A program made the translations under genes and the position numbers. From a virus (lineage: Duplodnaviria > Caudoviricetes): 64,000 nucleotides of DNA. Positions 1-64,000 of this stretch are shown here, in pieces (the first letter of the stretch is position 1; every line of letters begins with the position of its first letter). The stretch is taken from IMG/VR virus record IMGVR_UViG_3300005512_000003; one strand, 5' to 3'. The notes under the pieces were generated by a model. That model had not been told where the DNA came from and searched no databases. It worked only from the letters and a program-made list of their open reading frames with translations.

Positions 1-2
1 AT

Positions 3-239
3 GTCGGACCAGACACAACCTATGCAGAGCAGCGTAAGCAACGATTGCAGGATTGTGTTGATGACTATCTGCAAGACGATGAAGTTTCACCTTTGACTTT
101 TTACAATGAACTGAAGGATTGTGTGAGTGATGTGAGTGAGTATCACAAAAAGCAAATGGAAAGAGCAAGTGGATTGATGAAACTGATTAGTCCGATTCAG
201 TTTCAACAGGAGATACATATTGAAGAAAATCAATGTTAA
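3..239 (+). CDS. hypothetical phage protein (5'-truncated by window edge)
   Basis: Frame of ORF 45..239 stays open back to position 3 (VGPDTTYAEQRKQRLQDCVDD...); abuts next ATG at 240. Confidence 0.6.
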   Translation, partial: VGPDTTYAEQRKQRLQDCVDDYLQDDEVSPLTFYNELKDCVSDVSEYHKKQMERASGLMKLISPIQFQQEIHIEENQC

Positions 240-464
240 ATGGATGAACAGACTAAGTTGATTCTGGCACTATATCAAGTGGAAGGAATCACTAAACTCA
301 CACAAAACAACGAGTATAAGCAATACATTTACAATCACCTCAATCCCATTTACTATGAACTTCAGCGACAACTCTCTAATCTCCAACATGGACAAGAAAC
401 TGGCAGAAATGGACACGGACGAACTGATGATGTTTCTGGAGGAAGCGGAGAAGAAAGCATCTGA
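240..464 (+). CDS. hypothetical protein
   Basis: 74-aa ORF, tightly packed with neighbours. Confidence 0.6.
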   Translation: MDEQTKLILALYQVEGITKLTQNNEYKQYIYNHLNPIYYELQRQLSNLQHGQETGRNGHGRTDDVSGGSGEESI

Positions 465-513
465 ACTTGAGATCACAGTTGATTATTATATTGCAGAGTT
501 CTGCGGAATCTGA
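388..513 (+). CDS. small acidic hypothetical protein (not in ORF track)
   Basis: Hand translation MDKKLAEMDTDELMMFLEEAEKKASELEITVDYYIAEFCGI*. Confidence 0.55.
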   Translation: MDKKLAEMDTDELMMFLEEAEKKASELEITVDYYIAEFCGI

Positions 514-542
514 TAAAATAGTAAGGTAATCTACAGAGACAC

Positions 543-692
543 ATGAAACGCATTGTTGTTGATTTTTCGGAAGAAGAGTTTGAACTGACGATCGACGCGC
601 TTGAAGCGATTGCTCAAAGTGACGATTATGCTTCAGACATTTGTAATGACATCATTGACAAACTGTACGATGGCGCAAAAGAACTCTCCTGA
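543..692 (+). CDS. small acidic hypothetical protein (not in ORF track)
   Basis: Hand translation MKRIVVDFSEEEFELTIDALEAIAQSDDYASDICNDIIDKLYDGAKELS*. Confidence 0.55.
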   Translation: MKRIVVDFSEEEFELTIDALEAIAQSDDYASDICNDIIDKLYDGAKELS

Positions 693-987
693 GGTTTATC
701 ATGAACTCCCCCAAAGTTTTCCACACACTGCGCCAGAAGGGTACAGATACGAGGCAGTTTGCTTTAAACGCAATGTTATTGCAGTGTGGACTGTATATGA
801 TCGTGGGTTTGTCTACAGTGATTATGCTCCAGTTCGTTGTATCTGGGGATTCTTCAACACAAAGACAGGAACCTATTCAGCGCCTATTAACTCCACCAAG
901 TGTGGAGATCCAGTAGACATTAAGGATACAACTCCTTATTCAGCAATGCAACTCAATCTCAATCCATTAGAGAGAGCATTTCTATGA
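670..987 (+). CDS. hypothetical cyanophage-type protein
   Basis: Part of ORF 601..987; ATG at 670 avoids a long overlap with 543..692. Confidence 0.65.
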   Translation: MAQKNSPEVYHELPQSFPHTAPEGYRYEAVCFKRNVIAVWTVYDRGFVYSDYAPVRCIWGFFNTKTGTYSAPINSTKCGDPVDIKDTTPYSAMQLNLNPLERAFL

Positions 988-1244
988 CTGCCACATTCTA
1001 CACACCAAAGGTTAATGATTATGTAAAATGGGACAAGGTTGAAGGTTGGATCTATTGGATTGATGAGCAATCAACATATCTTACGATTGAGATTGCAGTC
1101 AAACCCAAAGATGATGAAAACATTCATCATAGTCCACTTCACCGCAAGGTTCATTGTTTGGTCGTTTGTTATTCACATGACTGGCCAAAACTTGTTTATG
1201 TCAAATCGCGAAAATCAGTTCATGACGATGAAGTTCAAAGTTGA
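984..1244 (+). CDS. hypothetical protein
   Basis: 86-aa ORF, ATGA overlap with upstream stop. Confidence 0.65.
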   Translation: MTATFYTPKVNDYVKWDKVEGWIYWIDEQSTYLTIEIAVKPKDDENIHHSPLHRKVHCLVVCYSHDWPKLVYVKSRKSVHDDEVQS

Positions 1245-1377
1245 GTATCTGTTTCCTAAGAAGAAGGGATATTCCAAGCAATCTGCAGTCTTTTATGATG
1301 TCAGAGATGCAATGATGTGGGAGCGTCATGTAAAAGAGAAAGGTTGTATTGACACTGAAGTATTGCCAGTATTCTAA
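1228..1377 (+). CDS. hypothetical protein
   Basis: C-terminal part of ORF 1039..1377 (MKFKVEYLFPKKKG...); likely real start at 1228. Confidence 0.55.
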   Translation: MKFKVEYLFPKKKGYSKQSAVFYDVRDAMMWERHVKEKGCIDTEVLPVF

Positions 1378-1613
1378 TGGAAAGTAACTATGACAAGTTG
1401 AAGAGTTATCTGAATGCCAAGTATGAGTATTTGGCTGCAATGGGAAAGCACAATCTTTCTGAAAGAGAAGGAGCAGAGTGTGAGTATCAATGGCGAATGA
1501 TGATTGACATTATGGAATATGTTGATAAACTGGATGAGATGGATGCATTGATCGAAAGTCTACCTACAGGAAACATCACACTGATTACAAATGCCAAGAG
1601 TCAAAACCAGTGA
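1377..1613 (+). CDS. hypothetical protein
   Basis: 78-aa ORF, TAATG coupling. Confidence 0.6.
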   Translation: MESNYDKLKSYLNAKYEYLAAMGKHNLSEREGAECEYQWRMMIDIMEYVDKLDEMDALIESLPTGNITLITNAKSQNQ

Positions 1614-1875
1614 TAAGTTATCTTCAAATCTGAAGGAACTTACAACCACAAAACCAAAGACCAACCCAAGCGCCAAGAGAAAGAAAAAGGAAGAGATCAA
1701 ATGCACTCGATCGCGAGACAAAGAGTTATTCCCTCATAATGCATTTCCATTTCGCTTAGATCATAAGAATGAAAAGCGAGTTTGTTGGTTTGAGTGTTAT
1801 GAACATGCAGAGAAATACATCACTCGATACTCATTAACATCAAAAGATTACACATTAAAGAAACCCTGGAGTTAA
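1591..1875 (+). CDS. basic hypothetical protein
   Basis: 94-aa ORF, Lys-rich N-terminus. Confidence 0.6.
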   Translation: MPRVKTSDKLSSNLKELTTTKPKTNPSAKRKKKEEIKCTRSRDKELFPHNAFPFRLDHKNEKRVCWFECYEHAEKYITRYSLTSKDYTLKKPWS

Positions 1876-1881
1876 GAAATC

Positions 1882-2046
1882 ATGACCTGGACACTGAAGA
1901 ACAATGCTGCTGTTTCCCGCCGATTGGAGAAGGTTGGAGATGTCAATCTTGACACTCATGAAGGACGAAGTGCAGTTGGATATTGCTATATGGAATATGT
2001 TTCCGAACCACAGATGATTACATATGAAGAGGAGGAGGAAGAATGA
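1882..2046 (+). CDS. small hypothetical protein with poly-Glu tail (not in ORF track)
   Basis: MTWTLKNNAAVSRRLEKVGDVNLDTHEGRSAVGYCYMEYVSEPQMITYEEEEEE*. Confidence 0.5.
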   Translation: MTWTLKNNAAVSRRLEKVGDVNLDTHEGRSAVGYCYMEYVSEPQMITYEEEEEE

Positions 2047-2189
2047 TTCTGAAGCAATGTAAGTCAAACTGGTATTATGTCTTCTGGGGCATTTGTACTG
2101 TTACGGTATTAGCAGGGCAAGTGTATATTGGTACTGGTTATCATCGTTTTGCTAATTCTATCAACGCTTATATCACACAGACTCAATGA
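2043..2189 (+). CDS. small membrane protein (not in ORF track)
   Basis: MILKQCKSNWYYVFWGICTVTVLAGQVYIGTG...; one hydrophobic segment; ATGA overlaps at both ends. Confidence 0.6.
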   Translation: MILKQCKSNWYYVFWGICTVTVLAGQVYIGTGYHRFANSINAYITQTQ

Positions 2190-2758
2190 AACCATTAACA
2201 CTGTCACAACTGAATCGAGTCAGTGCATTAAATCCAATGCAATCTGATCCTTCATTTCTACCATTGGTGAATGATTATGTCCAACGATGGAGTTCACTCT
2301 CTGAAGAAGGATTGGATCATGTTGCACTGATTCGGTGTATTGAATGTACCAATGGTTGTGTACAGTATGCCTTTCGCGACAATAGCGACAAAGCATTGTC
2401 TGTTGAACAAACGCGAGAAGCAATGAAGACTAGCATGTCTTTTATTAAGACAAAGAGTCTCACATTGCCTAATCATCAAACAATCAATGCACTCCCTGAA
2501 ATACACTCCCTCATGGATGAAACAAGGACTCTTTATGTTGAAGGATTCAAGAAAGGTAATCCAGAGATGACAAAAGAGTTCTTTGCTTCTTCTGTCGCCC
2601 AGTTGTATGTGTGTGGAAAAGAAAGGATTGTCAAACAAATGAAGTTTGTGAAGGAACACTTTACTGATACATTTACAGAGTTTTGGTTAACAATGGGATT
2701 ATCATATATGATGCAGTTTCTATTACCATTAGAAGACTATACACATACTAAACCTTAA
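2186..2758 (+). CDS. hypothetical protein
   Basis: 190-aa ORF; its stop overlaps the convergent HNH stop in TTAA 2755-2758. Confidence 0.75.
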   Translation: MKPLTLSQLNRVSALNPMQSDPSFLPLVNDYVQRWSSLSEEGLDHVALIRCIECTNGCVQYAFRDNSDKALSVEQTREAMKTSMSFIKTKSLTLPNHQTINALPEIHSLMDETRTLYVEGFKKGNPEMTKEFFASSVAQLYVCGKERIVKQMKFVKEHFTDTFTEFWLTMGLSYMMQFLLPLEDYTHTKP

Positions 2759-3204
2759 ACATTATTGTATCTGACATTATTCACTAAGATTTTAATATAT
2801 TTCTGCATTCTATCCCATTCTGTTGTAGGCATGATTGTTATACCATTATCAAGGTGAACTATCTCATCAGTATAGGAATGAGGTATCTCTACTGTTTTAT
2901 TCTTATGACGATATATCCATTCTAAGTTAGATGCATTGTTATTGAGTTTATTACCATCTTTGTGTATAATGATCATACCATCTTCATATCCTTCACAGAA
3001 AGCAAATCCAACTAATCTGTGTACATAGAAAGGACGAGCATATTTCTTATCTTTATCATATACACTTACCATATAGAGAGATGCACCGTTTCTTTCTTTT
3101 AGGTATTGTTTAAGTTTCTTACCTGTCTTCTTATTGTATACCTCACCCTCTTCTGATACAATGGTATTGTCAAGAGAAGGATGTAGTTCAGAGAGATCGT
3201 ACAT
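2755..3204 (-). CDS. HNH (HNH_3/NUMOD4-type) homing endonuclease
   Basis: VSEEGEVYN...VHRLVGFAF...IIHKDGNKLNNNASNLEW motif. Confidence 0.85.
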   Translation of the reverse strand: MYDLSELHPSLDNTIVSEEGEVYNKKTGKKLKQYLKERNGASLYMVSVYDKDKKYARPFYVHRLVGFAFCEGYEDGMIIIHKDGNKLNNNASNLEWIYRHKNKTVEIPHSYTDEIVHLDNGITIMPTTEWDRMQKYIKILVNNVRYNNV

Positions 3205-3457
3205 ACTGATAATATAGAGGGAAGGTGAAGGTTGTGCTCTATATTTTATGTATAGTGCATAGGTTAATCATAGGTTCTAGGTTTAATAAATGGTTAAAAA
3301 AATAGTATAGAGTAATGTATATGGATTGTGTTCTATAGAATCTAGACGAGAATGTGTGTATCATCATATAATCATCATATAAGTCTCGTCTAGAATCATC
3401 ATATATGTCTCATAAAGTCTCGTCTAAATGTGTGATCTTATAGTCAGCTTAGCCCGC

Positions 3458-3486
3458 AGTCTATCAGATCTCGACGAGAATGTCAA
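3458..3486 (-). promoter_or_regulatory. sigma70-type promoter facing the HNH gene
   Basis: Minus strand TTGACA-N17-TAGACT with TG extension; a palindrome lies inside the spacer. Confidence 0.75.
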
Positions 3487-3544
3487 GCACACGCGCCCAG
3501 ATTTCGCAGTGGCACACAGTCTCATAAGTCTCGACGAGATACAC

Positions 3545-3573
3545 TTGACATCCGCAGTCACATACAGTATCAT
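3545..3573 (+). promoter_or_regulatory. sigma70-type promoter
   Basis: TTGACA-N17-TATCAT, flanked by palindromes at 3529 and 3581. Confidence 0.8.
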
Positions 3574-3842
3574 ATAAACATCTCGACGAGATGTGCAGAG
3601 GTACGCAGTACACCACAGCGTACATATCTCGACGAGATACACATAAATCCACACATATCACATACAGTCATATACTGCGTACACATAATCTCGACGAGAT
3701 ATGTACATAATTACACATCACATCTAGTACACATATAGAGCACATATACTGCGTGTGTTCTAGTATAGAGCACACAGTGTACCATTGCACTATATTACGT
3801 GCATATATAATTACTGTGCGATGCATTAATGCGTAGCACATG

Positions 3843-3871
3843 TTGACGAGCACGGACATATCTGTTAGTAT
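3843..3871 (+). promoter_or_regulatory. sigma70-type promoter for ORF 3896
   Basis: TTGACG-N17-TAGTAT. Confidence 0.55.
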
Positions 3872-3895
3872 ACTAATGTATCGCAGGTCGCTCCA

Positions 3896-4078
3896 ATGAT
3901 TTCTTACGCTCAAAAACAAAAGTATCGAATCACCCTGGAAGTTGAGGTTCTAGATGACCCTGACTTCGCATTTGATCCTTTCCAGATTAACTGGTCTGAT
4001 GTTTTGTGTTTAGAACCTGCAGAGGATTGCACTGCATACGTAGAAGATCTATCACGAGATCTTCAGGAAGTATGGTAG
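3896..4078 (+). CDS. small acidic hypothetical protein
   Basis: 60-aa ORF downstream of promoter, followed by terminator. Confidence 0.65.
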   Translation: MISYAQKQKYRITLEVEVLDDPDFAFDPFQINWSDVLCLEPAEDCTAYVEDLSRDLQEVW

Positions 4079-4104
4079 GAATAAGACAGTTTTTATAGTG
4101 TCAC

Positions 4105-4131
4105 AAGACCCCTTGCGAGGGGTCTTTTTTT
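4105..4131 (+). terminator. rho-independent terminator
   Basis: AAGACCCCT-TGCG-AGGGGTCTT followed by T-run. Confidence 0.75.
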
Positions 4132-4161
4132 GTGCAATAGTACTATCACGTTCAAAGATTC

Positions 4162-4362
4162 GTGATGTCTGACCTTCTGGAAATGTTGTCTGCTCGTGAA
4201 CAGTTGATGGAGGACATTGATGCTATTATTGAAGGTTTTTACTTTGATAATCCAGTTCAGAACTGCTGCGGCGCTGACCGTCTCCAACTAACTGCCACTG
4301 ATCGTGATGAACTCACTCGCATCTTATGTGATGCTGTCTGCCGTAACTTTCCTGCTCAATGA
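4162..4362 (+). CDS. small acidic hypothetical protein
   Basis: 66-aa ORF. Confidence 0.65.
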   Translation: MMSDLLEMLSAREQLMEDIDAIIEGFYFDNPVQNCCGADRLQLTATDRDELTRILCDAVCRNFPAQ

Positions 4363-4370
4363 TAACAATG

Positions 4371-4428
4371 TGTGCCAATAGTTTTAGTGGCACAATAAAT
4401 GAGCACAGTGCTCAAAATCGTGTATTGT
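4371..4428 (+). promoter_or_regulatory. early promoter cassette: TGTGCCA-N10-TGGCACA inverted repeat plus -10 box
   Basis: Perfect 7-bp inverted repeat 4371-4377/4388-4394; TATTGT 28 nt downstream; CAAAATC conserved with the other copies. Confidence 0.7.
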
Positions 4429-4454
4429 ATTCTCAAGTTCAAAAACAAAGCAAA

Positions 4455-4628
4455 ATGATTCTCTCTGGCGCTGATGTTCGGATGGCATTAGTTTCCCGTC
4501 GTGGTGAACTGATTCGTTGTTCATCTATCACCAAAGATGATACTTTTGATCAACAGATTGCTGCTCTCGATGTTGCTATTGAAAAACTTTGGGATGCAAA
4601 GCAAATCGAACTCAACATCGTTAACTGA
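4455..4628 (+). CDS. hypothetical protein
   Basis: C-terminal part of ORF 4359..4628; first in-frame ATG after the promoter cassette. Confidence 0.6.
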   Translation: MILSGADVRMALVSRRGELIRCSSITKDDTFDQQIAALDVAIEKLWDAKQIELNIVN

Positions 4629-4634
4629 ACATCA

Positions 4635-4796
4635 ATGAAAAACTTTCGTGTTCGTGTTGAAACTTACGACGGATGTGTGACCATTTGGCATGAGAAATCA
4701 AAGGCAAAAACGGCTGATAAATTGATTCTCAATCGTGTCTACAATCAACTCTGTGGACTGAACATTAAAGAAGTTTCTGTTACTCCATCTGTTTGA
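4635..4796 (+). CDS. hypothetical protein (not in ORF track)
   Basis: MKNFRVRVETYDGCVTIWHEKSKAKTADKLILNRVYNQLCGLNIKEVSVTPSV*. Confidence 0.6.
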   Translation: MKNFRVRVETYDGCVTIWHEKSKAKTADKLILNRVYNQLCGLNIKEVSVTPSV

Positions 4797-4798
4797 TC

Positions 4799-4987
4799 AT
4801 GAACAAATCCGAACTGACTGCAGCAATCTATCAAGGTCTGGAGAATCTCATCGATAGCAATCAAATGCTCCATGATTACTGGGTTTCAGAGTTGTTTACT
4901 GATGAGGGAGATGTTATTTGTGAGGCATGGAATGGTGATACTCTGGCACTGATAGAAAAGGACGTTATGTATCAACAACTCATGTGA
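4799..4987 (+). CDS. small acidic hypothetical protein
   Basis: ORF 4793..4987, ATG at 4799. Confidence 0.6.
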   Translation: MNKSELTAAIYQGLENLIDSNQMLHDYWVSELFTDEGDVICEAWNGDTLALIEKDVMYQQLM

Positions 4988-5053
4988 CGGTCGGGGAACT
5001 GTCCACCATTCTCCCCATTGCCCCCAAAATCCTGTAATTTAAAAGAGTCAAAC
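4983..5053 (+). promoter_or_regulatory. early promoter cassette (degenerate inverted repeat plus TAATTT -10)
   Basis: TGTGACG-N10-TGTCCAC, TAATTT 28 nt downstream; 5022-5053 identical to 6889-6920. Confidence 0.7.
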
Positions 5054-5065
5054 GAATTCGACCGA

Positions 5066-5407
5066 ATGCGTCTCATCGAACGCCAAATGAACGCCGCCAT
5101 TCTTAACAAGAAAGATTGGCAGAAAGATAACACTATGGTGACACATTCTCACGATGGTGTGAATGCTCCCGTGTCTCATGTGTTTCTTTTCGGTAACAAG
5201 ATTGCCGAGGTTGGTGATAACTTCATTCGTCTTTTTGATGGCGGTTGGCAAACTACCACCACAAAATCCCGTCTGAATGCAATTTTGCAAGCGCACGGTG
5301 AGCAGGGTGATTGTGTCTTTCAGAAGAAGTTTGAGTGGTTCGTGACACTTAACACGAAACAAGGTCTCACCACTGTTCCTTTCTTCTCTTCAATGCGTCT
5401 GGGTTGA
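5066..5407 (+). CDS. hypothetical phage protein
   Basis: ORF 5018..5407; ATG at 5066 follows the promoter (MRLIERQMN...FDGGWQTTTTKSRLNA). Confidence 0.75.
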   Translation: MRLIERQMNAAILNKKDWQKDNTMVTHSHDGVNAPVSHVFLFGNKIAEVGDNFIRLFDGGWQTTTTKSRLNAILQAHGEQGDCVFQKKFEWFVTLNTKQGLTTVPFFSSMRLG

Positions 5408-5416
5408 TTAACACTT

Positions 5417-5445
5417 AAGGGGGACATTCGTGCCCCCCTTTCTTT
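5417..5445 (+). terminator. probable terminator/attenuator hairpin
   Basis: AAGGGGGAC-ATTC-GTGCCCCCCTT followed by TCTTT. Confidence 0.55.
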
Positions 5446-5465
5446 GTACCTTTCTCCTCTTCAAA

Positions 5466-5744
5466 ATGAACTACACTCTCAAACAACTTCAAAAACTTGT
5501 CAACAACATGGTTAAGATTCAAGGTGAAAATGCACCTTGTGCGGCATGGATTTACACTGCCGAGGATTGTATGATTCGTGATGAAAATGACGAACCGACT
5601 TATCCTTGTGACAAACATCCTGAACTCGCTGAAAGAATCTTCAATGATGTTGGCAACATTGATTACATCTATCAAGTGATTCAGGAGTGCGTAGATGAAG
5701 TTACGGAAGAACAGTTTATGTCACTTCAGCAAGAATTAGTCTGA
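5466..5744 (+). CDS. acidic hypothetical protein
   Basis: ORF 5430..5744, ATG at 5466. Confidence 0.7.
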   Translation: MNYTLKQLQKLVNNMVKIQGENAPCAAWIYTAEDCMIRDENDEPTYPCDKHPELAERIFNDVGNIDYIYQVIQECVDEVTEEQFMSLQQELV

Positions 5745-5750
5745 GTTATT

Positions 5751-5981
5751 ATGTCTTTCGTGTCCAACTTTTCTTCTTCAAGTGTTATGAACCAAGACCA
5801 ACTTGATCAGGTAAAAGAAAACTATGCCAACCTAATCGTGGATGGTATGGATATGAAAACTCTTTGCACATTTGCTATTGATACTATCATGCACAACATG
5901 GAATCGTGGGATGAGCAAGATTTAAAGGAAGAAGTTTTGGACCTTTATGATCAAGAAATCTGGGACGATTTGATCGCTTAA
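5751..5981 (+). CDS. very acidic hypothetical protein
   Basis: 76-aa ORF ending WDEQDLKEEVLDLYDQEIWDDLIA. Confidence 0.65.
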   Translation: MSFVSNFSSSSVMNQDQLDQVKENYANLIVDGMDMKTLCTFAIDTIMHNMESWDEQDLKEEVLDLYDQEIWDDLIA

Positions 5982-6002
5982 GTGATACCGCGAAGCGGCC
6001 GC

Positions 6003-6060
6003 CCGACCAGTTGGATAAGTGGCACACAAAATGGGCACTGCCCCCAAAATCTGGTAATTT
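6003..6060 (+). promoter_or_regulatory. early promoter cassette
   Basis: CCAGT-TGGATA-AGTGGCACA...CCCCAAAATC-TGG-TAATTT; -10 lies 28 nt after TGGCACA. Confidence 0.7.
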
Positions 6061-6066
6061 AGATTC

Positions 6067-6270
6067 ATGGAAAACAACGCAACCGACATGACCATCACTC
6101 CCGCATTCACTGATGCAATCGAATCGATGCAATCGTTCTTTTATGAGATGAACCCTGACATCGACATGTGCTACGATTGGGTGTGTGAAATGGCACAAGT
6201 TTCCACCTTCGTTCACAACAACGATGCGTGGGATATGTTCTACGATGCATGGGAAACTGTCTCTGCCTGA
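6067..6270 (+). CDS. very acidic hypothetical protein (near-leaderless mRNA)
   Basis: 67 aa with no Lys or Arg; ATG 6 nt after the -10 box. Confidence 0.65.
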   Translation: MENNATDMTITPAFTDAIESMQSFFYEMNPDIDMCYDWVCEMAQVSTFVHNNDAWDMFYDAWETVSA

Positions 6271-6306
6271 TTAACAACAACTCTTTCGCCCTTAACTAAC
6301 AACAAC

Positions 6307-6471
6307 ATGCAAGAGACTAAGTTTATTCTTCACGGACAATTCCACCGCGCTAATGGTTGGATTATGAATGACAGTTTGGGTTACATCAAAGCAACAAAAG
6401 AGGAAGCGATTGAAACATGTAACCGCCTCAATCCTAACTTTGTGATTCAATCTATCACTATCGAAGAATGA
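6307..6471 (+). CDS. hypothetical protein (not in ORF track)
   Basis: MQETKFILHGQFHRANGWIMNDSLGYIKATKEEAIETCNRLNPNFVIQSITIEE*. Confidence 0.6.
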   Translation: MQETKFILHGQFHRANGWIMNDSLGYIKATKEEAIETCNRLNPNFVIQSITIEE

Positions 6472-6677
6472 TGTACACTGACCCCTGCACTTTCGCTCTT
6501 CAAACTGACAACAACATTATGCAAAACGTTTACACTGATTACATCGAAAGCAAAGGTTACACCGTGAAAGAGTGTTACCGTCCCGCTAAAAAAGAGGTTC
6601 CTGCTTCACTTCGTGATCGCTATTCTTCCTATGAAGAGTATCAGGAAGCAATGGCAGATTTCCTTAACGGAATGTGA
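6468..6677 (+). CDS. hypothetical protein
   Basis: 69-aa ORF. Confidence 0.6.
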   Translation: MMYTDPCTFALQTDNNIMQNVYTDYIESKGYTVKECYRPAKKEVPASLRDRYSSYEEYQEAMADFLNGM

Positions 6678-6713
6678 TTTTTTCCCTCTAATCGTCCCTT
6701 CGTTATTCACAAC

Positions 6714-6845
6714 ATGTTTGATGAACTTTGGTCTGAGATTAATGACATGCCAGGTGAAATCTTCGATATTCCTGAGATGAAAGATCTGCAGGAAGATGAT
6801 AACAAATCCCTGGAAGATTTCCTGAAAAGTAACAACGACTTCTAA
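6714..6845 (+). CDS. very acidic peptide (not in ORF track)
   Basis: MFDELWSEINDMPGEIFDIPEMKDLQEDDNKSLEDFLKSNNDF*. Confidence 0.6.
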   Translation: MFDELWSEINDMPGEIFDIPEMKDLQEDDNKSLEDFLKSNNDF

Positions 6846-6848
6846 GGG

Positions 6849-6920
6849 GTGGACAATCGGAGAGGTGGCACACACTTTCCCACAAGCGCCCCAAAATCCT
6901 GTAATTTAAAAGAGTCAAAC
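6849..6920 (+). promoter_or_regulatory. early promoter cassette driving the ardA-like gene
   Basis: GTGGACA-N10-TGGCACA, TAATTT 29 nt downstream; 32-bp identity with 5022-5053. Confidence 0.7.
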
Positions 6921-6934
6921 AAATCACTTCACAC

Positions 6935-7369
6935 ATGCCCATCACTTTGACCGCTAACTACAAAGAAACCCTCTCTGCAGTTACTGTCGAAAAGATCGAA
7001 GAATTCCTGGAAGATTGTTATGATCTTCCTGCAATCCTTGAGTTCATTGATGAGAACTCCGAAGAGGATTTCGTTAACTACTACGAAGAATATGTTCGTT
7101 GTGGTGAACAGATTGGTTATGAGGCAGTTGATGCTTTGATCGAAGAATCGGGCATTGATGCTATCAATGAGTGTGACGAACGTTATCAGGGTCACTATCA
7201 ATCAACCGCTGATTTTGCAGAGGAGTTCTTTACAGAAATGGGTGAGCATATTCCCGATGCAATTGTTGTAGATTGGGAGGCAACTTGGGATCGTAATCTT
7301 TACTATGATTTCACCGCATGTAACGATGGTTCCGTATACTGCCCCATCCACATCTTTCGTGATCACTGA
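6935..7369 (+). CDS. ardA: ArdA-like antirestriction protein (DNA mimic)
   Basis: 36 D/E vs 6 K/R in 144 aa; YQGHYQSTADFAEEF...IPD...VDWEATWDRNL matches the ArdA C-terminal pattern YxGxYxSxxDFAEE...IP...IDYE. Confidence 0.75.
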   Translation: MPITLTANYKETLSAVTVEKIEEFLEDCYDLPAILEFIDENSEEDFVNYYEEYVRCGEQIGYEAVDALIEESGIDAINECDERYQGHYQSTADFAEEFFTEMGEHIPDAIVVDWEATWDRNLYYDFTACNDGSVYCPIHIFRDH

Positions 7370-7375
7370 TAACAT

Positions 7376-7399
7376 GGGGGACTCATCTCCCCCCTTTTT
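7376..7399 (+). terminator. hairpin plus T-run between the ardA-like and nuclease genes
   Basis: GGGGGA-CTCATC-TCCCCC-CTTTTT. Confidence 0.55.
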
Positions 7400-7424
7400 A
7401 TTGACCCTTCCTCATCACAATCTC

Positions 7425-7973
7425 ATGGCGCATTACAACAAGTTCAAAGGCGGAATTCAGAAGGGCACTGTTGCTTTCGATGAGCAATCGAAGGCAATGG
7501 ATGATAACGCTAAGTCTGCAATGAACCTTGCATTCGTGTTACTTTCTGCCAAATATCCGATGCTCTCCGTTGAGAAAAAACTGCAGCAATCTGACATCCC
7601 TGGGGGTATTGGTTCGTGTGCTCCTGACGGTGGAGTTTGGTATTACGACGGCGAACTGATTGCATGTTTTGAGAGTAAGAAACAAGGTGATAAAGGCAAC
7701 GCTATCGAACGTTGGTTTAAAAACAATTTCATTGTTCGTGCTATCAATCCCGAAGCAACTTATGTCACGTTTGCATCAGGTGCTGGCGTGATTGCAGGTA
7801 ATCCGATTCATCGTATCCTGCACATTGCACACTGTGGAGAGTATGGAACGATGAACGAAGTTGCCGCTGGCGTTAACAATCTCCACTGTAAGATTGAAGG
7901 GTTTACAGTAGAAGAAATGGTTGCTATTATGGTGGAGACCGTTGATACTATTATGGCAGAGATTTACCCCTGA
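7425..7973 (+). CDS. EcoRI-family (PD-(D/E)xK) type II restriction endonuclease-like protein
   Basis: PDGG...ESKKQG...GNAIERWFKN...YVTFASG aligns with EcoRI PDGG...EAKHQG...GNAIERSHKN...YVLFLEG; ATG at 7425 within ORF 7305..7973. Confidence 0.8.
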   Translation: MAHYNKFKGGIQKGTVAFDEQSKAMDDNAKSAMNLAFVLLSAKYPMLSVEKKLQQSDIPGGIGSCAPDGGVWYYDGELIACFESKKQGDKGNAIERWFKNNFIVRAINPEATYVTFASGAGVIAGNPIHRILHIAHCGEYGTMNEVAAGVNNLHCKIEGFTVEEMVAIMVETVDTIMAEIYP

Positions 7974-7988
7974 GAGTAACACCGAAGG

Positions 7989-8095
7989 CACGAATATTCG
8001 TTAACCACGGATATTCGTGTTTGGACAGTATTAGGGGGTTTATGTGTTACGCCGTGGGCGGCGTTGCGGTTATAAAAATCGCTAACTACCCTAAC
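7989..8095 (+). other. structured intergenic element (multiple hairpins)
   Basis: 13-bp inverted repeat 7989-8001/8007-8019; ACGCCG-TGGG-CGGCGT hairpin enclosed by a TTAGGGGGTT/AACTACCCTAA stem. Confidence 0.55.
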
Positions 8096-8151
8096 CTACA
8101 CTGTATGTCTTTTTCGAGCTCTATTTCACGATCATAAAAAAATTTTCTGGT

Positions 8152-8754
8152 ATGAAAATTCTACCCACAAGGTTTCCACGTTATTCAGTGTCTGATACTG
8201 GACAAGTCTTTAGGGACGGCAAGCCCTTGAAGAGTCATAACAGGGGAGTGTCTACGAGTAATGGCACAAGGTATCAGGCAGTGAATATATCAATCTATGA
8301 TGATAGCGGAAAGTTTGCGAGGCAAATAAAGTATTATGTGCATCGCTTGGTTGCCGAGACATTCATAGAAAACCCAGAGAATCTATCAGAGATTGATCAC
8401 ATCGATGAGAATAAAGAGAACAATAATGTAAGTAATCTCCGATGGTATTCAAGAGCGGCAAACGCTGCTCGGAATGGTTTCCCTGAAGGAACGATTATAG
8501 AAAGGAAGAAGAGTGAGAAATCAAGGAATCCCTCAAAGTACATCAAGAAAGATGGGGAGTGGGTTTTGATTCCGAGTGAGAGATCGCCGTGGAACAAAGG
8601 ATTAAAAGGATCATCATGGAATACTGGAATGAAATCTGGAGAACCCGATGGGACGATCCGAAAGAGGGCGAATGGTCATTATTACATCAAAGAGGAGGGT
8701 AAATGGAATCACGTTAAGAAGAAAGATTATGGAAAATATGGACTCATTCCATAG
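8152..8754 (+). CDS. HNH homing endonuclease with NUMOD-type DNA-binding repeats
   Basis: YSVSDTGQV...VHRLVAETFI...IDHIDENKENNNVSNLRW; PWNKG/SWNTG motifs. Confidence 0.9.
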   Translation: MKILPTRFPRYSVSDTGQVFRDGKPLKSHNRGVSTSNGTRYQAVNISIYDDSGKFARQIKYYVHRLVAETFIENPENLSEIDHIDENKENNNVSNLRWYSRAANAARNGFPEGTIIERKKSEKSRNPSKYIKKDGEWVLIPSERSPWNKGLKGSSWNTGMKSGEPDGTIRKRANGHYYIKEEGKWNHVKKKDYGKYGLIP

Positions 8755-8821
8755 AAAAAAATCGCCCAGAAAATTTTGACCCCAAAAGAGTTTATACATA
8801 AAGTAACCGAGAGAGGTCACC

Positions 8822-9010
8822 GTGGAGCACACAGTGTATCATGTCTACGGAAGAAAGAGGAACCAGTATGGTTCCTCAGAAGTCATTGCTCATAGTTTGT
8901 CAGATGATGAGTTACGTGAAAGGATTCTGAAAAAAGAAGTTCAGTTAGATATTCACGAGATTCTCCCAGTTACGACAGGGATTGCGCGGGGAACCGAACA
9001 ATCTTATTAA
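8822..9010 (+). CDS. hypothetical protein
   Basis: 62-aa ORF, GTG start with GAGG RBS. Confidence 0.6.
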   Translation: MEHTVYHVYGRKRNQYGSSEVIAHSLSDDELRERILKKEVQLDIHEILPVTTGIARGTEQSY

Positions 9011-9011
9011 C

Positions 9012-9041
9012 TTGACAGTGACTACATAAGTACGTTAAACT
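9012..9041 (+). promoter_or_regulatory. sigma70-type promoter
   Basis: TTGACA-N18-TAAACT upstream of 9064. Confidence 0.55.
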
Positions 9042-9063
9042 TGAACTGAAGTCAATCACAGTT

Positions 9064-9858
9064 ATGGCAAAAGGATTTAAAGTAAAGACTGCGACTGCAC
9101 CGCAGCAACAGGGTCCTGAATGGGACTACACAGCAATCAAAGAGCGTATGAGGGGCAAGAGCATTGTGTTCTGTCTTCCTGGTCGAGGATGCTCATATAT
9201 TTTTCTGAAGAACTTTGTACAGCTGTGCTTTGATATGGTACAGAACGGTATGAGTATTCAGATCAGTCAAGACTATTCATCGATGGTGAACTTTGCACGT
9301 TGTAAGTGTTTGGGTGCGAATGTTCTTCGTGGTCCCAACCAGATTCCCTGGGATGGTAAGTTGAAGTATGATTATCAGTTGTGGATTGATAATGATATTG
9401 TTTTCAACACTGAGAAGTTCTGGCAACTGTGTGATCTCGCAGTACCTGGACCTGACAAAGACGGCAATCCTCAAGAAGAGCGAGAGATCGCAGCAGGTTG
9501 GTATGCCACCGAGGACGGTCATACGACCAGCGTTGCTCACTGGTTGGATGAGGAAGACTTCCGTAAGAACGGTGGTGTGATGAATCACGAGACCTGTGAG
9601 ACCATGCAGAAGCGTCGTAAGCCGTTCACTGTAGACTACACTGGTTTTGGATGGGTCCTGATCAAGAACGGTGTCTTTGAGAATCCTGAGATGACTTATC
9701 CTTGGTTCGCTCCTCAGATGCAAACCTTTGAAGATGGTAAGGTTCAGGATATGTGTGGAGAGGACGTATCGTTCTGTCTGGATGCAAAGGCAGCAGGTAT
9801 TGTGACCTGGTGTGATCCTCGTATTCGCGTGGGTCACGAAAAGACTCGTGTGATCTGA
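9064..9858 (+). CDS. putative GT-A fold glycosyltransferase
   Basis: YDYQLWIDNDIVF (DxD), TGFGWVLIK, GEDVSFC, DPRIRVGH motifs. Confidence 0.7.
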   Translation: MAKGFKVKTATAPQQQGPEWDYTAIKERMRGKSIVFCLPGRGCSYIFLKNFVQLCFDMVQNGMSIQISQDYSSMVNFARCKCLGANVLRGPNQIPWDGKLKYDYQLWIDNDIVFNTEKFWQLCDLAVPGPDKDGNPQEEREIAAGWYATEDGHTTSVAHWLDEEDFRKNGGVMNHETCETMQKRRKPFTVDYTGFGWVLIKNGVFENPEMTYPWFAPQMQTFEDGKVQDMCGEDVSFCLDAKAAGIVTWCDPRIRVGHEKTRVI

Positions 9859-9878
9859 GTCGGAGACAGAGCGTAGCG

Positions 9879-10037
9879 ATGTCTGAATCCCATGTTGTTT
9901 GTGGGAAATGTGGTGGCAAGGGTTGTGACTTTTGCCACCAGGGTTGGGAATGTGATGGTCCCAACTGTAAAAAATGTAAAATCTTCGGAGAACTAAAGTA
10001 TGGCAAAGAGATCATTGAGCGGCGGAACTCACATTGA
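9879..10037 (+). CDS. Cys-rich Zn-ribbon peptide (not in ORF track)
   Basis: MSESHVVCGKCGGKGCDFCHQGWECDGPNCKKCKIFGELKYGKEIIERRNSH*. Confidence 0.55.
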   Translation: MSESHVVCGKCGGKGCDFCHQGWECDGPNCKKCKIFGELKYGKEIIERRNSH

Positions 10038-10140
10038 GTCGAAACCCAAAAAATCTCGTCAGGGGTCAGGACAACATACGAAGTATGCCGCGACTTCTCG
10101 GAATTCTGCTCGTAAAAGGTATCGTGGTCAAGGGCGTTAA
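10000..10140 (+). CDS. small basic protein (not in ORF track)
   Basis: MAKRSLSGGTHIESKPKKSRQGSGQHTKYAATSRNSARKRYRGQGR*; GGAG RBS. Confidence 0.7.
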   Translation: MAKRSLSGGTHIESKPKKSRQGSGQHTKYAATSRNSARKRYRGQGR

Positions 10141-10165
10141 ATAGATAAAGAAATGCGTATCTATC

Positions 10166-10882
10166 ATGCCTTGTTTGATTGCGAACTTACCTTCACAGGA
10201 AGTATGGGTTAGAAAAGAATATCTTACTGATCATCAAAGTGGATGGGGTGAGTTTGTAAAGGGCGTCTGGGTGTCGTGTAAATCGATACCTGGGCGTGCT
10301 TTTTATTTTGAGACATACTTACCAGAGTATGCTGCAATGTATGATAAGTTACCGATTAGTGCCTTTGTAAGTAAACCAAAGACACCTGATCCTGATATGA
10401 ATCTTCCAAATCTACAGTTTTGGAACTGTATGGACTATGGAGTAGTAACGATTGACAAGAAATTCATTGGTTCAATGGATTATGAGTGCTATACTCGTGA
10501 TTTTGGCATTCAAAAGGGTACTTATGTGTGTACTATTGACAACTATCATCAAGATCCTGATGGAGTTGACTGGGCAACAAGTGAAAATCCAGCAGAACAC
10601 AAGTCTCATAACCTAATTGAGCTGGATAATGGGCAGTACGCACTATATCCAAACAACAGATTGCGTATTTTTGACAATAGTTTGACTCCTGTTGAACCAA
10701 AAATGCCTGATTTTAAGGTTTCGACCGAGTGGTATCAGGTTGAAAACGGTTTTGACCGCCTTGGAATGGGTCGTGAGGATGAATATTTTTGGAAAACTGC
10801 AAAAGAACGGGATAGCAACCCCGAAAAAAGTTCTGATTTACCCGAATCAGAGGAAAACAGCAATGGAGAACTCCACTACTGA
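10166..10882 (+). CDS. conserved hypothetical phage protein
   Basis: 238-aa ORF upstream of the baseplate genes. Confidence 0.8.
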   Translation: MPCLIANLPSQEVWVRKEYLTDHQSGWGEFVKGVWVSCKSIPGRAFYFETYLPEYAAMYDKLPISAFVSKPKTPDPDMNLPNLQFWNCMDYGVVTIDKKFIGSMDYECYTRDFGIQKGTYVCTIDNYHQDPDGVDWATSENPAEHKSHNLIELDNGQYALYPNNRLRIFDNSLTPVEPKMPDFKVSTEWYQVENGFDRLGMGREDEYFWKTAKERDSNPEKSSDLPESEENSNGELHY

Positions 10883-11003
10883 TAAAAAACCAGAGAATAA
10901 GGTACAAAAAACCGAAAAAAAGTACGAAATTCCTGAAGATAGACTCTCTCGTCCTTGTGGAGGAGCAGGTGGGTTTGATGATTATGTAGAGCGTTGGCAC
11001 TAA
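10863..11003 (+). CDS. hypothetical protein
   Basis: C-terminal part of ORF 10692..11003; GAGG RBS before ATG 10863. Confidence 0.5.
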   Translation: MENSTTDKKPENKVQKTEKKYEIPEDRLSRPCGGAGGFDDYVERWH

Positions 11004-11023
11004 AACACTAAAAGGAGGCAAAA

Positions 11024-11209
11024 ATGGGACATCCAAAGCATCTAGACGGTTCAGTTGACAAAGGAAATGACTTTATTGAGTCTGGAATGACTCTTATCAC
11101 TGAAGTTGAGAGTGAAAAATACTTGAAAATGGCAGAAAACCGCAAAAAAGCGAAAAAACAACAAACTGACGAAGGATTCTTTGATACTACAGAGACTTTC
11201 ATCGACTAA
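11024..11209 (+). CDS. hypothetical protein
   Basis: 61-aa ORF with AGGAGG RBS. Confidence 0.7.
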   Translation: MGHPKHLDGSVDKGNDFIESGMTLITEVESEKYLKMAENRKKAKKQQTDEGFFDTTETFID

Positions 11210-11226
11210 ACCTTAAAAAACCGCGT

Positions 11227-11233
11227 CTAAATA
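11227..11233 (+). promoter_or_regulatory. T4-type (gp55) late promoter; representative of a recurring motif
   Basis: (C/A)TAAATA precedes late genes at 11227, 26571, 33475, 39928, 40682, 42713, 43520, 48273, 51245, 53146, 54165, 56829. Confidence 0.75.
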
Positions 11234-11259
11234 AGACAGAATCATAGTATTTTGTCTCA

Positions 11260-11661
11260 ATGCCTCTAGAGGGAGTCAGTCGCGGTTTTAAAGACATTAG
11301 TTTTTCGTTTGGAAAGCATCCAATCAGCAATGATTTGGTTACATTATCAAATGAAAGTGCAATATCTCGTGCTGTTCGCAATTTAGTGCTGACGAAGATC
11401 GCTGAGAGACCCTTTAATAGAGATCTTGGTACAAAAGTAAAGGATGCACTGTTTGAAAACTTTGATGCGATCACCGCTAACATCATTGAGGATGAAATTC
11501 GTTTCATATTGAATCGTTATGAGGAACGAATCACTCTCAGAGAGGTTAGTGTTCAACATGACAATGATTCAAGTATCGTTGAGTGTAAAATACAATACGA
11601 AATCGTAGGTAGACCAGAAACACTTCAGGAACTCACATTTGCATTAGAGTCGGTTCGATAA
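11260..11661 (+). CDS. g25: baseplate wedge subunit gp25
   Basis: FKDISFSF..HP..AI..AVRNLVLT..ERPF..YEERI; synteny. Confidence 0.9.
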   Translation: MPLEGVSRGFKDISFSFGKHPISNDLVTLSNESAISRAVRNLVLTKIAERPFNRDLGTKVKDALFENFDAITANIIEDEIRFILNRYEERITLREVSVQHDNDSSIVECKIQYEIVGRPETLQELTFALESVR

Positions 11662-13569
11662 ATGGCACTAGTAAACTTTACAAATCTGGATTTTGACCAG
11701 ATAAAAACACAAATCAAAGATTATTTGAGATCAAACTCAAATTTTACTGATTTTGACTATGAGGGATCTAACTTATCGATCCTGATTGATACTCTTGCTT
11801 ATAATACTTACATTAGTGCTTACAATGCTAACATGGTTAGCAATGAAGTGTTTATTGATAGCGCGACATTAAGAGAAAACGTTGTTGCTCTTGCACGAAA
11901 CATTGGATATGTTCCCAGATCAGAGACTGGAGCAAAAGCAAGGATTACCTTTACTCTAAGCACTGCAAATCTATCGACAAACCCTGTACAGATCACTCTT
12001 AAGAGGGGCGTAGTTGCCACTACAAGGGCACTTAACCAGATTTCCTATACATATACTATCCCAGCAGACATTACGGTCCCTGTAGAGGGTGATCTTGCCA
12101 CATTTACGAATATTGAGATTTTTGAGGGTACTTACTTAACGCAGACTTATACAGTAAGTGCATCAAACCCAAATCAACGATTTATTCTTGATAACTCAAA
12201 TATTGATACTTCTTCTATTCGCGTATCCGTCGATGAAGATGGAACAGGACCACTTCAAGCAGTAACATATACTTTAGCAAATAGTCTCTCTGATGTAACT
12301 GATAAATCAAGAGTCTTCTTTATCCAAGAAATCGAAGATGAGCGTTATGAACTGATTTTTGGTGATGGTGTCTTTGGCAGAAAGTTAGAAGCACCTGCTA
12401 CTATTACGGTTAACTATAATATAACTCATGGAGAATCTGCTAATGGAGCATCTTCATTTAAGTTTAGTGGTAGATTGGTAGATAATGACGGAAATGTTGT
12501 TAATGCAGCAACATCTCTGATTAAAACTGAGCAGGAAGCAATAGGTGGTTCTAGTATTGAATCGATTGCTTCGATTAAAAAGTATGCACCGAAGATTTAC
12601 TCTTCTCAGAACCGTGCAGTGACTGCAAATGATTATGAGGCACTTATTCCTCAGATCTATCCAGAAGCTGAATCTGTATCTGTCTTTGGAGGTGAGGAAC
12701 TTACCCCACCAAAGTATGGAAAGGTCTTCATTACCATCAAACCATCTTTTGGTCCATTTGTTCCAGAAGGAGTCAAGCAGAATCTCAGAAAAGAGTTAAG
12801 AAAATACAGTGTTGCTGGTATTGTTCCAGAAATCACTGATCTTAAGTATCTGTATTTGGAGTTAGACACTTCTGTCTACTATAATCCAAATCAGGCACCA
12901 AGTGCCAACTATGTTCTCGCTATTGTCAAAGAAAATATCCAAGCATATGCGGATTCTACTGAATTAAATAGATATGGAGCAAGACTGAAATATAGTAAGT
13001 TAGGTGGATTGATTGACAACTCTCATGAGTCGATTACATCAAATATTTCTACCATTGAAATGCGTAGAGATCTTCGTGCAAGACTCAATGAGTCCTCTGA
13101 ATATGAAATTTGTTATGGTAACCCAATCAGAGTAAATAGAAAAACAGGATATAATATTCGTTCCTCTGGATTCCACGTTGCAGGCATTAGTGATACTGTA
13201 TATTTGTCTGACATCCCAAATGCAGACGAAAAGACAGGAACTATATTCTTCTTTAGATTACTTGCGGATGATCAAGTCAAAATCGTAAGAAAATCTGCTG
13301 GTATTATTGATTATGTAAAAGGTGAGGTTCTTTTGAACCCAGTAAATATAGTAGGTACTTCTGTGCTGAGAGGCGCAGAACTCATAGAAATCTCTGCACC
13401 ACCAGTCTCTAATGACGTTATTGGTCTGCAAGATCTCTATCTGCAACTTGATATAACTAATACATCAGTTGATATGGTTTCTGATGAGATTTCATCTGGA
13501 ACTCATCCTGCAGGATCAAATTATGTCATAACCCCAAGCTACTCCACTAGAGGCTTAGTTAGAAAGTAG
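11662..13569 (+). CDS. g6: baseplate wedge subunit gp6
   Basis: LDFDQIK..FTDFDYEGS..LAYNTY..FGDG..QNRAVTANDY. Confidence 0.95.
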   Translation: MALVNFTNLDFDQIKTQIKDYLRSNSNFTDFDYEGSNLSILIDTLAYNTYISAYNANMVSNEVFIDSATLRENVVALARNIGYVPRSETGAKARITFTLSTANLSTNPVQITLKRGVVATTRALNQISYTYTIPADITVPVEGDLATFTNIEIFEGTYLTQTYTVSASNPNQRFILDNSNIDTSSIRVSVDEDGTGPLQAVTYTLANSLSDVTDKSRVFFIQEIEDERYELIFGDGVFGRKLEAPATITVNYNITHGESANGASSFKFSGRLVDNDGNVVNAATSLIKTEQEAIGGSSIESIASIKKYAPKIYSSQNRAVTANDYEALIPQIYPEAESVSVFGGEELTPPKYGKVFITIKPSFGPFVPEGVKQNLRKELRKYSVAGIVPEITDLKYLYLELDTSVYYNPNQAPSANYVLAIVKENIQAYADSTELNRYGARLKYSKLGGLIDNSHESITSNISTIEMRRDLRARLNESSEYEICYGNPIRVNRKTGYNIRSSGFHVAGISDTVYLSDIPNADEKTGTIFFFRLLADDQVKIVRKSAGIIDYVKGEVLLNPVNIVGTSVLRGAELIEISAPPVSNDVIGLQDLYLQLDITNTSVDMVSDEISSGTHPAGSNYVITPSYSTRGLVRK

Positions 13570-13575
13570 AATACG

Positions 13576-16500
13576 ATGGTAAAAAGAGTTAAAATCAGTT
13601 CCGTAATCGAGAGCCAACTCCCTGCATTTGTAAGGGAAGATTTTCCTCGTGTAGCAGAGTTTTTACAAGAATATTATAGATCTCTTGACAGTCAAAGTGG
13701 AACATTAGACCTTCTTCACAATATTGACAAATATGTCAAGGTTGAGGAGATGACAAACCTCAATCATGAGACGACATTGACATCTAATGTCTCAAGATTT
13801 GATAATACCATTGAAGTTGCTGATACAACTGATTTTCCTGAGACTTATGGTCTGATTCAGATTAACTCAGAAGTTATTACATACACTGGAAAAACATCTA
13901 CGTCGTTCACTGGGTGTGTTCGTGGTTTTTCTGGTATTACATCGTATAGAAGTCAAAATAAACCAGACTCTTTGGTTTTTTCTGACACTGCTATTGGTAA
14001 ACATTCTAGCGGTGCAACAGTTAAGAACCTTAGCACTTTATTCTTCAAAGAGTTTTTAAGAAAAACAAAAAATCAAGTAACTCCAGGATTTGAAGACCGA
14101 GAGTTATATTCTGGTATTAATCAAAACCTTTTCATAAAGCAGTCAAGGGATTTTTACGAATCAAAAGGTACTGATCAATCCTTTGAGATTCTTTTCCGCG
14201 CTTTGTATGGAAAGGATGTAGAAATACTGAAACCTAGGGATAATCTCTTTCAACCATCTGATGCTCAATACAGCGTTACTCAAGATTTAGTTGTAGAGGC
14301 AGTTACTGGGGACCCACTAAATCTTCAGAATAAAACTCTGTTTCAAGACGCTGGTTCTGGGTTTGAAGAAGCAAGAGGATCTGTAACCAAGTCTGAACAA
14401 TTCGTAAAAGATGGAAAGACTTACTACAAGTTAAGTCTTGACTACGACTTTGACAAAGATATTAACGTATTTGGATCTCTTTTTGGTGAATTTCAAGTTC
14501 ATCCAAAAACCAGAGTCATTACAGCAGTATCTGCTGGTGCTACTATTCTTGATGTTGATTCAACGGTAGGTTTTGGAACTAATGGAACTTTAGTTATTGA
14601 TAGTTCTGCTGGAACTGCTACTGAAGTCACATACACTTCAAAAACATTAAATCAGTTCTTTGGTTGTGCAAATGTCCCTGATGTTTTATCAGAAACTGAA
14701 GCAAGAACTAATGTTACTGCATATGGATATCAAGGTCCTGGTGCGACTAATCCTATTACTGTCAGAGTTGGTGCAGTTTTATCTGATATTGAGTTTGATC
14801 CCACTACAAATGGTCTTAAAGATAAAGATTCGCTAAAAATTGATTCTCTTGGAAAAAGAGCACTTGATAGCAAGTCAAACAACTGGATATTTAATATTCC
14901 TGCAGTTTATGATATAAAATCAGTAACTCTTGTTGATAGTTCAGACTTTACTTACAGATTCCAAACATTTGATGCTTTAACATTATATGATGGTGATTCT
15001 ATTGATGTATTGACTCAAACGGGTGTTAGAATCACGAGTCAAATAACTTCTATTGAAAATGAGAATACTTTTCAGGTAAGAGTTGGGCAGCAACTTATTG
15101 AAACCCAAAAACACACTATTTTTAAAAACCTGACAAAGGTAAACGCCACTAACTTTCCTCAAACAAACGACAATAACGCAAACGTTCAAAACGCATATCT
15201 TGATGGTAATGATGACCTTTATATTGCATCTCCATCACTTCCTGCATATTTCAGACAGGAGTTAAAGGTAAAGGATCGTTCCATTAGTTTTAGTGGAACG
15301 TATACCGATGCAGAAGTTATTGATATTGGGTTCCATGGACTATACACTGGGGACTCTGTTGTTTATATTCCAGGATCTGGAACAAATAAACTCAATATTG
15401 ATGCTGGAACTTATTTTGTAAAGAGAGTTTCTTCAAACGAAGTATCTCTGTATAGAAGTAGAGCAAATATCTTTAACAATGTCTTTATTGCCATTACTGG
15501 AACGGTAACTGATAACAAGTTTGAGTTGTTTAGACTTTCTGGTCAAACTTTAGAATCTCAAAAGTTAATCAGAAAGTTTCCACCACCAGAAGATAGTCAG
15601 TTTATCAACAAGACTACTGCTGGTCAAATTGGTATGTTGGTAAATGGTGTTGAGATTTTAAACTATAAGTCTCCAGACTCCATTTTCTATGGACCTATCG
15701 AAAATATTATTGTAACTTCTCCTGGTTCTGGTTATGATGTTGTAAATCCTCCAATATTGGGTATTACTGATCCTGTTGGTACTGCAGCGACAGGTTTGAT
15801 CGCGGTAGAGGGATCCTTTGAAGAAATACGAGTAGTTGATGGTGGATTTGACTATATTGGTACACCCGTAATCACAGTAACTGGTGGTGGGGGAAGAGGT
15901 GCTACGGCAGAAGCAGATATGCTCACTGTTAAGCACGTAAATAACTTCAATGCATTTGGAGATTCTGGTCGAGTTGACCTTAGCAATAATACGATTGGTT
16001 TCTCATCATTCCATAAGTTCAGAAATGGCGAGGCAGTAATATATTCTACTGGCGGTGCATCCAATGTTGGTGGAATCTCAACAGATTCTGAATATTTTGT
16101 ATCCACACTTGAGAGTGATACTTATATAAAACTTCACTATACTGAGTCAGATGCAATCGCTGGCATTAATACGGTTAATTTGACTTCATATGGTGAAGGA
16201 ACTCATTCTTTCACCGCAGTTAAGAGAAAGAGAGTTATCAACAGCATTAAAGTAACCAATGCTGGTTCTGGATATAAAAATAGAGCGATTCAAGTAAGTT
16301 CTAGCAATATTAACACATATTCTGATACCATCTTCTCAAAAAATCACGGATATTCTGATGGAGATCTTCTTGTTTATTCTTCGACTGGTATTTCCGCTGA
16401 TGGATTAGATGAGGGATCAAAATATTATGTGACTAGAGTTGATGGTGATAGTTTTAGATTGTCTCCTGTTGGAGTTGGTACTACAGTAGCAAAAGATTTT

Positions 16501-19500
16501 TATTTTACAACCAAACAACATATTAATATTACGGGTCAGGGAACTGGTACTCACTCATTTAACTATGAACCCATTGAAGTTAAAGTAGATGGTGTTATTG
16601 GTATTACAACATTCTCTGGTCAAGATTTTGATGCAAAACTGCAACCTATTGTAAGGGGTGAAATAACTGGGGTATCTTTGTCAAATAATGGTATTGGTTA
16701 TGGTAGCAGTGAAATCATTGGAGACAATAGACAACCATTATTTACTTTTAACAGAGGATCTGGTGCAATATTAGAACCAGTAGTTATTAATGGAACTATT
16801 ATTGAAGTTGTTATCAAATCTGGAGGATCTGGATATAACTCACCACCTTCTCTCACTGTTTTGGGTGATGGAGAAGGTGCCGAGTTAGTTCCAGTTATTA
16901 CTAATGGTGCAATCACCGACGTAGAGATTGCAAACAGTGGTTACAACTATACAAATAGTAAGACCAGTATTAGCATAACACCAGCTGGATCTGGTGCAGC
17001 ACTTCAGGCATCCATTAAGAACTGGGTAATCAACTTATTTGAAAGATCCCTGCAAGTTCCAAACATTACTGATGATGATGGATTTATCGCAGAAGGATTG
17101 AACCCAGAGTATGGTTTGCAATATTGCCACATTTATGCGCCAAGAAAGTTCAGACAAAATGTCTATAGAGAGGTTACTAGACTTGATAAGCAAGTTTTCG
17201 TTCCTGACCTTATCATTGATAGCACAACTTCTTCTGAAATAGCATCTAAAAATCACTCACCAATCATTGGATGGGCGTATGATGGTAATCCAATCTACGG
17301 ACCATATGGATATGATAAAGCAACTGGTGGAGTTGTCAGAGCAATGGTCTCTGGTTATGAAAGAGTAACACCTGATAATCGTCCCCCTGTAGGAAAGTTT
17401 CCAAAGGGATTCTTGATTGATGACTATACCTTCACTGGTAGTGGTGATCTTGACAAGTACAATGGCAGATTCTGCGTAACTCCAGAATATCCAAATGGTA
17501 CATATGCATATTTTGCCACCATTTCTAATGGTGCAGTGGAATCTGTTGGACCATTTAGAGGATACAAACTTCCTCAGTTCCCATATTTCATTGGTGATGA
17601 GTTTAGATCATCTCCGATAGATTTTAACTTTAAAAAGAATTCAAATCAAGATGACTTTGATGTCATTTCCAACAAACTTGTAAGAAATACAACTCCATAT
17701 AACACAAAGTCATCTACCCAAAGGTATCCATATTATCTTGATCCAACAACCATTCAAGAGCACAATAGTGTTATTGATGATGTCAAGGCAGGAAAGGTTG
17801 AGTCTGTTAAAGTTAAAAAAGAAGGTCTTGATTATAAAGTAGATGATATAGTTAGATTTGATAACTCTGGAACTAGTGGAAGACAAGCAGCTGCTAAAGT
17901 TTCAAGAATTAAAGGTGTAACTGTAACTGGAGTTGCAGTTTCCACAAAACAAATCACTGATATTGAGTTTAGTCAATCTGGAAGAACTGGAGTTCTTGTC
18001 GGTTATGCTACTCAACCACATGATTTTAAAAATAATGACGAAGTAACGATCAGTGGTCTTTCAACAACCAACACAGGTCTTCAAAGGTTTTTCTCCATTG
18101 AAGTTCCAAGAAATAGTCTTGTATTGAGGTCTGGCATCGGAACCACTGGTGCAACGGGCATGGTGACCTTTGTAAGCGTCTCTGGTGACCTTTCTGCTAT
18201 CGCTAGTGATGACGTTTATGTGCTTGGTGATGAGAAAGTTCGGGTCCTAAACGTTGACTCCAAGAGTTCTCGTTTGAGAGTTGAAAGAAAATATGGAGGC
18301 ACAACAGGTGCTGCACATACAGCAACAACATTTGTCACCGAAGATCCAAGAAGACTTTTTGTTAATGTTGGATATTCCGAAAAACTTGATCTGTTCCCAA
18401 ATGTCAAGCTGTATTTTGATCCAAAAGAAACGTTTGCACAACAATCTGTAGGAGTTGCATCAACTAACATTGTTTCAGTTTCTTTTGCAAATCCAGGTTC
18501 TGGTGCAACATCTGTCTCTTTAACTGCATCACAACTTTACATTCCAAATCACGGATTGAGAACTAACAGTAAGTTACTCTATAATGCAAATGGTTCAGAT
18601 GGAATCAGAGTTTCACTTGCTCTCACATCTCAGTTTGGAACTGGATTTAACGTTGGATTCAATACATTTACTCTTGCAGATAACTCCATAGTATATGCTG
18701 CAAGATTCTCTAATGATATTATTGGCATCGCTACAAATCCTATTGTTACAAATAATGCTGGAGGATTTGTTGGAATCGGATCCACAACACAAGGATTATT
18801 ATTCTTTGAGGGTTATGGGTCAGGAGATAAGCATAGTTTAGTAACCGATTATTCCAATACACTTTCTGGACTGATTAATAGAAATGTTGTAACTGTTTCT
18901 ACAGCATCAACTCATAACTTGGTTGCAAATGAAACTGTAAAACTTGACGTTTTCCCAGGAATAACAACAACTATCAAGTTGTCTTATAATGAAGTAGCAA
19001 GAAGAGTCGTTGGAAACAGACTTAACTTTGTTAAAACTGCGGTTGATTTGCTTGAGAATACAATAACGATTGAAAATCATGGATTTGTAACAGGACAAAA
19101 AGTAATATATCAATCTGCACTTTCATCTGCAGATAGAATTATTGATTCAGATACTACTGTTGATGTACCTACCGTTTTCCCATCTCCTCTTGAGGTAGAA
19201 AAACCATTTACTCTTAGGGCAACATTAAATGGTGTTATTATTGTTGACGCTGATGCTATTCCTAGCAACAGCATCTTCTACGTTGTTGTTGAAGACTACA
19301 ATACGATTAAACTTGCATCTACTTATTACAATGCAGTAAAGAGCAATCCAGAAATTGTTGATATGATCTCCAATACTTTTGGTGATCTTGCTCCTATCAA
19401 TCCTCCTGTCGCACTTATTAGAAATCAAACTGTAGAGTTTGATCTTTCAGATTCTTCATTGTCTTACAGAAGAGGATCTATTGATTATCCTGCATTTGAG

Positions 19501-22500
19501 TTTAACCTTTTCACAGATTCAAACTTTAAAAATAAGTTCTTCTCAAGTACTGCTACATCAAACTTTGAAGTAACGTCTACAGGAAAAATTGGAACATCTG
19601 GTGCTAAAGTTTCTGTATTAGTATCAGATAATCTGCCTAAGAATCTTTATTATAAGTTGGATCCTGTTGATGTAATAAACACTCCAGAATCTAAACAGCA
19701 AATATTAGTTGATGATGAGAATGTACCCAATAACAATGCCATCATTATTACAACTAGTATATTCAGTGGTAATCATAGAGTCACTGGAGTCGGTACAACT
19801 TCTATTCAGTATAATGTTCTACTAAGACCTGAAAAAGAAAGTTATAATAGATCTGAAGCAGTCATGACATATGATACTGCTTCAAGAAGAGCTATTGGAC
19901 CTATCAGTGAGGTTTCTGTAAGAAGTGGAGGCAGGGGATATGAAGTTCTTCCTGCAATCACAAGTATTGGATCTACATGGGGAAGAAATGCAATATTAGA
20001 ACCAACATCAGATTCTATTGGTAGAGTCAAATCTTATTGCATTAATGACATTGGATTTGATTATCCATCTGATCCAACTTTAAGACCAACTCTAAACATT
20101 CCTCAGGTTCTAAAACTGGAACCTCTAACCACTATTGAGAGAATTGGAATAACCTCAGTTGGAGTTGGATACGGAATCGCTCCAGACTTAGTTTTCATTG
20201 ATGGTAATACTGGAAAAGTTGTAGACGTTGATCTATCTTATAATATTGGAGATCGTTTCGTAACTATTCGCAAGAATAGCACCGAAATATACAATACAAC
20301 TCCAGCGATTATTCCCATCAATAATACAAATGGTGTTGGTATTAGTTCTATATTCTATGATAGTGGATTAAAAACTGTTGAGATAATCTTAGATACAGTT
20401 GGTTATAGCACCTCCAGTGCATTCCCATTTGATGTTGGGGACAAAGTTTTTATTGAAAATGTAAGTGTTGGTGTTGGTAGTACTGGAAAAGGATTCAACT
20501 CTGTAAACTATGAGTATAAGTTGTTCACTGTTACATCAACCGATCCAAACATAGGTGGAGCAGAACCAAGAGTTAAGTATAGTCTTGATGGCGACTTAAC
20601 TGATGGAAAAGTACCTGGATTGTTTGATGCTGCCAACTCTGCTGGTAGAATCATTCCAGAAAAATATTTCCCCATCTTTAATGTAACTCTTAGAAAAAAC
20701 ACCTTTATTGAAGGTGAAACGATAAAGAGTGGATCAAAAGAAGGTATTGTTGAAAGTTGGAACTTTAGAGGAGATGACCTGAACGTAAGAGTTACCTCTG
20801 ATGATTTCTTTGAAGTTAATGATACTGTAAGAGGAACTACAAGTGGTTCTGTTGCAGCGATATCATCTAATAAGATGTATAAGGCGAACTATACAACAAA
20901 AGCAACAAGTATCGTCGAAAATGGATTCAATCAAGATACTGGAGTCCTGAACCTTGATTTACAAAGACTTCACGATAATGATTATTATCAGTATTTCTCA
21001 TACTCTGTAAAATCAGAAGTAGATCTTGAAGATTGGGACAATGCTGTAAGTGCTCTCGATCACACTGCTGGATTTAAGAAGTTTAGTGATCTTCAACTGG
21101 TATCTGCAGGTGCAACTGATAGAGATGGAAACTCTGGTATTAGAACAGACCAAAATGATGGTGACTTCTTAGGAATTGCCAACATTGATCAAGAGATTGA
21201 TCTTAACTGTGTCAATGATTTTGATTTGGCGACAGAGAATAACATCTTTATTGATGGTCAAGTTCGTTCCGATGAAATAATTCTAAACTCTAGAGAGATT
21301 CAAGATTACTTTGAATCTGTTGGAAACAGAGTTCTGATGATTGACGACATCAGTGATCAGTTCAATGACAGACCAAGACCTACAAGATACTCAGTTATTG
21401 ATGAGTTCCCCATTGTTGGCGACAACGTAATCAGAGCAAGGAAGTATCTCCTCTTCATTCGCGACAGAAGATTTACTGAAACTAGAGAAAACATCTTTGT
21501 TTCTATTCTTCACGACAATACTTTTGGATATCTTAACCAGTATGGTCGAGTTGAAACTGTCGAAGATATGGGTTACTTCGACTTTGATATTGTCAATGGA
21601 AATGGAAGACTTTTGTTCTACCCTGAAAAGTTCAGAGTAAACAACTTTGATATTACATTTACCGCATATGGTGTTAAAGATGGAATTCTTGGTGTCGGCG
21701 CAACAGCACTTGGTGATGTAGCTGAAATCAGAACAACTCAGGTTGGTGTTGAAACTGGAAAAGTAACTCCTATTGTTTCTATTGCAAACACTTATAGGGC
21801 GTCTAAACTCCTGATTGAGATTACTACTGATGATCAACGTTATGAATTTGATGAGTTCACTCTCATCCACGATGGAAATAACAACTGCGGTGAGATTGAA
21901 GCAGTAGAATATGCTCAGTTAACCACTCACTCTCGCGATGATGCAAGTAGTGTTGGTCTTGGAACTTACAGTCTTGTATGTGGTGCAGGAAACACTCAAT
22001 CTTATGATGTTGGTTTAAGCACAGCATTGTTTGCTACTCTGACTGGTTTCTCCACTGCTGTTAGCGGAACTGGTATTGGAACTGATGGCGGATTCTCAAT
22101 CGGACAGCACCTCAAAATCACAGGAACAACTGGCATAGGAACTTCGGCAAGAGTTGCTATATCAACCGCCTTGGATCTTCAAACAGTAGACACATTTGTG
22201 TTAACTGGTGTTGCTGGTAATGATAACAATGGTGGTTCACGACCAATGACCGCTATTGGTAGAAATGAATCTTTGAAACTTCAATATAGCACTAATGGAG
22301 GAACAACTTTTGTCGGTCTTGGTACGATTATTGGATCAACAGATGTTTCTGCTCCTCTCAGGACATATGAGATTTCACTTCCAACTGAAGCAAGAACATC
22401 TTCAACCATTATTAGACTTGAGCAACCAACTTCAAATGGTGGCACTGATGATGAGTTTGGTATTACTCATATTGGATTTACCAATACAACCATTGAACAA

Positions 22501-25500
22501 AATGATATTGTAGTTAACTTCCACCCATATGCTGGAGTTGCTTGCACGGTTGATGTTTTAAGAGTATCCATTGCTGACACCACAGCAACTGGTATTGGTA
22601 CAACCACTCTTAATACTGCTATTATTGATTCTCACTATACATCCATTGCATCTACTGACTCTCCTGTAGCAAATGTCGTTGCAACCTATGATGCTACTGT
22701 CTACAACGGTGGTTACTACATTGTAACTGTTGAAGACCTTACAAATGGATGGTCTCAGGTTTCTGAGTTGATGGTTGCAAACAACGAAGAGTTCAACAAT
22801 ATCACCGAGTTTGGTGAGATTATCACTATGGTAACTCTTGGTGAGTTTGGTGTACAAAGGACCGCAGACACCGTTCAGGTGACCTTTGAACCCAATCCAG
22901 ACGCTGATATGGAGGTCAGAGTCTTCCAGAACGCAATGCGCCTTGTAGATCCTCTGAACGGGGTTACAACGATTGATCTGAATCAGGGTACAGTTCAAAC
23001 AGGAGCAGCAGAATACTTCGGAACTGAAAATGATATTAAGCGTTCCTTTGAGTTAACTCATCAGTCACGCCCAATCTTTAGAAGAGTAATTAATCCAACT
23101 GCTGCAGGTATTGTAAGTATAACTGATAATACTATCAGAATACCCCAAAACTTCTTCGTAACTGGTGAGGAGGTAGAGTACACTGCAGCTGATAGGTTCA
23201 TTCAACCAGATCCTATCGGAATTGCCACAACCACTATTGCTGGCGTATCTACGGATAAGTTGCCATCTACTCTTTATATTGTAAAGGTTGATGAGTTAAA
23301 TGTTCAGGTTGCTGCTAGTGCTTCAGAGGCATTATCAGTTCCTCCATCAGTATTAGACATCACTTCTGTTGGTGTTGGAACGATTCATAGATTTGATGCT
23401 AAGAAGCAAAAAACGAAAGGTCTGATTGCTCTTGACAATATGATTCAGTCTCCTATTGCAGACACTAGTGTCTCAGTGGGTCTTGTCACAACAGTTCGAC
23501 CAACTACCGACAGAATCACTCTTTCTGGAATCACTTCAATCTTTGCTGGCGATCTACTACAGATAAATGATGAGATTATGAGAGTTGCCACGGTTGGCGT
23601 GGGAACAACAAATGTACTGATTGTTAACAGACCTTGGATGGGTACTGGACTTGGTACTCACCAGAGTGGTGACACCGTTACGAAGATTATTGGTAACTAT
23701 AACATTCAGGATAACCAACTTCACTTTGCTGCAGCACCTTACGGAGCATATCCTCTCAGCACGACTAGTGGATCCGTAGATGAAAGAGATTGGACAGGAG
23801 TTACTACACATACCACCTTTAGTGGAAGAATCTTCACTAGAACTTCTCAAGAAGGATCTGATCTTGAACCATATACTTACAACACAATTTTTGATGATAT
23901 CTCAGAAGAGTTCAATGGTATCACAACATCATTTGTTCTCACCTCTGGTAAAAACAACGTAACAAACGTTGCTGAAGATAATGGCATTGTTCTCATTAGA
24001 GACATCTATCAAGGTCCAAGAAGAGCAGATGATATTGTTGTTATTGGTGGAGATTATGAACTAACTGAAGGATCTGGTATTACCACTGCAATATTCCAAG
24101 AACAAGATCTTGGAGTTAAGTATGATAATAACACAAACAAGATACCCCGTGGTGGTCTGATTGTTTCTGTTGGTTCAACACAAAGTCGTGGTTATCAACC
24201 TCTGATTGGTGCAGGAGCAACTGCTACTGTATCTGGTGGGGCAATCACTACTATTTCTATTGGAAACACTGGTTCTGGTTACAGAGAATGGTATGGAACT
24301 GAAACTTTAGTTCGTGCATATAATCCAGTTACTGGAACTTCTTCAACTGTTGGTGTAGCAACAGTATTTGATGGACATATTACTGGAGTAAGATTAGATT
24401 CTCCAGGAACTGGATATTCATCAGCAGATCTCCCAACTATTTCAATTGATCCCCCAGCAGGATATGCAAGTATCCCAATGGTATACTCCAATGATTATCC
24501 AAATAATAGTGGAGTTGGAACTGGTTTAGTTGTTGATATAACGGTCGGACAAGGTTCAACTGTCATTGATTTTGATATTGTAAACTATGGATTTGGATAT
24601 AGGCAGGGAGACATTCTCACTATTCCTAGAACTGGTATTGGAAGTATACCTCTGGACAGTGGCATTGGACATATTGAGTTTACTCTTACTGTACAAAAAA
24701 CTTATAAGGATGAGTTTAGTGGGTGGGCTCTTGGAAACTTCCAAAGGTTTGATGATATTTCGGACCTCTTTAACGGGTTTAGAACAGAGTTCCCAATCAA
24801 GATTAATGGAGTAAGAACTTCTATCCGTGCAAGAACTGGTTCTCAACTAGACGTTCAGGCATCACTGCTTGTTTTCATTAATGATATTTTACAAGTTCCT
24901 GGTGAAGGTTACATCTTTAATGGTGGTTCTACTATCACCTTTACAGAAGCTCCTATGGGATATGACGCAAGTGCTCCATATAATGGAGATACTGTCAAGA
25001 TTATATTCTACAGAGGCACAAAAGATGTTGACGTTGTTTTCGTAGACATCCTTGAGACTATTAAAGTAGGTGATACTGTTGAACTTTATGATGACTATCC
25101 CGTCTATGATGAGGATCCAAGACTTGTTGTTGATATCACTGCAACAGATACATTAGAAACCAATGTATATCCTGGTCCTGGAATATCAACAGATCTCTCA
25201 TATAAGAGAGCACTGCAATGGTGCAGACAAACTGAAGATTTGATTATTAATGATCAACCTGTTGCTAAAGATAGAGAAATCTACAAGGCACTTGTAAACC
25301 CAGCAGCTGCTATTCTTCAGGATGTTGGTGTTGGTGATACAACAATCTATGTTGAGAACGTTAAGACTTTCTTTGATAGCACCAAAGAAAATGCACAAAA
25401 CCTTATTGAGAACACTATTGAGATTATTGACCAAGACGCAGTATGTGCTGCCGCTGCTACCGCTGTAGTATCTGCTGCTGGAACCATCTCTTCCATCGTT

Positions 25501-26571
25501 CTTACAGATCCAGTAACTGGACTTGGAACCACTGGTGCTGGTGGTGCTGGATATCTTGCTGCACCAGATGTATCAATATCCCTTCCAACAGGAATCGGTA
25601 CAACTGGAAGAGCGGAAGCAACTGCTAATATCAGTAATGGTATTGTAACTAGCTTTACGATTACAAATCCAGGTTATGGGTATACATTTACCAATGTTCC
25701 TTTAGTAATGATATCCGAACCAGAATCTCACAAAGAGACTGTTCTTGGTAAAGGGTATAGTGGTGATTTTGGTGTTATTGTTGGTATTGCAACTACAACA
25801 ATCGTTGGAACTGCAACTACTGGCGTCAAAGGTTTGGTTCTCAATCTTGACATTGAAGATGACTCATTCTTGCGTGATCCAGATTACGTTGGAACTGCAA
25901 TCAGTGAGACTAGAATAGAGGTTGGAGACTACTTCGCTATCAGTAACTCCAACTTGGGACTTGGATTGACTGCACTTAGATATGGCGATGGTTCTGTTAT
26001 CAGTTATGGATCTACATTCTTTGATGGAATCTATCAGGTTGCTAATGTTGCGTATGGATCTTCTTTAGCAGGAACTCTTATTGAAGAAACTCGTTATGTA
26101 ACCATTGATCCAGAAATATTTGATAGTCCTGTTGTGGTTGGTCCAAATGACCCAGATGGAACTCTAATAACAGCACCACTATATACCTTTAGCATAACAG
26201 AAACCATTGACAGTCCAGTAGAAATTGACACTTCTTCCACTGCAAGAGTCTTGAATGGAGTAACAATCACTATTGATGATATTGCTAGAACATCTCTGAT
26301 TCTCACAGAGACTGGAAGAGCAATTATTGGTGATAGAGTTCCTTCAAGAATCACAGTTCGTGTTGAAGACTTTAATGGAGTTGAAACTCAATATCATCCA
26401 GGAAGTTACAAGGGTAGATTCTACGGTGATTATAGTTGGGGTAAGATTGACATTCCTACAAGGACTTCTACAAGAGACTTTGTTGGATATGCAACCGAAG
26501 GTTATGTCGGACTTTCCTCTTCACCATTCGTAAGAAGAAAGAATCCACTTAAGACTATCAACTATCTTTGA
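13576..26571 (+). CDS. g7: giant baseplate wedge initiator gp7 (4331 aa)
   Basis: Lies between g6 and g8; SQLPAFVRED..FL.EYY, FYESKGT..SF..LF, DNDYYQYFSY..HTAGFK motifs. Confidence 0.85.
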   Translation: MVKRVKISSVIESQLPAFVREDFPRVAEFLQEYYRSLDSQSGTLDLLHNIDKYVKVEEMTNLNHETTLTSNVSRFDNTIEVADTTDFPETYGLIQINSEVITYTGKTSTSFTGCVRGFSGITSYRSQNKPDSLVFSDTAIGKHSSGATVKNLSTLFFKEFLRKTKNQVTPGFEDRELYSGINQNLFIKQSRDFYESKGTDQSFEILFRALYGKDVEILKPRDNLFQPSDAQYSVTQDLVVEAVTGDPLNLQNKTLFQDAGSGFEEARGSVTKSEQFVKDGKTYYKLSLDYDFDKDINVFGSLFGEFQVHPKTRVITAVSAGATILDVDSTVGFGTNGTLVIDSSAGTATEVTYTSKTLNQFFGCANVPDVLSETEARTNVTAYGYQGPGATNPITVRVGAVLSDIEFDPTTNGLKDKDSLKIDSLGKRALDSKSNNWIFNIPAVYDIKSVTLVDSSDFTYRFQTFDALTLYDGDSIDVLTQTGVRITSQITSIENENTFQVRVGQQLIETQKHTIFKNLTKVNATNFPQTNDNNANVQNAYLDGNDDLYIASPSLPAYFRQELKVKDRSISFSGTYTDAEVIDIGFHGLYTGDSVVYIPGSGTNKLNIDAGTYFVKRVSSNEVSLYRSRANIFNNVFIAITGTVTDNKFELFRLSGQTLESQKLIRKFPPPEDSQFINKTTAGQIGMLVNGVEILNYKSPDSIFYGPIENIIVTSPGSGYDVVNPPILGITDPVGTAATGLIAVEGSFEEIRVVDGGFDYIGTPVITVTGGGGRGATAEADMLTVKHVNNFNAFGDSGRVDLSNNTIGFSSFHKFRNGEAVIYSTGGASNVGGISTDSEYFVSTLESDTYIKLHYTESDAIAGINTVNLTSYGEGTHSFTAVKRKRVINSIKVTNAGSGYKNRAIQVSSSNINTYSDTIFSKNHGYSDGDLLVYSSTGISADGLDEGSKYYVTRVDGDSFRLSPVGVGTTVAKDFYFTTKQHINITGQGTGTHSFNYEPIEVKVDGVIGITTFSGQDFDAKLQPIVRGEITGVSLSNNGIGYGSSEIIGDNRQPLFTFNRGSGAILEPVVINGTIIEVVIKSGGSGYNSPPSLTVLGDGEGAELVPVITNGAITDVEIANSGYNYTNSKTSISITPAGSGAALQASIKNWVINLFERSLQVPNITDDDGFIAEGLNPEYGLQYCHIYAPRKFRQNVYREVTRLDKQVFVPDLIIDSTTSSEIASKNHSPIIGWAYDGNPIYGPYGYDKATGGVVRAMVSGYERVTPDNRPPVGKFPKGFLIDDYTFTGSGDLDKYNGRFCVTPEYPNGTYAYFATISNGAVESVGPFRGYKLPQFPYFIGDEFRSSPIDFNFKKNSNQDDFDVISNKLVRNTTPYNTKSSTQRYPYYLDPTTIQEHNSVIDDVKAGKVESVKVKKEGLDYKVDDIVRFDNSGTSGRQAAAKVSRIKGVTVTGVAVSTKQITDIEFSQSGRTGVLVGYATQPHDFKNNDEVTISGLSTTNTGLQRFFSIEVPRNSLVLRSGIGTTGATGMVTFVSVSGDLSAIASDDVYVLGDEKVRVLNVDSKSSRLRVERKYGGTTGAAHTATTFVTEDPRRLFVNVGYSEKLDLFPNVKLYFDPKETFAQQSVGVASTNIVSVSFANPGSGATSVSLTASQLYIPNHGLRTNSKLLYNANGSDGIRVSLALTSQFGTGFNVGFNTFTLADNSIVYAARFSNDIIGIATNPIVTNNAGGFVGIGSTTQGLLFFEGYGSGDKHSLVTDYSNTLSGLINRNVVTVSTASTHNLVANETVKLDVFPGITTTIKLSYNEVARRVVGNRLNFVKTAVDLLENTITIENHGFVTGQKVIYQSALSSADRIIDSDTTVDVPTVFPSPLEVEKPFTLRATLNGVIIVDADAIPSNSIFYVVVEDYNTIKLASTYYNAVKSNPEIVDMISNTFGDLAPINPPVALIRNQTVEFDLSDSSLSYRRGSIDYPAFEFNLFTDSNFKNKFFSSTATSNFEVTSTGKIGTSGAKVSVLVSDNLPKNLYYKLDPVDVINTPESKQQILVDDENVPNNNAIIITTSIFSGNHRVTGVGTTSIQYNVLLRPEKESYNRSEAVMTYDTASRRAIGPISEVSVRSGGRGYEVLPAITSIGSTWGRNAILEPTSDSIGRVKSYCINDIGFDYPSDPTLRPTLNIPQVLKLEPLTTIERIGITSVGVGYGIAPDLVFIDGNTGKVVDVDLSYNIGDRFVTIRKNSTEIYNTTPAIIPINNTNGVGISSIFYDSGLKTVEIILDTVGYSTSSAFPFDVGDKVFIENVSVGVGSTGKGFNSVNYEYKLFTVTSTDPNIGGAEPRVKYSLDGDLTDGKVPGLFDAANSAGRIIPEKYFPIFNVTLRKNTFIEGETIKSGSKEGIVESWNFRGDDLNVRVTSDDFFEVNDTVRGTTSGSVAAISSNKMYKANYTTKATSIVENGFNQDTGVLNLDLQRLHDNDYYQYFSYSVKSEVDLEDWDNAVSALDHTAGFKKFSDLQLVSAGATDRDGNSGIRTDQNDGDFLGIANIDQEIDLNCVNDFDLATENNIFIDGQVRSDEIILNSREIQDYFESVGNRVLMIDDISDQFNDRPRPTRYSVIDEFPIVGDNVIRARKYLLFIRDRRFTETRENIFVSILHDNTFGYLNQYGRVETVEDMGYFDFDIVNGNGRLLFYPEKFRVNNFDITFTAYGVKDGILGVGATALGDVAEIRTTQVGVETGKVTPIVSIANTYRASKLLIEITTDDQRYEFDEFTLIHDGNNNCGEIEAVEYAQLTTHSRDDASSVGLGTYSLVCGAGNTQSYDVGLSTALFATLTGFSTAVSGTGIGTDGGFSIGQHLKITGTTGIGTSARVAISTALDLQTVDTFVLTGVAGNDNNGGSRPMTAIGRNESLKLQYSTNGGTTFVGLGTIIGSTDVSAPLRTYEISLPTEARTSSTIIRLEQPTSNGGTDDEFGITHIGFTNTTIEQNDIVVNFHPYAGVACTVDVLRVSIADTTATGIGTTTLNTAIIDSHYTSIASTDSPVANVVATYDATVYNGGYYIVTVEDLTNGWSQVSELMVANNEEFNNITEFGEIITMVTLGEFGVQRTADTVQVTFEPNPDADMEVRVFQNAMRLVDPLNGVTTIDLNQGTVQTGAAEYFGTENDIKRSFELTHQSRPIFRRVINPTAAGIVSITDNTIRIPQNFFVTGEEVEYTAADRFIQPDPIGIATTTIAGVSTDKLPSTLYIVKVDELNVQVAASASEALSVPPSVLDITSVGVGTIHRFDAKKQKTKGLIALDNMIQSPIADTSVSVGLVTTVRPTTDRITLSGITSIFAGDLLQINDEIMRVATVGVGTTNVLIVNRPWMGTGLGTHQSGDTVTKIIGNYNIQDNQLHFAAAPYGAYPLSTTSGSVDERDWTGVTTHTTFSGRIFTRTSQEGSDLEPYTYNTIFDDISEEFNGITTSFVLTSGKNNVTNVAEDNGIVLIRDIYQGPRRADDIVVIGGDYELTEGSGITTAIFQEQDLGVKYDNNTNKIPRGGLIVSVGSTQSRGYQPLIGAGATATVSGGAITTISIGNTGSGYREWYGTETLVRAYNPVTGTSSTVGVATVFDGHITGVRLDSPGTGYSSADLPTISIDPPAGYASIPMVYSNDYPNNSGVGTGLVVDITVGQGSTVIDFDIVNYGFGYRQGDILTIPRTGIGSIPLDSGIGHIEFTLTVQKTYKDEFSGWALGNFQRFDDISDLFNGFRTEFPIKINGVRTSIRARTGSQLDVQASLLVFINDILQVPGEGYIFNGGSTITFTEAPMGYDASAPYNGDTVKIIFYRGTKDVDVVFVDILETIKVGDTVELYDDYPVYDEDPRLVVDITATDTLETNVYPGPGISTDLSYKRALQWCRQTEDLIINDQPVAKDREIYKALVNPAAAILQDVGVGDTTIYVENVKTFFDSTKENAQNLIENTIEIIDQDAVCAAAATAVVSAAGTISSIVLTDPVTGLGTTGAGGAGYLAAPDVSISLPTGIGTTGRAEATANISNGIVTSFTITNPGYGYTFTNVPLVMISEPESHKETVLGKGYSGDFGVIVGIATTTIVGTATTGVKGLVLNLDIEDDSFLRDPDYVGTAISETRIEVGDYFAISNSNLGLGLTALRYGDGSVISYGSTFFDGIYQVANVAYGSSLAGTLIEETRYVTIDPEIFDSPVVVGPNDPDGTLITAPLYTFSITETIDSPVEIDTSSTARVLNGVTITIDDIARTSLILTETGRAIIGDRVPSRITVRVEDFNGVETQYHPGSYKGRFYGDYSWGKIDIPTRTSTRDFVGYATEGYVGLSSSPFVRRKNPLKTINYL

Positions 26572-26596
26572 TAAATAAGTAAAAAACTCATAAGAA

Positions 26597-28192
26597 ATGG
26601 CTGCCATTATAACTGATCAACTCAGGATTTTGAACGCCAAGAACTTTGTGTCCTTGGCGTCTTCTGACAAAAACTCATATTATGCTTTTGTTGGTCTTCC
26701 CAATCCAACAGAATATTATTCTGATTGGGATACTACTCCTCCAGCACCTAAGGATTCTTTTGATCAGGAGAATTCTTATTGGGACACAATGATTGCATTG
26801 AAAAAGATCATTCCTGGTGATGTCAGGCAAGTAGTCAGAAAGATTGAGTGGACATCTGGTACAACTTATGATATGTACCGTCACGATGTTACTAGAGATC
26901 GTCCATCAAAACCATCTCAATCTCTAAGCATTTATTCTGCGAACTACTATGTTGTAAACAGCGATTTTAGAGTTTATATCTGTTTGCAAAATGGCACCAA
27001 TCCTGAGAATCCTAATGGTAGACCATCTCTGGATGAACCAACATTTACTGATTTAGAACCCAGAGCAGCAGGTTCTAGTGGCGATGGATATATTTGGAAG
27101 TATCTCTATACCATCAAACCAAGTGATATCGCTAAGTTTGATACGATTAATTTTATGCCTGTTCCAAAGAACTGGGATACTGAAACCTCTACTGATGCGT
27201 GTGGAAATAACGTAGCGTCTGTAAGAGAAAACGCTGCTTCAAGTGGACAGATTAAAATATGCACAATCACAAATCGTGGAGTTGGTATCGGAACTGCTAA
27301 CACAACATATACAAAAGTCCCCATCAAGGGGGATGGTAGTGGAGCAGAATGCACCATCGTTGTCAACAATGATTCTAAAGTAGAGTCTGTTACAGTATCC
27401 AATGGCGGTTCTGGATATTCCTTTGGAACTGTAGACACTGTTGCTGGAGGTCTTCCTACAGGAACAACTGCACCCGTTTTTGATGTAATCATTCCCCCAC
27501 AAGGGGGTCACGGTGCAGATATCTATAGAGAACTTGGGGCATTTAGAGTTCTGGTTTATTCAAGAATTGAAAACGATAACCAAGATCCTGACTTCATTAC
27601 TGGTAATCAAATCTCTAGAATAGGACTGGTTGAAAATCCAAATGCATATGGAACTTCAACGGTTTTAACAAAGTCAAAGGCAAGTGCTGTTGGTGCGGTA
27701 CGTCTTGGCATTGGATATAGCACTGCAACTTATCCAGCAGATTCGGTCATTTATCAGACTATTGGAACTGGATCAACTGCTGTTGCAAGAGTTGTTTCTT
27801 ATGATAAGACTACAGGTGTCTTAAAGTATTGGCAAGATAGAACTCTGATTGGTTTTAGCACAAACACAACAGATCTTCTTGAGTATGATAAGAACACCAC
27901 TCCTAAATATGGATTTGAACAAAAAGCATTTACTGCTACACCATCAAGCGGTGGAAATGTTCAGATTGTGAGAGAGGGTTCTACCTCAGGAGTTGGTATT
28001 GACACTGCGTTTACTGGTTCTACACTGTCACTAAATAATAAAACATACAACTTGGGTCAAGAGTTTACAAGTGGTCTGGCGAATCCAGAGGTTCAAAAGC
28101 ACACTGGAAACATTCTTTATGTAGACCATAGACCTGCGATTACGAGATCTCAAAATCAAAGAGAAGACATAAAAATAGTATTGCAATTCTAA
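26597..28192 (+). CDS. g8: baseplate wedge subunit gp8
   Basis: MAAIITDQLRI..WTSGTTYDMYRHD..DGYIWKYLY..EDIKIVLQF. Confidence 0.95.
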   Translation: MAAIITDQLRILNAKNFVSLASSDKNSYYAFVGLPNPTEYYSDWDTTPPAPKDSFDQENSYWDTMIALKKIIPGDVRQVVRKIEWTSGTTYDMYRHDVTRDRPSKPSQSLSIYSANYYVVNSDFRVYICLQNGTNPENPNGRPSLDEPTFTDLEPRAAGSSGDGYIWKYLYTIKPSDIAKFDTINFMPVPKNWDTETSTDACGNNVASVRENAASSGQIKICTITNRGVGIGTANTTYTKVPIKGDGSGAECTIVVNNDSKVESVTVSNGGSGYSFGTVDTVAGGLPTGTTAPVFDVIIPPQGGHGADIYRELGAFRVLVYSRIENDNQDPDFITGNQISRIGLVENPNAYGTSTVLTKSKASAVGAVRLGIGYSTATYPADSVIYQTIGTGSTAVARVVSYDKTTGVLKYWQDRTLIGFSTNTTDLLEYDKNTTPKYGFEQKAFTATPSSGGNVQIVREGSTSGVGIDTAFTGSTLSLNNKTYNLGQEFTSGLANPEVQKHTGNILYVDHRPAITRSQNQREDIKIVLQF

Positions 28193-28198
28193 CGAATT

Positions 28199-31100
28199 AT
28201 GCCACAGGAACTCAACCTCAACGTATCGCCATACTTTGACGATTTCGATAAAGACAAAGATTATTACAAGGTTTTATTTAAGCCTGGGTATCCTGTTCAG
28301 GCGAGGGAGCTGACTGGATTACAGTCGATTTTACAAAATCAGATAGAACAGTTTGGAAATCATATTTTCAAAGAAGGTTCTGTTGTAATCCCTGGACAAG
28401 TAAGTTATATTGATAACTATTATGCTGTAGAGATTCAATCTGAATATCTGGGCATTAATATTTTAGCATATTTGAATAAACTGGTAGGTAAAACTATCAG
28501 AGGTGAAAACACAGGTGTTCGTGCTTCTATTGTTGCAGTATTACCATCTGCAGATTCTGATAGAGGAAATAATACTCTTTATGTCAACTTTTTAGATTCT
28601 GACTATCTTACTGGAACGTATCAATCTTTTGCAAATGATGAGGTTCTTCTTCTTGAAGAAGGTCTGTTTGGAGAAAATGAGATTTCTGCTGGCAAATCGG
28701 TTATTGTACAACCAGGTTCTGGATGTGCTGTAACTATTCCTCTGAACGCAAATTCTGTCGGATCGGCAGTATATCTGAGTGAAGGTGTATACTTCTTAAG
28801 GGGTTATTTTGTAACTGTTCCTGAACAAACTCTCATTCTTGACCAATACGGTAATACCTCTAGTTATAGAGTCGGTCTTCAAGTTACAGAGGAGATCATA
28901 GACTCTGACGAAGATGAAACTCTGGTTGATAATGCCAAAGGATTTAATAACTTTGCCGCTCCTGGTGCAGATCGTTTAAAAATAACGGCAGAACTAGTTA
29001 AGGTTGAACTAGGAACGAATGATGTTGATAACTTTGTAGAACTCTTAGAAGTAAGAAATGGTATTTTAAGATCAGTTGTTGAGAATCCTGACTATAATCT
29101 GATCAAAGATGAACTTGCAAGAAGAACATATAATGAGTCTGGAGATTATTATATCAATCAACCAACTGTCATTCCAAAAGAATCTCTCAATGATTTAAAA
29201 GGAAATGGTGGCATTTTTAACACTGCTGAGACAACTTATAATAATAATACCCCGAGTGATGACTTGGGCATATATCAAGTAACTCCCACAAAAGCAGTTG
29301 TAAAGGGATATGATGTAGAAACAATCAGTTCTACCTTTGTAGATTTTCCAAAACCAAGAACTACTAAAACGGTTACAAATCAAAGAACAAATTACGTAAC
29401 TGGTCCAACATACGTTCTCAATAGAGTTCATGGTGCTCCTACTATTGGTGTCGGCACCGACTTTGTTGTTCATTTGATGGATTCTCGTAAGGGAGTATCT
29501 GGTATTGCATCTGCAGGAAAAGAAATCGGACTTGCAAGAGTATATGATTTTGTTCTTGAAAGTGGATCATATGACACTACTGTACCAGATCTGAATGAAT
29601 ATGACATTTCTCTGTATGATATTCAAACTTACACAGAAGTAACGCTAAATCAGGCAACAACACTGACTGTTCCAACTCACGTAAGAGGAAAATCTAGCGG
29701 AGCAACAGGTTTTCTTAGATATGATGTTTCTAGTGGCACTCTTCTTACACTTTATAATACCAAAGGCAAGTTTAAGGATGGAGAGTCCTTTATCTTTGAT
29801 GGGATTGATGACACCAGAATATCAGTTGCAACAACATCATATGGCACTGAAAAAGTAAAATCAATTTTTGCAAGGGTTGGCACAGCAGGAACTTTTAATG
29901 CTGATGTTAAACCATCAACGCTTGCTAACGTTGGTTTTGTTAGTATTACTGCTGCATCTGGTGGAATAAGCACTGTTACTACAACAGACTTCAACTTTAT
30001 TGGTATTGCAACTGAAGGAAGCACAGTTTCTTTTACTAATGCAGGTCTTTCAACTGCAAGTTTTGCTAGAGTTAGTACAGTTTCTAAACACTCTCTGACG
30101 ATTGCTGGAGTGACTACAGTCATAGGTATTAATGAAGGTGGTCTCCCTGGAACTGCAATCCAACCAGCGGACTTCAAAGTTTTATATTCTCCATTCCAGT
30201 CTTCTACTGACAATACATTATATACTGTTCTTCCAAAGAAGAATATTTCTAAAGTTGACATCAACAGCTCTTCTTTGATTATTAGAAAAAAGTTCTCAGT
30301 GACTGTTGTAAGCAATGAAACAAATACTATCCAAGCACCTAGCGGAGAAACTTTCCTGCCATTTGACGAGGAAAGATATTTGTTTATGAGGGATGATGGT
30401 AGTGTAGAAGAGTTGACAGCAGATAAGTTTATTTTTAATCCAACAAATACTACATTAAAAATTGAAGGTTTGTCAAACGCTACTGGTGGGGCACAACTTT
30501 TTGCAACTCTCACCAAAGCGCAACCATCATCAAAAACTAAGATTAGAAAGAAAGTTAATGTCTTAAATGTTAATCTTTCATCTAGTGCTAGTAGTGGTAT
30601 TGGAACAACTACATTCGATGATGGGTTAACATTTGGTACATATCCATACGGAACAAGAGTTCAAGATAAGGACATTTGTCTTTTAAAAGCAGATGTAACT
30701 AAACTTTGGGGAGTATTTGAGTCTGATAACACTGCAAATGCAGATTTGCCCAACATTGCACTTACAGTTATCAGTGGCACCAATGCCAAAACAAGTGACT
30801 TATTGATTGGTGAAGAGTTTGAAGGTCAAACTAGTGGAGCACTTGGCATTTATTGTGAAAAACTCTCAGATAGTAAGATAAGTTATATTCGTCTGAATCA
30901 GGAGAGATTCCAAGAAGGGGAAACCATCAAGTTTAAAGATACTGGAGTAACTGCAACCGCTGAGATTCTTGGCAGAGGCGATAACAACATTACTCAAAAC
31001 TATGTTCTTGATAATGGTCAGAGATCTACCATTTATGACTTTGGTAGAATAACAAGAAAGGACCTTAAACTTGCTCCATCAAAGAGACTGAAAATTGTTT

Positions 31101-33478
31101 TTGAAACTGCTGAGTTTGAATCTTCTGATCGTGGGGATATTATAACAGTCAATAGTTACAATGCATTTGACTATAAAAACATTCCAAGAGTAAATGGAGT
31201 TCCAAACTCTGATATTTTAGATATTAGACCTAGATCAACTTCTGTAGGAGTAGTCACTACTGGAGACTTATCACCATTTGAATTTAGAGGAAGATCAATC
31301 AATGCTACTGGAAACTCTGTTCCAAACATTCTTGCTAGTGATGAGCAAATCCTTATCGATTATTCATACTACTTACCAAGAATAGACAGAATCTTCTTAA
31401 CAAAAGATGGAGTATTCCAGTTAAATCAAGGAACTCCAGCAGAAACTCCACAGTTACCAGATTCCATTGATGATGGTATTGAAGTTGCAAGAGCATCCTT
31501 GCCTGCATATCTTTATGATATCAATGATGTAGACATCAATATCTTTGACTATAAAAGATACAAGATGTCCGATATCAATAAACTTGATAAGAGACTGAGC
31601 AATCTTGAACTGTTTACAGCACTTTCTCTGCTGGAAGTAGATACTGCAAATCTTCCAATCAAAGATAATGATGGACTGATTAGATTTAAATCTGGATTCT
31701 TTGTTGATGATTTCTCTTCTACAAAAGCACAGAGAAAAGAAACTCTTGTAAAGAACAGTATTGATGTTATCAATAGTGAACTGAGACCTGCACCATACAC
31801 AACCGAGATAGATCTTCTTTTGGGAAGTGAGTCATCGATTGGAATCAATGGACCAGCTGATCCATTTGTAGATACAGAGTTTGTTTCTGATCTACTCGGA
31901 TCGAATATTAAGAAAACTGGTCAGTTAGTAACACTGGATTATACAGAAGTTACTGAGATTGAGCAACCCTATGCTACCAGACAAGAAAAAGTTTCTCCAG
32001 TAAGAACTTCTTACTATGGTGGTACTATTGAACTGACACCTTCTTCGGATGTTTGGGTTGATCAGACTAAAGTCAATGCTAGAAGTAATGAATACCTTAG
32101 TAACTATACAGAATCTCCAGAACAACTTGGCGTTTCCGACAATGACAAGCAGGCAGGATTTAACCCTGTAGTTTGGGGATCTTGGGATACTTTCTGGTCT
32201 GGACTGGACGATGGATATTCTTCTAGCATTCTTCAGAACTATGATATTGTTAATGACTATATTCAAACTTACAATAAGACTGGAACTACATCAGTCCAAA
32301 GTGCTCGTAAGATCTTGAAGAATATCTTTGGAGATAACGCCAGTTCTCAAATCGTTCCTTATCTGAGAGAAAGAAACATTGAGTTTGTTGCAAGAAGATT
32401 AAAACCATTTACACGAGTATATGGTGTTTTTGAGGGACAAAACATTCAGAAGTATGTTGTACCAAAGTTACTCCAAATTGAAATGTCAACTGGATCTTTC
32501 CAGGTTGGAGAAACTGTAATTGGTTTATTTGGAAATAAGTTTGACACCAACATCCCATCTATTAAGTTCCGAGTTGCACAACAAAACCATAAGTTTGGTC
32601 CTTATAACTTACCAACTCAAATCTTTGGAGCAAATCCATATTCCAGAGAATCTATCATTCCAGCAGCATACTCTGCAACTTCAACTATATTAAACATTGA
32701 TACTTACAGTCTTGCTGCTCAAGCACAAGGAGACTTCCATGGATGGGTGATAGCAGGTATGACTCTTAGAGGTCAAACTAGTGGAGCTGAAGCAGTTATT
32801 AGTGATGTAAAACTCCTCACTGATCAAAAAGGTGTTGTTATCGGATCTCTTTATATTCCAGATCCTAGTGTATCTTCAAACCCTGCTTTTGAAAGTGGCG
32901 TAAAGACATTTAAGTTAACAAGTAATAGTGTTATTTCTCAAACTACAGGAGTTCCACTTACAAGTGCAGAAGAGAAGTTCTACTCTGTTGGTGTCTTTAA
33001 TAATACTCAAGAGAATTTAACTGCTACCCGTCCCGTAAGATTAGAAACTCAAAATCTTGTAGATTTCTCAGTTGGCAAGAGTGGCAGTTCTTCTGTTGTG
33101 TCAACCACTATTCTTGGTCAAAATGGACCCTCACAATCCCCACTTAGTGGAGGAACAACTCCATCTGCTGGTATTCAGGGAACTCAAGGGTTAACTGGGG
33201 CACAAACAACACAGTTTGTTGCTGGTATTCAAGGAACTGCTAACTCTGTTGGTTCTATAGTTCCAACATCATCACCAGTAGCACCTGGAACTGTTGCTCC
33301 TGGATCTAGTGACGTGACTACTGAGTTCTTTACGGTATCAACATCACCAACAGCAACCTCAACTAACTTAACTCCTGTCACAGAAGAAACTGTTGAAGTT
33401 ACCACTACCTTTGTTGCAACTCCAGATGTATCTCAAACACTTGGATCTGGCACAAACAGTGGTTCCAGTGGTTACTAA
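28199..33478 (+). CDS. VrlC-like / DUF4815-type virion structural protein, N-terminal part
   Basis: NVSPYFDDFD..VLFKPGYPVQARELT..APGADRLK..LARRT..ESGDY..YYLPRID..GFFVDDF. Confidence 0.85.
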   Translation: MPQELNLNVSPYFDDFDKDKDYYKVLFKPGYPVQARELTGLQSILQNQIEQFGNHIFKEGSVVIPGQVSYIDNYYAVEIQSEYLGINILAYLNKLVGKTIRGENTGVRASIVAVLPSADSDRGNNTLYVNFLDSDYLTGTYQSFANDEVLLLEEGLFGENEISAGKSVIVQPGSGCAVTIPLNANSVGSAVYLSEGVYFLRGYFVTVPEQTLILDQYGNTSSYRVGLQVTEEIIDSDEDETLVDNAKGFNNFAAPGADRLKITAELVKVELGTNDVDNFVELLEVRNGILRSVVENPDYNLIKDELARRTYNESGDYYINQPTVIPKESLNDLKGNGGIFNTAETTYNNNTPSDDLGIYQVTPTKAVVKGYDVETISSTFVDFPKPRTTKTVTNQRTNYVTGPTYVLNRVHGAPTIGVGTDFVVHLMDSRKGVSGIASAGKEIGLARVYDFVLESGSYDTTVPDLNEYDISLYDIQTYTEVTLNQATTLTVPTHVRGKSSGATGFLRYDVSSGTLLTLYNTKGKFKDGESFIFDGIDDTRISVATTSYGTEKVKSIFARVGTAGTFNADVKPSTLANVGFVSITAASGGISTVTTTDFNFIGIATEGSTVSFTNAGLSTASFARVSTVSKHSLTIAGVTTVIGINEGGLPGTAIQPADFKVLYSPFQSSTDNTLYTVLPKKNISKVDINSSSLIIRKKFSVTVVSNETNTIQAPSGETFLPFDEERYLFMRDDGSVEELTADKFIFNPTNTTLKIEGLSNATGGAQLFATLTKAQPSSKTKIRKKVNVLNVNLSSSASSGIGTTTFDDGLTFGTYPYGTRVQDKDICLLKADVTKLWGVFESDNTANADLPNIALTVISGTNAKTSDLLIGEEFEGQTSGALGIYCEKLSDSKISYIRLNQERFQEGETIKFKDTGVTATAEILGRGDNNITQNYVLDNGQRSTIYDFGRITRKDLKLAPSKRLKIVFETAEFESSDRGDIITVNSYNAFDYKNIPRVNGVPNSDILDIRPRSTSVGVVTTGDLSPFEFRGRSINATGNSVPNILASDEQILIDYSYYLPRIDRIFLTKDGVFQLNQGTPAETPQLPDSIDDGIEVARASLPAYLYDINDVDINIFDYKRYKMSDINKLDKRLSNLELFTALSLLEVDTANLPIKDNDGLIRFKSGFFVDDFSSTKAQRKETLVKNSIDVINSELRPAPYTTEIDLLLGSESSIGINGPADPFVDTEFVSDLLGSNIKKTGQLVTLDYTEVTEIEQPYATRQEKVSPVRTSYYGGTIELTPSSDVWVDQTKVNARSNEYLSNYTESPEQLGVSDNDKQAGFNPVVWGSWDTFWSGLDDGYSSSILQNYDIVNDYIQTYNKTGTTSVQSARKILKNIFGDNASSQIVPYLRERNIEFVARRLKPFTRVYGVFEGQNIQKYVVPKLLQIEMSTGSFQVGETVIGLFGNKFDTNIPSIKFRVAQQNHKFGPYNLPTQIFGANPYSRESIIPAAYSATSTILNIDTYSLAAQAQGDFHGWVIAGMTLRGQTSGAEAVISDVKLLTDQKGVVIGSLYIPDPSVSSNPAFESGVKTFKLTSNSVISQTTGVPLTSAEEKFYSVGVFNNTQENLTATRPVRLETQNLVDFSVGKSGSSSVVSTTILGQNGPSQSPLSGGTTPSAGIQGTQGLTGAQTTQFVAGIQGTANSVGSIVPTSSPVAPGTVAPGSSDVTTEFFTVSTSPTATSTNLTPVTEETVEVTTTFVATPDVSQTLGSGTNSGSSGY

Positions 33479-33519
33479 ATAAGTTAGATAGACCGACACT
33501 ACCAAGTGATATCTAAGAA

Positions 33520-35979
33520 ATGAAAATCATAGATCCGTTAGCCCAGTCTTTTTACGTTGAGTCAGATAGTGGCATTTTTGTAACTTCAATTGATATCTTT
33601 TTCTCTGGAAAAGATAATAACTTGCCAGTAACGATTCAACTGAGACCAATGGTTTCAGGACTTCCTTCCGCAGAGATTTATCCCTTTAGTGAGGTAACAC
33701 TGGAACCTGGACAGATAAACACGTCTGAAGATGCTAGCGTTGCTACTAAGGTAACATTCCCATCACCAGTATATTTGCAAGGAAAGAAGTTTCATTCAAT
33801 CTGTGTCTTATCAAACTCCAATAACTATAGAGTTTGGACATCTAGACTTGGTGAGGTAGATGTTACTTTGATTGGTGGAGAGGAGTCAAGAGAAGTTTTT
33901 GTGACTCAAAGTCCTCTCTCAGGAAGTCTTTATAAAGCACAGAATGGATCTGAGTGGATATCAAGTGCTTATGAAGACTTAAAGTTTACTTTGAGAAGAG
34001 CAAACTTTTCCAATAACGGAAATATTAACTTCTATAATCCAAATCTCAGTGAGGGTAATGAAGAGATTGCGACTTTGGTAAAAGATCCTCTTAATGTTAC
34101 ATCTAAAAGCATCAGAGTCGGTCTAGGAACGACAGTCTCAGAAACTTTAGTATCTGGAATGATCACTGGACTGACTATCAGTCAGTCTAATACAAATGCA
34201 ACTGGAACTTTAGTAGGTTTTGCTGGATCTGCTACTGGTGATCTTACTATCACTAATGCAGGTGCTGGATATTCTACAATCAGTGGATCCACAGTTCACA
34301 GTTCAGTGGATCTCGTTACTATAACTGGTAATGGCGAAAGTGCTACAGCAGACATTACGGTAACAAATGGAGTTGCAGTAGCTGCGACCATTGTGGCAGG
34401 GGGAAGTGGATACGTCGTTGGTGATGTATTGACTGTGAGTTCATTGACAAACTCCACAATCGGTAAAAATATGCAACTGACTGTTGCAGACACATTTGGA
34501 AATAATACATTAGTCCTTGATCGGGTCAAGGGAGATTTCTCTATTGGGGCAGGTAATACCATTCAGTTTACTAATGGAAATGGCGTTTTAACGGTAGCAA
34601 CTGGTGTTGGAGCGACTTCTGTAACTTCTGTGACCGATGGACTACACATCAAAGTCAACCATAAGAATCATGGTTTATGTGCCACACATGGATCGGTTGT
34701 CATTTCAAATGTTTCTCCAGATATTGCTCCAGCAAGACTAACAGACACCTATGCAAATACCGCAACTACAGCGGTTTCTGTAGACAATGGTGGATTATTT
34801 GGAGTTTTTGAAGGAGTTGGAGTAGGATCAACAAATCCTGGATATGCAATTATCGGAGATGAAATCATCTCTTATGAAAATGTAGTCAATAATCAACTTA
34901 CAGGTATCACTAGAAATATTGATGATACTCTTTCATACACTTACACTTCAGGAACAGAGATTCGTAAATATGAACTTGCAGGTGTTTCTTTAAGACGAAT
35001 CAATAAAGAGCACGATCTAACTCAAGTCACAGTTTCTAATCCGTTAGATCTTGATTATTATAACGTAAAACTTGATATGTCTACTAATGGCATTGATAGA
35101 AGTGTAGGGACTAGTTTCCCCAAACTTTATTTGAATGCTACTAAGTCCACTGGTGGAGAAACTGTAAAGGCAACTCAAAATATTATTTTTGATGTAATCA
35201 AACCAGTGATTCAGACAATGACTGTCAGAGGAACTAATATCGATTCTTCTATTAGAACAGTTACTGCACATACAGTTGCTGGCGGAGAAACTCCATATGT
35301 TGATCAAGGATTTGAAAATATCAGTTTGAAGAAATCAAACTATCTGACCTCTCCAAGAATGATTGCATCAAAAGTCAATGAGACTAATGATCTAACATCA
35401 CTACCTGGTAATAAGTCATTTACCCTGAATATGAATTTGTCAACTTCGGATAACAGAGTTTCTCCTGTTGTTGACTTAGATAGAGTTTCTGTTATTTTGA
35501 CTTCTAACAGAATCAATAATCCAATATCAAACTACGCTACTGATATCAGAACATCTACATTAGCAGAAGATCCATCTGCTTTTGTATATGCAACTAAACC
35601 AATAGCACTGGAAGTTCCAGCAAATGCTATTAAGGTGTTGTTCTCTGCATATATTAATCAAACTAGTGACGTTCGTGTCTTCTATGCGCTTCAAGAAGAA
35701 CCATCGGACGAACCATTCTACTTCCCATTCCCAGGTTATGCAAACATTGCAACTGATGGAACAGTAGATGTTGGAAATAGTGATGGTTCATCTGATGTAA
35801 ACGTACCAAAAACAGACGTTCTTGGATTTTCTCAAGACGAGTTGATTTATAGAGATTATGAATACACGGTAGATGACTTGGAGTCATTCAGATACTTTAG
35901 TATTAAGATTGTTGGATCATCTACAAATCAATCATATCCACCAAGACTCAGAGATTTAAGAATCATTGCTCTTGCTTGA
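33520..35979 (+). CDS. virion structural protein (VrlC-like C-terminal part)
   Basis: Begins DPLAQSF..; EDLKFTL; ends PRLRDLRIIALA. Confidence 0.8.
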   Translation: MKIIDPLAQSFYVESDSGIFVTSIDIFFSGKDNNLPVTIQLRPMVSGLPSAEIYPFSEVTLEPGQINTSEDASVATKVTFPSPVYLQGKKFHSICVLSNSNNYRVWTSRLGEVDVTLIGGEESREVFVTQSPLSGSLYKAQNGSEWISSAYEDLKFTLRRANFSNNGNINFYNPNLSEGNEEIATLVKDPLNVTSKSIRVGLGTTVSETLVSGMITGLTISQSNTNATGTLVGFAGSATGDLTITNAGAGYSTISGSTVHSSVDLVTITGNGESATADITVTNGVAVAATIVAGGSGYVVGDVLTVSSLTNSTIGKNMQLTVADTFGNNTLVLDRVKGDFSIGAGNTIQFTNGNGVLTVATGVGATSVTSVTDGLHIKVNHKNHGLCATHGSVVISNVSPDIAPARLTDTYANTATTAVSVDNGGLFGVFEGVGVGSTNPGYAIIGDEIISYENVVNNQLTGITRNIDDTLSYTYTSGTEIRKYELAGVSLRRINKEHDLTQVTVSNPLDLDYYNVKLDMSTNGIDRSVGTSFPKLYLNATKSTGGETVKATQNIIFDVIKPVIQTMTVRGTNIDSSIRTVTAHTVAGGETPYVDQGFENISLKKSNYLTSPRMIASKVNETNDLTSLPGNKSFTLNMNLSTSDNRVSPVVDLDRVSVILTSNRINNPISNYATDIRTSTLAEDPSAFVYATKPIALEVPANAIKVLFSAYINQTSDVRVFYALQEEPSDEPFYFPFPGYANIATDGTVDVGNSDGSSDVNVPKTDVLGFSQDELIYRDYEYTVDDLESFRYFSIKIVGSSTNQSYPPRLRDLRIIALA

Positions 35980-36206
35980 TTATGAACTACTCTAAAGTAG
36001 AAGGGTTCAATAATCTCATGAGGGATGAGGTTTCTCAGGCGGTGATAAACACAAATGTCACTGAATATCACAAATACTTGTCTGAGAAACAGAAAAAGAA
36101 AATGGAAAATGAGAGGATGGAATCCATTGAGAATGAAATATCAGATCTGAAGTCTGATGTCAGTGAAATAAAGGATCTACTGAAGCATATTGTCAAATCA
36201 TTATAG
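35976..36206 (+). CDS. small coiled-coil protein upstream of g13
   Basis: KVEG..NL.RD..S.AVIN; heptad C-terminus. Confidence 0.75.
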   Translation: MIMNYSKVEGFNNLMRDEVSQAVINTNVTEYHKYLSEKQKKKMENERMESIENEISDLKSDVSEIKDLLKHIVKSL

Positions 36207-36228
36207 ATAATATAGGGGGATTGCAACA

Positions 36229-37068
36229 ATGGCACAACCATCCACAAGACAAGGACTGATTGACTACGCGAAGAGGCAACTGGGTTATCCAGTGCTGGAG
36301 ATCAACGTTGCTGATGAGCAACTCTCCGATGCAGTGGATGATGCGTTACAATATTTTCACGAAAGACATTTTGATGGGGTATATCCAACCTTCTTAAAAT
36401 ACCAGATAACTCAAGATGATATTGACAGAGGAAGAGCACCAAATACTAGCACTTCTGGTTTAGTTGGTCTCACCACAGAGCATACAGTTGGAGTTACAAC
36501 TCAGTTTGCTTGGAAAGAAAATGCAAACTACTTGTATATTCCAGAGTCTGTAATAGGAATCAACAGAGTATTTAAATTTGATGGTAGTAACAGTATTACC
36601 AACAATATGTTCAGTGTAAAGTATCAGCTGTTCTTGAATGATATCTACTATTGGGGATCAACTGAACTTCTAACATATACAATGACCAAGCGTTATCTGG
36701 AAGATCTTGATTTCGCTATCAGCACAATGAAGCAGTTTAGATTCAATAAGAGACAAGATAAACTGTTTATTGATATAGATTGGGGATCTCTGAGTGTGGA
36801 TGATTACATTGTCATTGAGTGTTACAGAGTTTTAGATCCCACTCAAAATACTCAAGTATATAACGATTCATTCCTTAAAAAATATGTAACTGCTCTGATT
36901 AAGAAGCAGTGGGGAATGAATATGATGAAGTTTACTGGGGTAAAACTACCTGGTGGAGTGGAGTTAAATGGTAGACAAATGTATGATGATGCAATGAAAG
37001 ATCTTGATGACATTCAGCAAATGATGTCAAGCACTTATGAACTTCCACCACTGGACATGATCGGTTGA
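36229..37068 (+). CDS. g13: neck protein gp13
   Basis: LGYPVLEINVADEQ..QWG..LPGGVELNG..PPLDMIG. Confidence 0.95.
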   Translation: MAQPSTRQGLIDYAKRQLGYPVLEINVADEQLSDAVDDALQYFHERHFDGVYPTFLKYQITQDDIDRGRAPNTSTSGLVGLTTEHTVGVTTQFAWKENANYLYIPESVIGINRVFKFDGSNSITNNMFSVKYQLFLNDIYYWGSTELLTYTMTKRYLEDLDFAISTMKQFRFNKRQDKLFIDIDWGSLSVDDYIVIECYRVLDPTQNTQVYNDSFLKKYVTALIKKQWGMNMMKFTGVKLPGGVELNGRQMYDDAMKDLDDIQQMMSSTYELPPLDMIG

Positions 37069-37072
37069 TCTT

Positions 37073-38440
37073 ATGGCACTTAATCCGTTTTTCCTACAAG
37101 GTTCACAGACTGAGCAAGGACTTGTTCAGGATCTCATCAACGAACAGTTGAGGATGTATGGTGTTGAGTGCTATTATATGCCAAGGTCTTTTGATACTAT
37201 AAAAACCATTATGGAAGAAGTTACTTCTTCCAGTTTTAATAATGCTATTCCTTTAGAAGCGTATGTTGAAAACTATGAGGGATATGAGGGACAAGGAAGT
37301 ATAATGAGTAAGTTTGGCATCCAACCTATGGATGACCTGACTTTAACTATTTCAAAAGAAAGATTTGAGCAGAAAGTTCAACCAGTTATTAAGAATGACC
37401 CCGTTGGTATATTATCAACTCGCCCTAAAGAGGGAGACTTAGTATATTTCCCTCTTGGGGACAGACTATTTGAGATTAAGTTTGTTGAGCACGAGCAACC
37501 ATTTTACCAGTTACAGAAAACGTATACTTATCAACTTAAGTGTGAACTCTTCCGCTACGAAGATGAGATAATTGATACTGGTGTCACTTTTGTGGATGAC
37601 AATGTTGAAGAAGAAGGTTACATTCAAGAACTCAAACTTGTTGGAGTTGGAACTACTGCAACTGCTGTAACAACTCTTGTTAATGGAGCGATTCAGCAAG
37701 TCTTCATTAATCAGGATGGCAATGGTTACACATTACCACCTCGTGTCGTAATAGGTAATCCTATATCTGCTGGAACAACAGCGTCTGCAGTTGCTATTGC
37801 CGCTACCAATGGTGGTCTTGACGCAGTTCAGTTTATTAATCCTGGTGCGGGATATACAAGTAATCCTGTCATATTCTTCTTCCCAACATCTACAGGTGGC
37901 GGTACAGGTGCTGCTGCAACAGTTGGTATCACCTCTAGTGGTGTTGGTATTGTCACGGTTACTGAAAAAGGTGCATTCTATACATCTGCTCCTACTATTA
38001 CATTCAGTGATCCTCCTGCGGGTGTTGGAAATACAGCAGCAACAGCGGTTGCTGTTATGGGAGGAACTCAAGTTCAGAGTATTCGTATTACAAACGCTGG
38101 TCGTGGATATACATCCGCACCAACTATTACGATTTCTGCACCTGCTACCTCTGGCCTTGGCACATACATCTTCAACGAAGAACTTATTGGAACAGCATCA
38201 AGTACAGTTGGAAGAGTCAAATCTTGGAATCCAGAAACAAGAACTGCAACTGTTGGAATCGTCACAGGATTTTTCCAAGTTGGAGAAACTATTCAAGGTC
38301 TTGAGTCTGGTGCTACTTACAGATTGGAAGAGCAACAGATTGATAACGTCATCGATGAGTATAACCAAAACCTTGACATTGAGACCGAAGCTGATGGAAT
38401 TCTCGATTTCACAGAGAGAAATCCATTCGGAGATGTTTGA
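37073..38440 (+). CDS. g14: neck protein gp14 (with central repeat insertion)
   Basis: EQGLVQDLINE..RPKEGDLVYFP..PFYQL..DFTERNPFG. Confidence 0.9.
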   Translation: MALNPFFLQGSQTEQGLVQDLINEQLRMYGVECYYMPRSFDTIKTIMEEVTSSSFNNAIPLEAYVENYEGYEGQGSIMSKFGIQPMDDLTLTISKERFEQKVQPVIKNDPVGILSTRPKEGDLVYFPLGDRLFEIKFVEHEQPFYQLQKTYTYQLKCELFRYEDEIIDTGVTFVDDNVEEEGYIQELKLVGVGTTATAVTTLVNGAIQQVFINQDGNGYTLPPRVVIGNPISAGTTASAVAIAATNGGLDAVQFINPGAGYTSNPVIFFFPTSTGGGTGAAATVGITSSGVGIVTVTEKGAFYTSAPTITFSDPPAGVGNTAATAVAVMGGTQVQSIRITNAGRGYTSAPTITISAPATSGLGTYIFNEELIGTASSTVGRVKSWNPETRTATVGIVTGFFQVGETIQGLESGATYRLEEQQIDNVIDEYNQNLDIETEADGILDFTERNPFGDV

Positions 38441-38476
38441 TTTTGTTAAATAGTTAGTAAATAGGGACACTATACG

Positions 38477-39526
38477 ATGTTTGAATATTTTTATCACCAA
38501 ATCTTAAGGAAGACTGTAGTCTCTTTTGGAACGTTATTTAATAACATTCTGATACGACACACAGATGCAAATGGCGCAGATGTAAGTGTCATGAAAGTTC
38601 CTTTGGCATATGGACCTACCGATAAGTTTCTTGCAAGGATTCAGCAAGCAGCAGACCTGAACAAACCTGTTCAACTGTCCCTCCCAAGAATGTCATTTGA
38701 GTTCATTGGACTCACTTATGACCCAAGTAGAAAAGTAACTACAACACAACATTTTAAGGCAGCTAGAAATCTTGGTGACAAGACAACTACCAAGAAAGTC
38801 TATATGCCTGTCCCTTATAATATGAGGTTTGAGTTGGCAATCATGGCAAAGAAGAATGATGATTGTTTGCAGATCATCGAACAGATTCTGCCATATTTCC
38901 AACCAGCATATACAATGACGGTTAACTTGATCTCTGATATTGGAGAGAAAAGAGACATTCCTGTGATCTTGGATGGCATCACCATGAGAGATGATTATGA
39001 TGGCGATTTCAACCAAAGAAGAGTCTTATATTACACTCTAACATTTACTGCAAAAACATATCTGTTTGGTCCTGTTGCTTCTGCATCTGGAGTTATCAAG
39101 AAGGCAACTATCGATTACATGACTGGAATCGATCAAAATCAAGCAAGGAGAGAACAGCGTTACAGTGTCACTCCCCGTGCTGTTCGCGATTACAACGTTG
39201 ATCAAACCACAACGTTTATAGAGAATGTAACCAAGACAGAGACTATCATTGATGTAAGTAGTGTAAGTGGTCTCACTGAAAAATCATACATTAATGTTGA
39301 TGGTGAGCAAATGCGTATCAAGAAAATTGATGGCACCAAGATTGTTGTTGAAAGGGGTATGGATGGAACGGAAGCGATTGAGCACGGTGTAGGTGCATAT
39401 GTCAACGTCGTCAACACTGACGATGATGTATTGATTGAAGTTGGAGATGATTTCGGGTTCAATGAAACATTATCGTTCTTCCAAGACTTTAAAGAATATA
39501 GTCCATCTCAAGGTGAGGATATCTGA
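38477..39526 (+). CDS. g15: tail sheath stabilizer/terminator gp15
   Basis: YFYHQILRK..FGTLFN..VPLAYGP..LPRMSFE..EQILPYFQP. Confidence 0.95.
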   Translation: MFEYFYHQILRKTVVSFGTLFNNILIRHTDANGADVSVMKVPLAYGPTDKFLARIQQAADLNKPVQLSLPRMSFEFIGLTYDPSRKVTTTQHFKAARNLGDKTTTKKVYMPVPYNMRFELAIMAKKNDDCLQIIEQILPYFQPAYTMTVNLISDIGEKRDIPVILDGITMRDDYDGDFNQRRVLYYTLTFTAKTYLFGPVASASGVIKKATIDYMTGIDQNQARREQRYSVTPRAVRDYNVDQTTTFIENVTKTETIIDVSSVSGLTEKSYINVDGEQMRIKKIDGTKIVVERGMDGTEAIEHGVGAYVNVVNTDDDVLIEVGDDFGFNETLSFFQDFKEYSPSQGEDI

Positions 39527-39942
39527 TGAAGACTGATAAACTTGACGAAGTATTTAATGTAAGTCCTACAGAAATTGTGGAGACTAATGTCGAAGAACCT
39601 GCCATTATTAAAAAGTTAAAATCAGAAAAAACAGACGTTCAAAAAGATTATGAATACACCAGAGGAAACTTATATTCTCTGATTGAAAAGGGTCAAGAAG
39701 CAGTGAATGGTATTCTTGAACTGGCACAAGAAAGTGAAATGCCAAGAGCATATGAAGTTGCTGGACAACTAATCAAAAACGTTGCTGATGCGACAGACAA
39801 GTTGATAGATCTCCAGAAAAAGTTAAAAGACATCGAAGAAGAATCACCAAAAGGACCAACAAATGTAACAAATGCCCTATTTGTTGGTTCTACAGCAGAA
39901 CTTCAAAAACTCTTAAAATCTAAGGACCTAAATAATCAATAA
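39526..39942 (+). CDS. g16: terminase small subunit gp16
   Basis: DYEYTRGNLY..PRAYEVAGQLIK..FVGSTAELQK. Confidence 0.95.
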   Translation: MKTDKLDEVFNVSPTEIVETNVEEPAIIKKLKSEKTDVQKDYEYTRGNLYSLIEKGQEAVNGILELAQESEMPRAYEVAGQLIKNVADATDKLIDLQKKLKDIEEESPKGPTNVTNALFVGSTAELQKLLKSKDLNNQ

Positions 39943-39953
39943 AACCATAAATC

Positions 39954-40286
39954 ATGGCAGCGAGATCAGTCAATCTAACAGTAGAACAGGGAACTGATTT
40001 TACTACTACATTTACCATCAAAAACCCTGATGGTACAGTGTTACCATTGACTGGTTATTCTTGCGAAGCAAAACTAGGCAAACATCCATCCGCTTCTTCA
40101 ACTACATCATTCACCGTTTCCATAACTGCAGCATCTGGAAAAATTACCTTAACGTTAACCAACTCAGTAACTGCAGATTTAAAACCTGGAAGATATTACT
40201 ATGATGTTGTGATTGAAAGTTCTGGTGGATCAAAAACTAGAGTTATTGAAGGTATGGTTTTAGTCACTGCTGGACTTGCTTCCTAA
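39954..40286 (+). CDS. Ig-like (BppU-type) virion protein
   Basis: NLTVEQGTDF..LTGY..GRYYYDVVI..RVIEG. Confidence 0.65.
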   Translation: MAARSVNLTVEQGTDFTTTFTIKNPDGTVLPLTGYSCEAKLGKHPSASSTTSFTVSITAASGKITLTLTNSVTADLKPGRYYYDVVIESSGGSKTRVIEGMVLVTAGLAS

Positions 40287-40651
40287 TGGCAGATTACGAC
40301 ATTAGTCTAGATAGTACATCATTAGATATCGTCTTAGATAAAGATAGTTCTCTTGTCGAAGGTGGTAGTTCATTTGATGCAACTTTATCCGAAACAGAAG
40401 TGGCAAACAAATTTACGGATCTTACCGACGTAAGCATTAATCAAAATAATCTTGATTCAACAAGGACAAACTATGTCGTTGTTTATGATAACTCGGTTGG
40501 TGCGTTTAGGTTAGTAGATCCAGACCAAGTATTGATTGCAGCTGCATCTTCAACAGGAAATGTTGGATACGCAGGTCTTCCTACTTCATTCATTAGTCAA
40601 CTTGATCAGGATCTTGACCAGAAAATTGACCTTGATGGTGGCTCTTTTTAG
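40286..40651 (+). CDS. hypothetical virion/fibre-associated protein
   Basis: FTDLTDV..; ends LDGGSF like the next gene. Confidence 0.65.
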   Translation: MADYDISLDSTSLDIVLDKDSSLVEGGSSFDATLSETEVANKFTDLTDVSINQNNLDSTRTNYVVVYDNSVGAFRLVDPDQVLIAAASSTGNVGYAGLPTSFISQLDQDLDQKIDLDGGSF

Positions 40652-40711
40652 TATTATACCTTACTTCATGTTATAAAATCAATAAATACTACTAAAAGGT
40701 AAAGTATAGAA

Positions 40712-42700
40712 ATGGCATCTCCAGTTCTACAGATAAAAAGAGGTTTATTAGCAAACCTTCCTGCTTTGAGAGCAGGTGAGCCTGGTTTTGCTACCGACAG
40801 TTCAGACTTTTACATTGGTCTAACCTCACAATCAGCAAATAACAAGTTTTTTGGTTCTTCTCGATATTGGACTAAAGAAACAACCACCGTTGGTAGTGCA
40901 GTTAATCTGGTAGAAGGAACTGACAACGGTGCAAACTATGTTGCTTTAAAATCTCCAGATGCCGTTGCGACAAACGTTACCTATACTCTACCAGGAGCAC
41001 ACGGTGCTAACGGAACAGTTCTAACTCAAGACGGTAGTGGAAACCTAAGTTGGACTGCTGGGTCCGTTAACGCAACGTTCTCTGGTATTTCGTCCTTTAC
41101 AGACACAACAGATTCAACAACTACAGGAAACGGTGCCATCATCGTCTCTGGTGGTATGGGCATTGCCAAAAATGTCAACGTTGGAGCGGCATTTTCAGTT
41201 GGCGGAAATACAACATTAACTGGAATTACGACGATTGTATCCAGTGAAGATATCGCTCTTCAAGTTGAGGGTGGAGTAGATATTGATAAGAACGTTAATA
41301 TTGCAGGTAGTGAATACGTTGGTGGAGACCTTTATGTTGTTGGCGTTTCAACCTTTGAAGGCACCGTAACATTCCAAGGCGGAACCATCAATCTTGGTGA
41401 CTCTGATTCAGATGATATTAACGTTTCAGGTGAGTTTATCTCTGACCTGAAACCAAATGCCAATGATACATTTGATATTGGTGTCAACGGAAAGGCATGG
41501 AGAAATGCTAACTTTGCTGGAGTCGGCACATTTGCATCGGGTGCCATTGCTGACGCAATCCAGATTGGAATCACTGCTGCTGCAGAAATCGATACATCTG
41601 CTGGAGACTTAACTCTTGACTCCGCTGGTGGTCAGGTAATCATTGATGATAAGTTAAGTGTTGCTGGTATCGCAACTCTGACCTCTGGTGCAATATCTAA
41701 CAATATTCAGATTGGTATTTCATCTGCTGGAGAGATTGATACTTCAAGTGGAGATCTGATTCTTGACTCTGCAGGTGGAGACGTATTTGTTGAAGATAAT
41801 CTTCACGTTACTGGAACTCTGAATGCATCAGGTGCAATCACTCAAGCATCTGGTGAAGCAACCTTTGCTTCTGCAACAGTAAGTGATTTAACTGCTGAAA
41901 GAGTTGTTCTTGCAGGAACCTCTGGTGCATTAGAAGATAGTGCAAACCTCGTATACAGTGCTGGTGGATTAAGAGTTGGTGCAGGTGGCATTAATGTCAC
42001 TGGTGTTTCAACATTCTCTGCAGCGGTTGTTGTTGGTGGTGACCTGAGAGTTAATGGTAATGACCTTCAGGCATCTGATGGAAATACCAACATCACGATG
42101 ACCTCTAATACTTTGACCACCGTTGCTGGTGATCTCAAAGTTGGTGGTAATGACATTCAGGCATCGGATGGAAATAATAACATCACGATGACCTCCAACA
42201 CGTTAACTGCTTTCGCAGGTGACATTCAAGTTGGTGGTAACGACATTAAAGCAAGTAATGGTACAACTGCGATTACTGTTACCACTGATGGTGGTGCTAG
42301 TGTTGCACAAAACCTGACTGTTACTGGAAACCTCTTTGTTAACGGTTCAACAACTCAGGTTAATACAACTTCTCTGACAGTCGAAGACTCTCTGATTGAA
42401 GTTGGAATGGTTGATGGCAGTGCTCCTGGTTCAGATCTTAACAAGGATCTTGGTTTACTTCTGAACTACTACAGCGGTTCCGCTAAGAAAGCAGCAGTTT
42501 ATTGGGATGATTCAGTCAGCAGAATCGTAGTTGCTTCAGATGTTTCAGAATCATCAAGTGTTCTGACTGCTACTACGTATGCAGCATTTGAGATCGGTTC
42601 ACTCTATGTGAACGACTGCTCTGGAGGATCTCAAGTTATTTCATGTACTGGTGATACAAGAAACTTAGAAAATATCACAATAGATGCTGGATCGTTCTAA
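40712..42700 (+). CDS. tail-fibre-like structural protein with internal repeats
   Basis: N-terminal QIKRG..LP.L..GEPGF.TD (Mtd_N-like); G/S/T/V-rich; ends IDAGSF. Confidence 0.75.
   Translation: MASPVLQIKRGLLANLPALRAGEPGFATDSSDFYIGLTSQSANNKFFGSSRYWTKETTTVGSAVNLVEGTDNGANYVALKSPDAVATNVTYTLPGAHGANGTVLTQDGSGNLSWTAGSVNATFSGISSFTDTTDSTTTGNGAIIVSGGMGIAKNVNVGAAFSVGGNTTLTGITTIVSSEDIALQVEGGVDIDKNVNIAGSEYVGGDLYVVGVSTFEGTVTFQGGTINLGDSDSDDINVSGEFISDLKPNANDTFDIGVNGKAWRNANFAGVGTFASGAIADAIQIGITAAAEIDTSAGDLTLDSAGGQVIIDDKLSVAGIATLTSGAISNNIQIGISSAGEIDTSSGDLILDSAGGDVFVEDNLHVTGTLNASGAITQASGEATFASATVSDLTAERVVLAGTSGALEDSANLVYSAGGLRVGAGGINVTGVSTFSAAVVVGGDLRVNGNDLQASDGNTNITMTSNTLTTVAGDLKVGGNDIQASDGNNNITMTSNTLTAFAGDIQVGGNDIKASNGTTAITVTTDGGASVAQNLTVTGNLFVNGSTTQVNTTSLTVEDSLIEVGMVDGSAPGSDLNKDLGLLLNYYSGSAKKAAVYWDDSVSRIVVASDVSESSSVLTATTYAAFEIGSLYVNDCSGGSQVISCTGDTRNLENITIDAGSF
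42038..42290 (+). repeat. 90-bp (30-aa) tandem repeat, about 3 copies, in fibre gene
   Basis: GDLRVNGNDLQASDG / GDLKVGGNDIQASDG / GDIQVGGNDIKASNG at 42038, 42128, 42218. Confidence 0.9.
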
Positions 42701-42720
42701 TCCAACTAAAATCTAAATAT

Positions 42721-42747
42721 AAGGGTGGAGAAATCCACCCTTTTTTA
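42721..42747 (+). terminator. rho-independent terminator
   Basis: AAGGGTGGA-GAAA-TCCACCCTT followed by T-run. Confidence 0.85.
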
Positions 42748-42760
42748 TTAGGTATATGAA

Positions 42761-42967
42761 ATGAATGAACAAGATCTTCAGTATTTACTAAAAGCATATC
42801 AAGATAAAACATTTGATTTGACTACACAATCTGTTGCTCTTCAGGCAAAAATAAACAAGTTAACTGATGTAAATGCAGAACTTGGCAAACGAGTTCAAGA
42901 GCAGCAAGAGGAGATCAAAAAACTAGAGACAAGATTATCTCGGAGAAAATCAAATGAAACCTCTTAA
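42761..42967 (+). CDS. coiled-coil hypothetical protein (possible fibre chaperone)
   Basis: 68 aa with heptad pattern. Confidence 0.65.
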   Translation: MNEQDLQYLLKAYQDKTFDLTTQSVALQAKINKLTDVNAELGKRVQEQQEEIKKLETRLSRRKSNETS

Positions 42968-43523
42968 AATTGTTGCTATTGGTGTAGGTGGACTGATTGG
43001 AGTTGCTCACATAGGACTCATCGGTTATGTTTTGAAACCACAAGCATCGGTACAGCAACCACCAACATTCAACCTTCCTCGTGGTCCATATTCATCCTAC
43101 AAAATTAAAGCAGGAAAGGATGGATATGAGATTGAGTATCGTGCTAATGATCCTAAGATTCTTGAGTCAGAAAGATCTTTGGAACTTGATAAAGAAAAGA
43201 AAGGATTGTTTGGTGGTGGAACTGAAAAGAGAACTGAGTATCGTCGTGACCAATACACCATGGACGGAACACGTAACATGGGAGGAGGTGCGACTACAGA
43301 AGAGGGAAAGTCTGCGAAAGACGTAGAGTGCATCGTGGCGGACGCTGGAGCACGGTCACAAGGTGCAATGGCAGGTAGTGCTATCGCTGCTGGTGTCGCT
43401 GTTCCTGCGCTCTCTAGCATCCCTTACGTTGGATGGTTAGCAGGTGGTTGGGCATTGCTACTGGGTCAGCAAGCAGGATCTGCGATTGGTTCTGAAGTTG
43501 GATCGGCATTTAACGACTGCTAA
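42954..43523 (+). CDS. membrane-associated hypothetical protein
   Basis: N-terminal TM segment; C-terminal Gly/Ala zipper. Confidence 0.75.
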   Translation: MKPLKIVAIGVGGLIGVAHIGLIGYVLKPQASVQQPPTFNLPRGPYSSYKIKAGKDGYEIEYRANDPKILESERSLELDKEKKGLFGGGTEKRTEYRRDQYTMDGTRNMGGGATTEEGKSAKDVECIVADAGARSQGAMAGSAIAAGVAVPALSSIPYVGWLAGGWALLLGQQAGSAIGSEVGSAFNDC

Positions 43524-43550
43524 ATAAAGAATATGTCTCATTTATAGACA

Positions 43551-45194
43551 ATGAAGTGCAAACCAGGATATTATTATTGTCATACTGACGAAAAGTGCAA
43601 ACCAATTTCAAAGGGTATGAAAATGACCGCTAGATTTAGCGGCAATGGAAAAGAACCCACTGAAGTTGCTAATGGCACTCCAGTTGAAAATGGTGAAACA
43701 TCCAATGGTAATGGTGGAAACGGAATGTCTGAAGAAACCAAAAAAGATCATGAATACTCTATGGCACGTTCAGAACTGAAGACGGTTATGAACGCTGCAA
43801 AACGCCTCAATAAAAAGATGGGTAAAAAAGGAGAGGGCGAACTTAAAGCATGGGTTCAATCAAAGATTACCAAAGCAGCAGACTACATTGATACTGCAGC
43901 AGACTATGTAACAAATGAAGAGACTGTCAGTGAAGAAGGGTTGCGTGATTGGTTTGGTAAGTCCAAATCAAAAGACGGAAAATCTGGTTGGGTCAATGTT
44001 GTAACAGGCGGAACCTGTGCAAGTGATGAACCTGGAGAGGGAACTCCCAAGTGTGTTTCTTCTGCAAAAAGAGCAAGTATGACTAAAGCAGAGAGACTAT
44101 CTGCTCAAAGAAGAAAGAAGAAAGCAGATCCTGGTCAGCAGCAAAAAACAGGTGCTGCTAAACCAACATATGTTTCTACAGATCCCAAAAAGAAAATGAA
44201 AAAAGAAGAAGTAGAAGTAACAGAAGCAAAGGATAAGAAAGGTAAGGGTAGTGGCAAGAAAGATGCTTGCTATCATAAGGTCAAGTCACGTTATAGTGTC
44301 TGGCCTTCTGCATATGCATCAGGTGCTTTAGTTAAGTGCCGTAAAAAAGGTGCTGCTAACTGGGGCAATAAGTCAGAAGAAACTCAAATGTGTGCTCATA
44401 CCAAGAAAGGTAAGGATTGCCCAATCCACGGCCAAGAGATGTGTCCAGACAAACCAATGGACGAAGCGAAAAAGTGTTGGCCTGGTTATGAGAAGAAAGG
44501 CACCAAGATGATGTTTGGTAAGCGTTATAATAACTGCGTTAAGAAAGAAGAGTATTCTGATTGGAGGTCAGAACTCGCAGAAAGAAACATCGAACTTACT
44601 GATGCATATGGTAATTCATTTGCAACAATCGTTGATGTTGTAAAACCAGAACCTCTCAAGGCAACAAAGCAAACTGTTGAGTGGGAACTCTTAGATGATC
44701 TGGAAGCAATCACATCTTCAGAAGTTGTACCAGTTGAAGAAGCAGTTCGTATTCCTGCAAAGACGGGCAATATCATTCTGGTAACTCTCTCTTGGAGAGG
44801 GAAGTTCTATATGATCAAGATGTTCTTCCCCCAGATCTCTAAACCAAGCAGAAGTGATGTTCAACTGCAGATTGATAAGGTTTATCCTGGTGCAAGAGTC
44901 AACTCTTACTACATATCTGAAGTAAAACCAGGCGAGCAGTTCTTACAAACTGAAGACTGGCAGAAAAAGTCTGGTAAGAATCCTGAAGGCGGACTAAATG
45001 AAAAGGGTAGAAAGTCTTATGAAAGACAAAACCCAGGAAGTGATCTCAAGAGACCTTCAAAGGAGGTTGGTAATAAGAGACGTGCATCATTCTGTGCAAG
45101 AATGAAAGGCATGAAGAAAAAACTGACTTCTGCAAAGACTGCTAACGATCCCGATAGCAGAATCAATAAGTCCCTTAGAGCGTGGAACTGCTGA
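43551..45194 (+). CDS. multi-module Lys-rich protein, putative internal head protein
   Basis: Late promoter at 43520; basic modules separated by x-x-E sites. Confidence 0.7.
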   Translation: MKCKPGYYYCHTDEKCKPISKGMKMTARFSGNGKEPTEVANGTPVENGETSNGNGGNGMSEETKKDHEYSMARSELKTVMNAAKRLNKKMGKKGEGELKAWVQSKITKAADYIDTAADYVTNEETVSEEGLRDWFGKSKSKDGKSGWVNVVTGGTCASDEPGEGTPKCVSSAKRASMTKAERLSAQRRKKKADPGQQQKTGAAKPTYVSTDPKKKMKKEEVEVTEAKDKKGKGSGKKDACYHKVKSRYSVWPSAYASGALVKCRKKGAANWGNKSEETQMCAHTKKGKDCPIHGQEMCPDKPMDEAKKCWPGYEKKGTKMMFGKRYNNCVKKEEYSDWRSELAERNIELTDAYGNSFATIVDVVKPEPLKATKQTVEWELLDDLEAITSSEVVPVEEAVRIPAKTGNIILVTLSWRGKFYMIKMFFPQISKPSRSDVQLQIDKVYPGARVNSYYISEVKPGEQFLQTEDWQKKSGKNPEGGLNEKGRKSYERQNPGSDLKRPSKEVGNKRRASFCARMKGMKKKLTSAKTANDPDSRINKSLRAWNC

Positions 45195-45195
45195 T

Positions 45196-45501
45196 ATGAA
45201 AAGTTTTAAACAGTTTATATCAGAAAGCATCACCATTAATGGTGATTTTAACGGAACCCTAAATGTAGGTGGTTCCGAACCAGAGCAAGCACAAGAGTCA
45301 TTCTTTGCTGATATAGTTTGGGAGGGTAAGTTATACCGTCTTGAAATTGAAGGTCAGATGATGCAAAAGAATGAAATAGCAGAGCAAATTCAAGACGAAT
45401 ACCCAGGTGCAATTGTTCATAATGTTTATCCTGGAGAAGCGCCATCAAGAATTAAAAGTGCAAAAAAATATCAACCAGAAAGACTAAGTTGGAGTGACTG
45501 A
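45196..45501 (+). CDS. putative internal head protein with capsid-targeting sequence
   Basis: N-terminus MKSFKQFISE resembles the T4 IP CTS MKTYQEFIAE. Confidence 0.65.
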   Translation: MKSFKQFISESITINGDFNGTLNVGGSEPEQAQESFFADIVWEGKLYRLEIEGQMMQKNEIAEQIQDEYPGAIVHNVYPGEAPSRIKSAKKYQPERLSWSD

Positions 45502-45503
45502 TT

Positions 45504-46340
45504 ATGGCTCAGTGGAATAAAATAAATCAAGACTATCTTAACCAAGAGAGGAGTCTTTTTGAAGTTTTTATATGTGCGGACCAGTTTGGTAATATTGGTG
45601 CTTGTGGAGGCAACACTCAGTTTGAACTGAATGTCTCTGCTGGTATTATGACTGAGATGGCAAACGTTCATAAGTTTGGCGCGGTTGTTTCAACAGCAGC
45701 AACTTATGATACAGTTTGGTCTGAAGGTGGTGCTTATGAGTTTCCTGCAGGTGCTGGAACAATAACTGTAGTTTCAACAAGTACTCAAGATAGTTCAGTT
45801 GGAACTGGAGCATCTTCAATCACAGTTCAAGGTCTTGACGGGGACTACAATGAAGTGCAAGAAACTCTTTCTCTCAATGGAACAACTGATGTTACAGGAA
45901 CTGTCAGTTTCTTAAGAACTCATAGGGCATTTATTGATAGTGGAAATACAAACGCAGGAGATATCACTGTTTCTATTGGTAGTACTGTGCATTGTGCTAT
46001 AGCGGCAGATATGGGACAGTCTCAGGTTTCTTTTTATACAGTGCCTGCGGGAAAATCTGCATTCTTAAAACAGTTCACAGCAACTCAAAATAAAAATCAA
46101 GAAAATGCTGTTAGAATGTTCCAAAGGCAATATCAAGAAGGAACAACAAAACCTTTTCGTTTAGTAACAGAACTAAATTTATATGGAAGTAACTTTATTA
46201 AACCATATAGTTATCCAATATTTTTTCCAGAAAAAACTGACATTGAAGTGAGGGCGTACACTGGAAGTAACTGTTCGGTTTCTTGTACGTTTGATCTTTT
46301 AGTTGCCGATAGTGCTTCTATTGGCATTGGAACAACCTGA
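45504..46340 (+). CDS. hypothetical virion protein
   Basis: 278 aa, beta-rich, HKFG..YTVPAGK..PEKTDIE. Confidence 0.7.
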   Translation: MAQWNKINQDYLNQERSLFEVFICADQFGNIGACGGNTQFELNVSAGIMTEMANVHKFGAVVSTAATYDTVWSEGGAYEFPAGAGTITVVSTSTQDSSVGTGASSITVQGLDGDYNEVQETLSLNGTTDVTGTVSFLRTHRAFIDSGNTNAGDITVSIGSTVHCAIAADMGQSQVSFYTVPAGKSAFLKQFTATQNKNQENAVRMFQRQYQEGTTKPFRLVTELNLYGSNFIKPYSYPIFFPEKTDIEVRAYTGSNCSVSCTFDLLVADSASIGIGTT

Positions 46341-46351
46341 TAGGAGTTTTT

Positions 46352-48001
46352 ATGCCTGATAATGGACTTTACCTTGGAAACCCGAATCTAAAAAAAGCAA
46401 ACACAGCGATTGAGTTCACGGAAGAACAAATCGTTGAGTTTGTTAAATGTAAGCAAGACCCTGTATACTTTGCACAAAAGTATGTCAAGATTGTGACTCT
46501 TGACCATGGATTGCAACCATTCAAAATGTATCCTTTTCAGGAGAAGTTGATTCGTAACTTCCATGATCACAGATTTAATATCTGTAAAATGCCAAGACAG
46601 ACTGGTAAGTCTACAACTTGTGTATCATATTTACTTCACTATGCTGTGTTTAATGATAATATTAACATTGCTATCCTAGCAAACAAAGCATCAACTGCAA
46701 GAGATCTTCTCGGTAGGCTACAACTTGCTTATGAGAACTTGCCTAAGTGGATGCAGCAGGGTATCTTATCATGGAATAAAGGTTCTTTGGAGTTGGAAAA
46801 TGGCAGTAAGATATTGGCAGCTTCTACATCTGCGAGTGCTGTCCGAGGTGGTTCCTATAATGTCATCTTCCTCGACGAGTTCGCGTTTATTCCAAACCAT
46901 ATCGCAGACCAATTCTTTGCATCTGTTTATCCTACTATTTCTTCTGGTAAAAGCACAAAAGTCATCATAGTCTCAACGCCACATGGTATGAATCATTTCT
47001 ACCGTATGTGGCATGATGCGGAGAAAGGATCAAATGAATATGTTCCGACTGATGTTCACTGGTCAGAAGTTCCTGGAAGAGATGCTGAATGGAAACGTCA
47101 GACTATTGCTAACACATCAGAACAGCAGTTCAAAGTTGAGTTTGAGTGTGAGTTCCTAGGATCTGTTGATACATTGATCGCTCCTAGTAAGTTGCGTTCT
47201 ATGATCTATGAAGATCCAAAAACTAGAAATGCTGGTCTAGACGTTTATTTTGACCCAGAAAGAGATCACGATTATGTTGTAACTGTTGACGTTGCCAGAG
47301 GTGTTGGTGGCGACTATTCTGCATTTGTCGTTGTAGATATCACGAACTTTCCACATAAGTTAGTAGCAAAATATAGAAATAATGAGATAAAACCAATGCT
47401 CTTCCCCAATGTAATCTGGGAAGTAGCAAAATCATATAACGGTGCCTTTGTATTATGTGAGGTAAATGATGTTGGAGATCAGGTAGCATCTATTTTGAAC
47501 TATGATCTTGAATATCAGAATCTGCTGATGTGTTCTATGAGAGGGCGTGCTGGTCAGATTGTTGGTCAAGGATTCTCTGGCAAGAAAACACAACTTGGCG
47601 TCAAGATGTCCAAGACTGTCAAGAAAGTCGGTTCTCTAAACCTCAAGGCGATTATTGAAGAAGATAAGTTGTTGATGAAAGACTATGAAGTTCTTTCAGA
47701 GTTGACTACCTTTATTCAAAAGAATAATTCATTTGAAGCAGAGGAAGGGTGTAATGATGACCTTGCTATGTGCTTGGTGATCTATGCTTGGTTGGTGCAG
47801 CAAGATTACTTTAAAGAACTTACTGATCAGGATGTAAGAAAGAGATTGTATGAAGAGCAGAGAGATCAGATTGAGCAAGATATGGCACCATTTGGATTTA
47901 TTTCTGATGGTCTAGATAGTGATAGTTTCGTTGATGGTGATGGCGATAGATGGTTTACTGACGAATATGGTGATAGATCATATATGTGGGAGTATATGTA
48001 A
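46352..48001 (+). CDS. g17: terminase large subunit gp17
   Basis: PRQTGKST Walker A, IFLDEFAF Walker B, STPHG, VDVARG, NDDLAM. Confidence 0.98.
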   Translation: MPDNGLYLGNPNLKKANTAIEFTEEQIVEFVKCKQDPVYFAQKYVKIVTLDHGLQPFKMYPFQEKLIRNFHDHRFNICKMPRQTGKSTTCVSYLLHYAVFNDNINIAILANKASTARDLLGRLQLAYENLPKWMQQGILSWNKGSLELENGSKILAASTSASAVRGGSYNVIFLDEFAFIPNHIADQFFASVYPTISSGKSTKVIIVSTPHGMNHFYRMWHDAEKGSNEYVPTDVHWSEVPGRDAEWKRQTIANTSEQQFKVEFECEFLGSVDTLIAPSKLRSMIYEDPKTRNAGLDVYFDPERDHDYVVTVDVARGVGGDYSAFVVVDITNFPHKLVAKYRNNEIKPMLFPNVIWEVAKSYNGAFVLCEVNDVGDQVASILNYDLEYQNLLMCSMRGRAGQIVGQGFSGKKTQLGVKMSKTVKKVGSLNLKAIIEEDKLLMKDYEVLSELTTFIQKNNSFEAEEGCNDDLAMCLVIYAWLVQQDYFKELTDQDVRKRLYEEQRDQIEQDMAPFGFISDGLDSDSFVDGDGDRWFTDEYGDRSYMWEYM

Positions 48002-48235
48002 ATGATGCTTGATGATGACCTAGACGGTCAAATAAAACTAGGTCATCTCCTTCTTAGTGATAGGAAGTGTAGAACTTGTGGTCAAACTAAGAACCTAATA
48101 GAATCTTTTTATAGAACAAGAAAAGATAGGGGTGCAGTTGCCTCTTCATATTCTTATGAGTGTAAGGAATGCACCATAAAAAGAGTTAGCAAGAAGAGAG
48201 ATGAGAAGGTGGTTGATGTATACCCAGACTGGTAG
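48002..48235 (+). CDS. Zn-finger hypothetical protein
   Basis: CRTC...CKEC. Confidence 0.7.
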   Translation: MMLDDDLDGQIKLGHLLLSDRKCRTCGQTKNLIESFYRTRKDRGAVASSYSYECKECTIKRVSKKRDEKVVDVYPDW

Positions 48236-48311
48236 TTCGCGTCGTGTTTCCCCGTTTAAACTTTAGATTTTACTAAATATTTTTTAGATAATCTGAATCC
48301 TGGAGACAATC

Positions 48312-50537
48312 ATGGCAACTCCTCAATTATCCCCTGGAGTACTTACGAGGGAAGTTGACTTAACCGTAGGAAGAGCGGATAATGTTCTTGACAACATTGG
48401 CGCTATTGCTGGTCCTTTCCCACAAGGTCCAGTTGAAGAGGTTACTGATATTACAACAGAAGCAGAGCTGATCAAGTATTTTGGTAAGCCTCTGTCCACC
48501 GACGCACAGTATGAGTACTGGATGTCTGCATCTTCGTTCCTCTCATACGGCGGAGTTCTGAAAGTTGTAAGAGCAAACGATACAAGCCTCAACTCAGCAA
48601 ACGCTGGTGTAGGTATCGCTTCTACGAGCGTTAATATCAAGAATACTACTGATTATGAAGTCAACTTTGATGATGACAGCGTACAGTTCTTTGTTGCTGC
48701 TAAGAACCCTGGTTCATGGGCAGATTCACTGAAAATTTGTCAGATTGACGACTTTGCAGACCAAAGACTGTTCTTTAACAGCACAGACCTCAGCGGTATC
48801 GGAATGACCGTTGGTTATGCGGTTACTGCAAACATTGCAAGTGGTACAGCACTGATCGGTGTTGGTACAACCTCAGCATCAAATGCAATCCTGAAGGGCG
48901 TTATTGTTGGTGTCAACACCAACTCATCAGATGGTTCTAAGTCAAGTGTTGACATTAGAGTTACAGAAAGAATCCTTGCTGTTGGTGGCGGAACAACTTA
49001 CCAATCTATCACTTATGCAGAAGGAGATCCTACCAGAGCATTTGCTTTGACTGGAGCAGGTAAGAGCGTAACAATCAATGTTACTAACACTGGTGGTACA
49101 GCAGTTGCAATCCAAACCGCAACAGTTCTGCAAGACTGGTATGATCAGCAAACACTTGGTCTTACAAACAGCACTATCTTCTGGAAGTCACTGGCACCAA
49201 AACCAGTTTCAAACCAATACGTAACTGATCGCGATGGTGTTAACGACGGTATCCACATTGCTGTTGTTGATGACCTTGGCGAAGTAACAGGAGTTACCGC
49301 TAACATCCTTGAGACGCACCTGAATCTCTCCAAAGCATCTGATGCTGTAAGAGATCAGCAGTTGATCTACTATAAGGAATACATCAAAGATCATTCCGAC
49401 TACATTTTCTACGGACGTAACCAGTCATCTGCTTTCGTTGAAGCAGTTGGATCTGATGTTCCCGCAATCTATCCAACTCACTCTGGATTCACGACTGCAG
49501 GAACCTACACTGGAGTATCACTCGCAGATGGTAACTGGGGTCTTCCCGCTCAAGACACCATATACACTGTCGTTGGTAACAAGACCTTCAGACTGATTGG
49601 TGGTGTTGATTACAGTGCTACTGGCGGAATGACTGCAGATCTTGGTAGTCTGACCACTAGTTACGAACTCTTCAATGATACCGAAGGTGTTCCCCTTGAT
49701 TATCTGATCATGGGTCCTGGTCTGACCAAGAAGTCTGAGTCACAGGCAAAAGCAAACTACCTGATTGGTATTGCTAATCAGAGAAAGGATTGCATGGCAG
49801 TTATTTCTCCACACAGATCTGACGTTGTTAACGTCACTAACTCTAATACTGCAACTGATAACGTTATTTCGTTCTACAGTCCTCTGTCATCCTCTTCATA
49901 TGCAGTGTTTGATTCTGGTTATAAGTACACTTATGATCGTTTCAACAACAAGTTCCGTTATATTCCAACCAACGGTGACGTTGCTGGTCTGATGGTCCGC
50001 ACTGCGATTAACGCATATCCTTGGTTCTCACCTGCAGGTCAACAGCGTGGTATTATCAACAACGCTATCAAACTTGCATACAGCCCAACTAAGGCACAAA
50101 GAGATCGCCTCTATCCTAAGCGCATTAACGCAATCGTTAATGAACCAGGCACTGGCATTCTCCTCTTCGGTGATAAGACTGCTCTCGGATTTGCATCTGC
50201 ATTCGACAGAATCAACGTTCGCCGCTTGTTCCTGACGATTGAGCAATCACTCCAGAATGCTGCTAAAGCACAACTGTTTGAACTGAACGACGATCTAACA
50301 AGAGCAAACTTCGTCAACATTGTTGCACCTTACCTGCGTGATGTTCAGGCAAAGAGAGGTATCTATGACTTCTTGGTTGTTTGTGACGAAACAAACAATA
50401 CACCTGATATTATTGATAATAATGAGTTCAGAGCGGACATTTATCTGAAGCCCGCTAAGTCGATTAACTATGTAACTCTCACGTTCGTTGCTACCCGCAC
50501 GGGTGTCAGCTTCGATGAAGTTGCTGGTCGTTCTTAA
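48312..50537 (+). CDS. g18: tail sheath protein gp18
   Basis: SPGVLTREVDLT..PWFSPAG..FDRINVRRLF..CDETNNTP. Confidence 0.98.
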   Translation: MATPQLSPGVLTREVDLTVGRADNVLDNIGAIAGPFPQGPVEEVTDITTEAELIKYFGKPLSTDAQYEYWMSASSFLSYGGVLKVVRANDTSLNSANAGVGIASTSVNIKNTTDYEVNFDDDSVQFFVAAKNPGSWADSLKICQIDDFADQRLFFNSTDLSGIGMTVGYAVTANIASGTALIGVGTTSASNAILKGVIVGVNTNSSDGSKSSVDIRVTERILAVGGGTTYQSITYAEGDPTRAFALTGAGKSVTINVTNTGGTAVAIQTATVLQDWYDQQTLGLTNSTIFWKSLAPKPVSNQYVTDRDGVNDGIHIAVVDDLGEVTGVTANILETHLNLSKASDAVRDQQLIYYKEYIKDHSDYIFYGRNQSSAFVEAVGSDVPAIYPTHSGFTTAGTYTGVSLADGNWGLPAQDTIYTVVGNKTFRLIGGVDYSATGGMTADLGSLTTSYELFNDTEGVPLDYLIMGPGLTKKSESQAKANYLIGIANQRKDCMAVISPHRSDVVNVTNSNTATDNVISFYSPLSSSSYAVFDSGYKYTYDRFNNKFRYIPTNGDVAGLMVRTAINAYPWFSPAGQQRGIINNAIKLAYSPTKAQRDRLYPKRINAIVNEPGTGILLFGDKTALGFASAFDRINVRRLFLTIEQSLQNAAKAQLFELNDDLTRANFVNIVAPYLRDVQAKRGIYDFLVVCDETNNTPDIIDNNEFRADIYLKPAKSINYVTLTFVATRTGVSFDEVAGRS

Positions 50538-50573
50538 TCATTGAATAAATCAACTTAACGGAGAACAAGTCAA

Positions 50574-51224
50574 ATGGCAAACTTAAAAACCATCACTAAC
50601 TTCAAAACCAGATTGGCTGGCGGCGGTGCCCGCCCCAATCTGTTTGAGGTACATATTCCATCATTCCCTGTTGCTGCAGATGATGCAGACTGGGTATCTG
50701 AAGCACAAGAGGACTTCAGATTTATGTGTAAGGCAGCTGCTCTGCCTGCATCAAACAATGGTGTCATCGACGTACCTTTCAGAGGTCGTATTCTGAAAGT
50801 TGCTGGTGACCGCACCTTTGATACTTGGACAGTTACCATCATCAATGATGAAGACTTCATCATCAGAACTCAGTTCGAGAAGTGGATGAACGGTATCAAC
50901 AAACTGACCAACAACTCAGGTGCAACCAATCCCTCTTCCTATATGGTTGATGCTCACGTATCACAACTGGGCAGAGGTCAGGTTAAAGAAGCAACCACAA
51001 ACAACGCAACCACTGCAGATCAAACTCCTCTGAGAACATATACCTTCAAGGATATTTTCCCAACGAATATTTCTCAGATTGATCTGTCATACGACACTGG
51101 CGACACCATCGAAGAATTTACAGTTGAGTTCCAAGTCAACTACTTCACGGTTGGTGGATCCCTTGAAGCAGCATCTGGTTCTGAGACAACCTCTGGTGAT
51201 CAGAACGGCAACGTTGTTTCGTAA
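50574..51224 (+). CDS. g19: tail tube protein gp19
   Basis: GGGARPNLFEV..VPFRGR.LKVAGDRTF..IEEFTVEF. Confidence 0.98.
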   Translation: MANLKTITNFKTRLAGGGARPNLFEVHIPSFPVAADDADWVSEAQEDFRFMCKAAALPASNNGVIDVPFRGRILKVAGDRTFDTWTVTIINDEDFIIRTQFEKWMNGINKLTNNSGATNPSSYMVDAHVSQLGRGQVKEATTNNATTADQTPLRTYTFKDIFPTNISQIDLSYDTGDTIEEFTVEFQVNYFTVGGSLEAASGSETTSGDQNGNVVS

Positions 51225-51278
51225 TCTCCTGGTTTCGTGGCTTTCTAAATAGTAGAAAGCTACGGACCCTAACATATA

Positions 51279-52931
51279 ATGGCAAAACTTTTTGGTTTCT
51301 CGATTGAGGACAACGAACCAAAATCTCCCACTGCGGTCTCCCCCGTTCCTCCTAATAATGAGGACGGGGTTGACCATTACTTGAGCAGTGGGTTTTTTGG
51401 CAGCTATGTAGATATTGAAGGCGTATATAGAACTGAGTTTGATTTAATCAAACGCTATCGTGAGATGGCACTGCACCCAGAAGTGGATAGTGCGATTGAA
51501 GATATTGTAAATGAGGCAATCGTTTCAGATACGAATGATTCTCCTGTAGAGATTGAACTTTCAAATCTGAATGCAAGCGACGGCATAAAGAAAAAAATCA
51601 GAAAAGAATTTAATCATATTCTTGATCTGTTAGATTTTGATAAGAAAGCACACGAAATCTACAGAAACTGGTATATTGATGGTAGATTATATTACCACAA
51701 GGTTATTGATTTAAAGAAACCCGAAGAAGGTATTCAAGAACTTAGATATATTGACGCAATGAAAATGCGTTTCGTTCGTCAGAATATTAATAAAGGAGAG
51801 GATAATCAAAGAAGACTGACAGGTATTGCAAATCAAGATCCTCTTGAATATGCATTTCCTCAAATTGAGGAGTACTTTATGTACACTCCAAAAGCAATGT
51901 ATCCAGTGGGTAATCCAAGTGCTGCGAGTGGAACTAAAGGAATCAAGATGTCAAAAGATTCCATCGCTTACTGTACATCTGGTCTTGTAGATCGTACAAA
52001 AGGATCTACTCTTTCATATCTTCATAAGGCAATCAAAGCAGTCAATCAACTTAGAATGATTGAAGACTCATTGGTAATCTACAGATTATCAAGAGCACCA
52101 GAGCGTAGAATCTTCTATATTGATGTGGGTAATCTACCCAAAGTCAAGGCAGAACAATATCTGCGTGATGTTATGACGAGGTATCGTAACAAACTCGTCT
52201 ATGATGCGAACACTGGAGAGATTCGTGATGATAAAAAATACATGGCAATGCTCGAAGACTTCTGGCTCCCCAGAAGAGAGGGTGGAAGAGGAACAGAAAT
52301 CTCAACACTTCCAGGTGGACAAAACCTTGGAGAAATCACTGATATTGAGTACTTTAAGAAGAAACTGTTCCGTGCGCTTAATGTTCCCCCATCAAGAATG
52401 GATGGAGAAGGTGGGTTTAACTTGGGGAGATCTTCTGAGATCCTGAGAGACGAACTCAAGTTCACAAAGTTTGTTGGTCGTTTAAGAAAGAGATTCTCTA
52501 ACATGTTCAATGACATGTTGAGAACACAGTTGCTTCTTAAGAATATTGTCACCCCTGAAGATTGGGAGATGATGAGTGAGCATATTCAATATGACTTTTT
52601 ATATGATAATCACTTCTCTGAACTCAAAGATGCAGAGTTGATGACTGAAAGATTAAACCTTGTTCAAACAGCAGAACCCTACATCGGCAAGTATTATTCT
52701 CAGGATTATGTTCGCCGCAAGATTCTCCGTCAAACGGATGTGGAGATCATTGAACAGGATAAGTTAATCGAAGAAGAGATTGCTGCTGGTATTATTCCTG
52801 ATCCATATGCACCTGTTGATCCCGAAACAGGTGAACCAATGGATCCCTCTGGCACAAATCTTGGAGATGTTCCAGTTGAACCAGAAATCGATGGATCTGC
52901 CACTGAAGCACCAGAGGGTGGAGAAATCTAA
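51279..52931 (+). CDS. g20: portal vertex protein gp20
   Basis: RAPERRIFYIDVGNLPK..EDFWLPRREGGRGTEI. Confidence 0.98.
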   Translation: MAKLFGFSIEDNEPKSPTAVSPVPPNNEDGVDHYLSSGFFGSYVDIEGVYRTEFDLIKRYREMALHPEVDSAIEDIVNEAIVSDTNDSPVEIELSNLNASDGIKKKIRKEFNHILDLLDFDKKAHEIYRNWYIDGRLYYHKVIDLKKPEEGIQELRYIDAMKMRFVRQNINKGEDNQRRLTGIANQDPLEYAFPQIEEYFMYTPKAMYPVGNPSAASGTKGIKMSKDSIAYCTSGLVDRTKGSTLSYLHKAIKAVNQLRMIEDSLVIYRLSRAPERRIFYIDVGNLPKVKAEQYLRDVMTRYRNKLVYDANTGEIRDDKKYMAMLEDFWLPRREGGRGTEISTLPGGQNLGEITDIEYFKKKLFRALNVPPSRMDGEGGFNLGRSSEILRDELKFTKFVGRLRKRFSNMFNDMLRTQLLLKNIVTPEDWEMMSEHIQYDFLYDNHFSELKDAELMTERLNLVQTAEPYIGKYYSQDYVRRKILRQTDVEIIEQDKLIEEEIAAGIIPDPYAPVDPETGEPMDPSGTNLGDVPVEPEIDGSATEAPEGGEI

Positions 52932-52960
52932 TATATACTTTATAGTTTTATACAATAACG

Positions 52961-53146
52961 ATGGACGAACTTCTAGATTTAATGATTAGTGATGAGTCAC
53001 CATCACAGATTAGCGATGAGATTAAAAATGCACTTTTTGCAAAGGCATCCGCTAAGGTCGATGCTTTTAAACCAAAAGTAGAACTTGCTCACTTGGGTTT
53101 TGATGCACCCGAAGAGCAGGAACCAGAGGTAGACTCTGAAGAATAA
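52961..53146 (+). CDS. small acidic prohead core-like protein
   Basis: Lies between g20 and g21. Confidence 0.6.
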   Translation: MDELLDLMISDESPSQISDEIKNALFAKASAKVDAFKPKVELAHLGFDAPEEQEPEVDSEE

Positions 53147-53176
53147 TAAATAACTAATAATGATTTTGTGGGCGTA

Positions 53177-53470
53177 ATGTCAAGAGTAAGACTAATTCGT
53201 AATCCAGTTGTAGGAACTGGTTCATCAGAAGTTACCCTCGGTACTTCTGCAGGAACCGCAACGTCCGTTAATGGTGCAACTGTTTTGAGACTCGTCAACG
53301 TTTCTGGTGCGACCAGAAAGGTCACTGTTGTAGATAAAGCAACAGGCGGTATTGGTATTGGTTCTTTCAGTATGCCAAATAATACTACTGAAACAGTTGA
53401 AAAGTTAGCAGCAGATCTCATTTTTGCTAATGGTGCAGTTCTTGCGACCCAAGTAGGATTTACAAACTAA
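53177..53470 (+). CDS. hypothetical virion protein
   Basis: ORF 53168..53470, ATG at 53177, after late promoter 53146. Confidence 0.65.
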   Translation: MSRVRLIRNPVVGTGSSEVTLGTSAGTATSVNGATVLRLVNVSGATRKVTVVDKATGGIGIGSFSMPNNTTETVEKLAADLIFANGAVLATQVGFTN

Positions 53471-53474
53471 GAAA

Positions 53475-54125
53475 ATGAAACTAATCAGAGAAGAAATCGA
53501 ATCAGTAGATTTTATCGTTGAAGAAAAGAACGGTAAGAAGTCTCTGTATATCGAAGGAGTTTTCCTTCAAGGGGATATCAAAAACCGTAATGGTCGTATG
53601 TATCCTATGGAGACTCTTCGTCGCGAAGTTTCTCGTTATAACGAATCCAACGTTGTTCCTGGTAGAGCACTTGGCGAACTCGGTCACCCCGATGGTCCAA
53701 CTGTAAACCTAGATCGCGTTTCCCATAAGATTGTTTCTCTGAAAGAAAGTGGTTCAAACTTTGTCGGTAAGGCAAAGATCTTGAGCACCCCAATGGGTAA
53801 AATTGCAGAGTCTCTGATTAAAGAGGGTGTAAAACTGGGCGTTTCTTCTCGTGGTATTGGTTCAATCAGAGCTGATAGACAGGGAACCAATATCGTAGGT
53901 GATGACTTCATGTTAGCAACTGCTGCTGACATCGTTGCTGACCCTTCTGCTCCCGATGCTTTTGTTGAAGGTATCATGGAAGGGAAGGAATGGGTGTGGG
54001 AAGGTGGTTTACTCCGCGAAAGAGCTGCTGCACAAACACAAAAAAGGATCAATACTTTAGTTGGTCAAAGACAACTGGACGAGCACAAACTGAGCTTGTT
54101 CCAAGACTTTTTAAATAGCATCTGA
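53475..54125 (+). CDS. g21: prohead protease gp21
   Basis: NRNGRMYP..GELGHP..GVSSRG..DIVADPSAPDA. Confidence 0.97.
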   Translation: MKLIREEIESVDFIVEEKNGKKSLYIEGVFLQGDIKNRNGRMYPMETLRREVSRYNESNVVPGRALGELGHPDGPTVNLDRVSHKIVSLKESGSNFVGKAKILSTPMGKIAESLIKEGVKLGVSSRGIGSIRADRQGTNIVGDDFMLATAADIVADPSAPDAFVEGIMEGKEWVWEGGLLRERAAAQTQKRINTLVGQRQLDEHKLSLFQDFLNSI

Positions 54126-54209
54126 TTGATCAGAGTGCTGAATATAACTAAAAAGTTTTATTTAATAAATAAATATAGATTTAAACAAAGGTAAATCGGA
54201 GAGTCTCAA

Positions 54210-55304
54210 ATGTCTAGTGACAATAATTTACAGGAAATGGAAGCAGGCACTAAGCAATCCAAAACTGCTGTCAACTCTGGCGCTAAACCAGCAGAACCAA
54301 TGGTAAAACCATCTGGTGCAGAAGTTGAGGACCTTGGCGGTCCAACTCCTGAAAACTACAAGCCAGACGATAACTCGGCGGCACTTAAAACTCCTAGTCT
54401 TAAGACTGTGAAGGATGCTGTTAATGCTAAGGCAGGTGCAGCAGAACCAATGAAGAAAATGAAGGAAGAAGAGGAGCTGGAGACAGAAGACACTATCGAA
54501 GAAGAAATCGTTGATGAAATCAACGACGAATCTGAAGAGTTTGTTGAAGAAGTTTCCGAAGATTCTGAAGAAGAGTATAGCATCGAAGAGGATGTTAATG
54601 CACTTCTGGGTGACGAAGAACTCTCCGAAGAATTCAAAGATAAGGCAAAACTTATTTTTGAATCTGCCCTTAAATCAAAAGTTGCAGAAATCAAAGAGCA
54701 ACTGGAAGCTCAATACGAGGAAAAACTCATTGAGCAGGTTGCAGAAAATACTGCAGAACTCGCAGAGCGAGTAGATTCATATCTTGAGTATGTTGCAGAA
54801 GAGTGGTTCACTGAGAACCAACTCGTGATCGAGCAAGCACTCAAGACTGAGATGACCGAATCATTCCTTCAAGGTTTGAGAGGTCTTTTTGAAGATCATT
54901 ATGTATCAATCCCTGAAGATAAATATGATGTGCTTGAGAGCATGGTAGAAAAACTTGATGACATGGAGACAAAACTCAACGAGCAGATCGATAAGAATAT
55001 TACTTTAAACAAGCGTCTCTCGGAGTCGGTTGCTGAAGGTATCTTTGAACAAGTCTCTGCTGGTCTTGCACAGACCCAGAGAGAGAAGCTCGCTTCACTT
55101 GCCGAAAGTGTTGAGTTTGAAAGTGAAACAACATATCGTGAAAAGCTGGAAACCCTGAAAGAGTCATATTTCTCTTCTAAGGTTTCTGCTCCTGCTGGTA
55201 AAACCGAATCCCTTTCTGAGGGTGTAGACACTGCACATAGTGAGTCTTACTCACCTTCCATGTCGGCATACCTGAGAACCCTCGGTTCATTCAGCAAGTC
55301 CTGA
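54210..55304 (+). CDS. g22: prohead scaffold gp22
   Basis: Acidic coiled coil; LSEEFK.KA..IFE, YLEYVAEEW. Confidence 0.95.
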   Translation: MSSDNNLQEMEAGTKQSKTAVNSGAKPAEPMVKPSGAEVEDLGGPTPENYKPDDNSAALKTPSLKTVKDAVNAKAGAAEPMKKMKEEEELETEDTIEEEIVDEINDESEEFVEEVSEDSEEEYSIEEDVNALLGDEELSEEFKDKAKLIFESALKSKVAEIKEQLEAQYEEKLIEQVAENTAELAERVDSYLEYVAEEWFTENQLVIEQALKTEMTESFLQGLRGLFEDHYVSIPEDKYDVLESMVEKLDDMETKLNEQIDKNITLNKRLSESVAEGIFEQVSAGLAQTQREKLASLAESVEFESETTYREKLETLKESYFSSKVSAPAGKTESLSEGVDTAHSESYSPSMSAYLRTLGSFSKS

Positions 55305-55351
55305 ATTTAACATTAAATCAAACGTAAACATTCCCCCAAAGGTAAAAGCAA

Positions 55352-56773
55352 ATGTTCCAATCAGAGCATCTGCAGGAAAAGTGGGCACCTCTCCTCAACT
55401 ATGAGGGTCTTGATGCAATCAAAGATTCGCACAGAAGAGCAGTAACCGCCGTCCTGCTGGAAAACCAAGAAAAGTTCCAAAGAGAGCAAAACGCTTTCGC
55501 TGAGTCAGGTTCATTCCTGACCGAAACTCCTACCAACGCTGTTGGTAATGGTGGTTTCACTGGCAGCTCTGCTGCTGCTGGTCCTACCGCTGGTTTCGAC
55601 CCCGTTCTGATCTCCCTGATCAGACGCTCTATGCCTAACCTGGTCGCTTATGACCTGGCTGGCGTTCAACCAATGTCTGGTCCTACTGGACTCATCTTCG
55701 CGATGCGTTCGCGCTATGTCAATCAATCTGGCACCGAAGCATTCTTCGACGAAGCAGATACCGCATTCTCTGGTCAACCCCAGGGTCGCGACGACGCTAA
55801 CGGTTTCTCTGACGTTACCGCAGGTCTGGGTACTACTTCACAGACTGGCACTAACCCCTCACTTCTGAATCCCGTAGGCACCGCTTCCTCGACCGCATAT
55901 GATGTCGGTCAAGGTATGCGTACCGACTCTGCTGAAGCACTGGATGGCACAGGCAATGATGCCTTCAACCAGATGGCATTCAGCATCGAGAAGGTCACCG
56001 TAACCGCTAAGTCCAGAGCACTGAAGGCAGAGTACAGCCTTGAGCTTGCACAGGACCTGAAGGCAATCCACGGTCTGAACGCTGAAGCGGAACTCGCAAA
56101 CATTCTCTCCACTGAGATTCTTGCTGAGATCAACCGCGAAGTCATCAGAACCATCTACAAGGTTGCTGAGCAAGGTGCTGTTTCTAACACCGCTACCGCT
56201 GGTGTATTTGACCTCGACGTTGACTCCAACGGTCGCTGGAGTGTTGAGAAGTTCAAGGGTCTCCTGTTCCAAATCGAGCGCGATGCAAACGCAATCGCAC
56301 AAAGAACTCGTCGCGGAAAGGGCAACATCATCATGTGCTCTGCAGACGTTGCTTCTGCACTGACCATGGCTGGTGTTCTCGATTACACCCCTGCACTCAA
56401 CGCTAACCTCAACGTTGATGACACTGGTAACACCTTCGCTGGTGTTCTGCAAGGTAAGTATCGCGTCTATATCGATCCTTATTCTGCAAACCTGTCGGCT
56501 GCTAATGCTGCTACCAACTCTGGTAACCAGTACTACGTTGTCGGTTATAAGGGTACTTCTCCTTATGACGCAGGTCTGTTCTACTGCCCATACGTTCCCC
56601 TTCAGATGGTTCGTGCAGTTGGCGAGAACAGCTTCCAACCCAAGATCGGCTTCAAGACCCGCTACGGTCTGGTTGCAAACCCCTTCGCAGAAGGAACCAC
56701 TGGTGGTCTGGGTCGCCTGCAAGTCAACAGCAACCGCTACTACAGACGTGTTGCCGTGAAGAACTTGATGTGA
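55352..56773 (+). CDS. g23: major capsid protein gp23
   Basis: GVQPMSGPTGLIFAMR..AKSRALKAEY..FYCPYVPL..QPKIGFKTRYG. Confidence 0.99.
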   Translation: MFQSEHLQEKWAPLLNYEGLDAIKDSHRRAVTAVLLENQEKFQREQNAFAESGSFLTETPTNAVGNGGFTGSSAAAGPTAGFDPVLISLIRRSMPNLVAYDLAGVQPMSGPTGLIFAMRSRYVNQSGTEAFFDEADTAFSGQPQGRDDANGFSDVTAGLGTTSQTGTNPSLLNPVGTASSTAYDVGQGMRTDSAEALDGTGNDAFNQMAFSIEKVTVTAKSRALKAEYSLELAQDLKAIHGLNAEAELANILSTEILAEINREVIRTIYKVAEQGAVSNTATAGVFDLDVDSNGRWSVEKFKGLLFQIERDANAIAQRTRRGKGNIIMCSADVASALTMAGVLDYTPALNANLNVDDTGNTFAGVLQGKYRVYIDPYSANLSAANAATNSGNQYYVVGYKGTSPYDAGLFYCPYVPLQMVRAVGENSFQPKIGFKTRYGLVANPFAEGTTGGLGRLQVNSNRYYRRVAVKNLM

Positions 56774-56799
56774 TCCATTCGGTTCACACCGTTCTTTTC

Positions 56800-56825
56800 A
56801 GAGGTCCTTCGGGACCTCTTTTTTT
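56800..56825 (+). terminator. rho-independent terminator with cUUCGg tetraloop
   Basis: AGAGGTCC-TTCG-GGACCTCT followed by T-run. Confidence 0.9.
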
Positions 56826-56862
56826 GTCCTAAATATTCAGATGAAGACCTGCGTTTTACCCA

Positions 56863-57447
56863 ATGGCAATATCAGCATTTGATTCGCAAATACAGAATAG
56901 AAACTTTTTGCAACCTACTGGGTTTAAGTTTACGCTCAATAGGAGTCCAAAAACATCATTCTTTTGCCAATCAGCGAACATTCCAGGAATGACTCTTGGA
57001 GTTGCCGCTCAACCATCATACTTGAGAGATATTCCAACACCTGGAGATAAGATTGAGTTTGAAGATTTAAATCTTCGTTTTTTGGTTGATGAAAATTTAG
57101 AAAACTATATGGAGATCTATACTTGGATTAGAGGTTTAGGTTTTCCAGAATCACTACAAGAAATATACGACTTACAGACTGAACGCAAGAGAAAGTATCA
57201 AGATAAAAGAGGTATAAACGATGTAGATGGAATGGATATCTATTCCGATGGAACTCTTATGGTTTTGAACAGTACACAAAACCTAGAATTTAAGGTTGCA
57301 TTTGAAGATTTATTTCCCTACAGTTTGTCAACTATTCAGTTCGATGCTACAGATACTGAGATAGAATACTTTACAGCAGAGGTCACTTTCAAGTATACTA
57401 TATTCCATATAGTCGATACTCAAAATAAACGATTGCACCCTAGATGA
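56863..57447 (+). CDS. g3: tail completion protein gp3
   Basis: NRNFL.P.GF.F..PGDKI.FEDL..FLVDENL.NY. Confidence 0.9.
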   Translation: MAISAFDSQIQNRNFLQPTGFKFTLNRSPKTSFFCQSANIPGMTLGVAAQPSYLRDIPTPGDKIEFEDLNLRFLVDENLENYMEIYTWIRGLGFPESLQEIYDLQTERKRKYQDKRGINDVDGMDIYSDGTLMVLNSTQNLEFKVAFEDLFPYSLSTIQFDATDTEIEYFTAEVTFKYTIFHIVDTQNKRLHPR

Positions 57448-57881
57448 TTGATCTTGATTCGATTCAAAGTATGTGGTTAAAAGATTCGTCCATGGATATG
57501 GACAATCTACACGAAGAGTCAACTCTTAAGACAAACGCACTTCACGCCAAATACTTTGAAATATATAATAACATTCAACTTCTAAAAAAGAAAGCAGAAC
57601 AACAGAAGAAAAATATTCGCCATCAGAGGTATGAATATTATTCTGGAAAAGCAGATCCTGATGTTTACATTGAGGATCCCTTTCCGAAGAAGATTCGTGA
57701 TAAAGACACGATGCAAAAATATCTTGATGCTGACGAAAAACTTTCAAACGTTAGTATGAAAATCGAATACTATGATGTAATGCTTAACTACATTGAGAGT
57801 ATTCTTAGACAAATATCTAATCGCACATATCAGATTAAAAATGCGATTGACTTTATGAAGTTTCAGGCAGGACTTGGTTAA
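57444..57881 (+). CDS. uvsY: recombination mediator UvsY
   Basis: LHAKY..YEYYSGKA..RTYQIKNAI.F.KFQAG. Confidence 0.9.
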   Translation: MIDLDSIQSMWLKDSSMDMDNLHEESTLKTNALHAKYFEIYNNIQLLKKKAEQQKKNIRHQRYEYYSGKADPDVYIEDPFPKKIRDKDTMQKYLDADEKLSNVSMKIEYYDVMLNYIESILRQISNRTYQIKNAIDFMKFQAGLG

Positions 57882-58510
57882 TGAAAGGTAGAGAAGCAGA
57901 CTATCCAAATCATGGATGGATCATCACAAAACTAGATCAAGAACATATTGATTTTCTCTGGAAAGCAGTAAAAAATAAAAAGGATTCTCTCAAATGGGAT
58001 TTGATCGGAAATATTTCTGGTAGTTATATCATTGAGGATAAAGATCATTATTTTTTCAATGAGGTTTTATCTCAACACGTAGAAGCATATAAAAAACTTT
58101 ATCAATCTGAACCGATTAGACAATATGCTTATAGTGAAAGTAATGAAGCAAAATTACAACTAGGAAACTTTTGGGTAAACTACCAAAACAAACACGAGTT
58201 TAATCCATATCATCATCACGGTGGGGTCTATTCCTTTGTAGTGTGGATGAAAATTCCTACTCACTGGAAAGATCAACACAAACTTGAGTTTTTAAATGGA
58301 GTAAAAGAAGACGACAAGAAGGCAGGAAACTTTGAGTTTGAGTACCTTGATATTCTTGGAAATATTCGCAACTTTGGGTACAGAATGGAACCAGACCTTG
58401 AAGGAACTATGCTATTCTTCCCAGCATCTCTGAGACATACGGTATATCCCTTCTATGATTGCGACGAACAACGAATTTCGATCTCTGGAAATCTAGTTGT
58501 AACTGTGTGA
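57881..58510 (+). CDS. putative 2OG-Fe(II) oxygenase
   Basis: WVN..NPYHHHG..SFVVW..GTMLFFPASLRHTVYP..RISISGN. Confidence 0.8.
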   Translation: MKGREADYPNHGWIITKLDQEHIDFLWKAVKNKKDSLKWDLIGNISGSYIIEDKDHYFFNEVLSQHVEAYKKLYQSEPIRQYAYSESNEAKLQLGNFWVNYQNKHEFNPYHHHGGVYSFVVWMKIPTHWKDQHKLEFLNGVKEDDKKAGNFEFEYLDILGNIRNFGYRMEPDLEGTMLFFPASLRHTVYPFYDCDEQRISISGNLVVTV

Positions 58511-58538
58511 GTAAATAGTAGTATGATGCATTGAAAAT

Positions 58539-60008
58539 GTGAATACTACAGATCTAGTCATCTCTAAATCAAACGAAGTCTTTCTCAAGATCTCTACAGA
58601 ACCACACATCGAATATGAGTTAAGAGACCACTTTAAGTTTGAGGTCCCTAATGCTAAGTTTATGCCACAGTATCGTGGTAGGAATTGGAATGGAGAGATT
58701 CATCTATTTGATATGAGATCAAAGCAGATCTATATTGGTCTGTTGGATAAGGTTGTAAGTTTTTGTAAGCAATACGGATATAGTTACAGTTTTCAGGACA
58801 ATAAGTTCTACGGTCTTCCCTATGAAGAGAATGAACACATCTCTGAGGAAGGTGTCAAGGATTACATGCACTCCATATGTGCCCATACTCCCAGGAAATA
58901 CCAGATTGAGGGAGTATATGGTGCCCTAAAGCATAATAGAAAACTATTGATATCTCCCACTGCTTCTGGCAAATCGTTGATGATCTATTCTCTCGTAAGA
59001 TATTATGTTGACAAAGGGCAAAAAATTCTCTTAGTTGTTCCGACGACATCTCTCGTAGAACAGATGTATAAAGATTTTCTTGATTATGGTTGGAATGCTG
59101 ATTCATATTGCCACCGTATTTACTCAGGTAGGGAAAAGACTAATGATGCACCAGTTACAATCACGACGTGGCAATCAATCTATAAGTTAGATCGTTCTTT
59201 CTTTGAGGATTTCAATGTTGTGATTGGTGATGAGGCTCACTTGTTCAAAAGTAAGTCTCTAATATCTATTATGACGAAGTTACACCATGCTAAGTATAGA
59301 TTCGGGTTCACAGGAACTTTAGACGGCACACAGACGCATAAGTGGGTGTTAGAGGGACTGTTTGGACCGTCATACAAGGTTACCAGAACATCGGAGTTAA
59401 TGCAACAGGGACATCTCTCAAAGTTAGATATTAACTGCCTAGTTTTGAAGCATACTCCACGTAAGTTTGAGACATACAATGATGAGATTGAATATTTGAT
59501 TTCACATTCTCAAAGGAATAAGTTTATCACAAATCTGACGCTTGATCTTAAAGGAAATACTTTGGTTCTTTTCAGTAGAGTTGCTGCTCATGGAGAACCA
59601 CTTTTTGAAATGATAAATAAATTCAAAGGCGGTGATCGTAAAGTATTTTTTGTTCACGGTGGCGTTGACACAGAGGATCGAGAACAAGTTCGGGAAATCA
59701 CTGAAAGAGAATCAAACGCTATTATTGTCGCCTCTTACGGAACCTTTTCAACTGGCATTAACATCAAAAACTTACATAACGTTATTTTTGCATCTCCTAG
59801 TAAATCAAGAGTAAGAAACTTACAATCAATCGGGAGAGTCCTCAGAAAAGGTAAAAACAAAACAAAAGCAATATTGTATGACATCGGTGACGACTGTACA
59901 CACAACTCAAAAAAGAACTACACTCTTAACCATTTGATTGAAAGAATCAAAATCTACAATGAAGAAAATTTCAACTATGATATTGTTACGATAAACTTAA
60001 AAGACTAG
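58539..60008 (+). CDS. uvsW: SF2 helicase UvsW
   Basis: SPTASGKS, DEAH, TGT, QSIGRVLR. Confidence 0.97.
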   Translation: MNTTDLVISKSNEVFLKISTEPHIEYELRDHFKFEVPNAKFMPQYRGRNWNGEIHLFDMRSKQIYIGLLDKVVSFCKQYGYSYSFQDNKFYGLPYEENEHISEEGVKDYMHSICAHTPRKYQIEGVYGALKHNRKLLISPTASGKSLMIYSLVRYYVDKGQKILLVVPTTSLVEQMYKDFLDYGWNADSYCHRIYSGREKTNDAPVTITTWQSIYKLDRSFFEDFNVVIGDEAHLFKSKSLISIMTKLHHAKYRFGFTGTLDGTQTHKWVLEGLFGPSYKVTRTSELMQQGHLSKLDINCLVLKHTPRKFETYNDEIEYLISHSQRNKFITNLTLDLKGNTLVLFSRVAAHGEPLFEMINKFKGGDRKVFFVHGGVDTEDREQVREITERESNAIIVASYGTFSTGINIKNLHNVIFASPSKSRVRNLQSIGRVLRKGKNKTKAILYDIGDDCTHNSKKNYTLNHLIERIKIYNEENFNYDIVTINLKD

Positions 60009-60017
60009 GAGGTCTTT

Positions 60018-60419
60018 ATGGGAATAGAAGACGATTTTTACGCAACTATCAAACTAGTATCAGGTGAAGAGATCTTTGCCAAAGTTGCTGCTTCTGAAGA
60101 AGAAGATCGCACTGTATTACTTCTTTCCAGTCCCATCACCATTGGTGAGATCAAAAATAGAATGGGAGTAGTCGGATATAAGGTAGAGCCTTGGTTGAAA
60201 ACAACCAAGGATGACTTATTCGTCATCACTATGGATAAAGTTTTAACTATGTCTGAGACTGATGATATTGATATGATTATGATGTACCAAAGATTCTTGA
60301 AAGACTCTACAGGAGATTCAGATCCAGTTGCATCATCTAAACTCTCTAGAGAAATGGGTCTTTTGGGGAATATTGACGATACGAAGAAGAGACTAGAGAA
60401 ACTCTTTAAGAGTAGTTAA
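60018..60419 (+). CDS. conserved hypothetical protein
   Basis: IKLVSGEEI..PW; lies between uvsW and g55. Confidence 0.75.
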   Translation: MGIEDDFYATIKLVSGEEIFAKVAASEEEDRTVLLLSSPITIGEIKNRMGVVGYKVEPWLKTTKDDLFVITMDKVLTMSETDDIDMIMMYQRFLKDSTGDSDPVASSKLSREMGLLGNIDDTKKRLEKLFKSS

Positions 60420-60454
60420 TAACTTAAAGCTTCTCTATCAACCCTAGCAAAGGT

Positions 60455-60484
60455 ATTATAGTCATATTTGAGTACCCTTGTCAA
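60455..60484 (-). promoter_or_regulatory. antisense sigma70-type promoter
   Basis: Minus strand TTGACA-N18-TATAAT. Confidence 0.65.
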
Positions 60485-60487
60485 CTC

Positions 60488-60516
60488 TTGTCAGTTATTG
60501 AGAACATTGGTATAAT
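60488..60516 (+). promoter_or_regulatory. sigma70-type promoter for g55
   Basis: TTGTCA-N17-TATAAT with TG extension. Confidence 0.8.
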
Positions 60517-60542
60517 ATTGATATTATAAATCAGATATATTA

Positions 60543-61085
60543 ATGATTACCTCCCCTACAACAATGCCACGCAGAAAAAGATCCGAACATTACGTCAATA
60601 ACAAAGAATTTCTAGAAGCATTGGTTCTTCATAGGAAGAAGGTAGAAGAGAACTTTTATGCTCAGTTTGGTAGAGAACCTACCAAAGAAGACAGAGCAAA
60701 ACGATGGGAAGGAAAACCACCCATCTCTAACTACCTTGGAGAGTGCTTCCTGAAGATTGCTACTCACCTGTCATTCAAACCAAACTTTGTGAACTACATG
60801 TTCAAAGATGATATGGTCTGTGATGGCATTGAGAACTGCGTGCTGTATGTCCATAACTTCGATCCTAGTAAGTCTTCCAACCCATTTGCTTACTTCACTC
60901 AGATTATTCACTACGCCTTCTTGAGACGCATTCAGAAGGAGAAGAAGCAACTGGAGATCAAGAACAAGATCCTTGAAAGGACTGGTTATGAAGAGGTGTT
61001 TGTAGACAACAATACCATTGACGGAAACAACTATTCCGACTACAATAGCATTAAAGATGCGATTCACTCTAAACTCCGTTATTGA
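60543..61085 (+). CDS. g55: late sigma factor gp55
   Basis: HYVNNKEFL..NFVNY..NPFAYFTQI..AFLRRIQKEK. Confidence 0.95.
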   Translation: MITSPTTMPRRKRSEHYVNNKEFLEALVLHRKKVEENFYAQFGREPTKEDRAKRWEGKPPISNYLGECFLKIATHLSFKPNFVNYMFKDDMVCDGIENCVLYVHNFDPSKSSNPFAYFTQIIHYAFLRRIQKEKKQLEIKNKILERTGYEEVFVDNNTIDGNNYSDYNSIKDAIHSKLRY

Positions 61086-62134
61086 TGAAAGTTGCTATTA
61101 TTACGGACCAGCATTTCGGGTGCCGTAAAAACTCAAAGTTGTTTCACGATTATTTCTTACAATTTTATAATGATGTATTTTTTCCCGCTTTAGAGCGGGA
61201 AAGTATTAAGACCGTCATCGATATGGGTGACACTTTTGATTCAAGAAAGGGTATTGATTTTGCTGCGCTTTCTTGGGCAAAGAAATACTACTATGACCGT
61301 CTTCAGCAGATGGGAGTTACAGTGATTACTGTGGTGGGTAATCATACGGCATATTACAAAAATACGAATGAAGTCAATGCAATTGATCTGTTGCTTCGTG
61401 AGTATGAAAATGTAGTAGTTGTCTCAAAACCAACGGAACTTAAAGTTGGAGACCTGAAAGTTTTATTCGTTCCTTGGATCAATCAAGAGAATGAAAAGGA
61501 AACGACCGAAATGATTCAAAGTACAAATAGTACTTGTGTTATGGGTCACCTTGAACTCAAAGGATTCAACGCAAATAAGTTCTGCGTTATGGAGCATGGA
61601 TATGAAAGCAGACTGTTTGAAAAGTTTGATCTAGTTCTTTCTGGTCACTATCACACTCGTAGTCAAAAAGAGAACGTAAGGTATCTTGGAAACCCATACG
61701 AGATCTACTGGACTGATGTTGATGATGATAGGGGATTTCATTTCTTTGAATCCAAAACCTTAGAACTTACAACAGTGAACAATCCTTACAAGATGTTCCA
61801 TAAGATCTTTTATGAAGACACCAACTACAAACTCTTTGATGCTAAAAAGTACGAAGGTAAGATTGTTAAGGTAATCGTTCGTAAAAAATCTGATAGCAAG
61901 ATATTTGAAAAGTTTGTTGATAAACTGTACACTTCAAACATCGCTGAACTTAAGGTAGTTGAAAATACTGATTTCGGTGGATACTTTATGGGAGAGGAAA
62001 CCGAATCCCTTGAGTCAGAAGACACCATGTCTATCCTTAATAGATATATACAAGACTCGGAAATCGACCTTGATAAATCTATTATTCAGGGAGTAATGCA
62101 AGAGATCTATCAGGAAGCTTGCGAAATGGTTTAA
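61082..62134 (+). CDS. g47: recombination endonuclease gp47 (Mre11/SbcD-like)
   Basis: TDQHFG, GDTFD, GNH, SGHYH. Confidence 0.95.
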   Translation: MMKVAIITDQHFGCRKNSKLFHDYFLQFYNDVFFPALERESIKTVIDMGDTFDSRKGIDFAALSWAKKYYYDRLQQMGVTVITVVGNHTAYYKNTNEVNAIDLLLREYENVVVVSKPTELKVGDLKVLFVPWINQENEKETTEMIQSTNSTCVMGHLELKGFNANKFCVMEHGYESRLFEKFDLVLSGHYHTRSQKENVRYLGNPYEIYWTDVDDDRGFHFFESKTLELTTVNNPYKMFHKIFYEDTNYKLFDAKKYEGKIVKVIVRKKSDSKIFEKFVDKLYTSNIAELKVVENTDFGGYFMGEETESLESEDTMSILNRYIQDSEIDLDKSIIQGVMQEIYQEACEMV

Positions 62135-62136
62135 AA

Positions 62137-62427
62137 ATGCTACATATTCTAACTATTGATGGACAAGAGGAAGAAGGAGCGTATTCTGTCGCAGACTCTC
62201 TAGGAGAAAAAATTCTCTATATCTGGGAAGAAGAAGACGATGCTGTTCGTTTTGCCATGATGTTAGAAGAAGATGGATATCCAGAAATGAACGTTCTCGA
62301 AGTAGAGGACGAAGTGTTACTGAAGACTTGCGAAATGCATGAGTATCAGTATACAATAATAACCAAGAATGACTTTGTGATCCCCCCGAACCAAGATAAT
62401 GATTCTGTTCAAAAAGATTCGATTTAA
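62137..62427 (+). CDS. conserved hypothetical protein
   Basis: ORF 62119..62427, ATG at 62137. Confidence 0.7.
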   Translation: MLHILTIDGQEEEGAYSVADSLGEKILYIWEEEDDAVRFAMMLEEDGYPEMNVLEVEDEVLLKTCEMHEYQYTIITKNDFVIPPNQDNDSVQKDSI

Positions 62428-64000
62428 AAACTTTTTATCTACAGGAAACCAGTTTACCGAGTTCAACCTTACTGAAAATACCACCACTCTGATTATTGGG
62501 ACTAACGGTGCTGGTAAATCAACGGTTCTTGATGCACTAACGTTTGCTCTGTTTGGGAAACCCTTCCGCAAGATCAACAAACCTCAACTTCCAAATACAG
62601 TCAATGAAAAAGACTGTGTTGCGGAGGTTGAGTTTTCTATTGGAAGCATTGACTGGAAAGTCATTCGTGGAATCAAACCTAGTAAGTTTGAGATCTATCA
62701 GAATGGTAAACTTCTGGATCAAAGTGCTTCTGCTGTAGACCAGCAAAAGTGGTTGGAACAAGTAGTTCTGAAAATGAACTATAAGTCATTCACTCAAATT
62801 GTGATTCTTGGTAGCAGTAGTTTTGTTCCCTTCATGCAACTTACTGCTGCTAATCGTAGGGATGTGATTGAAGATCTTCTTGATATCAAGATCTTCTCTA
62901 CGATGAACACGATTATCAAAGAAAAACTTCGTCAAGTCAAAGATGAAGTTAGAACTCTTGAACTGTCCAAAGAGTCAGTCACTGAAAAGATGACTATGCA
63001 GCAAGACTTCATTGAAGAACTTGAGAGTAGGGGAAATGCCAATATTAATAACAATAAAGAAAAGATTGCCAAGTTAGATAAAGAAGTTGGTGAATATCTG
63101 AATAACAATACTGAGTTGAAGAAGAAGACTGAAGAACTTCAGCAGGAAGTTGAAAAGGTTACTGGCGCTGGAGATAAGTTAGTAAAACTAAACAATCTTA
63201 AGGGTAAAATCTCTCAGAAAGTAACGACGATTACTAAAGAGCATAAGTTTTTTAACGAAAATACGGTATGCCCTACTTGTACTCAGAGTATTGAAGAAGA
63301 GTTTAGGGTAAATAGAATTACAGACGCTCAAAATAAAGCAAAGGAGCTCAAGAAAGGTTACCAAGACCTGGAGGAGACAATACAGTTTGAGCAAGAACGA
63401 GAGCGTCAATTCCTTGCCCTATCTCAGGAGATTACAAACTTAACGCATGGCATTTCTCAAAACAATACTCGGATTTCCCTCAACCAGAGACAAGTCCGAG
63501 ATCTTGAACATGAAATTCAAACTATTACCGAGAACCTTGCAAACCGAAATTCTGAGCATGAGAAGCTAGCGGCGTTCAAGAAAAAACTGAATACTACCGA
63601 AACAGAACTAGAGTCTAAGAAAGACTCCTATCGTTATTACGATTTCTCATACGGACTACTTAAGGACGGTGGAGTTAAATCTCAAATCATTAAGAAGTAT
63701 CTACCGCTGATAAATCAGCAAGTCAATCGTTTCTTACAAATGATGGACTTTTACATCAACTTCAGTCTTGATGAAGAGTTTAACGAAACTGTCCAGTCCC
63801 CCATTCACGAAGATTTTTCATACGCATCATTCAGCGAAGGAGAAAAGATGCGTATCGACCTTGCTCTCTTGTTCACTTGGAGAGAGGTTGCAAAATATAA
63901 GAACTCAGTAAATACAAATCTTTTGATCATGGACGAAGTTTTTGATTCGTCTCTGGATGGATTTGGCACGGATGATTTCTTGAAGATTATCCGATTTGTA
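62399..64000 (+). CDS. g46: recombination ATPase gp46 (Rad50/SbcC-like), 3'-truncated
   Basis: Not in ORF track (no stop in window); MILFKKIRFKNFLS..GTNGAGKST, CPTC hook, FSEGEK, LIMDEVFD. Confidence 0.95.
   Translation, partial: MILFKKIRFKNFLSTGNQFTEFNLTENTTTLIIGTNGAGKSTVLDALTFALFGKPFRKINKPQLPNTVNEKDCVAEVEFSIGSIDWKVIRGIKPSKFEIYQNGKLLDQSASAVDQQKWLEQVVLKMNYKSFTQIVILGSSSFVPFMQLTAANRRDVIEDLLDIKIFSTMNTIIKEKLRQVKDEVRTLELSKESVTEKMTMQQDFIEELESRGNANINNNKEKIAKLDKEVGEYLNNNTELKKKTEELQQEVEKVTGAGDKLVKLNNLKGKISQKVTTITKEHKFFNENTVCPTCTQSIEEEFRVNRITDAQNKAKELKKGYQDLEETIQFEQERERQFLALSQEITNLTHGISQNNTRISLNQRQVRDLEHEIQTITENLANRNSEHEKLAAFKKKLNTTETELESKKDSYRYYDFSYGLLKDGGVKSQIIKKYLPLINQQVNRFLQMMDFYINFSLDEEFNETVQSPIHEDFSYASFSEGEKMRIDLALLFTWREVAKYKNSVNTNLLIMDEVFDSSLDGFGTDDFLKIIRFV

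Follow-up and report, generated by a model that had tools for sequence, protein, structure and literature searches.

The DNA analysed here, a stretch of 64,000 nt referred to as the window, belongs to a marine T4-like cyanomyovirus and has lost about four-fifths of its AATT sites through the recoding of codons. The most likely explanation, to which we assign a probability of about 0.75, is self-imposed avoidance caused by an AATT-directed restriction-modification (R-M) system carried by the phage itself; the cleavage and methylation specificities of this system, the direction of causality and the benefit to the phage are inferred. The phage's own EcoRI-like enzyme is the likely cause of the depletion, because the depletion is seen only in phages that have this enzyme. 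The features of the window are as follows.

1..64000, no strand: AATT-depleted phage DNA, with an early region of small ORFs and T4-like baseplate, tail and head genes
6935..7369, + strand: ArdA-like anti-restriction gene (phrog_36653, E 1e-56; weak Pfam ArdA match)
7425..7973, + strand: PD-(D/E)XK-type nuclease of the EcoRI family, 182 aa long ("mini-EcoRI"), recognized by motifs, profile and fold; the candidate for the AATT-directed enzyme
8101..8749, + strand: insertion with a gene for an HNH homing-type endonuclease (ORF 8152-8754; Pfam HNH_3, E 1.6e-9)

AATT occurs 114 times in the window against 381 occurrences expected under an order-2 Markov model (z -18.6), and it is the lowest of the 256 tetramers (rank 1). 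When synonymous codons are swapped within genes, with proteins and per-gene codon usage kept, 99 sites stand against 443 +/- 15.5 (z -22). The depletion thus survives both the Markov-corrected and the codon-shuffled z-scores, a check that had been named in a sequence-only reading of this DNA, and the remaining sites make up between roughly one fifth and one third of the expected number, varying with the null model. That reading had placed the avoidance in positions 1-18060, and this span has to be corrected, as the depletion runs through the whole window: 1-18060 has 35 AATT where a zero-order model expects 152 and an order-2 Markov model 114 (z -10.1), and 18061-64000 has 79 where 267 are expected (z -15.6), with near-equal observed/expected ratios of 0.31 and 0.30. 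Its hand counts held exactly (one AATT in 1-3400, at 2154, and seven in 14041-18060; one AATT vs 11 TTAA in 16021-17040), as did the residual sites that it listed (GAATTC at 7001, 7453 and 10101; CAATTG at 7260), and the density of roughly 9 per kb that it expected is near the zero-order figure of 8.4 per kb. The avoided word is the bare tetramer, because each of the ten NAATTN contexts, GAATTC and CAATTG included, falls to 0.11-0.33 of what a first-order model predicts. TTAA and ATAT are close to expectation, and the trimers AAT and ATT are themselves somewhat low. Other palindromes avoided in the window are CCGG (0/43), GGCC, AGCT and GTAC.

The removal of sites can be followed in the choice of codons. 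The share of AAA among Lys codons is 7% ahead of a codon starting with TT vs 58% elsewhere, and the corresponding shares are 16% vs 66% for GAA (Glu) and 12% vs 67% for CAA (Gln). For Asn, AAT falls to 12% when T comes next, from 65% elsewhere, and for Ile, ATT makes up 20% behind a codon ending in A and 63% in other places (p 1e-13 to 1e-42 for the five shifts). The remark in the sequence-only reading that GAG-TTT and AAG-TTT recur where GAA or AAA would create the site is borne out by this context-dependent usage. Selection on AATT therefore probably acts at the level of DNA, mostly through context-dependent synonymous codons.

The nuclease encoded at 7425-7973 is of the EcoRI type in both family and fold, the fold being predicted by a model. 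Its motif stretch, PDGG..ESKKQG-DK-GNAIERWFKN, contains the catalytic motif PD...(D/E)XK (D91, E111 and K113 in EcoRI) and aligns with PDGG and EAKHQG of EcoRI. The elements with which EcoRI reads the inner AATT (Gln115 and G-N141-A142-I-E144-R145) are present as well, aligned with GNAIER. In EcoRI, the inner AT pairs form bonds with Arg145 and with the main chain at Asn141 and Ala142 (PMC4081073), and Gln115 is critical for the inner thymidine (cited in the reference list of PMC4081073). Among 52 homologs of the nuclease, P67, D68, E83, K85, Q87, G91, N92 and R96 never vary, and A93 and E95 reach a conservation of at least 90%. For the nuclease gene, dN/dS is 0.05-0.20. The family profile matches a single entry among the PDB sequences, EcoRI (E 4e-9). 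The AF2 model (pLDDT 89.5, pTM 0.84) finds EcoRI in Foldseek ranks 1-5 (E 2e-6, prob 1.0, TMq 0.64), with MunI, a weak hit, in rank 11. The window nuclease itself reaches no Pfam family at E 0.01 or better, including the EcoRI model PF02963, which is matched by just two of the 52 family members (best E 3.7e-4); a precomputed match to PF02963 is on record for a few homologs in the database. The 182-aa protein lacks the complete EcoRI architecture, which comprises an inner and an outer arm as well as residues for reading the outer G:C pair: EcoRI residues 117-137 (inner arm) have no counterpart in the family profile alignment, and nothing can be aligned by sequence after about residue 176. Considering the conserved EcoRI motifs and the avoided word, the nuclease is predicted to cut the palindrome ^AATT as a homodimer, a prediction for which there is no biochemistry. 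No EcoRI relative shorter than this family turned up in our searches. The family appears to be phage-borne and almost absent from prokaryotic genomes, as far as a scan with the single pattern GNAIERW can tell: among 185,579 prokaryotic species genomes it found one small MAG contig.

The R and M genes are paired in this nuclease family. In most carriers, including S-RIM2-type loci, a D12 (Dam-class) methylase gene lies directly 3' of the nuclease gene. No methylase gene was found within the 64-kb window. In the window's clade the ortholog lies about 11.4 kb upstream of the nuclease in three relatives (L227, L229 and L230), a place that would be some 4 kb ahead of window position 1 and is thus outside the window; the methylase of this clade has been observed only in relatives (88.6% nucleotide identity), not in this genome. 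A nuclease without any methylase is therefore probably not what this phage carries, since its usual partner sits about 11 kb upstream in close relatives. The methylase of the split clade is 64% identical to that of S-RIM2 and merely 31% identical, over 97 aa, to the Dam of S-PM2. Among the D12-class GATC N6-adenine methylases, it matches E. coli and T4 Dam and DpnM (PDB 2G1P, 2DPM, 1Q0S) with E 6e-19 to 2e-5, and it keeps DPPY and the residues at EcoDam positions N120, L122 (Ile or Val here) and P134. It differs from EcoDam in two residues whose roles in reading the outer G:C pairs have been described (PMC4417163): R124, responsible for the fourth C:G pair, is replaced by Gln without exception, and in place of K9, which recognizes the first pair, there is Ile or Met (Lys in L202). 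These replacements fit A:T pairs at the outer positions, i.e. a shift from GATC to AATT, but methylation of AATT is inferred from indirect evidence only. GATC and AATT have the central AT in common.

The association between the nuclease gene and the depletion is tight and is found in many phage lineages. All 33 gene-bearing viral loci fetched first had AATT observed/expected ratios below 0.9, each with an intact ORF and motifs. The other check named in the sequence-only reading, whether the depletion tracks the EcoRI-like gene across relatives, is confirmed: the median ratio is 0.40 in carrier loci (n=29, 8 kb or more) and 0.95 in other loci (n=96; Mann-Whitney p 1e-13), and the difference persists against GC-matched non-carriers (p 7e-9). 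In 26 of the 29 carrier loci AATT is among the five lowest-ranked tetramers, and in 15 of them it has rank 1. In the gp6 tree, the window's clade of 17 rows lies at 0.24-0.61, with the gene present wherever upstream DNA is visible, whereas the sister clade of 68 rows lies at 0.67-1.09 (median about 0.96) and the gene is absent from those 13 of its loci in which at least 8 kb of upstream DNA is visible. Carriers farther away on the tree are depleted again, as are unrelated phage contigs with distant nuclease relatives (33-40% identity): L202-L205 lie at 0.28-0.46 with AATT in rank 1, and L190 has no AATT at all against 35 expected. The depth of depletion in carriers spans 0.00-0.86; L111 is barely depleted (0.86, z -1.7), L106 is at 0.82, and in S-CREM2, of which 14.6 kb was sampled, the deficit is not significant (7 vs 11). 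Most of the non-carrier loci are genome fragments, and absence of the gene is shown only for complete isolate genomes and for the syntenic upstream region. With this reservation, the 96 other loci contain no phage that is AATT-poor and clearly gene-less; the ones under 0.75 either belong to carrier clades (L001, L113-L115, L121) or are short fragments whose gene state is undetermined (L049, L181).

The association alone does not give the direction of causality. It is conceivable that the lineages were AATT-poor beforehand and that only such genomes could gain or keep an AATT-cutting nuclease, and the order of events is not resolved. The weakly depleted carriers L111 and L106 could be ordinary genomes that the gene has entered recently or, just as well, genomes that suit the enzyme poorly. 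However, this reverse order is unlikely, given the lack of clearly gene-less AATT-poor phages noted above and the fact that a separate earlier cause, directed at precisely AATT, would be required in each of five or more unrelated lineages. Far less probable is a neutral bias in composition or structure, be it from codon usage, avoidance of AT-tracts or curvature, or mutation. The low AAT and ATT trimers speak for it, but it is all but excluded, as the depletion withstands the order-2 Markov model and the synonymous-codon shuffle, codon choice flips solely where AATT would arise, TTAA and ATAT stay close to expectation, and relatives of similar composition lack the depletion.

The sequence-only reading had left open whether an AATT-directed enzyme would be the phage's own EcoRI-like protein or part of a host system; the evidence supports the former and disfavours the latter. 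A cyanobacterial AATT restriction enzyme (an isoschizomer of MluCI or TspEI) could purge the site and leave the phage nuclease incidental. Phages commonly avoid host restriction sites, and host-driven avoidance does operate here, because CCGG, GGCC, AGCT and GTAC are avoided in the window as in non-carriers. Nevertheless, a host cause of the AATT deficit is very unlikely. S-RIM2, with the gene, is at 0.28, while S-PM2 (0.98) and S-SCSM1 (0.96), without it, come from the same host strain, WH7803, as S-RIM2 and S-BM1; avoidance of CCGG and AGCT is common to S-RIM2, S-PM2 and S-SCSM1, and that of GGCC to S-RIM2 and S-PM2. The host-type avoidance (CCGG, mostly also GGCC and AGCT) is therefore common to non-carriers, whereas that of AATT is not, and CCGG-purged non-carriers keep AATT at 0.81-0.98. 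Moreover, the link between gene and depletion persists in unrelated phage contigs, and the one-pattern scan found the nuclease family almost nowhere in prokaryotic genomes. Equally hard to sustain is the proposal that the methylase is the selective agent, m6A at AATT being costly (e.g. by disturbing transcription or protein binding) so that sites were lost. R and M travel together, which confounds their effects, and L212, with a methylase and no nuclease in its 4.9 kb, is depleted (0.46). However, L212 is too short to establish absence of the nuclease, Dam-type methylation is not known to carry such a cost, Dam-bearing S-PM2 retains GATC (213 vs 283), and L190 has zero AATT with a nuclease and no methylase in 8.2 kb.

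Under self-imposed avoidance, the phage would encode an R-M module aimed at the four-base palindrome AATT. The nuclease would be a stripped-down EcoRI that has kept PD..ExK, the Gln and GNAIER and lost the inner arm, and its partner a Dam-class N6-adenine methylase made AATT-specific by replacement of the residues that read the outer G:C pairs. Any AATT left unmethylated even briefly during fast T4-type replication would be a potential self-cut, and selection would therefore have removed the sites, mostly by context-dependent synonymous codons. Avoidance alone cannot protect the genome, because 114 AATT sites remain in 64 kb. The benefit of the module would probably lie in cutting unmethylated DNA of the host or of rival phages. 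In a bolder reading, which is no more than possible, the module, expressed from the early region, serves attack and not defence: it breaks up the host chromosome, which is unmethylated, as well as DNA from AATT-rich cyanophages that infect the same cell, serving nucleotide scavenging and exclusion at the cost of erasing the phage's own sites; if so, lineages like L190 would be protected from their own enzyme by site elimination alone, with no methylase.

Avoidance of restriction sites (palindromes) in phage and bacterial genomes is reportedly established (Gelfand and Koonin 1997; Rocha et al. 2001; Rusinov et al. 2018), and the present case likewise shows a short palindrome under-represented via synonymous codons. 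As in bacteria, whose genomes avoid the site of an R-M system that they carry themselves, and unlike in the usual phage avoidance, the selecting enzyme is apparently the virus's own and not the host's. Examples of R-M systems encoded by viruses are R.CviAII/M.CviAII of chloroviruses and EcoP1I of phage P1, and those of chloroviruses are believed to break down the DNA of the host. These systems likewise give a lytic virus a site-specific nuclease and a matching methylase; however, the chlorovirus and P1 enzymes belong to other families, R and M are about 11 kb apart in the window's clade, and to our knowledge such viruses have not been reported to purge the site from their own genomes. In the literature searched, no paper was found that describes AATT self-avoidance by such a phage module. 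Within the EcoRI/RsrI/MunI/MluCI group (Type IIP, alpha branch; Pfam PF02963; PDB 1ERI, 1CKQ, 2OXV), PD..ExK, the Gln two positions after the Lys and GNAIER occur in the same order, and the fold is nearest to EcoRI, which has 277 aa and the site GAATTC where bare AATT is predicted for the phage nuclease. EcoRI, MunI and the AATT-cutter MluCI have been grouped as possibly mosaic relatives (PMC4081073); the sequences of MluCI, TspEI and Sse9I were left out of our comparison.

Where phages avoid a restriction site, this is usually taken as a trace of host defence, and the strongest signal here is apparently self-inflicted by a virus-borne R-M system. An avoided word can thus reveal a phage's own weaponry; it yields the specificity ^AATT as a prediction for an uncharacterised nuclease family and a matching prediction for a lineage of Dam-class methylases, GATC to AATT through two residue changes. 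T4-like cyanophages are without the modified cytosine of T4, and an R-M system marked by methylation would let them tell self from host DNA, which bears on host nucleotide recycling and competitor exclusion by abundant ocean viruses. As a compact four-base cutter, the small nuclease may have practical uses as well.

The genes on either side of the nuclease stand apart from this argument. The ArdA-like gene directly upstream is a neighbour that is not specifically tied to the depletion; homologs also occur in non-carriers with normal AATT (L148, L151, L171, L172 and S-PM2). The HNH insertion just downstream is likewise context, outside the proposed mechanism: it is absent from the near relatives L195-L198 and L228, the last of which aligns solely to window positions 6508-8100 and 8750-9320.

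No other of the 256 tetramers is as strongly under-represented in the window as AATT, which was observed 114 times in 64 kb against 538 expected from a zero-order, 518 from a first-order and 381 from an order-2 Markov model (z -18.6). The sequence-only reading had placed this avoidance in positions 1-18060 and ascribed it to an AATT-directed enzyme, either the phage's own EcoRI-like protein or one of the host. Its hand counts of AATT were all exact and held in full, but its span was too narrow, since the observed/expected ratio (given for AATT as a bare number hereafter) is even along the window, 0.31 in 1-18060 and 0.30 in the remainder. In coding DNA, 99 AATT are observed against 443 +/- 15.5 after within-gene shuffling of synonymous codons (z -22), and the switch in codon choice falls exactly at the positions where AATT would form: AAA is used for Lys in 7% of cases before TT and in 58% in other contexts, AAT in 12% before T and in 65% elsewhere, with parallel shifts for GAA, CAA, ATT and the TTR codons of Leu (p 1e-13 to 1e-42). 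Every NAATTN context is depleted alike, which rules out a longer target site; therefore, the avoided word is AATT itself. Comparison of the residual sites with relatives gave a mixed picture based on small numbers: in the early region their conservation equals that of other 4-mers, and in the structural genes it is lower. The ORFs of the window resemble T4-type gp25, gp6, gp15, gp19, prohead protease and large terminase, and a megablast of 40000-48000 matched only Synechococcus and Prochlorococcus myoviruses (74-81% identity); the window thus belongs to a T4-like cyanomyovirus that the isolate collection lacks.

The nuclease of the EcoRI family and the other genes considered with it in the window are:

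2755-3204 (-), second HNH_3 homing-type endonuclease gene
6935-7369, ArdA-like anti-restriction gene, 55 bp upstream of the nuclease
7425-7973 (+), nuclease of 182 aa, sequence includes ...CAPDGGVWYYDGELIACFESKKQGDKGNAIERWFKNNF...
8152-8754, HNH_3 homing-type endonuclease gene, in a 649-bp insertion (8101-8749) directly downstream of the nuclease

In L195-L198 and L228, all near relatives, the insertion at 8101-8749 is missing. When the single nuclease sequence was compared with PDB sequences nothing relevant was returned, and nothing at all came from Pfam, whose EcoRI model it falls short of; EcoRI was found solely by family profile and fold search. The profile of a 52-row alignment matched EcoRI alone among all PDB sequences (E 4e-9), pairing PD..EAKHQG and GNAIER and skipping EcoRI residues 117-137, and the top five Foldseek matches of the confident AlphaFold model (pLDDT 89.5) were all EcoRI chains (prob 1.0). 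P67, D68, E83, K85, Q87, G91, N92 and R96 are invariant in the 52 homologs aligned. In EcoRI, bonds to the inner AT pairs come from Arg145 and from the Asn141 and Ala142 main chain, with Ala142 also forming a wedge at the centre of the site; the arms touch the backbone outside it (PMC4081073), and Gln115 is cited as critical for the inner thymidine (reference list of PMC4081073). From these roles and the conserved motifs we infer that the parts of EcoRI retained in the phage nuclease are those that read AATT. Clustered at 50%, the HMMER hits comprise 225 representatives, almost all of them 165-210 aa long, and the gene is under purifying selection (dN/dS 0.05-0.20). A search of prokaryotic genome contigs with a 12-row alignment rested on one peptide pattern only.

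Across phages, AATT depletion tracks the presence of the nuclease gene, which is shown as an association. The comparison with relatives proposed in the sequence-only reading thus came out in favour of the link. In loci fetched by terminase AATT stands at 0.80-1.08, except in the nearest relative L001 (0.28) and in L049 (0.65), and in those fetched by nuclease at 0.13-0.86; all 33 of the first-fetched gene-bearing viral loci lie below 0.9, with motifs intact. In the gp6 neighbourhoods the ratio is 0.24-0.40 in the clade with 86-90% gp6 identity and 0.54-0.61 in the 72% clade, where the nuclease is 74% identical. At 59-64% gp6 identity it is 0.67-1.09, with most loci near 1.0, and none of the 13 such loci showing at least 8 kb upstream has the gene in syntenic position; AATT is depleted again in more distant carriers (gp6 47% and 35%). 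For carrier loci of at least 8 kb (n=29) the median is 0.40, AATT being of rank 1 (most depleted) in 15 and among the top five ranks in 26, compared with a median of 0.95 in the 96 other loci (Mann-Whitney p 1e-13; p 7e-9 against GC-matched non-carriers). The few low values among the latter belong to members of carrier clades or to short fragments of unknown state.

The association extends to family members of 33-40% identity carried by other phage contigs, whose genes include RecA, DnaB, PolB or a different terminase, and where AATT is usually the lowest tetramer (0.28-0.46 in L202-L205). On the unrelated phage contig L190 (1-8197; RecA, Cas4-like nuclease and ThyX; distant family member at 3487-3999) AATT is absent altogether against 35 expected (34.6). 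A methylase is absent within these 8.2 kb, and it is conceivable that this phage is protected by site elimination alone.

Isolates sharing a host provide a control. In 50,697 phage records searched by tblastn, the nuclease gene turned up in S-RIM2 strains, S-BM1 and S-CREM2 and nowhere else. S-RIM2, isolated on Synechococcus WH7803, has AATT at 0.28, whereas S-PM2 and S-SCSM1, from the same host strain and without the gene, have 0.98 and 0.96. The absence of CCGG and the depletion of AGCT are common to the window and all three isolates, the GGCC depletion of the window recurs in S-RIM2 and S-PM2, and CCGG-purged non-carriers have AATT at 0.81-0.98. Thus there are two layers of avoidance, of which the AATT layer is specific to nuclease carriers; the common one, being present in non-carriers as well, is probably driven by host enzymes. 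Enzymes of the CviJI type recognise RGCY, and each of the four words it covers is strongly depleted in the window (observed/expected AGCT 44/131, GGCC 6/26, GGCT 16/83, AGCC 14/41.5), where CCGG is 0/43. GGCT and AGCC stand at 9/78 and 15/63 in S-PM2 and at 4/82 and 4/37 in S-RIM2.

A D12 (Dam-class) N6-adenine methylase comes after the nuclease in distant family members and in cyanophage loci of the S-RIM2 type; the two genes often overlap, and in some loci an inserted gene separates them. In the window, tblastn with the methylases of S-RIM2 and of five further loci (L191, L192, L199, L202, L204) found nothing even at E 10, and Pfam scans of about 30 ORFs revealed no methylase. On IMG/VR the L199 methylase retrieved only loci with the S-RIM2-type methylase, and the left-end ORF of the window only relatives of 50-62%, of no use for the clade. 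An upstream copy was reached only by a contig walk starting at L195, where the nuclease shares 98% identity with that of the window. The walk led to L227, L229 and L230, which are AATT-poor (0.27-0.33); L227 overlaps window positions 6-2484 at 88.6% nucleotide identity. All three carry a 285-aa D12 methylase, whose end lies 3,963 bp ahead of the position corresponding to window base 6. Therefore, the R-M (restriction-modification) pair of the clade is most likely split, its two genes being about 11.4 kb from each other and the methylase falling just outside the window; for the genome of the window itself this is inferred from relatives.

The upstream methylase is 64% identical to that of S-RIM2 and 56-58% to the nuclease-adjacent methylases of L199, L202 and L204; with S-PM2 Dam it shares 31% over 97 aa only. 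Aligned to E. coli Dam (2G1P), it keeps DPPY, N120 and P134, with K9 replaced by Ile and R124 by Gln. Among the R-linked methylases compared, the divergent L191 excepted, Gln is invariant at the R124 position, and I or M occupies that of K9 (K in L202). In E. coli Dam, the guanine in the fourth GATC pair is recognised through R124, and the R124A mutant loses this discrimination; the first pair is read by K9 and Y138 (PMC4417163). GATC and AATT differ only at the two outer pairs, so the replacements would fit an AATT methylase, an inference from sequence without methylation data.

Other genes of the window were rejected as partners: the ArdA-like gene has homologs at the corresponding place in S-PM2 and in non-carrier contigs with normal AATT, so its adjacency to the nuclease is probably not functional, and orf9064 (phrog_1574) belongs to the core genes and lies upstream of gp25 in almost every relative.

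The reading best supported by these results (probability about 0.75) is a phage-borne AATT R-M module that exposes its carriers to selection for loss of AATT, with the specificity of cleavage and methylation being inferred. Sites recognised by a bacterium's own R-M systems are reportedly avoided in its genome (Gelfand and Koonin 1997; Rocha et al. 2001), and the phage case is parallel. A methylated site would likely be avoided because each AATT would be endangered whenever T4-type replication and recombination run ahead of methylation. The depleted window still has 1.8 AATT per kb, close to what composition predicts for a host of roughly 60% GC; self and host DNA therefore cannot be told apart by site density alone, and a methyl mark is needed. 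The module could serve host DNA breakdown or the exclusion of rival phages, neither of which has been shown.

Depletion might instead be driven by an AATT enzyme of the host or by a cost of methylation, or it might reflect neutral bias. The same-host controls, the unrelated carriers and the codon-context tests speak against all three, leaving the first two very improbable and the last practically excluded. Reverse causality, in which the depletion preceded the nuclease, is also considered unlikely. Avoidance of restriction sites is of a known kind; what is probably new in the R-M reading is that a virus imposes it on itself through its own system, built on a minimal relative of EcoRI. The literature searched contained no paper on AATT avoidance in cyanophages or on the present nuclease in them, and the S-CREM2 paper does not discuss the homolog labelled 'restriction endonuclease EcoRI' in GenBank.

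A relative with a different tetramer purge was also encountered: in the cyanophage contig L073 (1-13729) TTAA is at 0.18 of expectation, CCGG at 0/9 and AATT near normal (0.84), and TTAA is likewise the lowest tetramer in L199 and L200. In L210 (1878-3296) nuclease and methylase homologs share a single 1.4-kb open frame, which possibly encodes an R-M fusion protein. Several S-RIM2-type loci have an extra gene between nuclease and methylase, for example:

L112 (S-RIM2), 25452-26507, 351-aa DUF6551-like protein
L217 (S-CREM2), 7641-8147, pyrimidine-dimer glycosylase

The R-M junction may thus be a hotspot of insertion, and such insertions are one conceivable route to a split pair.
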